A DNA stretch of 27,110 bases. It comes from Patescibacteria group bacterium (lineage in GTDB: Bacteria > Patescibacteriota > Microgenomatia > UBA1400 > MFAQ01). A model generated the notes under the pieces. That model was not told where the DNA came from. It worked only from the letters and a program-made list of their open reading frames with translations, and did no database searches. The stretch covers positions 1 to 27,110 of the forward strand of contig DASVZW010000069.1 of assembly GCA_036391475.1 (NCBI GenBank), written 5' to 3'. Position numbers and translations under genes: made by a program. Below, one piece after another: positions 1 through 27,110 of the stretch (within the stretch, counting starts at the first letter, position 1; each line of letters starts with the position of its first letter).

Positions 1-975
1 GGTGACTGGAATGTGGATAGAAGCAGAAAAGTGTTTGAAGTGGCTAAGAAATTGTCCGGCAGGCCGGACGTAATAGTGATGGAAGCAACTAATACCGGTT
101 CTGAAAAAGCTTATTTGGGTAAGAATGAAAGTGATGTGAGAGACACTTTTATGGAATTGGTAAAAGAGTCGGATAATGAACTGATCGTATCGGTAGCGCC
201 AATAAACAATTTGACCAGATTGAGAAGCATTATGGAGGTGGCTGAGGCAACCGGAAGAAAATTAGCTTTGTCTTTCCCCCATTCAGAACTAGCGCTACAA
301 CTGGCCGCAGCTAAAAAATTGGCACCAACAGGCGCGGAGGGATTTGAAGATGTACTGCCGTATGACATTGGGAATGACCGGCTAACTGTTTGGGCAAAAC
401 AAATGACTTCGCCAAGAACTTTCCATAAAGCCTTGATAGAAATTGCCAATAGAGGAAACTTGGGCGCCTTAACACACGAAAGATTGTCGAGAGAAAACGG
501 TAAATGGATCGTGGTGGTTTCGCCATTTGACGTTTTGGAAGATCAGTTCGATGGTTTGAGAATCAACACCGGAATGAAAGTGGTTTGGATGGCGAGTTTC
601 CCCTTTGATCAGGACCAAAGATATTTTATTGGTGCCAATAATGAATGGATGAGGAGGTCGAAGAGAGTTAAGTTTGTGGCCGATATGGAGGTTGAGGGAC
701 AAGGTGGAAGAATAAAGTCAATGTTGCACGGAACAGGAGTTCTTCATGTTTCCGGCCACGCAACAGCCGAAGAAATGGTAGCGATAACTGACATTTTGGT
801 AGGGAGGGACCGTAAGAATATTCCAGTAATCATTAATCACACCGAAAATCCCGAAGAAGCCGGCAGGCTACTATCCAGCAGACTGGGTGATAGAGTAAAA
901 GTGATCTCCAGATTGGATAGATATGATCCGACGGATCCAATAGCGCATCCCGGTTTTTATTTTCCATTGATTTAA
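1..975 (+). CDS. RNase J-like metallo-beta-lactamase/beta-CASP protein, C-terminal part (5' truncated by window edge)
   Basis: Frame is open from position 1 (GDWNVDRS...). Motifs PDVIVMEATN, LHVSGHA and a later NHTE match the beta-CASP/RMMBL motif order of RNase J/CPSF-type nucleases. Confidence 0.75.
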   Translation, partial: GDWNVDRSRKVFEVAKKLSGRPDVIVMEATNTGSEKAYLGKNESDVRDTFMELVKESDNELIVSVAPINNLTRLRSIMEVAEATGRKLALSFPHSELALQLAAAKKLAPTGAEGFEDVLPYDIGNDRLTVWAKQMTSPRTFHKALIEIANRGNLGALTHERLSRENGKWIVVVSPFDVLEDQFDGLRINTGMKVVWMASFPFDQDQRYFIGANNEWMRRSKRVKFVADMEVEGQGGRIKSMLHGTGVLHVSGHATAEEMVAITDILVGRDRKNIPVIINHTENPEEAGRLLSSRLGDRVKVISRLDRYDPTDPIAHPGFYFPLI

Positions 976-1011
976 ACCAACAATAATATTTGTCTAATTT
1001 ATTACTAATCC

Positions 1012-1039
1012 TTGACTTGCTCTTGTTAGTTGGTATATT
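1012..1039 (+). promoter_or_regulatory. sigma70-type promoter, likely leaderless transcript
   Basis: TTGACT(1012-1017), 16 nt, then TG-n-TATATT(1034-1039), 6 nt before ATG 1046; no SD. Confidence 0.7.
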
Positions 1040-1045
1040 GAAGAT

Positions 1046-1417
1046 ATGAATAAATTGTTGATCGTGGAAGATGATGTGCTTCTGGACGAAGCATATAGAA
1101 GAAAGTTTGGAAGTATTTATGACGTAAGAATTGCAGTAGATGGTGAAGGCGGAATAAAAACGGCGATATCTTGGGAACCTGACCTAATTTTATTGGATAT
1201 TTATTTACCCGGGAGACTTAACGGATTGGATGTACTTCAAGCCATTAGGAAAGAAAGAAAACTTGAAAAAACACCGGTTTTGGTAATCACTAATTTACCC
1301 GATGCAATTGAAAGAGTAATGGCGATGGGAGCCACAAAATGCTATATGAAGACCGATGTAGATCTAAATGGAATTGAAACAGATATTGATGAATTGTTAG
1401 CGAAGCAAGAAAAATAA
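1046..1417 (+). CDS. Stand-alone CheY-like response regulator receiver
   Basis: LLIVEDD, LILLDIYLP (phospho-Asp), VITN, YMKT; 123 aa with no output domain. Confidence 0.92.
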   Translation: MNKLLIVEDDVLLDEAYRRKFGSIYDVRIAVDGEGGIKTAISWEPDLILLDIYLPGRLNGLDVLQAIRKERKLEKTPVLVITNLPDAIERVMAMGATKCYMKTDVDLNGIETDIDELLAKQEK

Positions 1418-1431
1418 GAATTTAGCTCTAA

Positions 1432-3564
1432 TTGTTAATGAGAATACGTTTGGGGAGATTTGGTTCGGATATTAAGATCACTAAATCATATCTACTGGCG
1501 ATCTTTTCAGTGATCATACTTTTTTTGGGATCGGTGGTGGTTTGGAATTACGTAAATGACACGGCGAAGTCGGAAAGAGCCGAGGACTTCGAATCCCTTA
1601 CGGAAGATCAGATAAATAGTTTCAAAAAAATAGCCGACGAAGCAGTTAACTTTTTATACGATTTGAGAGGCGGCATAACTTTGGGGGAGATGAATGGTAC
1701 AAAATGGAGAAATTTTATGTTTGCTTCCGGTTTGGAGCAAAGATATCCGGGGATAATGTCTTTTTCTTATGAAGAGATAATAAACAAACAAGATGAGACA
1801 AGTTTTGTAGATAAACTCAAAAAAGAAGAGACTGCCTTAGCATATTCTTCCTATGTAATATTTCCCAGCTCGTCTAATGCGCAGAAGTACCCGATTAAGT
1901 ATCTTTATACTTATGACCAGGATCTATCACTCCTTTTGGGTTATGATGTCGGCACTTCAGAAATACAACTTGCAGCTATAAGAGAAGCGGTACTGAACGG
2001 GACGCCATATATGACGACTTTGTTTAGTCTGGGGAATGTAGTTCAAAATAGTCAGAAATCAGATTATGTGATAACTTTGCCGGTTTATTCGAATGTATTG
2101 GCTTTGGAGTTGTCTCCAAGTGAAAGGCAAAAGTTCTTGGTCGGGTTTGTAAATGTTTGGATCAAGCCCGAAAGTTTGTTTGGATACGTGGCTAAGGACA
2201 ACAGCGGATTGGTAAGTAACTTGGCCTATTCAGTAAAAGACGGTGATAAAGAAGTTTTCTCATATCAACAAGATAAAGTAAATTTGAGTTTAAAAACATC
2301 GAAAGAAATAAATATTTATGGAAGAGATTTTACGGTGGATTTTTCCGGAGTTAAGACGGACGTAATATCCAGTTTGATCGATAATCTGCCTACATACGCT
2401 TTTATAGTTTTGCTTTTGATGAATTTGCTTTGGGATCTGACGATGTTGGGAATGATAGTGGCCCGTAAACGGGCACAAAGGGCAGCCGATCTGGCAACAA
2501 AAGACCTCATCAAATTCAAGCAGGCGGTTGACGGTGTGTCCGACTTGGTAATAATCACCGATCCCGACGCAAAAATTTTATATGCTAATAACGCTTCCAA
2601 AAAAATTACCGGGTATGACAAAAAGGAGATAATTGGCAAAAATCCATCGTTATGGGGCAAAAGAATGGATACAGACTTTTATGAACACTTTTGGAAGACA
2701 TTAAAAGTTGACAAGAAAGTATTTAATGGAGAGGTAACAAATAAACGTAAGAATGGTGAAGTATATGAGGCGGAACTGAGTGTCTGGCCGATCCTAGGAG
2801 AGAAAAAAGAGCTGATTTATCTGGTGGGCATTGAGAGAGATATAAGCAAAACAAAGGCAGTGGAAAGAATGAAAACGGAGTTTATATCATTGGCAAGTCA
2901 TCAGCTGAGAACACCTTTATCGGCGGTGAAGTGGTTCGGTAAAATGTTGGCAGATGGTGAAGCAGGCCCGTTAAGTAAGACACAAGCCGAGTACTTAAAT
3001 AAAATAAACGAAAGTAATGAAAGAGAAATACAACTAGTTAATTCACTGCTTAACGTAAGCCGGATCGAATCAGGCAAAATTAAATTATCACCCAAACCGA
3101 CAGACATAAGATCATTAGTAGAAGCGACTGTGAGTGATGTCCGTGTGGGTCTTAACAACAAAAAACGGAAAATCTTGGTGGACATGCCAAAAGATATTCC
3201 TCTGGTTGAAGTAGATCCGGACTTGATGCGACATGTATATATGAATTTATTGATGAACGCAGTCAATTATTCAGACGAAAATGACTCGATAAAGATCGAT
3301 ATTTCACTCAAAGATGGAGAGATGATAACCAAAATATCCGATACAGGAATTGGCATACCCGCAGCCGAAAAAACCAGAATATTCGAGAAATTTTTCAGGG
3401 GTAGCAACGCTCTAAAAAAAGAAACAGATGGCAGCGGTTTGGGATTATATCTGACAAAGACAATCATCGAATCATCAGGGGGAAAGATTTGGTTTGAGAG
3501 TAAAGAAAATATGGGAACAACTTTTTGGTTTACGATTCCAATTGAGTCGGGAAAGATGATCTAA
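1432..3564 (+). CDS. Membrane sensor histidine kinase: TM-CHASE-TM-PAS-HisKA-HATPase_c (alternative start ATG 1438)
   Basis: Two TM segments flank a CHASE-like region (YPGI, YPIKYLY, LLGYDV). PAS: VIITDPDAKILYAN...NKRKNGE. H-box SLASHQLRTPL; N box NAVNYS; G1 DTGIGIP; F box FEKFFRG; G2 GSGLGL. Confidence 0.93.
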   Translation: MLMRIRLGRFGSDIKITKSYLLAIFSVIILFLGSVVVWNYVNDTAKSERAEDFESLTEDQINSFKKIADEAVNFLYDLRGGITLGEMNGTKWRNFMFASGLEQRYPGIMSFSYEEIINKQDETSFVDKLKKEETALAYSSYVIFPSSSNAQKYPIKYLYTYDQDLSLLLGYDVGTSEIQLAAIREAVLNGTPYMTTLFSLGNVVQNSQKSDYVITLPVYSNVLALELSPSERQKFLVGFVNVWIKPESLFGYVAKDNSGLVSNLAYSVKDGDKEVFSYQQDKVNLSLKTSKEINIYGRDFTVDFSGVKTDVISSLIDNLPTYAFIVLLLMNLLWDLTMLGMIVARKRAQRAADLATKDLIKFKQAVDGVSDLVIITDPDAKILYANNASKKITGYDKKEIIGKNPSLWGKRMDTDFYEHFWKTLKVDKKVFNGEVTNKRKNGEVYEAELSVWPILGEKKELIYLVGIERDISKTKAVERMKTEFISLASHQLRTPLSAVKWFGKMLADGEAGPLSKTQAEYLNKINESNEREIQLVNSLLNVSRIESGKIKLSPKPTDIRSLVEATVSDVRVGLNNKKRKILVDMPKDIPLVEVDPDLMRHVYMNLLMNAVNYSDENDSIKIDISLKDGEMITKISDTGIGIPAAEKTRIFEKFFRGSNALKKETDGSGLGLYLTKTIIESSGGKIWFESKENMGTTFWFTIPIESGKMI

Positions 3565-3610
3565 TCAGGTAGGACGTAGAGAGTTGTGGATTTTTATACT
3601 ATGATTAAAG

Positions 3611-3988
3611 GTGATGAAAGTTTTAGTGGTAGAAGACGATAGCTTTTTAGTTAACGCCTATAGAATAAAGTTTGGCAGGCTGGGTTATGAAACAAAAATG
3701 GCCGTTGATGGGGAATCGGCATTAAAAATTTTATCGGAGTGGACTCCAGACGTAGTGATCCTAGACTTGGTAATGCCAAAAATGGATGGATATGAGTTTT
3801 TGGAAAAAATGAGGGCTGTCCCAGAATATAAAAACATTCCGGTTTTAGTATCAACAAATTTGGGTCAACCGGAAGATGTCGATAGAGCAAAAGAATTGGG
3901 AGCAAATAACTATGTGATAAAAGGAAATTTATCTTTATCAGATCTGGTTAATAAACTTGAGGAATTAATCCCTAAGAAAAGTACTTAA
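3611..3988 (+). CDS. Stand-alone CheY-like response regulator receiver (alternative start ATG 3614)
   Basis: VLVVEDD, VILDLVMP, VSTN, YVIKG; no output domain; stop is 3 nt before pilB. Confidence 0.92.
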   Translation: MMKVLVVEDDSFLVNAYRIKFGRLGYETKMAVDGESALKILSEWTPDVVILDLVMPKMDGYEFLEKMRAVPEYKNIPVLVSTNLGQPEDVDRAKELGANNYVIKGNLSLSDLVNKLEELIPKKST

Positions 3989-3991
3989 TAA

Positions 3992-5674
3992 ATGGTCGAC
4001 AATACTGCCCTATATAGCGCTTTAGCAGAGTTACAGGTAGTTGACAGAAAATTACTTGATGAAGTTTGGGAGGAAGCCCGAGAATCAGGTGATCCTCTGT
4101 CGGAGTTGTTGCTGGAAAGAGATCTAATATCCGATGAGAACTTGGGATTATTGGTGGCGGATATGCTTAAGGTACCCTTTATCAGGCTCGAAAAAAATGT
4201 ATTAAATAGGGAAATTTTACAAATAATCCCGGAGGAGATGGCCAGGGCAAGAAGGTGCTTGGTTTTTAAAGTCGACAATGAGGGAACCCATATAGCCATG
4301 GAGGACCCAACCGATCTGGCGACGATCTCGTTGTTAAAAAATAAGATCTCCGGACCGATAAAAATATATTACGCTACCGAGAGAGATATAAAATTTGCCT
4401 TGTTCGCCTATCGACGAGAAGCATCCGAAGTATTTGAGGAAATGATCAATAGGCATGTTGGTGAGGCAAAAAGCCAACCGGAACCAGAGGCCCCGATCAT
4501 AAGAATCGTGGGGATGATGATCATCTATGCTTATCAAAGCAGGGCATCAGATATACACATCGAACCATATGAGGACTACATCCAGGTCCGTTTCAGAATA
4601 GATGGAGTGTTACAGGATGTAATAAGACTGCCTTTGGATCTTCTAAATCAGATTGTCAGCAGAATAAAAATAATGTCGAGCTTGCCCACAGATGAACATT
4701 CGATGGCACTTGACGGAAAATTTGTTTTTACGGTGCCCGATGTAGAAGATGTTGATGTCCGGGTATCGATAATCCCTTCCACTACCGGAGAAAGAATTGT
4801 AATGAGACTATTAGCAGGGAACATGCGGCAATACGCATTGTTGGATTTAGGTTTTTCCGATGAAGATATAAAGAAAGTGCGGGAAGCATACAGTAAACCT
4901 TACGGGATGTTGTTGTCGACCGGACCAACAGGTTCGGGAAAGACAACCACGATGTATGCTTTCATAAAAATTCTCAACCGGAGGAATGTAAATATCATGA
5001 CGATCGAGGATCCGGTCGAATATCAAATGAGAGGAGTGAACCAAATTCAGGTCAATGCCAAAACAAATTTAACTTTTGCGGCCGGACTGAAGTCAATTGT
5101 CCGACAAGATCCAAACATTATTTTGGTAGGTGAAATTAGAGATGAAGAAACTGCAAATATTGCGGTCAATGCGGCCTTGACAGGCCATTTGGTATTGTCG
5201 ACACTCCACACAAATGATGCTGCTACCACTATTCCGAGATTGTTGGAAATGAAGGTAGAACCATTTTTGGTGGCTTCCTCGGTGAATATGATCGTGGCTC
5301 AAAGATTGGTGAGGAAAATTTGTACGAGCTGTAGGGTAAGCAAGGTGATTAATCTGGAAGAACTAATAAAAGAGCTACCCGAAAAGGAAGTAATTCAGCA
5401 TTTGGAAAAAGAAGCGGAGGGAATGAGAGTTTACTATGGTAAAGGTTGTGGGGTTTGCAGACATACAGGTTACGTTGGCAGAATAGGAATTTTTGAAGTT
5501 ATGCCGGTTACCGAAGATATCAGAAAAGCGATCGTTGATAAAAGTGACGCCGAAGTTATAAAGAAAATAGCCATATCCGAAGGGATGCAAACGATGTTGG
5601 AAAATGGTTTGGATAAGGTAAAACTGGGGTTAACAACGGTTGAAGAGTTATTAAGGGTCATTAAAGGCTCATGA
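3992..5674 (+). CDS. pilB: Type IV pilus assembly ATPase PilB (GspE/PulE family) with degenerate MshEN N-terminus
   Basis: ASDIHIEP, Walker A GPTGSGKTTT, TIEDPVEY, Walker B ILVGEIRD, His box STLHTN, tetracysteine CTSC...CGVC. Confidence 0.93.
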   Translation: MVDNTALYSALAELQVVDRKLLDEVWEEARESGDPLSELLLERDLISDENLGLLVADMLKVPFIRLEKNVLNREILQIIPEEMARARRCLVFKVDNEGTHIAMEDPTDLATISLLKNKISGPIKIYYATERDIKFALFAYRREASEVFEEMINRHVGEAKSQPEPEAPIIRIVGMMIIYAYQSRASDIHIEPYEDYIQVRFRIDGVLQDVIRLPLDLLNQIVSRIKIMSSLPTDEHSMALDGKFVFTVPDVEDVDVRVSIIPSTTGERIVMRLLAGNMRQYALLDLGFSDEDIKKVREAYSKPYGMLLSTGPTGSGKTTTMYAFIKILNRRNVNIMTIEDPVEYQMRGVNQIQVNAKTNLTFAAGLKSIVRQDPNIILVGEIRDEETANIAVNAALTGHLVLSTLHTNDAATTIPRLLEMKVEPFLVASSVNMIVAQRLVRKICTSCRVSKVINLEELIKELPEKEVIQHLEKEAEGMRVYYGKGCGVCRHTGYVGRIGIFEVMPVTEDIRKAIVDKSDAEVIKKIAISEGMQTMLENGLDKVKLGLTTVEELLRVIKGS

Positions 5675-6711
5675 GAGTATCAAGGCTTGATAAATTGTTC
5701 TTAACGAAACATTTAGCGACAATGATCAAGGCCGGAGTGCCATTATCCGAAGCCCTAAATACGGTTTCGGAACAAGCAACGCCAGATTTAGCCACTTTGT
5801 TGAAAAAAATAGAAGAGGATGTGGAGAATGGAATGAATTTGGCTACTTCGATGAAGAAATATCCAAAGGTATTTGATACTTTTTATGTGAGTTTAATTGC
5901 TGCCGGAGAGGCGTCCGGTACCTTGGAAGAGAATTTAAGATTTTTGGCAATTCAATTAAATAAAGACTATATTTTGTCAAAAAAAATATCAGGGGCGCTA
6001 TTTTATCCGGGATTGGTAATAAGCGCGACAGTGATAATGGGGACCATCATATCTTGGTTCGTCTTGCCTCAATTGGCTGATCTGTTTACCTCTTTTGATG
6101 TGGCACTACCTTTATCGACAAGAATTCTTCTGGGTTTCGCGGCTCTAATGAAGAATTATGGCGGTTTAATCATTTTTGGAATGATCGGTTTGGTATTTTT
6201 ATTAGTTTTTATACTGAGAATCAAACCCATAAGATATCTGTTTGATAGTTGGATAATCAAATGGCCTTTTGTAGGGAAAATAGTAGTAGACGGAGAGATG
6301 GCCAGATTTTCAAGGAATCTTGGAACTTTACTTTCAAGTGGTATCCCGGTGGTAAACGCTATGGAGATCACCAGGGATACTTTGAGTAATTTAAGATTCA
6401 AAAAAGATCTGAAAGAGATAATAGAAAAAGTTTCAGAAGGTAAAAATATTTCTCTTGCCATGGATACAAAAAAACATTCCGAGTTTTCCAGAATGTCTAC
6501 AAAAATGGTAGAGGTTGGTGAAAAAACCGGTAAGCTCGATGAAATATTGATATATCTTTCAGATTATTACGAGGAAGAGATCGAAGACGTCAGTAAAAAT
6601 CTGTCCAACATTCTTGAACCGATATTGCTTTTAATTATCGGTGTGGTGGTGGCCTTTGTAGCTTTAGCAATAATAACCCCGATTTACTCATTAATAGGCG
6701 GGATTAAATAG
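5671..6711 (+). CDS. pilC: Type IV pilus inner-membrane platform protein PilC (GspF family)
   Basis: Two T2SSF repeats (LATMIKAGVPL...GEASGTLEE; LGTLLSSGIP...GEKTGKLDE...EP), TM helices, ATGA overlap with pilB. Confidence 0.93.
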   Translation: MRVSRLDKLFLTKHLATMIKAGVPLSEALNTVSEQATPDLATLLKKIEEDVENGMNLATSMKKYPKVFDTFYVSLIAAGEASGTLEENLRFLAIQLNKDYILSKKISGALFYPGLVISATVIMGTIISWFVLPQLADLFTSFDVALPLSTRILLGFAALMKNYGGLIIFGMIGLVFLLVFILRIKPIRYLFDSWIIKWPFVGKIVVDGEMARFSRNLGTLLSSGIPVVNAMEITRDTLSNLRFKKDLKEIIEKVSEGKNISLAMDTKKHSEFSRMSTKMVEVGEKTGKLDEILIYLSDYYEEEIEDVSKNLSNILEPILLLIIGVVVAFVALAIITPIYSLIGGIK

Positions 6712-6712
6712 A

Positions 6713-7141
6713 ATGAAAGGCTTTACGATAATCGAATTGATCATCGTAGTTTCTTTGGTAGGAATATTGACTGGGGTGGCGACACCCTTTTTGTCAGCCT
6801 TTATTTTAAGGGACAACTGGCACGTAGCCAGTGACAGAATAGTGTCGGAGTTAAGAAAGGCCCAGGCCTATGCCATGGATGGTAAAACAGTCGCCGGAAG
6901 TAACGTTTGGGGAGTATGTATGATAGGCAATACATTTAGATTGTTTAATGGAAACTGTAACAGTCCGAACCAGAATGAGGATTATTTAATTCCCAACGGG
7001 GTATCGATTACCGGATTAACAACACTAACTTTTGGAAATTTACGAGGAGAACCGTCGACTACATCTTTTTTAAATATCTCCACCAATTTAGGAACAACTA
7101 CGATTACGTTGAATGCGGCTGGGATGATACAAAGTAATTAA
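6713..7141 (+). CDS. Minor type IV pilin (FimT/GspH-like)
   Basis: Class III signal KG|FTIIEL, hydrophobic helix, SELRKAQAYAM, C-terminal ITLNAAG strand pattern. Confidence 0.82.
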   Translation: MKGFTIIELIIVVSLVGILTGVATPFLSAFILRDNWHVASDRIVSELRKAQAYAMDGKTVAGSNVWGVCMIGNTFRLFNGNCNSPNQNEDYLIPNGVSITGLTTLTFGNLRGEPSTTSFLNISTNLGTTTITLNAAGMIQSN

Positions 7142-7146
7142 ATAAA

Positions 7147-8625
7147 GTGAACCTAGTAAATGTAAAAGCAGATCGACATCAGAGAAAGAGTATGGGCTTT
7201 GGGTTGGTGGAGCTGATCGTGGCTATCGGAATATGGGTGGTAGTGGTGTCTTCAGGAACGGTTTTTATTTTGGGTGGTTTTCAGGTAAACAGGTTGGCTG
7301 ATGAACAAAGTAAAGCCAGCTCATTGGCTCAAGAAGGTTTAGAAGCCAGCTATTCAATAAAGAAACAAGGTTGGGATACACCGTTCTTGGCGATTAACTG
7401 TACTTCCGGGTGTGGAGTGGGCAGTGTGTCGGGGACTTGGCGATATTTAGGCAGCAATAATGTCATTGATAAATATACCAGACAGGTTTTTGTTTCACCG
7501 GTAAGTAGGGATGGCGGCGGTAATATAGTTTCTTCCGGTGGATCCGATGACCCAAATACAAAGAAAATCACTTCAACGGTGAGCTGGAACTTTTCTCCAC
7601 TCCGTAATGAAACGGTCAGCCTAATTAATTATGTAACAAATTATAAAAAGCATATTATCGGGAATTGGGCATTACCCCTGGTCGACAGCAACTATAATTT
7701 TTCGGGAAATGAGAATGTAATTGGACTGGCTTTGTCGGGAAACTACTTATACGTATTAAGGCCCTCCAGTGGTAATGATATAAATGTTCTTGATGTATCC
7801 AATACATCAACTCCGGTATTGGTGGGGACATTAGCCATTAGTGGATCGACGACAACAGGGATAGTGACCGACGGCACATATCTGTATATCTCCGATGCCA
7901 ATAATTCCTCCGAGTTAAGGATTGTGGATGTAAGTAATCCAACTTCGCCAACACTAATAACTTCTTATAACGTGCCGGGAAATTCTAATGCCAATGGTTT
8001 ATTCCAGACAGGAAATTATGTCTATTTGGTTAGGAACCATTCCGGTTCGGGGGCCGAGTTCGTAGTCGTTGATGTTTCCAATAAGTTATTACCGATTACC
8101 GTAGGAAGTTTGTCACTAAGTGGAAGCGCTAATCAGGTAGTGGTGATGGGTAATTATGCATATGTTGCCGACGCGGACAGTGCTGCCGAATTGCAGGTGA
8201 TCAATATTTCAAATCCGGCTGCCCCGGTTTTGACGGGAACATTAAATTTACCGGGCACAACAAGCGCTTTATCTGTTGCAGGATTTGGAACGACAGTTTT
8301 GGTAGGAAGGACCGGAGGCTCGATGAATATTGCAGATGTAACCAATCCGGCCTCCCCGGTATTGCTATCAACTTATACAGGAAGTGGCGGAAATATTAAC
8401 TCTATAAGCTTAGGAAATAATAACCAATATGCTTTTATGGCGACGACTTCAACCAGCCAGGAATTTCAGGTGGTTGATGTGAGCAATTTATCCTCACCAA
8501 CTCTGTTAGGTTTTATGAATATGGCGGCCGGATTAAGCTGGGTCATATATGACCCAAATACAGATAGGGCATTTTTAGGTTCTATGGATAATGCGGATGA
8601 AATATTTATTTTGAAACCATCATAA
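7147..8625 (+). CDS. Minor pilin fused to LVIVD-repeat beta-propeller
   Basis: MG|FGLVEL prepilin site. Six repeats of the form (L/F)x(I/V)(V/L)D(V/I)SNPxxP (INVLDVSNTSTP, LRIVDVSNPTSP, FVVVDVSNKLLP, LQVINISNPAAP, MNIADVTNPASP, FQVVDVSNLSSP). Confidence 0.82.
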   Translation: MNLVNVKADRHQRKSMGFGLVELIVAIGIWVVVVSSGTVFILGGFQVNRLADEQSKASSLAQEGLEASYSIKKQGWDTPFLAINCTSGCGVGSVSGTWRYLGSNNVIDKYTRQVFVSPVSRDGGGNIVSSGGSDDPNTKKITSTVSWNFSPLRNETVSLINYVTNYKKHIIGNWALPLVDSNYNFSGNENVIGLALSGNYLYVLRPSSGNDINVLDVSNTSTPVLVGTLAISGSTTTGIVTDGTYLYISDANNSSELRIVDVSNPTSPTLITSYNVPGNSNANGLFQTGNYVYLVRNHSGSGAEFVVVDVSNKLLPITVGSLSLSGSANQVVVMGNYAYVADADSAAELQVINISNPAAPVLTGTLNLPGTTSALSVAGFGTTVLVGRTGGSMNIADVTNPASPVLLSTYTGSGGNINSISLGNNNQYAFMATTSTSQEFQVVDVSNLSSPTLLGFMNMAAGLSWVIYDPNTDRAFLGSMDNADEIFILKPS

Positions 8626-9134
8626 TGAATACGAACAAAGGATTTAGTTTAATTGAGTTGATCTTGTACGTGGCAATTGTGGCAATTTTTATAACAGGAG
8701 TAGCCACTTTTGGTTGGAATGTAATTAATACGAGAGTAAAAAACCGGGTTTCACAAAGCGTAATCAGTAATCTTAGAATCGCCGTCCAGAGAATCGAATT
8801 CGAAATTAGGAACGCAAGTTCAATAAATAGTGTCGGTATAGGCTCTTTATCACTCGCTTATACAGACCCGGCCAGAAACCCAACAATAATTACTTTATCT
8901 TCGGGAAGAATAATGATCGGATGGGGTAGTAGCGGAAGTTGTCCTGTCAGTTCTCCGTGTCCTTTGACTTCAAATGAAGTTAATTTTACGAAACTAATAT
9001 TTACCAATATGAGTGGTGGAAGCTTGTCGGCCAATGTGAGATATGAGTTAGGGGCAGCGGGTGCTGTCAGTGGAAGTAAAGAATGGTCTTATGCAAGCTC
9101 CGCTACCAACAGTGCAGAAATTAGAAGCTATTAG
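8625..9134 (+). CDS. Minor type IV pilin (PilW/PulJ-like)
   Basis: KG|FSLIELILYVAI; TAATG overlap with upstream gene. Confidence 0.82.
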   Translation: MNTNKGFSLIELILYVAIVAIFITGVATFGWNVINTRVKNRVSQSVISNLRIAVQRIEFEIRNASSINSVGIGSLSLAYTDPARNPTIITLSSGRIMIGWGSSGSCPVSSPCPLTSNEVNFTKLIFTNMSGGSLSANVRYELGAAGAVSGSKEWSYASSATNSAEIRSY

Positions 9135-9152
9135 GTGTGATTAAATGGTACT

Positions 9153-9530
9153 GTGAGGAAAAATAATAATGGATATGTGGCAATAACCACAGTCCTAGTA
9201 GTCGGAGCGGTATTGCTAACGGTAGGTGTGGCTTTAACGATCAATTCAATTAACGAAGCACAAATATCACTGGCAGAAACTAAAAAAGAGGCCGCTTTGG
9301 CTTTGGTAGAGTCTTGTGTACAAGATGGTCTATTGAGAATAAATAAAAGCAATAGTTTGCCGGCGACGATAACTTTACCTCAAGGGACGTGCAATGTTAC
9401 TATTAATTCACACATCGGAAATGCCTGGATATTCAGTGTTTCAGGTGTTTTTGGGGGGTTCAAAAAAAATATTCAGGTATCGGCGAGTAGAACATCTACG
9501 ATCGGAATAACTAATTGGCAGGAAATGTAA
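9153..9530 (+). CDS. PilX/GspK-like minor pilin lacking Glu5
   Basis: NG|YVAITTVLVV hydrophobic start without E5, then ALALVESCVQDGLLRI; GTG start; last minor pilin in the cluster. Confidence 0.72.
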   Translation: MRKNNNGYVAITTVLVVGAVLLTVGVALTINSINEAQISLAETKKEAALALVESCVQDGLLRINKSNSLPATITLPQGTCNVTINSHIGNAWIFSVSGVFGGFKKNIQVSASRTSTIGITNWQEM

Positions 9531-10781
9531 ATGAAATCAGTAGTTTATTTAAATAAGAACAAAGTTTATTTTGACGGTAGAGCTTTCGATTGGGATAAAA
9601 ACACATTAGGAGATATTTTTTTGTCAATAAAAAAAGACCAAAAACTAAGCGACATAAGGATCGTTTTGGGGAGTGATGTGAGCTATGTAGTCGATTTTAA
9701 GGTTGAAGATGCTTCTAAGGTAAAGAGAGACGAGATATTAAAGATGGCCAGATCTTGGTTACCATTTGTGGTGACCGATGAGTGTTTTGACTGGAAGATG
9801 ATAACGCTGGGAGAAGCAGATGTTTGGATACAAGTTGTAGCACTTGAGCCGGAGTTATTGAACATCATTAGACAGGCAACAGAAAAATCAAATTTGAAAG
9901 TTGAATGGGTAATTCCGGTGGGGATAGTATTGGGATCAGTATCGATCGGCCGAGAGGTTCCGATTTTAATTAAATGGAGAGGTAAAGAAGAACTTTCGGT
10001 ATTGGCTCAGCGGGGGTTAGTAGATTTGGTGACCACCGAAAATAATGACTCAATAAATAATTATGCAAGACAGAAATGGCATCTTGAAGTAAATCCTGAG
10101 GAAATATTGTTAACAGATAGTAACTTTAAGTTTGAGGAGGTAGTGATGTCGGCAAGGGTAAGAGGAAGTGACGCCGACATTTTGGCTATAAGTATAGGGA
10201 ATAACGACAAAGGAGTGGGAGAGTTCGTTCCACCCGGGATTGTGGATCTGGTAGAGAGAGGAGAAAGTGCTGCCAGAGAAATAATGATCATAAAGAAGCC
10301 GAACGAAGGTTCGTTGATAAGACCGGTGTACATAGTGATATTGCTACTCTCATTGATAACTATGTTGGGAGTATTGTTTTGGCAGTATCAATTCCCGACA
10401 AAAATTGTGCCATCGATTCCCGTTTCTCCCAATAGCGTAACCGTTCCGGCAACGACTGATGTTCCGGTAGCGACGGCGGCGGCCGGTCCAATTGATTTCA
10501 CCTTATATAGAGTTCAACTGCAAGATGCGAGTGGTTTAACCGGGGCATTGGTAAACGAGAAGAATATTTTGTTACAAGAAGGCTTTGTGAATATCGATAT
10601 GGCTACTGCCTCAGCTCAACAACCACAAACACTGGTGGCATATAAGGCAGGGACTCCGGCCGAGGTGGTGGCTCTGGTAATAAATTCTTTGAGAAGCTAT
10701 GAAATAAGTAATGTACTTTATCTTGCAAACAATATTCCTTATGATATATCGGTCGTTTTGGGAAGCACGATTAAAAAATAG
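9531..10781 (+). CDS. PilM/GspL-like cytoplasmic domain + single TM + Pro/Thr linker + LytR_C-like extracellular domain
   Basis: N-half IRIVLGSD...LPF...FDW...VQVVAL resembles the PilM-type actin-like fold. TM is VYIVILLLSLITMLGVLFW. C-terminus VQLQDASGLTG...LQEGF...TLVAY...YDISVVLG follows the LytR_C (PF13399) pattern. Confidence 0.6.
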   Translation: MKSVVYLNKNKVYFDGRAFDWDKNTLGDIFLSIKKDQKLSDIRIVLGSDVSYVVDFKVEDASKVKRDEILKMARSWLPFVVTDECFDWKMITLGEADVWIQVVALEPELLNIIRQATEKSNLKVEWVIPVGIVLGSVSIGREVPILIKWRGKEELSVLAQRGLVDLVTTENNDSINNYARQKWHLEVNPEEILLTDSNFKFEEVVMSARVRGSDADILAISIGNNDKGVGEFVPPGIVDLVERGESAAREIMIIKKPNEGSLIRPVYIVILLLSLITMLGVLFWQYQFPTKIVPSIPVSPNSVTVPATTDVPVATAAAGPIDFTLYRVQLQDASGLTGALVNEKNILLQEGFVNIDMATASAQQPQTLVAYKAGTPAEVVALVINSLRSYEISNVLYLANNIPYDISVVLGSTIKK

Positions 10782-10810
10782 TTGCTAAATCTTGCAATTT
10801 TATTTAATAT
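10782..10810 (+). promoter_or_regulatory. sigma70-type promoter for major pilin, likely leaderless
   Basis: TTGCTA(10782-10787), 17 nt, TAATAT(10805-10810), then 6 nt to ATG 10817. Confidence 0.6.
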
Positions 10811-10816
10811 TAATTA

Positions 10817-11293
10817 ATGAAACGAGTAAGAATGACGCAAAAAGGTTTTACGTTGATTGAGTTATTGGTGGTAATTTTGATCATATCGATATTGGCGGTG
10901 ACGGTATTTGTGGCTTTGAATCCGGTGGCAAGGTTTAAGGCAGCGAGAGACAGCAGGAGATGGGTTGATGTTGATAGTATCCTTACCGCTGTTCACGAAT
11001 ACATTGTCGATAACAATGGAACAATTCCCGCAGGTATCACTACTACCGAACAACAACTGGGGACTTCGGCAACCGGCTGTAACAATTCCCCATGCAATGT
11101 GCCTCCGACGGCGGCGGCATGTGTCGATCTTTCGGGACCGTTGGCAGCATATCTTAAAAAAATTCCTACCGATCCACTTTCGGGAACAGCTGCGACTACG
11201 AACTATAAAATAGTTAAAGATGCCAACAACATCATTACTGTGTCGGCTTGTGCTTCAGAAACTGCCGGTGTTCAAGTATCTGTTTCCCGGTAA
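10817..11293 (+). CDS. Probable major type IV pilin (CPR-type)
   Basis: QKG|FTLIELLVVILIISIL, NPVARFKAARDSRR..D...I..AVHEY..DN.G, KKIPTDP, four Cys; has its own promoter. Confidence 0.88.
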   Translation: MKRVRMTQKGFTLIELLVVILIISILAVTVFVALNPVARFKAARDSRRWVDVDSILTAVHEYIVDNNGTIPAGITTTEQQLGTSATGCNNSPCNVPPTAAACVDLSGPLAAYLKKIPTDPLSGTAATTNYKIVKDANNIITVSACASETAGVQVSVSR

Positions 11294-11321
11294 CAAGACT
11301 AAGTTTTTCTCAGCGTTCTTT

Positions 11322-11330
11322 TGATAAAAT
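11322..11330 (+). promoter_or_regulatory. Extended -10 promoter for galU, likely leaderless
   Basis: TG-A-TAAAAT, 7 nt before ATG 11338. Confidence 0.6.
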
Positions 11331-11337
11331 GGGTGTC

Positions 11338-12228
11338 ATGCCAAAAAGAAAAGTCAGGCGCGCAGTTATCACTGCAGCAGGATTAGGAACCCGTTTTCTA
11401 CCTGCAACGAAGAACTTACCCAAGGAAATGCTTCCGATCGTAGATACACCGATCATCCATTATGTGGCTGCCGAGTGTGTGGAGGCGGGAATCGAAGAAA
11501 TAATCTTGGTAATTAGACCAGGTAATGAAGCGGTGATGAACTATTTCACACCAAGTAAGCAGCTTGAAAAAATGCTTAAAGAGGCAGGTAAAGAAAAACA
11601 ACTTGAAAAATATTACGAAGTGGCGGAGAGAGCAAATTTTGTTTTTGTACACCAAAAATCGGGTTTGCCTTATGGTAATGGCAGTCCAATTTTAACTGTA
11701 AAAAGCTTAGTAGAGGATGAACCGTTTGTGGTTTGTTGGGGAGACGATTTGGTGCTAAATTCTGATGGGGTGGGGGGTGTCAAACAGGTGGTAGATTCTT
11801 TCGTATCACATGAAGATGCTTATGGAGTATTAGCCACAACTGTAGTACCGCATGAGGAAATCGTTCGGTATGGAATGGTTGAACTGGAAAATGGTGGAAC
11901 AGAGGGAAGAATTAAAAGAATCGTTGAGAAACCGAAATTAGAGGATGCTACTTCGGATTTGGCTGAGTTTGGAAGAATGGTGCTGTCACCGGAAATATTC
12001 AAGTATTTGGTCGAGACAAATACAGGAAAAGATGGGGAATTGTGGTTGATGGATTCGATCGAAAAATTGCTGGTGAAAAAACCGGTATATGCAAAAACCA
12101 TCCAGGGTGAGTTCTTAACGACAGGTGACCCATTAAGATTTTTGAAAACATCTTTTAAATTCGCTATGCAAAGGCCGGAGCTGGCAGAAGATTTGAAAGA
12201 ATTTTTGAGAAAAGAAATAATTGAGTAA
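11338..12228 (+). CDS. galU: UTP--glucose-1-phosphate uridylyltransferase (start reassigned from 11248 to ATG 11338)
   Basis: RAVITAAGLGTRFLPATKNLPKEMLPIVDTP, GNGSPI, EPFVVCWGDD, IVEKP, GELWLMDSI. The 30 extra N-terminal residues in the ORF track overlap the pilin gene and have no family pattern. Confidence 0.92.
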   Translation: MPKRKVRRAVITAAGLGTRFLPATKNLPKEMLPIVDTPIIHYVAAECVEAGIEEIILVIRPGNEAVMNYFTPSKQLEKMLKEAGKEKQLEKYYEVAERANFVFVHQKSGLPYGNGSPILTVKSLVEDEPFVVCWGDDLVLNSDGVGGVKQVVDSFVSHEDAYGVLATTVVPHEEIVRYGMVELENGGTEGRIKRIVEKPKLEDATSDLAEFGRMVLSPEIFKYLVETNTGKDGELWLMDSIEKLLVKKPVYAKTIQGEFLTTGDPLRFLKTSFKFAMQRPELAEDLKEFLRKEIIE

Positions 12229-12230
12229 CA

Positions 12231-12253
12231 AAAAGCCCGCCATTTAGGCGGGC
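12231..12253 (-). terminator. Intrinsic terminator of orphan unit U1
   Basis: GCCCGCC/GGCGGGC stem (12235-12253) with T-tract on the minus strand. Confidence 0.8.
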
Positions 12254-12259
12254 AAACAA

Positions 12260-12691
12260 TTAACTTTTCCGGAAAATGACATAGATTCCGGGAAGAAGTT
12301 CTGCAATGAATCGGTAAATTTCAATGGCCTTGGCCAATCTGTTGTCAGAATCCAGACCATAAAAACTGACTATTACTTTGAATGTATGATTATTATGGTC
12401 TTGGTCGTAGAAGTTTTCGGCTTTAATTGAGACATAGTATTCATTCTTTTTACCGAATTTTTCTCCGGTGAGTAGTAAGTCATACAGTGGAAGGGAATAA
12501 CGATCGCTTCCAAAAAAGAGAGATGGAGATCCTTCGTTGCGTGCGATGATACGACCACTTTCTTGTAATGATTCACCCAGGAAGACATAAAAATCTTCTT
12601 CGTAGTCATCCATTTTACAAACGATAAGTTTTCTGTTTTCCAAAGACCGGGTGTGAAACTCATGCGAACCGCAAATAGGGCAGATAAACAT
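12260..12691 (-). CDS. Orphan protein with N-terminal putative Zn-ribbon (CPICG...C)
   Basis: 143 aa ORF; SD AAGGAG embedded in the last codons of the upstream ORF; MFICPICGS...IVCK. Confidence 0.65.
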   Translation of the reverse strand: MFICPICGSHEFHTRSLENRKLIVCKMDDYEEDFYVFLGESLQESGRIIARNEGSPSLFFGSDRYSLPLYDLLLTGEKFGKKNEYYVSIKAENFYDQDHNNHTFKVIVSFYGLDSDNRLAKAIEIYRFIAELLPGIYVIFRKS

Positions 12692-12695
12692 CTTA

Positions 12696-13295
12696 TTACT
12701 CCTTTGTGATCTGAAGAAATTGTTTGAGTATCATATTACTTTGGAATATAACAACTTGACGGAAGTTATCTTCAGAGACGGGAATAATCCGGGTTCTGTT
12801 GTGATCATTCTCAAACCAAAGCTCTGGCGAAACGACTTTTTGACAAACAAATAAACCTTCGTGGTTTAACTCAACGAATAAACCGTTAGATAAGTTTTTG
12901 GGAACGTAAGGCGGAACTAAGGGATTCCGGCATGACCAAATTTTACTGAACCACGAAACTCTTACAATGGAGAAGCCTTCCAGTGTACCCGACACCGGGA
13001 TAGTAGCTTCAAGTTTAAAGTTATCCAAAGAAAGTTCCTCAAGCAGTTCGGACAGCGGTTTGGTTTCGGATGACGAACCGTTGAACAATGGCCCGACAAC
13101 TTTACTGTCCCGGATCTCTTTCCAAGTAATGAGACGAGCTAAGACAGCTTTCGGAGCAACGGTCAATATGTCCCGGTGATTGTTAACAATGACCGGCTCG
13201 GGATTGAAATAATCGAGTTTTTGAAGAAAGTCCGCCGTTTCCTCAGCATATCGAGAGATAAGAAGGCTTTTTTGAATCTGGTTTTTAAGACTCAC
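12696..13295 (-). CDS. Orphan soluble protein
   Basis: 199 aa; GTG start preceded by TAGGAGG-AAAA; internal member of a 4-gene unit. Confidence 0.65.
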   Translation of the reverse strand: MSLKNQIQKSLLISRYAEETADFLQKLDYFNPEPVIVNNHRDILTVAPKAVLARLITWKEIRDSKVVGPLFNGSSSETKPLSELLEELSLDNFKLEATIPVSGTLEGFSIVRVSWFSKIWSCRNPLVPPYVPKNLSNGLFVELNHEGLFVCQKVVSPELWFENDHNRTRIIPVSEDNFRQVVIFQSNMILKQFLQITKE

Positions 13296-13303
13296 TTTTC
13301 CTC

Positions 13304-13711
13304 CTAAAACCTAAGATAAGTTATGAAAGGTAGTAAACGCATAACGAGGGTAACAATTATCATCAAGATAAAAGTTAGCCAGCTAAAGACAGTAATGGCT
13401 ACTTTAGGATCGAAGATCTTCTTCTTTTGCCTATCGATAATTGCCTGGCCCACGGACAGAATGATAATAAGCAAACCCGTAACGATAGTAATTAGTTTCC
13501 CCGAAAATATTACGATCACGACAACAGAAAGAAGATTTAGAAGTCCGGCTATTAAAATAATTAAAGCCAGTATCCCGAGGGGTCGGGGAATATCAACCTC
13601 GATATCATCACTTACTTTCCGATAAGGAAGAAAGAACGGGGCGGAAACGGTATAGAGGAAAATAAATATTATCCCCATCGAAATTCCGAAGTAGGAAATG
13701 AAGTTAAGCAT
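13304..13711 (-). CDS. Orphan 4-TM membrane protein
   Basis: Four hydrophobic segments; SD TAGGAGG-CATAA-ATG. Confidence 0.72.
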   Translation of the reverse strand: MLNFISYFGISMGIIFIFLYTVSAPFFLPYRKVSDDIEVDIPRPLGILALIILIAGLLNLLSVVVIVIFSGKLITIVTGLLIIILSVGQAIIDRQKKKIFDPKVAITVFSWLTFILMIIVTLVMRLLPFITYLRF

Positions 13712-13720
13712 TTATGCCTC

Positions 13721-14101
13721 CTAGTGGGTGATGGAAAGGATCAAAAATACGGGGAGTAAGTGGATAATCACCGACAGGGTAAGTCTTGCAAGATAGCTTT
13801 TAATGTTTAGATCCAGAGACAAGAGTTGGCTATCCTTTTTGGAATAATAAATCGCCAGGCCCACATTGATCAGAAAAACCAGAGTGACAAGGCCAATGAT
13901 TGTCGGTTGGGGTGCGATCAACATAAGAAAAAGCATTCCAAGATAGTAAACGGTAATGGCTGCTATGGCGACGAATTGAAGACCTTGCAGCCAAAGAGGG
14001 AGGTTGCCTTGATGAGTTTTAGCTAATAGATGGACAAGGGTACTCAAAAAGAAAAAAGACAAACAGGCGTAAATACATACGAGTGCAATTTGGTCGATCA
14101 T
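13721..14101 (-). CDS. Orphan 4-TM membrane protein
   Basis: Four hydrophobic segments; SD AAGGAG-CCCCC-ATG. Confidence 0.72.
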   Translation of the reverse strand: MIDQIALVCIYACLSFFFLSTLVHLLAKTHQGNLPLWLQGLQFVAIAAITVYYLGMLFLMLIAPQPTIIGLVTLVFLINVGLAIYYSKKDSQLLSLDLNIKSYLARLTLSVIIHLLPVFLILSITH

Positions 14102-14154
14102 GGGGGCTCCTTTGTGGTGGAGAATGTGAAGGTTGGACTTTTTAAGTCTCGGGT

Positions 14155-14183
14155 ATCTTATAGCGCTAAGTTGTGCTTGTCAA
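14155..14183 (-). promoter_or_regulatory. sigma70-type promoter of unit U1
   Basis: Minus strand TTGACA(14183-14178), 17 nt, TAAGAT(14160-14155), then ACCC. Confidence 0.72.
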
Positions 14184-14963
14184 GTTTAATGGTAGCCTTC
14201 CTAGAGCAATCAAACGAGATACAGCCGAAAGAAAATATGAGTCTTCGATTTTGGATAAAAAATGAGGTAGTTCTGAGATCGGGTGAATGGCGATCTTGAA
14301 GCTAATACCCTTAGTCTTTAGGGGAGCGCTCAAGTCGAGATTTTTAGCTTCCGAGCCATCAATAATGGCAGCAAAAAGCGAAGAACGATTATTGGTCATG
14401 CCTATGTCCGGTGTTAGATGGCCTAAATCGATAAATTCCTTAATAATCAGATCATCCAAGCCGAGTTGACGTTTAATCTCTTTTTCTTGGGCGGTCGAAA
14501 GATTGATCAGATGACGGTCTTTGAATTCAATGAAACCGCCAAACGAGTCATAGACTTCGGTGTTTTGAGAGAATTTGGTGATGGTCTTAGTAATGAAATG
14601 AGAAATATGACCATTTTCTTCGACTAACAGAATCCCTTTATAGCCAGGATAAGAGCCAACCTTCCAACTAACATACTCATAAGTAAAGATTTGATTGGTC
14701 TCTTGAGATCTTACTTCAAAAACGGGTACTATAAGATAGTTACCACGTTCCAGCCTAATTAGCCTAAGAAGATCGATATTGTCGAGTTCATCGGGCTTAT
14801 TAGCCAATTCTGTCAAAAAACCGTCGAAGTCTTCAGGAAGAGAAAATAGTGCTTTTTTAAGGCTGGTATCGGTGTTTTTGAACCATTGAAGAAGTTCGAA
14901 TTTATGCCAGAGATCCTGCCTGGAAGACGATAACCGGTCGATGAGTTCTTTAGCTTTTGTCAT
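14166..14963 (-). CDS. Nudix-fold-like protein with degenerate Nudix box
   Basis: YDSFGGFIE...EKEIKRQLGL...IDLGHLTPDIGMTNNRSSLFAAII follows the ADP-ribose pyrophosphatase-type Nudix layout, but the box EE positions read RQ. Confidence 0.5.
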   Translation of the reverse strand: MTKAKELIDRLSSSRQDLWHKFELLQWFKNTDTSLKKALFSLPEDFDGFLTELANKPDELDNIDLLRLIRLERGNYLIVPVFEVRSQETNQIFTYEYVSWKVGSYPGYKGILLVEENGHISHFITKTITKFSQNTEVYDSFGGFIEFKDRHLINLSTAQEKEIKRQLGLDDLIIKEFIDLGHLTPDIGMTNNRSSLFAAIIDGSEAKNLDLSAPLKTKGISFKIAIHPISELPHFLSKIEDSYFLSAVSRLIALGRLPLNLTSTT

Positions 14964-15014
14964 AGGGTTATAGGCTTGAATTATATCAGAGATTCGATAG
15001 TTATGGGATGGTTG

Positions 15015-15023
15015 TGCTATAAT
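15015..15023 (+). promoter_or_regulatory. Extended -10 promoter (TG-C-TATAAT) upstream of the DUF5698 gene
   Basis: Perfect TGnTATAAT; a divergent TATAAT for the Nudix-like gene lies at 14985-14980 on the minus strand. Confidence 0.6.
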
Positions 15024-15123
15024 ATGGGCACAATGGAAAAATTTTCCACTTTACTAGATGAACCTGGGGGTACTGAACCTCCATCGCGTACTCCGGAGCG
15101 AAAAATGAGGCCGGGGTCTGTAT

Positions 15124-15384
15124 ATGTCAAACATTTTTATACAAATATTGCTCTACTTTGGCGTGGGCTTCCTCGAGATGTTTTTGGCCACCCAAAGAAC
15201 CTACTGGATCTCAAAAGGCAGATCACAGGCTGCGGCCCTCTTAGTATTTTTTGAGACTTTCGTGGCTATGTATATCATTTATCAGATCTCTCACGAGATG
15301 GGAAATAATTTCTTCGTTCTCACTTCTTATGCTGCAGGTAATGCGATCGGAACCTATGTAAACCTGGAGAAAGTTCCCTTTTAA
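15124..15384 (+). CDS. Small 3-TM membrane protein, DUF5698 (UPF0316/DUF2179 N-terminal-like)
   Basis: VGFLEMFLAT.R...ISKG....AALLVFFE......I......N.....SYAAGNAIGTY pattern. Confidence 0.72.
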   Translation: MSNIFIQILLYFGVGFLEMFLATQRTYWISKGRSQAAALLVFFETFVAMYIIYQISHEMGNNFFVLTSYAAGNAIGTYVNLEKVPF

Positions 15385-15395
15385 TTTGAACACAG

Positions 15396-15428
15396 AAAAG
15401 GCGCCCCGAGAAGGGCGCCTATTTTTTT
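15396..15428. terminator. Bidirectional intrinsic terminator (U2 and DUF5698)
   Basis: AAAA-AGGCGCCC/GGGCGCCT(15399-15420)-A-T7 between convergent genes. Confidence 0.85.
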
Positions 15429-15429
15429 G

Positions 15430-15867
15430 TCAACCGAGGACAACAATACCTTTAAAAACGTCGGCAAGGAGCAGGATGAGGTGCCAAAGGGCCCAACCGG
15501 CGGCCAGAAGAATGACCCCGCATACAGTAACAAGGACAAGAATACCCCAGAAGTTGCCTAGCCCAAATTCGTCATTACTTTTGTCGGGGCCTGAATAGAC
15601 CGTATAAACAACGGCAATGGTGATTAGGAGCCAAACAAGCGCCCAGAGTGAGTTAAAAAGCGCCGGCCAGAGGCCTGGTCCGGATGCTGCCAGGAGCAGA
15701 TCGAGGATAACGGTAAGCTCAGCGAGAAATTGTAAGGCCATCCCGGTTCTGCCTAGGTAGCTGTTTTGACCACCCAAATAGACACGCATAAGAGTGCCGA
15801 TGACCATAAGCCAAAGAGGGGAAGTCATAACGGCGCCAACAAAAAGGGGACTTTGATAGAAAGGCAT
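15430..15867 (-). CDS. Orphan 4-TM membrane protein (unit U2)
   Basis: Four hydrophobic segments; SD GGAGG-AAAA-ATG. Confidence 0.72.
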   Translation of the reverse strand: MPFYQSPLFVGAVMTSPLWLMVIGTLMRVYLGGQNSYLGRTGMALQFLAELTVILDLLLAASGPGLWPALFNSLWALVWLLITIAVVYTVYSGPDKSNDEFGLGNFWGILVLVTVCGVILLAAGWALWHLILLLADVFKGIVVLG

Positions 15868-15877
15868 TTTTCCTCCA

Positions 15878-15909
15878 GTTAAGGTACTTGAGATATAGGA
15901 ATTATACCA
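15878..15909 (-). promoter_or_regulatory. Extended -10 promoter plus leader motif GTACCTTAAC of unit U2
   Basis: Minus strand TG-G-TATAAT(15909-15901); GTACCTTAAC at 15887-15878. Confidence 0.65.
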
Positions 15910-15995
15910 TAGAGCATTTTATATAAGATATACGGCTAAGAAAACTGGGGATTGTATTTTGAGCTTATTGAAGTATAAAATTAAAAACTGTACTT

Positions 15996-16799
15996 ATGAT
16001 TAGACGCAATGATGATGACCTGAAAATTTTACTAGAAGCTGAGGCAGACGTAGATAAAGTAAAGAGATGGATAGTAGAGATATATTACGGAAGAGATCCT
16101 TTAAACTTTCACCTGACCGGAGATGTTTTTGATTGGTGGGTCGAGGAAGTACTTCAAAATTATCAGAAAGCAAAGAACCAAAAAATCAGGAAATTAATCC
16201 TGCACAAAGTTTTGCATACAAAGGAAGTGGTGGAAGCCGGACTTGATATTGTAGTTAGAACGGGAGAGATAGACTGGGACCCTTTTGTGGTGTGTACGGT
16301 TTGCTTGTTGCACGATATTGGTAGATTCCCACAGGCATTGCTAGGTAGTTATTCCGATAAAGAGACTAATTTTGACCATGCCAAAGAAGGAGCAAAAATG
16401 ATCGATAATAAAAATTTGCCTGAAATGGAAATGATGGGTATCGATAAAAATCTAGTGGTAGAGGCGGTGGAGGCTCATAGTGCAATTAGCTACACAGGAA
16501 ATAATATTTATCCAAAACTGACCAGAGATTCAGACAAACTCGCACTATTACGTTACATGCCATATCTAATGGACGATGAACGGTTCCCGAAGATAAAGGT
16601 TAACGAAAAGGCACTAGCCGCATATAAGGAGGGAAGAATGGTCGAACACAAGGATATGTTAAGCAGAGCAGATGTATGTTTGGCATGGCTTTGTTGGCAA
16701 AATGATTTTAACTTTGAGGCAACAAGAATGGCGTTTTTGGAGGAAGGAATAAAGGACTGGGTAAAGTCGGAGCTTTATAAAGAAGGTGTGGAGATATAA
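15996..16799 (+). CDS. HD-domain phosphohydrolase
   Basis: KVLHT (H), CLLHDIGRF (HD), FDHAKEG, AHS, RDSDKL (D). Confidence 0.85.
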   Translation: MIRRNDDDLKILLEAEADVDKVKRWIVEIYYGRDPLNFHLTGDVFDWWVEEVLQNYQKAKNQKIRKLILHKVLHTKEVVEAGLDIVVRTGEIDWDPFVVCTVCLLHDIGRFPQALLGSYSDKETNFDHAKEGAKMIDNKNLPEMEMMGIDKNLVVEAVEAHSAISYTGNNIYPKLTRDSDKLALLRYMPYLMDDERFPKIKVNEKALAAYKEGRMVEHKDMLSRADVCLAWLCWQNDFNFEATRMAFLEEGIKDWVKSELYKEGVEI

Positions 16800-17401
16800 A
16801 TTTTTAGGGCATCACCAAGTTTTGATGAAGGACCATGTCCGGGGTAAATGGTGGTTTCCGGAGGAAGCTTGCCGATAATTTTAAGAGAGTGGAGCAGCTC
16901 TATTTTGCTTGAATAAGAGTGACTGGTGTCGGTTAGCTCTTCGGCAAATAGGGTGTCTCCAGTTAATAGTATTTCATCTGATCTTAGACAAATCGACCCT
17001 GGAGTGTGACCGGGTGTATGAATAGTATTAATGATCGAATTGCCCAATTTAAATGAATGCCGATCCTCCAAATTGTGGTCGATGGGAGGGTTGGGCAAGT
17101 GTTGACCGGGAACAAAGTGGTCAGCACTTTGTTTGGAATTTTTATAAAGAAAAAGATCTTTTTGATTTAAATAAATGGGAAGATGAAAATTTAATTTTAG
17201 TTCAAGCACACCAAGACAATGATCGAAGTGCCCGTGGGTTAGAGCGATTGCCTGGGGTTTAAGGTGATGTTCAATAATCGTTTGGGAGATGAAGTCGGAC
17301 TCGTCTCCGGGATCGACGATCAGGGTTTCGTTACTTACCTCGTCAATTAGTAGATAACAATTGGTAAGCTGAGAGCCAACAGGTAAGGTAATAATTTCCA
17401 T
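16775..17401 (-). CDS. Metallo-beta-lactamase-fold hydrolase (glyoxalase II/YcbL-like)
   Basis: TNCYL, VDPG, THGHFDH, HTPGHT, GDTLF, YPGHG; TG-A-TAAAAT lies 9 nt upstream of the ATG. Confidence 0.9.
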   Translation of the reverse strand: MEIITLPVGSQLTNCYLLIDEVSNETLIVDPGDESDFISQTIIEHHLKPQAIALTHGHFDHCLGVLELKLNFHLPIYLNQKDLFLYKNSKQSADHFVPGQHLPNPPIDHNLEDRHSFKLGNSIINTIHTPGHTPGSICLRSDEILLTGDTLFAEELTDTSHSYSSKIELLHSLKIIGKLPPETTIYPGHGPSSKLGDALKIYISTPSL

Positions 17402-17438
17402 GGATAAGAAATTTTATCAAAATAAATTTGTAAGATTA

Positions 17439-17467
17439 TTGACAATCTAGGCACGGATAACTATTAT
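17439..17467 (+). promoter_or_regulatory. sigma70-type promoter
   Basis: TTGACA(17439-17444), 17 nt, TATTAT(17462-17467). Confidence 0.68.
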
Positions 17468-17491
17468 GGAATTATTACCATTACTTGAGAT

Positions 17492-17941
17492 ATGAAAACA
17501 AAATGGCTTATGGTGATTGGCGGTGTGGTGTTGGGTGGTTGTGTGATGACTAAGAATTTAAATCAAACGATGGTTACTTTGACACCCAGCCCGACAGTAT
17601 CAGTTTCACCTATGCCTACAAAAACAGTGGAGTTATTGGAACAGTCGAAATCGGGAATGAACGGAAAGGTGGCTTTTGTAGATGAAGGTGACAAAACTAG
17701 AGTAACTATAACTTTGTCAGGGAAAGGAATTATCGGGCCATTGCCAGCACATGTTCATTCGGGAAGTTGTCCGAACGTAGGGGTGATCAAGTTCCCTCTG
17801 AACGACGTAAAAAATGGCAGTTCCGACACTATGATCAATATCAGAATGTCCGACCTTTTTGGCTCGAACCCGATGGCGGTGAATGTACACAAGTCAGTAC
17901 AAGAAGCGACAATCTATACGGCTTGTGGTGACTTAAAATAA
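17492..17941 (+). CDS. Putative lipoprotein with Cu/Zn-SOD-like/CHRD-like small domain
   Basis: Lipobox VLGG|C, Pro/Thr linker, PAHVHSGSC...AVNVHKS...TACGDL. Confidence 0.62.
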   Translation: MKTKWLMVIGGVVLGGCVMTKNLNQTMVTLTPSPTVSVSPMPTKTVELLEQSKSGMNGKVAFVDEGDKTRVTITLSGKGIIGPLPAHVHSGSCPNVGVIKFPLNDVKNGSSDTMINIRMSDLFGSNPMAVNVHKSVQEATIYTACGDLK

Positions 17942-17942
17942 C

Positions 17943-17967
17943 AAAAACCCACCAATAGTTGGTGGGT
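17943..17967 (-). terminator. Intrinsic terminator of unit U3
   Basis: ACCCACCAA/TTGGTGGGT stem (17947-17967) with T-tract on the minus strand. Confidence 0.78.
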
Positions 17968-17983
17968 ATGAAATCGGCCTTTT

Positions 17984-18418
17984 TTAGAAATTAAGACCGG
18001 TTTTTCCTGACTGCCAGCGAAGGAACTTGCGGGCGATTCCTTTTCCTTCTTTGTCCAGGGTGGAGTAGCGAGAGGTAAGGGTAGTGACCAGCCAATCACG
18101 GAGGCTGATCGGGTGGGCTTTGGGGTGATCACGGGTGATCTGTGAGTCGTAATCCCAAAGCATGGGGCTAGGTTCTCCGGAATCCAGGAGATAGTTACAC
18201 TTCTCGAGGATGGCTTGGTGCATGCCGGAGGCGTCGGTTTGTTCATAATGCCGGGCGAGCATGACCAGTTTGGCCAGCTTAATAGGATCGGGCGAGGCAT
18301 AGAGGACGCCGCCGAAATTGGTATAGATCCGGGTGACGTAGAGCCCGTAAAAGCCCAGCAGGCCGGCTTTCTCTGCATTGACCAGGAAGAGGTCAATTTT
18401 GCGCATATCCATGATCAT
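17984..18418 (-). CDS. Orphan soluble helical protein (unit U3)
   Basis: 144 aa; SD AAGGAGG-AGTT-ATG; has its own promoter and terminator. Confidence 0.7.
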   Translation of the reverse strand: MIMDMRKIDLFLVNAEKAGLLGFYGLYVTRIYTNFGGVLYASPDPIKLAKLVMLARHYEQTDASGMHQAILEKCNYLLDSGEPSPMLWDYDSQITRDHPKAHPISLRDWLVTTLTSRYSTLDKEGKGIARKFLRWQSGKTGLNF

Positions 18419-18467
18419 AAACTCCTCCTTGGAGACAGGAATTAAATAGGAAAGTGCTTGATGGGGT

Positions 18468-18496
18468 AATATATCACCTTAGGCACAGTTTGTCAA
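18468..18496 (-). promoter_or_regulatory. sigma70-type promoter of unit U3
   Basis: TTGACA(18496-18491), 17 nt, TATATT(18473-18468), then ACCCC. Confidence 0.75.
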
Positions 18497-18508
18497 ATTA
18501 TAGGCTAT

Positions 18509-18531
18509 AAAAAACCCGCCGGATGGCGGGT
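18509..18531 (-). terminator. Intrinsic terminator of unit U4
   Basis: ACCCGCC/GGCGGGT stem (18514-18531) with T-tract on the minus strand. Confidence 0.8.
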
Positions 18532-18538
18532 GGTAAGT

Positions 18539-18820
18539 TTAACTGATGGTAACTCGAAGGTTGTCAAGAAAGTCACCGGAGGCTTCAAGAAGAAGCCGAA
18601 TTGCTTCACCTAAATCGGTGTCGGAGACTTTGGCGTTGGGGTCTTTGGGTGTTAACAAAAGAGTAACCCTGAAAATGGTCTCCTGACCGTGTGGTTCGGG
18701 ATAGAAATCCTGGTCAAGAAAGACGGTGGGCTCGGATTTCCGTTCGGCTAATTTATTGGCGATTTCGGTCTCCCGTTCTTTGCCCCAAACCTTAGCGGTG
18801 ATCTGGACATTTTCCATCAT
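18539..18820 (-). CDS. Small orphan protein (unit U4)
   Basis: 93 aa; SD TAGGAGG-AGATC-ATG. Confidence 0.68.
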   Translation of the reverse strand: MMENVQITAKVWGKERETEIANKLAERKSEPTVFLDQDFYPEPHGQETIFRVTLLLTPKDPNAKVSDTDLGEAIRLLLEASGDFLDNLRVTIS

Positions 18821-18829
18821 GATCTCCTC

Positions 18830-19141
18830 CTATTGGCCAACGACACTGGCCACCATTTGAACATGATCGAGCCGAATTTCCTGGTCCCTTAAAAAGGTGC
18901 CGTCGGACACCCATTTTATGAGTTCACAGATCTTGTCGGAAGGAATGGTGTTTTCTTTACCTTTCCGGGAGATGGTGAAATAGACCTGGAACAGATCCCG
19001 CCGGATAGAACTAGCCGACAAGGTGCCTTCGACGATGTTGTAACCCTGAGACCAAGTGTTCAGGAAATCTCTAAAGTCCTCAAGATCATTGAGCTTCAAG
19101 AAAACGAAATAGAAGCTGATAGAGAAGTTCTTCATGGGCAT
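18830..19141 (-). CDS. Small orphan protein (unit U4)
   Basis: 103 aa; SD AAGGAGG-TTTTCG-ATG. Confidence 0.68.
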   Translation of the reverse strand: MPMKNFSISFYFVFLKLNDLEDFRDFLNTWSQGYNIVEGTLSASSIRRDLFQVYFTISRKGKENTIPSDKICELIKWVSDGTFLRDQEIRLDHVQMVASVVGQ

Positions 19142-19177
19142 CGAAAACCTCCTTAAAGTGCAAGAGTAGAATGAGGT

Positions 19178-19206
19178 ATCTTAGTTTGAATGAGGCTAAA
19201 AGTCAA
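19178..19206 (-). promoter_or_regulatory. sigma70-type promoter of unit U4
   Basis: TTGACT(19206-19201), 17 nt, TAAGAT(19183-19178), then ACCTC. Confidence 0.72.
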
Positions 19207-19253
19207 GTTATAGGACACTATAACGGGAGCTTGGGATTATGTTAAATTTAATT

Positions 19254-20162
19254 ATGACTAAAATTTTGGAATGGGCAAAAAGAAATTGGCTGACTTTGGT
19301 TCTTTTATTGGTAGTCGTGTATCTGTTTTCAAAAAATAATCAAGTTCCGTTTTATGGAGGGATGACAAATTTAAGTTTTGACTCCGGGGTAAGTAGCGGT
19401 AGTTTAGGTGTGGCGCCGATGATGGTTAAAAGTATAGGAACCCAGATATATCAACCTGCCGCACCGGTAGCAAGTACACAAAGAATGACCGTCCAAGATA
19501 CCTCTCTGGCTATGCAGGTAAACGATGTTTCTTCGGTTTTGGCTAGTATCGAAAATTTGGCAGTGAGTGCAGGCGGATACATGGTGGATAGAAACATGAA
19601 TAAACCCGAAGGGGCAGCTACCGGAAACATAACCATTAGAGTACCGGTTGAGAAAAGAGAAACAACTTTGACGGCGATAAAAGCATTGGGGATCAAAACG
19701 GTTTCCGAAAACGTGACCGGTTATGATGTTACGGACCAATATGTAGATCTTCAAGGAAGAATTGATAATTTAAATAAAACAAAAGCCAAGATGCAGACAT
19801 TGATGGATCAAGCAACAAAGGTAGCCGACTTGGCCGATATCCAGATGCAGATTAACAATATTCAAGAACAAATCGATAGTTATACTGGTCAACAAAAATA
19901 TTTGGAACAAACGGCTAAACTGACAAGAATAACGGTGAGTTTATCAACTGATGAATTGGCTTTGCCCTATGCCCCGGATACTGCTTGGAGACCCGGAGTT
20001 GTCTTCAAAACAGCGGTGAGGTCAATGATCGGTGCGTTAAGATCAGTAGCTAATTCGATAATCTGGGTTGTCGTTTATATACCCGTAATCGCATTTTTGT
20101 TAATTATTTTCTGGCTAGTAAAGTTGGTTTGGAGGAAAGTTCAGATGAGGAAATTGGGTTAA
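19254..20162 (+). CDS. DUF4349 domain membrane protein (ORF open from 19239; ATG 19254 preferred)
   Basis: N-terminal TM, then GGY....., ITIRVP, SENVTGYDVTDQYVDL, coiled coil IQEQIDS..GQQKYL, C-terminal TM; TG-T-TAAATT lies 5 nt before ATG 19254. Confidence 0.85.
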   Translation: MTKILEWAKRNWLTLVLLLVVVYLFSKNNQVPFYGGMTNLSFDSGVSSGSLGVAPMMVKSIGTQIYQPAAPVASTQRMTVQDTSLAMQVNDVSSVLASIENLAVSAGGYMVDRNMNKPEGAATGNITIRVPVEKRETTLTAIKALGIKTVSENVTGYDVTDQYVDLQGRIDNLNKTKAKMQTLMDQATKVADLADIQMQINNIQEQIDSYTGQQKYLEQTAKLTRITVSLSTDELALPYAPDTAWRPGVVFKTAVRSMIGALRSVANSIIWVVVYIPVIAFLLIIFWLVKLVWRKVQMRKLG

Positions 20163-20189
20163 ATTAACGAGAAAAAGGATTAAGGAAAT

Positions 20190-20218
20190 AAAAAAACTCT
20201 CCCTTTTGGGGAGAGTTT
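20190..20218. terminator. Intrinsic terminator of unit U5 (possibly bidirectional)
   Basis: A7 then AAACTCTCCC/GGGAGAGTTT stem (20194-20218) between convergent genes. Confidence 0.8.
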
Positions 20219-20230
20219 GAGTATTGGGTT

Positions 20231-20680
20231 TTACGGTAAAACAGCCATTAGTTTTCGCCAGACGGCGTCGCAGAATTGGAGACAAAAGGAGTATAAGGTG
20301 AGTGAGGTGATGACGCCCAGCCAGGAGGCCAATAGAAAATGAAGGCTGGACTTATCGATGACCAAGGTGATCAGCAGGGCAATGCCGAAGAGCAGCAAAC
20401 CGGTGGTGAGGGCGGTAAAGCCCTGGACGAACAGGTTGCCGAAACAGCCGAGGTCCGGGTCGATGAGGTGGTTGAAATGAGGGGGAATGCCGACCATTAG
20501 GCTTACGAGTAGCCAGATATTGAGAAAATTCAGGTTCCAGTCGGAAATCTGTGCCGGAAAGATGAGATGCAGGATGCCGTAGATGCAAAGCGTAAGTAAG
20601 GCACCGGCGGCCAAGGATACGATGGCCCATTTGGAGATCTTACCTAAGGCCGAAAGTAAGGTTGGAGATTCAGCTTCCAT
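20231..20680 (-). CDS. Orphan 4-TM membrane protein (unit U5)
   Basis: Four hydrophobic segments; SD AAGGAG-CAAATA-ATG. Confidence 0.72.
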   Translation of the reverse strand: MEAESPTLLSALGKISKWAIVSLAAGALLTLCIYGILHLIFPAQISDWNLNFLNIWLLVSLMVGIPPHFNHLIDPDLGCFGNLFVQGFTALTTGLLLFGIALLITLVIDKSSLHFLLASWLGVITSLTLYSFCLQFCDAVWRKLMAVLP

Positions 20681-20706
20681 TATTTGCTCCTTCGAAAACA
20701 GATGGA

Positions 20707-20751
20707 TTTAAGGTACAAAGGGATTCTAGCACCAGTAAGCCTAAAAATCAA
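20707..20751 (-). promoter_or_regulatory. sigma70-type promoter plus leader motif GTACCTTAAA of unit U5
   Basis: TTGATT(20751-20746), 17 nt, TAGAAT(20728-20723), then CCCTTT and GTACCTTAAA(20716-20707). Confidence 0.72.
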
Positions 20752-20770
20752 GGTTATGGGATGAAATATC

Positions 20771-21520
20771 TTATTCGATAAGTGTACCCTGATCGCTATA
20801 AGTGCCTATTTCGTGATTACCAAATTCATCAACCAGCCCAACGGTATAACAATTTTTACCTTTTTCTTTGGACCGATAAGCGAGTTCGTCGGCAATTTTA
20901 TATATTTCGTCGGGTGAAACTTCGTTGAACGGCATTACTACGGCACAGCCAAGGCTAATTGTTTGTGGTTCCGGTGTAAGTGATTTTATATTAGCCGGAA
21001 TACGATTTACCCTGTGAGCACTATTTAGGTATCTTTTAAGGAAGGAGGCAACCTCTTGGTCGAGGTGATCCAAATCTTTTATGGTAAGAAGCACCATAAA
21101 CTCGTCTCCGGCTAAACGACCAAAGGTATCTGTACCTCGAACACTAGAGCCAACCTCAATAGCCAGCTCCTTGAGAACAGTATCACCTTGAGGATGACCA
21201 AATGATTCGTTTACTTGTCTAAAGTTATCGACATCTACCATGACTACGGCAAAAGGATTGCCACCACGAGCGACTTCCTGAAGTTTCCTTTCCATTTCTG
21301 CTTGGATGAAACGTCGATTGGGAAGTTCGGTTAAGGTGTCGGTCATTGATAAGGATTCAAGTAACTTACTCTTGGCTCTCTCTTCATCAAGCAATCTTTG
21401 TGTTTCAGCAAGCTGTTTCTCAAGCTGGGCAATTCTTTGTTCCGGTGAGGGAACTTCGCCTTGAGGCTCGACGGTAAGTTTGATATCCGGATTGTTTTCT
21501 ATTTGAAGCGAGTCGATCAT
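20771..21520 (-). CDS. Diguanylate cyclase (coiled coil + GGDEF)
   Basis: TDTLTELPNRR, VDVDNFRQVNESFGH..GD, I-site RGTD five residues before A-site AGDEF, ADELAYRSKEKGKN; TATCAT lies 6 nt before the ATG. Confidence 0.92.
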   Translation of the reverse strand: MIDSLQIENNPDIKLTVEPQGEVPSPEQRIAQLEKQLAETQRLLDEERAKSKLLESLSMTDTLTELPNRRFIQAEMERKLQEVARGGNPFAVVMVDVDNFRQVNESFGHPQGDTVLKELAIEVGSSVRGTDTFGRLAGDEFMVLLTIKDLDHLDQEVASFLKRYLNSAHRVNRIPANIKSLTPEPQTISLGCAVVMPFNEVSPDEIYKIADELAYRSKEKGKNCYTVGLVDEFGNHEIGTYSDQGTLIE

Positions 21521-21606
21521 GATTTGATGATACAGTATGATCTTTAGCAGTGATACAATCTCGATGTTAATTGTACTTTTTTATCTTTGAAAATCCCGGA
21601 GGCGGT

Positions 21607-21936
21607 ATGCTTATCACCTTTTTGAATGTACCTTTTGATGTCTGTTGGAATGAGGAAATCGTAGAAAAGTTATTGGGGGAAACTGAATTATTCATGGGTC
21701 ATGAGCCGCGCATTGAAACTTATCGACTTAAAGAGAACCAATCCCATGTTCATGTCATAGTTTCGGAGATCATTGAGGCTTGCCCTTGGGAATTGCGGGT
21801 AGCTATCGCAAAGCAGATATTTTTGTTTTTAAAATACCATGCACTGCTTGAAGGCTCCGACATTTACTTTGCCAACTTCCCCACAGAACCCTTTGATGAG
21901 CATTATTTTGAACCTTTGGATGTAGAGATAAGGTAG
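21607..21936 (+). CDS. Small orphan protein (unit U6; start reassigned from TTG 21571 to ATG 21607)
   Basis: SD GGAGG(21598-21602)-CGGT-ATG; extended -10 TG-A-TACAAT at 21551-21559; has its own terminator. Confidence 0.68.
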   Translation: MLITFLNVPFDVCWNEEIVEKLLGETELFMGHEPRIETYRLKENQSHVHVIVSEIIEACPWELRVAIAKQIFLFLKYHALLEGSDIYFANFPTEPFDEHYFEPLDVEIR

Positions 21937-21947
21937 TACATTTTTAT

Positions 21948-21973
21948 AGACCCCTGAACCGGGGTCTTTTTTT
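21948..21973 (+). terminator. Intrinsic terminator of unit U6
   Basis: AGACCCC/GGGGTCT stem followed by T-tract. Confidence 0.8.
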
Positions 21974-21989
21974 ATATACAATAAGGGAT

Positions 21990-22625
21990 ATGAAATATAA
22001 GTATTTTTTATTTGATTGGGATGGAAGTTTGGGAGCAACTTTGCCGTTATGGTTTAAGGCCTTTAAAGAAACATTTTCCGATTATGGAATTAAGACCGAT
22101 TACAAAGAAATTGGAGAGGTAGTCTTAGGTGATTGGGAGGGACCTAAAAAATTGGGGATAACTAATCTTGAAGAATTTTTTGGGAAAATGGAAGCCGAAT
22201 TGATGCCTAAATTGCCAGACGTCCAGTTGAATCCCGGAGTTAAAGAAACTTTAGAAAAAATAAAGTCCTTGGGAGGAAAGATCGGGGTGGTAACAACCTC
22301 AAAAAAACGTTACATTAAGAATGCTTTAAAAAATAATGGATTGTCAAAAGTGGTGGATGTTTTTTTGGGCAGGGAGGATGTTGAAAATTACAAACCGGAC
22401 CCGGAGATACTTTATAAAGCTCTAAACTTCATGGGTGGACGGCCATCGGAGTCGATCATGGTGGGCGATACGGTAAAAGACATTGAGGCCGCTAAAAGAG
22501 CGGGGATTGATAGTGCACTGTATTTCCCGGACGAATACCGAGAATATTATGATGAAGTCAGACAGAAAGGTCTTGGGGCTACTTACGTGATCAAAAGTTT
22601 TCAGGATCTAGAAAGGTTTCTTTAA
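21990..22625 (+). CDS. HAD-family hydrolase, subfamily IA (PpaX/Gph-like)
   Basis: Motif I FDWDGSL, motif II VVTTS, motif III KPDP, motif IV MVGDTVKD; TACAAT(21977-21982) lies 7 nt before the ATG. Confidence 0.9.
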   Translation: MKYKYFLFDWDGSLGATLPLWFKAFKETFSDYGIKTDYKEIGEVVLGDWEGPKKLGITNLEEFFGKMEAELMPKLPDVQLNPGVKETLEKIKSLGGKIGVVTTSKKRYIKNALKNNGLSKVVDVFLGREDVENYKPDPEILYKALNFMGGRPSESIMVGDTVKDIEAAKRAGIDSALYFPDEYREYYDEVRQKGLGATYVIKSFQDLERFL

Positions 22626-22636
22626 ATTTGAGTAAT

Positions 22637-22662
22637 AAAAACCCCGCCGAGTGTGGCGGGGT
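22637..22662 (-). terminator. Intrinsic terminator of unit U7
   Basis: ACCCCGCC/GGCGGGGT stem (22641-22662) with T-tract on the minus strand. Confidence 0.8.
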
Positions 22663-22669
22663 GAAAAAA

Positions 22670-23020
22670 TTAGGGGATGAAATGACGAACATAGGCGTAA
22701 AGCCGGGAGAGTGGGGCTATGGTGAGAATAACGGTGATGGTCTGAACCAGATTTAAAGAATCACCGGAGAGCCCAAAAAAGGCATTGGTCCTCAGTAAAG
22801 CCACCAGCGCACCAAAAATGATTAAGAGAGCTAGTGGAATGATCCAATCAGCTTTGGTGCCATTATTAGGGATGAGGAAATAGGTTAAATTGGACAACCC
22901 GATACCGGCGAAAAGGGCGCCGAGAACAGCTACGATGTTCCATTCCGGCGATCGAGCCAGAAGGAGATTCGCCAGAAAACCAAAAATCACGAACAAAACA
23001 TTAACGAATTTGTTGTTCAT
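22670..23020 (-). CDS. Orphan 4-TM membrane protein (unit U7)
   Basis: Four hydrophobic segments; SD AAGGAG-ACAC-ATG. Confidence 0.72.
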   Translation of the reverse strand: MNNKFVNVLFVIFGFLANLLLARSPEWNIVAVLGALFAGIGLSNLTYFLIPNNGTKADWIIPLALLIIFGALVALLRTNAFFGLSGDSLNLVQTITVILTIAPLSRLYAYVRHFIP

Positions 23021-23031
23021 GTGTCTCCTTG

Positions 23032-23553
23032 TTATTTCCAGTTTATAAAATAGGTGATGATCTTGAATCTCTTTGAAGAGCGGGCAAGTACCTCAATATG
23101 TCTTTTGGCCGTGATAACTTCCAGAAGATCAGCGTTTTTATAACTGACTGTCATAACGCCATCCAGAAAGGTTACCTTGTAAATTGTTTCATCCAAAAGT
23201 CCCAGGAAAAGGTCGATTTCCGGATCACGCCCAATTAAACGGACGCCACTATCGATAATGTAGACTACCTCGAAAAGCGGTTCTTCCGGGGGGTAAATGC
23301 TGTTCGTAAACTCTGAAATAACTTCTCCTGAGGTTTGCAAACACATTGAAAGGTCGAAAACAGCATCTTGGCTAAGCGGAACCGAACAATTGCAGAAAAA
23401 CAAATAGCGCTTGAGAGAGCTGCCAACCAAACGCCAACCGTGAGTGGTGATTCCATCTTGCCGACTGCAAAGATCATGAAAGCGTTCGGTGAGGCCGGCC
23501 GGTAGGTTTTGAAGTTCGACGAGTGAGATAAAAAACCAAGTGGGTTTATCCAT
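23032..23553 (-). CDS. Orphan protein, possibly two ACT-like modules (unit U7)
   Basis: 173 aa; SD GAGGAG overlapping the upstream stop. Confidence 0.65.
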   Translation of the reverse strand: MDKPTWFFISLVELQNLPAGLTERFHDLCSRQDGITTHGWRLVGSSLKRYLFFCNCSVPLSQDAVFDLSMCLQTSGEVISEFTNSIYPPEEPLFEVVYIIDSGVRLIGRDPEIDLFLGLLDETIYKVTFLDGVMTVSYKNADLLEVITAKRHIEVLARSSKRFKIITYFINWK

Positions 23554-23555
23554 GA

Positions 23556-23840
23556 CTACTCCTCTTTGGGATGTGTTTCGGTTTCTGAAGAGAAATTTAA
23601 GAAACTCGCAGTTTGAAGCCAGGTCCGGATCTGATTGCGGATCTCTTCGGATATGGGTGAGTTGGCTTCGACAATGAAAGCGTGTTCGAACCCTTCCTGC
23701 AGGTACAAAGCAGATGTGACCTCAGGCTGCAGTAGTGATAAACGATGAAAAGCGGAGACCAAATGTCTTAATGGATCACTTCTTTGGGCGGAAAAGCGGA
23801 AGGTAACTGCAAAAGGTGCATTGATGGCCGGTAAGTTCAT
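23556..23840 (-). CDS. Small orphan protein, possibly ACT-like (unit U7)
   Basis: 94 aa; SD TAGGAGG-ATCCT-ATG. Confidence 0.68.
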   Translation of the reverse strand: MNLPAINAPFAVTFRFSAQRSDPLRHLVSAFHRLSLLQPEVTSALYLQEGFEHAFIVEANSPISEEIRNQIRTWLQTASFLNFSSETETHPKEE

Positions 23841-23876
23841 AGGATCCTCCTAATTTGAAATGTGCGATTTGTGGGT

Positions 23877-23906
23877 ATTTTATCACTTATAGGACTAAAT
23901 GGTCAT
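23877..23906 (-). promoter_or_regulatory. Extended -10 promoter of unit U7
   Basis: ATGACC(23906-23901), 18 nt ending in TG-A, TAAAAT(23882-23877), then ACCC. Confidence 0.62.
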
Positions 23907-23907
23907 A

Positions 23908-23936
23908 TTGAGGAGAAATGATTAAGACGCTATACT
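23908..23936 (+). promoter_or_regulatory. sigma70-type promoter, likely leaderless
   Basis: TTGAGG(23908-23913), 17 nt, TATACT(23931-23936), then 5 nt to ATG 23942. Confidence 0.65.
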
Positions 23937-23941
23937 GAATT

Positions 23942-25669
23942 ATGGCTTCTGAAGCAGAAAACGTTGAGCGTGGAAAAATAACTCAAGAAGATAGAGAAAG
24001 AATAAGGCCGACAACGACGTGGGAAGAATATAGCGCGGCACAAAAGGAAAAAAATAAGAAAGCTGAGATGTTTGTGACTTATGTACTGCAAAATACGGAT
24101 TTTGCCAATGAAAAATTGGCTCCACTGAAAGAAAAGACTCCGGGGGAAATATTGGATATGGAAGATAAGGGCGGAGAAGTTTTTTTAAGAGCAGCACAGT
24201 TGGCAATAAAGGAATTGGTGACTCACGGGGTGTTGGTCAAAAATGAAGAAGGTGAATATTTGTTAAAACCATTCTCAGATCTTGATGGCAAATGTTGTTT
24301 GGGTTTAATGGAAATGGCCGGCTTAACCAGTGGAGCAAAAATTACTTATGTGGAACCGGGAAAAGAAGTGAAGGGGGCAGTAATGATGGATACCGGAGGC
24401 AGAAATGTAGAGTATGAAGAGGGTTCAATGTATATAGACCATCACGCCGATGATTCCAAAAGCGGAACCAGTGCCACAGAAGAGACTTACGATATTTTAT
24501 TTAGGTGCGGGCTAATTCAACCGACAATGGCTTTGGAAGGAATGGCCGACTTTGTGACGGGAATGGATAATGGTTCGTATCCCGGAATGCATAAAAAAGA
24601 AAATTTTTTGAATTCCTGGAAAACAATGATTGGTATGTCAAGGTTTTTAGGTTTCCAGGAGATGAAGGAGTATTTTTCAGATTTACGCAATGACCCATTA
24701 AGACCGCTTGGTTTTAACAGGATGGATAAATGGCCGATCGGGACAAATAAAAAACTGAACGATAGGTCTAATGAAATGAAGATCGACATCAATAGATCGG
24801 TGGATGCGGTTGAACGATTAAGAGACGAGCATATGTATGTCGAGACAAAGAAATACGGAAAAGTGTTAGTAGATATCGGTAAACAAGTGCCGTTGGGTAG
24901 GGATGCTGCATTTGCTTTGGGGTTCGATACTTATTTGGGATGGAACCCAGATAATAATGGGTTCGTTATAAATTCAACCAGGAAAATAACCGATGAATTG
25001 GCACAAGGTTTTGGAGTAAGAGAGTACATGTGGTTGAAGCCAAGAAATGTGGGTGGAGATTTGACGCTGAGACTAGATGAAGTGTTGGACACCTTAGCGG
25101 GTGGAACGGCCTGGACAGAAGGGAAATTGGCGGAGTATCTAAATAAGGGAATTAAATCAGATAAAGAAGCGGAAGAAGAAGGTTTGGCCGGTTTTTTCGA
25201 TCCCGATAGAGAAGAAAAAGAAGTAACCGAAGAACTGGCCGGAATATTTGATCCTGACCTTCAAGAAGAAAATGAGGAGGTAATTCCCGAGGAGATCGAA
25301 GAACAGCCTTTGGTAGAAATATTAGCCGAACAGGCGACCCCGGAGGTAGTCAGTGTTCCTGAAATAGAAACGGTAGAGGCAATTGAGCCTGAACCAAGCC
25401 TGGAAAGAGAGGAGGAATTGGACGAAGGAATTACAGCCGAATCCGAGACGAGACTGATCAACGAAGCTGAGAAGCTAAACCTGGAAAAACTGGAACAGGA
25501 AGCAATAAGAAGAAAACAGTGGGATCTGGTCCAGCAGTTAAGAAGCGAGTATGCCGCCAAAGAAGAGGAAAGGAACAATCGTTTTAGCTTGGTAAATCTT
25601 TTTAACGGAAAGTTGTGGAAAAGAGCGGTAAATAGCACTAAATCTTGGTGGAGAAGGGTGTTCGGATAA
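23942..25669 (+). CDS. DHH-like phosphoesterase domain with long acidic tail and basic amphipathic C-terminus
   Basis: Motifs in DHH order: SDLDG, MMDTGG, YIDHH, TSA, GMDN. Glu-rich tail; ends LWKRAVNSTKSWWRRVFG. Confidence 0.55.
   Translation: MASEAENVERGKITQEDRERIRPTTTWEEYSAAQKEKNKKAEMFVTYVLQNTDFANEKLAPLKEKTPGEILDMEDKGGEVFLRAAQLAIKELVTHGVLVKNEEGEYLLKPFSDLDGKCCLGLMEMAGLTSGAKITYVEPGKEVKGAVMMDTGGRNVEYEEGSMYIDHHADDSKSGTSATEETYDILFRCGLIQPTMALEGMADFVTGMDNGSYPGMHKKENFLNSWKTMIGMSRFLGFQEMKEYFSDLRNDPLRPLGFNRMDKWPIGTNKKLNDRSNEMKIDINRSVDAVERLRDEHMYVETKKYGKVLVDIGKQVPLGRDAAFALGFDTYLGWNPDNNGFVINSTRKITDELAQGFGVREYMWLKPRNVGGDLTLRLDEVLDTLAGGTAWTEGKLAEYLNKGIKSDKEAEEEGLAGFFDPDREEKEVTEELAGIFDPDLQEENEEVIPEEIEEQPLVEILAEQATPEVVSVPEIETVEAIEPEPSLEREEELDEGITAESETRLINEAEKLNLEKLEQEAIRRKQWDLVQQLRSEYAAKEEERNNRFSLVNLFNGKLWKRAVNSTKSWWRRVFG
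25184..25285 (+). repeat. Two imperfect 51-bp (17-aa) coding repeats, LAG(F/I)FDPDxxExxE
   Basis: TTGGCCGGT... at 25184 and CTGGCCGGA... at 25235. Confidence 0.65.
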
Positions 25670-25681
25670 TAGCTTATAGTA

Positions 25682-25739
25682 TTGATTTTAGGCATCTATT
25701 GTGATAAAATCCTCTTAATCTTACGTCTTGTACCTTAAC
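25682..25739 (+). promoter_or_regulatory. sigma70-type promoter plus leader motif GTACCTTAAC of unit U8
   Basis: TTGATT(25682-25687), 17 nt ending in TG-A, TAAAAT(25705-25710), then CCTC; GTACCTTAAC at 25730-25739. Confidence 0.75.
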
Positions 25740-25754
25740 TGAATGGAGGAAAAT

Positions 25755-26621
25755 ATGCGTAAAGTTTTGGCTTGGACTTTGTCTTTGGCTTTTTTGGTTG
25801 GTCTGATCGGTACACCCGCTTCGTTAGTTTTAGCAAGCGGTGGATTTACTCAAGTGGCGGGATCGGCTTTTGTCTATAACAGCATCCCGGCACCGGTAGG
25901 TCAAACTGTGAATTTTTATTGTGCAGGCACCTTTGCCGGTCAATCGACCGTAACCACGGTAGGGGTTTTAAATACTACCGACATTGGCTCGGCTAATGGA
26001 ACTCTTTGTCATGAAGGTGATGAAGTCACGGCGATGGTGGGACCTTTCAGAGCCCTGGTCACACCCCGTCTTTTTTGGGCGAACGACAGTGTAGTCCACC
26101 AGATCACCGCCCGGGCGATCGACACCGAATACACCATCGATATCCAGTCGGCTTCAACCCAGCTGGTGAACCTTCCATTGGCTTTTGAGTTGCCAATCGG
26201 CTTGAGATACGAGGACTATAACACCGGAAAAACGGACACAGTGTATTTTATGAGTTCCGGGTCAGGTATGTCTTTTGATGCAAAGTCCTTTGAGTTTTTA
26301 TCGGCCAACGGCATGCCTTTTTCAAAGGTTTACTATGATCGTTATGTATGCAGCGGGATTGGTCTTAAATACGATAAGTCCGGTCAGACATCACTGGTTT
26401 CGGTAACAAATAATTCCGGCCAGGTGATGCAAGTGATGTTGACTTTGGACGGAACGACCAATCCGGCCGGTTTGTTGAATCCCGGCGGAAGCTTCTCGGT
26501 AGAATCCGATGTTCCCGGTGCCGTAGCTCTTTTGAAAGACGGCGTTTCGGGGAGCCAGTGTGTCAGCGTTGGCTGGAACTTAAGAATCCAGAAAATTTTT
26601 CTTCCTTTTGTCAAAAAATGA
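25755..26621 (+). CDS. Secreted beta-rich orphan protein ending in IFLPFVKK (unit U8; start reassigned from 25743 to ATG 25755)
   Basis: SD GGAGG(25745-25749)-AAAAT-ATG; signal peptide MRKVLAW...ASLVLA; four Cys. Confidence 0.72.
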   Translation: MRKVLAWTLSLAFLVGLIGTPASLVLASGGFTQVAGSAFVYNSIPAPVGQTVNFYCAGTFAGQSTVTTVGVLNTTDIGSANGTLCHEGDEVTAMVGPFRALVTPRLFWANDSVVHQITARAIDTEYTIDIQSASTQLVNLPLAFELPIGLRYEDYNTGKTDTVYFMSSGSGMSFDAKSFEFLSANGMPFSKVYYDRYVCSGIGLKYDKSGQTSLVSVTNNSGQVMQVMLTLDGTTNPAGLLNPGGSFSVESDVPGAVALLKDGVSGSQCVSVGWNLRIQKIFLPFVKK

Positions 26622-26631
26622 TGTTGTAATG

Positions 26632-26657
26632 GGCACCTCGTAAGAGGTGCCTTTTTT
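26632..26657 (+). terminator. Intrinsic terminator of unit U8
   Basis: GGCACCTC-GTAA-GAGGTGCC followed by T6. Confidence 0.85.
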
Positions 26658-26697
26658 ATGGCTTTATTCAATAGTGTGGTGGGTGCTAACATGAAAT

Positions 26698-27110
26698 ATG
26701 GAAAATAATGAAGATAAATTGATGAAAATTTATTTTGGAGGTTGGTATCAAAGAACAACGCTTCACTTGACGGAAGTGTTTAATATGATGAATTCCGGAT
26801 CAAGTTATTTAAATCTTAATAAAGAAAAACTTAAGAGATTAAGTGAGGGTTTGGATTTGGTCGAAGTCAGCCGGGAGGTTGGTTATTTGGAGTTTATTAG
26901 AGCCAAGACTAAAGATGGCGTAGTCATCCGTTATTATGAAGACGGATTGTACGTAATGGAAAAGGAAGCTAAGGATGTAGCCGGGGAGAGCGAAGTCTTG
27001 GAAAAATATTACAAAGAGAGGTTTGAACCGGCCATTAATTATTTATTTTCATTGGGAGCCCCGACACCGAAAGAGTTGGCGAATATTAAATCCAAACATC
27101 AGGTGGCGGT
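26698..27110 (+). CDS. Conserved hypothetical protein, N-terminal part (3' truncated; absent from the ORF track)
   Basis: Frame is open from ATG 26698 (alternative ATG 26722) to the window end: MENNEDKLMKIYFGGWYQRTTLHLTEVFN...IRYYEDGLY...PAINYLFSLGAPTPKELA. TG-C-TAACAT lies 5 nt before ATG 26698. Confidence 0.75.
   Translation, partial: MENNEDKLMKIYFGGWYQRTTLHLTEVFNMMNSGSSYLNLNKEKLKRLSEGLDLVEVSREVGYLEFIRAKTKDGVVIRYYEDGLYVMEKEAKDVAGESEVLEKYYKERFEPAINYLFSLGAPTPKELANIKSKHQVA

Follow-up and report, generated by a model that had tools for sequence, protein, structure and literature searches.

The window analysed in this work is a stretch of 27,110 nucleotides from a small Candidatus Collierbacteria genome (Microgenomates, CPR), represented by the MAG G000. 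A block of conserved genes is followed by eight units of orphan ORFs (U1–U8), which are interleaved with further conserved genes (Table 1). Six of the units are on the minus strand, and U2, U4, U6 and U7 are placed head-to-head with a conserved gene, as stated in the earlier note on this DNA.

Table 1. Positions of the conserved genes, units and predicted expression signals in the window.
Feature	Position	Strand	Description
Conserved block	1046..12228	+	SD-less and free of intrinsic terminators; two response regulators, CHASE-PAS histidine kinase, PilB, PilC, three pilins, LVIVD protein, PilM-like protein, NTP-transferase
Interleaved conserved genes	14166..25669		unk265, DUF5698, HD, MBL, unk149, DUF4349, GGDEF, HAD, unk575
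U1	12235..14183	-	four SD-led genes, predicted promoter and terminator
U1 promoter	14155-14183	-	TTGACA-17-TAAGAT; leader TCACATT at 14123-14129
U1a	13721-14101	-	4 TM
U1b	13304-13711	-	5 TM
U1c	12696-13295	-	
U1d	12260-12691	-	CxxC at N-terminus
U1 terminator	12235-12253	-	
U2	15399..15909	-	single gene 15430-15867, 5 TM, SD GGAGG
U2 extended -10	15901-15909	-	TGGTATAAT; leader GTACCTT at 15881-15887
U2 terminator	15399-15420	-	scores on + strand too, behind DUF5698
U3	17947..18496	-	gene 17984-18418, SD AAGGAGG, leader GCACTTT
U3 promoter	18468-18496	-	TTGACA-17-TATATT with TG
U3 CCTATAA	18498-18504		abuts -35
U3 terminator	17947-17967	-	
U4	18514..19206	-	two genes, leader GCACTTT
U4 promoter	19178-19206	-	TTGACT-17-TAAGAT
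U4 inverted repeat			GTTATAG-N4-CTATAAC, upstream of -35 and abutting it
U4a	18830-19141	-	103 aa
U4b	18539-18820	-	93 aa, TAGGAGG across upstream stop
U4 terminator	18514-18531	-	
U5	20194..20751	-	gene 20231-20680, 3 TM, SD AAGGAG, leader GTACCTT
U5 promoter	20723-20751	-	TTGATT-17-TAGAAT with TG
U5 terminator	20194-20218	-	A- and T-runs on its flanks
U6	21551..21967	+	gene 21607-21936, SD GGAGG
U6 extended -10	21551-21559	+	TGATACAAT; leader GTACTTT at 21573-21579
U6 terminator	21948-21967	+	
U7	22641..23906	-	three SD-led genes, leader GCACATT
U7 promoter	23877-23906	-	ATGACC-18-TAAAAT with TG
U7a	23556-23840	-	
U7b	23032-23553	-	
U7c	22670-23020	-	3 TM
U7 terminator	22641-22662	-	
U8	25682..26652	+	gene 25755-26621, SD GGAGG, signal-peptide-like N-terminus
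U8 promoter	25682-25710	+	TTGATT-17-TAAAAT with TG; leader GTACCTT at 25730-25736
U8 terminator	26631-26652	+	

The motif AGGAG or GGAGG, ending 5–10 nt upstream of the start, was detected in 14/14 orphan ORFs (U1a–d, U2, U3, U4a/b, U5, U6 with the ATG at 21607, U7a–c and U8 with the ATG at 25755) and in 0/23 conserved genes of the window. At three unit-internal genes, TAGGAGG spans the stop codon of the preceding gene. Since in-frame internal start codons carry such motifs at a genome-wide rate of 1.8%, the result of 14 out of 14 is far above chance. The 3' end of the 16S rRNA, which the earlier note had proposed to inspect, retains CCUCC and ends with GGATCACCTCCTTTCT both in contig C65 of G000 and in G004, a closed genome from another genus. 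With the AGGAGG core at 5–10 nt and the intact 16S 3' end, the orphan class carries canonical SDs. The initial observations that all the unassignable ORFs are SD-led, also across internal stops, and that recognisable genes have no clear SD were thereby reproduced. The unassignable status as such was a poor predictor of the SD, as seven ORFs without a Pfam match (unk324, unk125, unk416, unk265, unk149, unk575 and unk137) have none, and at least four of these (unk416, unk265, unk149 and unk575) are conserved in relatives; it is the lack of orthologues that predicts the SD.

The eight strongest terminator-like sites between 11500 and 27110 contain 5–7 G-C pairs each, and every one of them is located 6–16 nt past the stop codon of a different unit (8/8). 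They are predicted intrinsic terminators in the correct orientation, each a G+C-rich hairpin with a T-tract immediately behind it, as had been claimed for each unit. No such site was found after 975, 3564, 10781, 11293 or 25669, in line with the first reading. Five conserved genes (NTP-transferase, DUF5698, unk149, DUF4349 and HAD) converge on unit terminators and the U2 terminator site scores on both strands, so that some conserved genes may share the predicted terminators.

A correctly placed -35 and -10 pair with a spacing of 17–18 nt was predicted for six of the eight units (U1, U3, U4, U5, U7 and U8). The own sigma70-type promoter that the earlier note assigned to every unit is complete, as a prediction, in these six; at U2 and U6, nothing beyond an extended -10 was recognised. 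The number of promoter-like matches overall was not above that of shuffled sequences (34 vs 28.2, sd 5.5), therefore the promoter calls are based on where the matches lie and on whether relatives conserve them, and not on their number. All eight units carry the leader motif G[CT]AC[ACT]TT in their 5' region, and its spacing from the -10 and from the SD varies. In G000 and G004, which belong to different genera, related k-mers common to the class were enriched 10–70-fold upstream of SD-plus-terminator genes, at -30 to -20. The sequence CCTATA/TATAGG was enriched approximately 7–14-fold, CCYATAA was found in about 15–20% of units, and the discriminator of the SD-led units is C-rich.

The conserved genes showed another configuration. 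The first genes of the conserved block have TAnnnT 11–14 nt upstream of the start, and the regions upstream of core internal genes are A-rich and G-poor, with no SD. None of the interleaved conserved genes has an SD, and in several of them the -10 box is positioned as for a leaderless mRNA. Their orthologues in relatives are 38–78% identical and keep the gene order, with the exceptions of GGDEF (31–40%) and unk575 (34%, in one relative). A sharp TAnAAT peak at -12 was determined for 49 genes of G000 and 62 genes of G004, and the relaxed TAnnnT was found in 44–45% of the remaining large-gap genes vs 5% per internal start. A -10 hexamer approximately 6–7 nt upstream of the start, together with the missing SD, corresponds to leaderless core genes, as judged from predicted 5' ends.

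The genome-wide tally was performed with G000 and G004 using a crude codon-bias gene caller, and the SD was sought at several candidate starts per gene, so part of the genes having an SD and no terminator are false positives. A strong SD was found before 11.6% of the longest-ORF starts, and 19% of genes had one within their first 40 codons; the SD-led share was about 12–19% in the two genomes, with a positional peak of AGGAG/GGAGG at -12 to -9 in both. Conservation, scored against a single genome from another genus, was 21% and 23% for the SD genes vs 68–79% for the others (Fisher p of 1e-29 and approximately 1e-35 to 2e-35; odds ratio about 0.1 in both genomes), and the difference was present in every length bin. 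Of the SD genes, 55% and 70% had a terminator within 70 nt of the stop, vs 5–8% of others, with odds ratios of 15 and 32, at co-directional and convergent junctions alike. Only 8–10% of SD genes with a terminator were conserved. A -35 match of at least 5/6 was found in 37–39% of SD units vs 4% of leaderless promoters. The median GC3 of SD genes was 0.49 vs 0.41–0.42 in G000 and 0.435 vs 0.40 in G004, and that of U3 was 0.66. No donor was found for the units, and the GC3 shift could reflect class-specific codon selection rather than gene transfer. The genome-wide test of SD against breadth of homologues thus came out strongly in favour of the units as a distinct gene class, the SD genes being the less conserved ones.

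About 90–120 SD-led units are spread over the chromosome, and the SD-plus-terminator genes of G004 are clustered in sectors. The members are mostly species- to family-restricted orphans with a few accessory enzymes, and TM or secretion signals are not enriched among them. When relatives were compared, the conserved genes were found in order and the same gaps held different SD-led ORFs, as was expected for units exchanged between conserved neighbours. The class was established for three genera of the family (g1, g2 and g6), and g9 provided two examples; the samples of g4, g5, g7 and g8, 14–17 genes each, are too small to judge its presence. It was near-absent in the sampled 46–53% of each of two outgroup genomes.

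The orphans of the window are real protein-coding genes under purifying selection. The listed strain SNPs were 10 synonymous vs 3 non-synonymous (binomial p 4e-4). Both SNPs of U2 were synonymous, and the nine of U5, seven synonymous and two conservative, fix its minus-strand frame. Two close homologues of U3, with the promoter kept, gave dN/dS values of 0.09–0.17. The U1c family comprises 18 clusters with conserved motifs, and the AlphaFold model of U1c has a pLDDT of 93.8. Syntenic homologues of U1b and U1c were found in G001 and G003, and the promoter and leader of U1 are conserved in L157; these comparisons indicate that some units, U1 with its promoter among them, have been inherited across the family. 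Weak syntenic homologues (25%) of U2 and U6 adjoin DUF5698 in G003 and HAD in G004, respectively. G001 has two weak tandem homologues of U5 and a 33% identical homologue of U7c. Weak matches of U8 were found in 3/43 family genomes, all from another genus, and no homologue of U3 or U7b was found in the 43 other family genomes searched. U4a and U4b, kept in the same order in the related contig L213, were considered as a candidate toxin-antitoxin pair given the 9 nt spacing and the inverted repeat at the -35; neither gene has a Pfam match, and the Atlas lead for U4b scored below 0.9. At this close range, the identities of U4a (94%), U4b (87%) and U3 (83%) were comparable with that of the core neighbour unk149 (85%), which counts against a flexible-genome reading.

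The origin of the units from domesticated phage or plasmid 'moron'-like cassettes that kept their own promoter, SD and terminator, suggested in the earlier note, was not borne out and is considered unlikely. The units are autonomous like morons, the proteins are orphan, small and GC3-rich, relatives differ in content at the same sites, and language-model features gave a lead for U3, matching it at 0.95 with a Uroviricota cluster and with DUF2303 clusters. However, 0/20 SD-class proteins matched PHROGs and no IMG/VR relatives of U3 and U8 were found, which is weak evidence because both resources may cover CPR phages poorly. Only two tyrosine recombinases, conserved and Xer-like, were found per genome, and neither tRNA genes nor flanking repeats nor att-like sites occur in the window. 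The units stand singly among conserved cellular genes and form no prophage blocks. Two genera have the promoter and leader template in common, and it is specific to the lineage; vertical inheritance holds at least for U1 and its promoter. Of ten proteins searched with the PADLOC defence models (four window orphans and six G004 proteins), none matched.

A co-regulated state-specific programme, for example for host attachment, could be switched via the leader motif, CCYATAA at the -35 or a change of the ribosome. The leader motif of all the units, the k-mer and CCTATA/TATAGG enrichments and the C-rich discriminator would be consistent with it, and two mechanistically distinct initiation routes make global switching possible in principle. 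We nevertheless regard it as quite unlikely: the gene content of the class is almost wholly different between genera, which fits poorly with a conserved programme, CCYATAA is restricted to a minority of units, the spacing of the leader motif varies, no regulator was identified and the class shows no excess of TM or secretion signals. Two further readings, an ordinary mixed genome where signal and gene class are unlinked, and spurious ORFs that happen to be preceded by such motifs, are contradicted by the data and very improbable. Mixtures of leaderless and SD-led genes are well known and both positional peaks were seen here, but the internal genes of core operons have no SD, the SD goes together with lack of conservation, with terminators, with -35 boxes and with GC3 (p 1e-29 to 1e-65), and the orphans are under purifying selection.

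The best explanation as a whole, which we consider probable, is that the window displays, in its eight units, a local sample of a second class of genes found throughout the genome. Its predicted signals mark this class as accessory genes that bring their own canonical expression signals into an SD-independent leaderless core. The core would use a -10 box without a -35, with transcription starting at the ATG to give leaderless mRNAs; its internal genes would be tightly packed, with A-rich upstream regions in place of the SD, and almost free of intrinsic terminators, Rho being present in the genome. Approximately 12–15% of genes would follow the textbook style: a TTGAC -35, an extended -10 and a discriminator rich in C, some 30–35 nt of 5' UTR containing the common G[CT]AC[ACT]TT, a strong SD for each gene, and a G+C-rich hairpin with a T-tract closing one to four genes. 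Because the 16S rRNA retains CCUCC, the unit mRNAs may be translated via ordinary 30S binding with SD/anti-SD pairing, and the core by leaderless or SD-independent initiation. The terminators would insulate the units from converging conserved genes. Such a class may represent a flexible genome of self-sufficient units gained, replaced and lost between fixed neighbours, some of which, like U1, may be long retained. As the promoter and leader template is common to genera, it is more probable that the units originate or circulate inside the Collierbacteria lineage, or in mobile elements of its own, than that unrelated donors supplied them. A far-reaching and speculative extension, improbable as it stands, would be that the family has two orthogonal initiation channels: a leaderless or SD-independent one for the core and an SD-dependent one reserved almost entirely for newly gained or born genes in standardised plug-in units made up of promoter, leader motif, SD and terminator. 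The SD channel would then be a lineage-specific innovation, possibly enabled by the loss of bS21, with which the cell could admit, insulate and perhaps globally switch the flexible proteome.

Start prediction with one model will mis-call starts in these CPR genomes and a class-aware dual model is needed. A presumably SD-ignoring core and SD-dependent accessory set served by the same ribosome with an intact anti-SD make a natural test case, which opens SD-independent initiation, leaderless translation and the role of bS21 to direct testing. If the full canonical signal set marks the flexible genome, one genome would be enough, with no pangenome, to recognise accessory or host-interaction genes in uncultured episymbionts. 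The pattern also raises the question of how new genes acquire expression signals in streamlined genomes.

Genomes mixing leaderless and SD-led genes are well known from mycobacteria, Deinococcus and many Actinobacteria (GeneMarkS-2 'group C'), and the SD there serves leadered and operon-internal genes generally. Here, too, one set of genes has the -10 box 6–7 nt before the ATG and another the SD with an intact anti-SD. In contrast to group C, the SD-led genes here form a discrete minority that terminators, -35 boxes, GC3 and a lack of orthologues also distinguish, and the core internal genes are SD-less. In Bacteroidota, upstream regions are A-rich and 'Kozak-like', bS21, with bS18 and bS6, helps to sequester the anti-SD, and the SD is kept for few genes, e.g. 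rpsU. Most genes of the present genome are likewise SD-less despite the 16S CCUCC and have A-rich, G-poor upstream regions, but the SD-led minority consists of orphan and accessory genes, not of ribosomal ones. bS21 (PF01165) was found in 0/19 genomes of the Collierbacteria family, in 12/12 other families of the order and in 9/9 other Patescibacteria tested; its absence from this family has also been reported (PMC9297842). Anti-SD sequestration of the Bacteroidota type was therefore rejected, as it cannot apply as described when bS21 is missing from all 19 family genomes.

The units resemble phage morons in that one or a few non-essential genes with an own promoter and intrinsic terminator are placed between conserved genes; they differ in having no prophage context, phage-family match or integrase, and in being numerous and partly inherited vertically. 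With integron cassettes they share small, mostly orphan and variable genes between fixed points. This identity was nevertheless rejected, as it had been in the earlier note, since no intI was found, the only tyrosine recombinases being Xer-like, no attC-like or other recurring inverted repeats occur at the unit ends, and the units lie on both strands with their own promoter and terminator. In a non-exhaustive literature check, we know of no described case of flexible genes using a full signal set different from that of the core. The arrangement itself is like that of the flexible islands and hypervariable regions of streamlined bacteria, where strain- or species-specific genes lie in sectors amid a syntenic core.

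All 14 orphan open reading frames (ORFs) of units U1-U8 carried AGGAG or GGAGG 5-10 nt 5' of the start, as the earlier note had stated, and in three of them this Shine-Dalgarno (SD) motif overlapped the upstream stop as TAGGAGG. The motif was detected at 0 of the 23 conserved genes of the window, and its background at internal in-frame starts was 1.8%. Between 11.5 and 27.1 kb, the eight strongest sites with a hairpin and T-tract were each located 6-16 nt past the stop of one unit, and in the first 11.5 kb no terminator was found at any gene end, in agreement with the proposed lack of terminators behind recognisable genes. Five conserved genes point towards a unit terminator from the other side, which they may use in common with the unit. 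The proposal that each unit has its own promoter held for six units, in which a -35/-10 pair was rightly placed; in U2 and U6 only an extended -10 was detected. Because promoter-like matches overall were not above shuffle expectation, the promoters were called from their placement and from their conservation in relatives. The element G[CT]AC[ACT]TT was present in all eight units. The suggested equivalence of unassignable and SD-led ORFs had to be narrowed: an SD was missing from seven Pfam-less ORFs, of which at least four were conserved in relatives, therefore the predictor is the lack of orthologues and not the lack of a family name.

The window corresponds to the complete contig C69 (27.1 kb) of G000, a Collierbacteria MAG of 905 kb in 158 contigs with 42% G+C, 89% completeness and 2.5% contamination. 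Beyond 12.2 kb, 14 small ORFs without a convincing Pfam family alternate with conserved genes. No known RNA (Rfam), no tRNA genes and no repeats bounding the units were found within the window. The determined positions and the weak homologues of the orphans are presented in the table.

Positions of the features and weak homologues of the orphan ORFs (window coordinates unless another contig is named)
Feature	Position	Strand	Observation
Plus-strand block	first 12 kb	+	two response regulators, CHASE-PAS histidine kinase, PilB, PilC, three pilins, LVIVD protein, NTP-transferase
Pilus operon, internal genes	6690-9150		(G)ATTAAA(T) 4-8 nt before the start of PilC, pilinA, LVIVD, unk125, RR2
Conserved genes interleaved with units			unk265, DUF5698, HD, metallo-beta-lactamase (MBL), unk149, DUF4349, GGDEF, HAD, unk575
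U1b, U1c			same-position homologues, 37-44% in G001 and 21-28% in G003
U1c	12696-13295	-	small family
U2			same-position homologue, 25% in G003
U3	17984-18418	-	
U4a/U4b	18539-19141	-	103 and 93 aa, 9 nt apart
U5, U7c			same-position homologues in G001
U6			same-position homologue, 25% in G004
U8			homologues, 27-30% in G012, G017 and G089, all from another genus
CC(T/C)ATAA	19208-19227, 18498-18504, 20754-20760, 23887-23893		adjoins or falls inside the promoters of U3, U4, U5, U7
Near-identical metagenome DNA	12221-22220		share of sampled words 0.6-0.97
Strain-variable segment	20767-21596		GGDEF gene and flank, swapped for 2035 other letters
16S rRNA genes of G000	C65:1556-3052, C72:579-2080		mutually only 76.8% identical
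PP2C-VWA operon of G004	L016:10448-14901		SD-class, between MBL and HAD

Contigs of near-identical strains from other studies were collinear across the units. Within the orphans, 10 synonymous and 3 non-synonymous SNPs were counted among the 40 of 261 variant sites listed (p = 4e-4), and 7 of the 9 listed SNPs of U5 were synonymous in the minus-strand frame. Two homologues of U3, with 91% and 83% identity, resulted in dN/dS values of 0.09-0.17 at dS 0.3-0.8; the order U4a-U4b-U3-unk149 was kept in one contig carrying a U3 homologue, and the U3 promoter was conserved. The swap of the GGDEF segment in the near-identical strains of two studies (X6 and X7) was the only structural strain difference seen, all else in 7111-27107 being collinear, therefore a recognisable gene was affected and not an orphan unit. 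The near-identical metagenome DNA originated from soil, rhizosphere, mine tailings and sediment in several independent studies, a spread which is unusually wide for one strain group of CPR bacteria. In the mine-tailings sample X6 the contig word depth was about 33x. The sequencing runs in which the organism was detected were all DNA runs.

Using a home-made codon-bias model, 950 genes were called in G000 and 911 in G004, a closed genome of 905 kb from a different genus within this family, which was used in full. Two sharp upstream peaks were present in both genomes, TAnAAT starting at -12 and AGGAG/GGAGG starting at -12 to -9. The former position is the geometry of leaderless mRNAs. The core genes which were neither SD-led nor preceded by a clear TAnAAT fell into two groups: one was leaderless and had a weaker -10, and the other consisted of closely spaced internal genes, upstream of which the sequence was rich in A and poor in G. 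When conservation was gauged against a single reference genome (G000 versus G004), 21% and 23% of the SD-led genes were conserved compared with 68-79% of the rest (odds ratio about 0.1, p = 1e-29 and 2e-35), and the contrast was present in every length bin. This tally of SD presence against homologues, which the earlier note had proposed, thus extended the pattern of the window to both genomes. A strong intrinsic terminator within 70 nt past the stop was determined for 55% and 70% of SD-led genes versus 5-8% of others; the association, with odds ratios of 15 and 32, persisted at co-directional and convergent junctions separately. The conserved fraction among SD genes with a terminator was only 8-10%. 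Altogether, the class comprised 112 genes in 89 terminated units in G000 and 135 genes in 118 units in G004, corresponding to 12-15% of genes. Simple pattern counts (AGGAGG-N4-8-ATG) part genomes only about two-fold and were not used as a cross-genome proxy.

The SD-unit promoters had a good -35 in 37-39% of cases versus 4% of leaderless promoters, the former figure being somewhat inflated relative to the leaderless test since the best of several candidate positions was taken. A TG extension was found in 46-50% of SD-unit promoters, together with a C-rich discriminator and a median distance of 37-41 nt between -10 and ATG. The k-mers GCACATT, GTACTTTA and ACCTTAA were common to the SD-class 5' regions of both genera at -30 to -20. 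CCTATA/TATAGG was enriched 7-14 times upstream of SD-plus-terminator genes in both genomes. CC(T/C)ATAA may be an operator; at U4 it makes up an inverted repeat, GTTATAG-N4-CTATAAC, which lies upstream of the -35 and directly abuts it. For the core class, the (G)ATTAAA(T) of the pilus operon may act as an A-rich, non-SD initiation signal. The SD-class genes were shorter (median about 145-165 aa) and had higher GC3. In G004 they were concentrated in the sectors 0-75, 125-175 and 750-905 kb, and the region syntenic with the window falls inside one of these. The cumulative GC skew of the G004 chromosome (L024-L069) climbed monotonically all round, with G > C on one strand throughout; the slope alone varied and a classical origin/terminus switch was not visible.

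The anti-SD, whose retention the earlier note had left to be checked, was kept, the 16S rRNA terminating in GGATCACCTCCTTTCT; both copies of G000 end in CCUCCUUU. The 3' flank of the C65 copy is common to G004, and C72, a 2.2-kb contig, probably stems from contamination by another CPR organism.

In DNA and protein comparisons with relatives the conserved genes were collinear and most were 38-78% identical, with 72-81% for the NTP-transferase. The orphans had no DNA match in the relatives compared, and U3 and U7b were found in 0 of the 43 other family genomes searched. In relatives, the same gaps were filled by unrelated SD-led, terminated ORFs of their own, next to conserved genes which look leaderless, so the synteny comparison also agreed with the initial proposal. 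A distant metagenome contig also carried unk265 with a U1-like unit after it, in which the promoter was the same and the leader read ACCC(G/A)GACTTAAAAAG. The units therefore span everything between family-old ones passed on vertically and ones confined to a species.

The outgroups and other genera were sampled in part. SD-plus-terminator genes amounted to 4 of 452 in G020 of the same order (480 kb sampled) and 1 of 364 in G033 of the same class (420 kb sampled), both of which kept the leaderless class. Within the family, the corresponding values were 10 of 161 in G008 and, across 21 genomes from genera g1, g2 and g6, 14 of 77 at the HAD loci; G011 (g9) gave two examples, and four other genera were represented by a thin sample around ABC-transporter genes. 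None of 19 family genomes (G000-G018) gave a match to ribosomal protein bS21 (PF01165), but 21 of 21 others tested did, namely 12 of 12 further families of the order and 9 of 9 additional Patescibacteria. Collierbacteria often have no bS21, a loss already published (PMC9297842). At the family level, bS21 loss and the SD class coincide in one evolutionary event only. That bS21 predicts SD use in general was rejected, since the other Patescibacteria in which SD use was moderate all carried it; the link is therefore a single co-occurrence and not a rule.

Most SD-class proteins were orphans even at 400-500 aa. No convincing Pfam match was obtained for the 14 orphans or for most large SD-class proteins of G004, and PHROGs and PADLOC gave no match for the SD-class proteins tested. 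The few annotated members were accessory: a PLD-like enzyme, NAPRTase, S41 peptidase, SDR, LysM L,D-transpeptidase and an operon of PP2C phosphatase, kinase-like, unknown and VWA proteins. This operon had no PADLOC match, and its site in G004 is where the window has U3-U6. A multigene family was rejected, as a within-genome paralogue was found for only 13-15% of SD-class proteins, and so was an enrichment in transmembrane or secreted proteins, in which the classes do not differ.

Of the single proteins, U1c retrieved itself alone in a word-based homologue search; an exhaustive profile search of 1.84 billion proteins resulted in 18 clusters with conserved motifs. In its AlphaFold model (pLDDT 93.8, pTM 0.88) a long hairpin of helices is combined with an antiparallel sheet, and a helix forms the C-terminus. 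No clear match was obtained in fold searches of PDB (E >= 0.05), AFDB (TM <= 0.34) and VIA (best Z 6.9), and the model suggests that U1c may have an undescribed fold. The AlphaFold pLDDT of U3 was only 56, and its language-model feature neighbours were a Uroviricota-only cluster (0.95) and DUF2303 clusters (0.94), a candidate lead towards phages for which neither Pfam nor PHROGs returned a match. U4a and U4b, both small and soluble and preceded by a palindrome-bearing promoter, are arranged like a toxin-antitoxin pair or another addiction module of two components, but matched no family. Atlas searches with U7b and U4b gave nothing informative.

The genome is divided between two sets of expression signals, and the division follows core versus lineage-specific genes, which bears out the second gene class of the earlier note. 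The possible derivation of the units from phage or plasmid morons, which it had raised, was not supported: no PHROG matches among 20 SD-class proteins, no IMG/VR relatives of U3 or U8, no integrase beyond two Xer-like ones and no flanking repeats were found. The promoter and leader template is lineage-specific and common to the units, which argues against random foreign donors. The same template favours a turnover of units inside the gene pool of Collierbacteria, or in mobile elements of that lineage which have yet to be sampled. Translation of the unit mRNAs would start by pairing of SD and anti-SD, that of the core in a leaderless or SD-independent manner; the terminators would insulate the units from their neighbours, and the SD class would represent the flexible genome. 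A description of a core/accessory partition by expression signals was not found in the literature searched; genomes with leaderless as well as SD-led genes, lineages poor in SD sites, and morons are individually known.

Follow-up and report, generated by a model that had tools for sequence, protein, structure and literature searches.

A boxA-like motif in the leaders of numerous short genes of a Candidatus Collierbacteria genome

Copies of the motif in the analyzed window

The window considered here, a stretch of 27,110 nucleotides, derives from a tiny uncultured soil bacterium of the Candidatus Collierbacteria. All eight of its units (U1–U8) carry a copy of a short motif in the sense strand, with the -10 box upstream and the SD downstream, though the copy of U1 is a degenerate one. 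The conserved core, as captured by a matrix of mRNA leaders, is G-Y-A-C-H-T-T followed by an A-rich tail, with the profile G(.76) Y A(.73)/T(.25) C(.92) H T(.90) T(.95) N A A A. A preliminary description of this DNA had recognized the motif and rendered it as GYAC(C/T)TTAA; the shared motif is borne out and extends genome-wide, but its conserved part is shorter than that string. The copies listed in that description were all recovered at the coordinates given there, each in the sense of its unit.

The highest-scoring copy of the window is that of U7, GCACATT (23859..23865, minus strand, 13.0 bits), which with its tail reads GCACATTTCAAA (23865-23854). It lies between a -10 box TAAAAT (23882-23877) and an SD GGAGG (23850-23846), with the ATG at 23840, in a unit of three ORFs (23556-23840, 23032-23553 and 22670-23020). 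U5 has GTACCTT (20710..20716, minus, 11.5 bits), the G of which lies 6 nt past the -10 box TAGAAT (20728-20723), itself preceded by a -35 TTGATT (20751-20746); the SD GGAG (20690-20687) and the ATG (20680) follow. In U8, on the plus strand, GTACCTT (25730..25736, 10.6 bits) comes after a -35 TTGATT (25682-25687) and an extended -10 TGaTAAAAT ending at 25710, and is followed by an SD GGAGG (25745-25749) and the likely start ATG at 25755 of a signal-peptide protein that ends at 26621. The U3 core, GCACTTT (18451..18457, minus, 10.2 bits), has a -35 TTGACA (18496-18491), an extended -10 TGaTATATT ending at 18468, an SD GGAGG (18428-18424) and an ATG at 18418. The copies of U3 and U7 had been labeled weaker, a label that does not hold because the conserved core is shorter than the motif by which they were judged.

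The same core, GCACTTT, is found in U4 (19155..19161, minus, 9.4 bits), where it directly abuts the SD (AAGGAGG, with GGAGG at 19152-19148); the -35 TTGACT (19206-19201) and -10 TAAGAT (19183-19178) precede it, and the ATG at 19141 opens a bicistronic unit (18830-19141 and 18539-18820). The earlier count of 9/12 matches between the U4 copy and the E. coli boxA is correct. U2 displays GTACCTT (15881..15887, minus, 9.2 bits), reading GTACCTTAAC with its tail (to 15878), between a -10 TATAAT (15906-15901) and an SD GGAGG (15876-15872), with the ATG at 15867. The U6 copy, GTACTTT (21573..21579, plus, 8.6 bits), scores low because its tail is T-rich and not A-rich; it is flanked by a -10 TACAAT (21554-21559), an SD GGAGG (21598-21602) and an ATG at 21607. 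A second string proposed as a copy in this leader, ATCTTTGAAAA, finds no support as such. U1, held to be without a clear copy, indeed has no good one; nevertheless, a degenerate core CAACCTT (14129..14135, minus, 9.8 bits) is present downstream of a -35 TTGACA (14183-14178) and a -10 TAAGAT (14160-14155), with the ATG at 14101. Mismatched at both G and Y, it is the weakest copy of the window. For the longer string GYACYTTAA, the window contains 5 matches where 1.0 would be expected, and 0 of 100 shuffles contain as many. Four of these matches are among the copies first listed, while the fifth (4167-4175, minus), antisense within a coding region, is probably due to chance.

Genome-wide enrichment, position and phylogenetic spread

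Across the genome, about 70–100 small, mostly lineage-specific genes have this boxA-like signal at their start. The enrichment proposed as a check in the preliminary description proves strong and strand-specific in SD-led leaders relative to shuffled controls, the antisense strand and coding DNA. Of 61 promoter leaders defined by strict criteria, 32 contain the motif; column-shuffled matrices find a mean of 0.9 in this set and the reverse-complement matrix none. Among de novo k-mers in 422 SD-led leaders, GTACTTT occurs 17 times in sense (2.4 expected) and GCACATT 11 times (0.7 expected), neither being found in antisense. The composite pattern of a -10 box, 4-22 nt, GYACHTT, 4-32 nt and GGAG occurs 27 times as compared to 0-3 for scrambled or reversed cores. 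Further copies are seen in 3 of 29 promoter-less co-directional spacers (0.4 expected), and leaders with the canonical-type GYTCHTT are also enriched in the Collierbacteria family (about 6 vs 1.5 in controls).

In the 61 promoter leaders, for which transcription starts are predicted, the motif always begins at least 6 nt past the -10 box, which would place it in the transcribed part; most copies start 6-19 nt past that box. It lies 0-20 nt upstream of the SD, and in most copies 13-29 nt separate the end of the core from the ATG.

The housekeeping genes of this organism are mostly leaderless, with 106 genes in which just 6-8 nt lie between the -10 box and the ATG, whereas the motif is nearly exclusive to SD-led units. 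The genes that it leads are chiefly short orphans, which evolve fast and have no DNA-level match even inside the genus; intrinsic terminators close their short units. The motif also precedes unrelated conserved genes and is found in 13 other genomes of the family. The expansion in mRNAs is limited to one clade of the family and one genome elsewhere in the order. NAPRTase orthologues and paralogues retain GYAC-pyrimidine-A-rich at 11-23 nt from the -10 box, with a hairpin after the motif in some of these leaders. One genome, G007, has a GCAC rrn boxA yet almost no mRNA copies.

The rRNA boxA of the organism and the element before rpsJ

boxA RNA recruits NusB–NusE (S10) for antitermination in rrn operons and at the lambda nut sites. 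The likeness of the leader motif to the genome's own rrn boxA, which had been put forward as a decisive comparison, is apparent when a matrix trained solely on mRNA leaders is applied to the rrn leaders: the genuine 16S P2 boxA GAGCTCTTTAAAAA (contig C65) scores 11.2 bits and the genuine 23S spacer boxA TTGCTCCTTGAAAA (C157) 11.8 bits, with about 0.04 matches expected at such scores in those 800 nt (p about 8e-4). The genuine rRNA contigs were decided by their 91–93% identity to family relatives. The 16S boxA stands 6 nt past its -10 box, the same layout as in the mRNA leaders. In the organism's own tRNA-Ala/23S operon leader, the element reads GCACTTTAT. As RNA, the motif is spelled GUACCUUAAC or GCACAUUUCAAA, and the organism's rrn form is GCUCUUUAAAAA.

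GCTC and GCAC alternate among relatives at the orthologous rrn boxA position. Upstream of a conserved GTGAAG, this site reads GCTCTTTAAAAA in G000, GCTCGTTAACAA in G004, G008 and G013, GCACTTTGATAA in G007 and, in the same order, GCACTTTAATAA in G024; in the leader of the tRNA-Ala/23S operon, a hairpin is followed by GCACTTTAT in G000 and GCACATTTTTAACAA in G004. Natural A-bearing sites are the rrn boxA of G007 and G024 and the tRNA-Ala/23S leaders of G000 and G004.

In the portion of the structural work on NusB–NusE–BoxA consulted (PMC3177189), no transversions are tolerated at G2 and C5, C and U are interchangeable at position 6, and U8 occupies a base-specific pocket at the NusB–NusE interface. 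In that numbering, the invariant positions of the motif align with G2, C5 and U8 and its variable H with position 6, where a pyrimidine has a matrix frequency of.75, such that the invariant part of the boxA core is present; the other near-invariant T aligns with U7, which that portion does not single out. At position 4, where the GCUC core has its third base, 73% of the mRNA copies carry A and 25% carry U. Every characterized boxA that we know of has U at this position.

The genome encodes NusA, NusG, Rho and S10 (rpsJ), as well as NusB, the presence of which had been named as a test of the boxA reading; a search of the genome, which is 89% complete, found no SuhB. rpsJ, the gene of S10 (NusE), has no SD, and about 15 nt before its ATG GCAC[T/A/C]TT is invariant in about 27 Collierbacteria within an otherwise diverged tuf–rpsJ spacer, the exception being GTACATT in two records. 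At the same position, another family has the canonical GCTCTTTAA; the sequence there is GCTCTTTAAGG in G024 and GCTCGTTAAC in G025. In family f19, the motif-rich G036 is without the element before rpsJ and the motif-poor G062 has it; therefore, the rpsJ element and the mRNA expansion are uncoupled in that family.

Candidate readers of the motif

Taken together, these sequence relationships make it fairly probable, in our estimate, that we are dealing with a lineage-specific variant of boxA and, with it, a large regulon of the Nus factors. The motif would be a single-stranded RNA site for the NusB–NusE(S10) heterodimer, located within the first few to about 20 nt of the transcripts of SD-led, mostly accessory and self-terminated units. 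NusB–S10 would bind G-Y-A-C-H-U-U as the leader leaves the RNA polymerase and, together with NusA and NusG, might nucleate a Nus complex tethered to the polymerase, which could then set the coupling of transcription to ribosome loading at the SD 0-20 nt downstream. To our knowledge, every characterized mRNA boxA (those of suhB and of a ParE-like toxin gene) is repressive. By analogy with these, and because the units are short and intrinsically terminated and the element stands before rpsJ, we lean toward Nus-dependent tuning or repression of translation initiation as the effect of such a boxA variant, with Rho terminating the uncoupled transcripts; protection from Rho would be the alternative effect, and a quite plausible one. 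Either effect would tie about 70–100 accessory genes to the free pool of NusB and S10 and hence to ribosome synthesis.

Certain observations sit uneasily with a boxA: position 3 is A in 73% of the mRNA copies and T in two of the organism's three own rRNA elements; most copies lie directly downstream of a promoter, a placement that also fits a DNA-level or sigma-dependent element; and to these are added the SuhB result and the discordances of G007 and f19.

The RNA element might instead be read by another factor, either a dedicated leader-binding protein or the translation machinery, with the likeness to boxA reflecting partial convergence on a U-rich single-stranded site; one version of this holds it to be an enhancer or standby site required by SD-led mRNAs, the housekeeping mRNAs being leaderless. 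The preponderance of A over the canonical U, the location 0-20 nt upstream of the SD, the near restriction to SD-led units beside 106 leaderless genes, and an expansion that is clade-specific though NusB and S10 are universal would all suit such a reader. However, the element precedes the SD-less rpsJ, occurs in rRNA and tRNA operon leaders and interchanges with the canonical GCTC boxA at orthologous sites, and its complementarity to 16S rRNA is no better than that of permuted motifs. We regard a reader of this kind as unlikely. Specifically, an rRNA-complementary translational enhancer of the epsilon or extended anti-SD type finds no support in a permutation test: the window of 16S rRNA that pairs best, GGAAGGUGC in helix 45, does so at a mean of 7.09 of 9 positions, a value equaled or exceeded by permuted motifs in 64% of the trials.

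Sigma-dependent pause elements are known from lambda PR′ and lac, and Y-A-C-H-T-T resembles a -10 element (TAnnnT). On the non-template strand of the region transcribed first, it could be read by sigma retained on the polymerase and so cause a promoter-proximal pause. Its A coincides with A-11 and its last T with T-7, the two key positions of a -10 box, and most copies, at 6-19 nt past the -10 box, fall inside the known range of pause elements. Nevertheless, the best-conserved base is the C (.92), which like the G (.76) before the hexamer has no place in a -10 element, the key A gives way to T in a quarter of the copies, orthologues differ in how far the motif stands from the -10 box (11 to 23 nt), and copies occur with no promoter nearby in the tuf–rpsJ spacer, the 23S spacer after tRNA-Ala and three promoter-less spacers. 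We consider such a pause improbable. Poorer yet is the case for an operator of a clade-specific DNA-binding regulator of accessory-gene promoters: while the motif adjoins promoters in one clade and one gene class, it is asymmetric and strictly oriented with transcription (reverse complement 0/61), varies in its spacing to the -10 box and recurs in rRNA leaders and the intra-operon spacer before rpsJ. Finally, a functionless remnant of one promoter-leader cassette copied around the genome, suggested by the extended -35 region TTGAYTTTTAGSC common to the U4, U5 and U8 promoters and by fast-evolving orphan genes with no DNA-level match even within the genus, is largely refuted by the pattern of conservation, as leaders align nowhere but in the functional boxes, the rpsJ spacers and NAPRTase leaders preserve the motif between diverging flanks, and it precedes unrelated conserved genes and appears in 13 other family genomes.

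Should the boxA variant be what it seems, it would mark about half of the leadered transcription units of a reduced genome and make the Nus complex, usually seen as dedicated to rRNA, lambdoid phages and a few autoregulated genes, a general mRNA regulator at least within a portion of the candidate phyla radiation. It would also offer a simple way to link the expression of accessory genes to ribosome production where, as in these organisms, classical regulators are very few. More tentatively, one might envisage two expression regimes, with leaderless housekeeping mRNAs on one side and about 70–100 SD-led accessory orphans with a boxA-variant 5′ end on the other, NusB–S10 possibly serving as a global regulator that couples the accessory set to the free ribosomal-protein pool; this would be the largest Nus-factor regulon known, with boxA acting as a general mRNA "class mark" and not an rRNA-specific signal. 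The tolerance of NusB–S10 for A at BoxA position 4 can be tested with recombinant proteins despite the uncultured host. For annotators, the motif is a practical guide to where the short orphan genes of these genomes truly begin.

Comparison with known boxA systems

As in phage lambda nut, where boxA loads Nus factors onto the polymerase, the motif opens a transcription unit, and a further resemblance is the hairpin behind it in some NAPRTase leaders of the family; however, there is neither an N-like protein nor a conserved boxB here, and the units are short with intrinsic terminators that a lambda-type complex would read through.

The number of boxA-like mRNA leaders far exceeds anything published for a studied bacterium, and we found no description of a comparable expansion in the literature. 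The preliminary description rightly judged many such sites on short mRNAs to be unusual: a published survey (Baniulyte et al. 2017, PMC5725501) lists 0-7 boxA sites per gamma-proteobacterial genome, its expectation for any one species being "only a few regulatory targets", in contrast to the roughly half of recognizable promoter-led SD leaders that carry the motif here. The two also differ in consensus (GYAC here, GYTC there) and in targets, which here are mainly orphan accessory genes and not translation-related ones. They agree in that a copy stands before the gene of NusE itself, rpsJ, a hint of autoregulation; the survey reported putative boxA sites both there and at ribH–nusB (PMC5725501). 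Like the mRNA boxA of E. coli and Salmonella suhB and the C. koseri ParE-like toxin gene, the leader motif lies within about 50 nt of the start codon and near the SD, with a gap of 0-20 nt as compared to 6 nt in suhB, and a Nus-factor gene, rpsJ, is among those that it precedes.

Relative to rrn boxA, the motif departs in that A takes the place of U as the third core base of most mRNA copies, that it marks about 70–100 short protein-coding units with intrinsic terminators as opposed to long untranslated rRNA, and that no SuhB was detected in this 89%-complete genome. Nonetheless, it shares with rrn boxA the core G-Y-N-C-Y-U-U-A-A, in which G, C and UU are invariant; it lies in sense and, going by predicted starts, early in the transcript, presumably single-stranded, and the factors are encoded. 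The boxA-like element of the rrn operons here is sometimes preceded by a boxB-like hairpin, and at orthologous rrn sites the motif and the canonical boxA interchange.

A strand-specific element in the leaders of SD-led genes

The eight short orphan-gene units of the window (U1–U8) each have a promoter of the sigma-70 type (in many cases with a TGn extension, a C-rich discriminator and a spacer of 17 nt), followed by a boxA-like motif, a strong Shine-Dalgarno (SD) sequence and one to three short ORFs, and each closes with a G+C-rich hairpin and a T-run, i.e., an intrinsic terminator. Every string that the preliminary description had listed as a copy of GYAC(C/T)TTAA is present at its position and on the sense strand of its unit; the motif reads GUACCUUAAC in U2 and U8 and GCACAUUUCAAA in U7, while the rrn boxA form of the same genome is GCUCUUUAAAAA. 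GYACYTTAA occurs 5 times in the window as compared to 1.0 expected, a count reached by none of 100 shuffles.

When the -80 to -5 regions of 422 SD-led ORFs were scanned genome-wide for k-mers, with no motif given beforehand, the scan returned GTACTTT (17 sense, 0 antisense, 2.4 expected) and GCACATT (11 sense, 0 antisense, 0.7 expected). ZOOPS expectation-maximisation yielded the consensus G(.76)-Y-A(.73)/T(.25)-C(.92)-H-T(.90)-T(.95)-N-A-A-A, with about 31% of the leaders occupied. On this profile the conserved part is G-Y-A-C-H-T-T with an A-rich tail, in place of the TTAA ending first proposed. The U7 and U3 copies, earlier called weak, are full members, the former being the top-scoring copy of the window at 13.0 bits and the latter scoring 10.2 bits, and U1, said to lack a clear copy, has a degenerate CAACCTT of 9.8 bits.

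The motif lies 3′ of the -10 box and 5′ of the start codon in 32 of the 61 leaders whose promoter satisfies a strict -35/-10 definition, as compared to a mean of 0.9 and a maximum of 7 for column-shuffled matrices and 0 for the reverse-complement matrix; this test is circular in applying the matrix to its own training sequences, a circularity absent from the k-mer, regular-expression and other-genome counts. The regular expression -10 / 4–22 nt / GYACHTT / 4–32 nt / GGAG has 27 matches versus 0–3 for scrambled or reversed cores, and at a threshold of at least 11 bits there are 48 sense-upstream and 7 antisense-upstream matches, with 49 in 583 kb of coding DNA. The G of the motif is placed 6–19 nt 3′ of the -10 box, never closer than 6 nt, and the end of the core 13–29 nt before the ATG. 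The motif is thus enriched, strand-specifically, in SD-led leaders relative to shuffled, antisense and coding-DNA controls, and we are nearly certain that this leader element is functional and strand-specific. Its predicted unpairedness is marginally higher than that of the remaining leader (0.59 versus 0.51, p = 0.05), which is weak evidence because the site is AU-rich.

Other features recur in these leaders. An extended -35 region, TTGAYTTTTAGSC, is common to the U4, U5 and U8 promoters (window 19201–19213, 20739–20751 and 25682–25693), TTGACTTT is enriched in leaders genome-wide (11 sense, 1 antisense), and (A)CC usually stands directly 3′ of the -10 box in motif-led units. Leader–trailer pairing gave no consistent signal across the eight window units (z from -3.3 to +1.4): U6 alone is outlying, its leader (21565–21606) forming a predicted duplex of -23.4 kcal/mol with the post-stop region (21937–22006; z = -3.3 versus shuffled trailers), and the other seven have nothing comparable.

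The motif-led genes coexist with a large leaderless class. A TANAAT peak 6–9 nt before the ATG of long ORFs (59, 32, 27 and 21 cases versus about 6 per offset elsewhere) defines, at offsets 6–8, 106 such genes genome-wide, those in the window being exemplified by 1046 (+), 17401 (-), 21990 (+), 23942 (+) and 26698 (+). Pfam matches were obtained for 17 of 20 random leaderless genes, all housekeeping (including SecY, MetRS, L21, Pth, TsaD, QueA and DNA ligase), as compared to about 15 of 40 motif-led genes, the majority of which are short orphans (Fisher's exact test, p = 8e-4); the median lengths are 239 and 150 aa, respectively. Identifiable motif-led genes code for S10 (rpsJ), NAPRTase, the CCA-adding enzyme, an epimerase, a DEAD-box/S1 helicase and a YkuD transpeptidase. 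For U3–U6 (window 18400–21650), no DNA-level match was obtained in 25 other family genomes, three of them from the same genus, and these units hence appear from sequence comparison to be strain- or species-specific; the conserved gene embedded among them (19239–20162) does match in the family genomes.

The rrn boxA sites and conservation at orthologous loci

The source genome, whose closest S10 relatives belong to Candidatus Collierbacteria (Microgenomates group of the Patescibacteria/CPR), is a metagenome-assembled genome of 905 kb in 158 contigs (42% G+C, 89% complete). The window is one entire contig of it (C69, 27.1 kb), and near-identical DNA is found in metagenomes of soil, rhizosphere, sediment and mine tailings. 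The bin contains two copies each of the 16S and 23S genes. Those on contigs C65 (16S, 91–93% identity with same-family genomes) and C157 (23S, 91%) are genuine. The second 16S (C72, 579–2080) and 23S (C29, 1839–4812) are contamination from a different CPR organism, with only 77% and 72% identity to their genuine counterparts. The genuine 16S and 23S are not linked to each other: downstream of the 16S come first an intrinsic terminator and next a motif-led protein-coding unit, and the 23S has its own promoter with a tRNA-Ala upstream. The 23S match extends over 3214 nt relative to a 2925-position model, suggesting an insertion.

The matrix trained on mRNA leaders picks out the boxA sites of both genuine rRNA genes. 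The 16S P2 boxA, GAGCTCTTTAAAAA, scores 11.2 bits and lies 6 nt 3′ of the P2 -10 box, in the layout seen in the mRNA leaders; the 23S boxA, TTGCTCCTTGAAAA, scores 11.8 bits and lies 3′ of a hairpin immediately upstream of the gene. About 0.04 matches this strong are expected in the same 800 nt. In the tRNA-Ala/23S operon leader a hairpin is followed by GCACTTTAT, and the equivalent place in genome G004 reads GCACATTTTTAACAA. At the orthologous 16S P2 sites upstream of a conserved GTGAAG, T and A interchange: the source genome has GCTCTTTAAAAA, G004, G008 and G013 have GCTCGTTAACAA, G007 has GCACTTTGATAA, and G024, from another family, has GCACTTTAATAA. The boxA sites in the leaders of the contaminant genes, GTACTTTAAAA (C72 16S) and CTACTTTAACAA (5′ of the C29 23S), are A-variants and were set aside as direct proof, not being DNA of the source genome; they show only that such rrn sites exist in other CPR bacteria.

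With U3–U6 lacking DNA-level matches, rpsJ and NAPRTase were chosen for footprinting. In the tuf–rpsJ spacer of about 27 Collierbacteria, GCAC[T/A/C]TT is invariant about 15 nt before the ATG (GTACATT in two records), while the rest has diverged and there is no SD. In the source genome (C142:3196–3239), rpsJ likewise has no SD, and the 43-nt spacer is conserved solely at TAGCACTTT. The variation at this element mirrors the Y and H positions of the genome-wide motif; its place is taken by the canonical GCTCTTTAAGG in G024, GCTCGTTAAC in G025 and GCACGTTGAAAG in G021. Putative boxA sites upstream of rpsJ have been reported in three genera (PMC5725501). Across the family, the leaders of NAPRTase orthologues and paralogues retain a GYAC-pyrimidine-A-rich element 5′ of the SD, even as its spacing to the upstream -10 box ranges between 11 and 23 nt. 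In the paralogue leaders of G008, G013, G018 and G011 (L130–L133), a short hairpin, e.g., CGGCCTAGGCCG or CGGCTAAGGCCG, stands between motif and SD and is apparently conserved across genomes, an order that recalls boxA–boxB.

Distribution across the order

Matches to the -10/GYACHTT/SD pattern and to a reversed control were tallied in 121 genomes from the order. The source genome has 29 matches (control 0), 12 others from genera g1, g2, g6 and g9 have 7–24 (0–2), and genera g5 and g7 of the same family have 1–2 (0). Beyond these, G036 (family f19) has 25 (0) and G064 has 8 (2), the remaining genomes of the other 18 families being at background, as are their controls. The canonical GYTCHTT pattern shows mild enrichment within the family (about 6 versus 1.5) and nowhere else. 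The genera with the mRNA expansion are those with the rpsJ element, a co-occurrence that counts as a single event since they form one clade. An independent co-occurrence was sought in family f19 and not found: G036 is motif-rich without the rpsJ element, and G062 is the opposite. Rho is encoded by 110 of the 121 genomes regardless of motif count and, being near-universal, does not discriminate. Its RNA-binding domain scores about 55–65 bits (one at 75) in families f1, f18 and f19 versus about 75–95 in the others, which points to a diverged Rho in lineages that include motif-rich genomes.

The putative reader and mode of action

The source genome codes for NusB, NusG, S10 (NusE), NusA and Rho; SuhB was not found in the bin, itself 89% complete. 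According to PMC3177189, G2, C5 and U8 of BoxA make base-specific contacts with NusB–NusE or are intolerant of transversion, and position 6 takes C or U; the information profile of the motif agrees with these data. Together with the organism's own rrn boxA sites, the T/A interchange and the rpsJ element, this supports the boxA interpretation first offered, and we consider it moderately probable that the element is a NusB/S10 site. The most serious alternative is another RNA-binding reader, because most mRNA copies have A at the third core base, where characterised boxA sites have U. A sigma-dependent pause element would agree with the position of the motif but only with that: its C and G are conserved, a T variant occurs at the key A, and copies lie far from promoters, in the rpsJ and 23S spacers and in 3 of 29 promoter-less spacers (0.4 expected). 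A DNA operator fits poorly with the strict strand polarity and variable spacing. Descent of the leaders from one copied cassette conflicts with the orthologous sites, where the motif alone is conserved. Base-pairing to 16S rRNA, for which the helix 45 loop is the best site, is not supported, the motif doing no better than permuted versions of itself.

If NusB/S10 is the reader, we posit that it would bind the motif on the nascent leader and nucleate a Nus complex on the polymerase, which might then repress or tune translation initiation. Such an action seems likelier than antitermination given the suhB boxA arrangement, the window units, which are short, monocistronic or nearly so and end at intrinsic terminators, and rpsJ as a conserved target. 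In suhB, a gap of 6 nt separates boxA from the SD, and the 30S subunit is kept from the mRNA by the complete complex, probably via an RNA loop. Alternatively, the element may shield accessory transcripts that are poorly translated from Rho. Full-text literature searches returned no work on boxA in Patescibacteria. The nearest known cases are the rrn boxA and, among mRNAs, the boxA sites described by Baniulyte et al. 2017 (PMC5725501), who report 0–7 boxA sites per gamma-proteobacterial genome and expect few targets per species.
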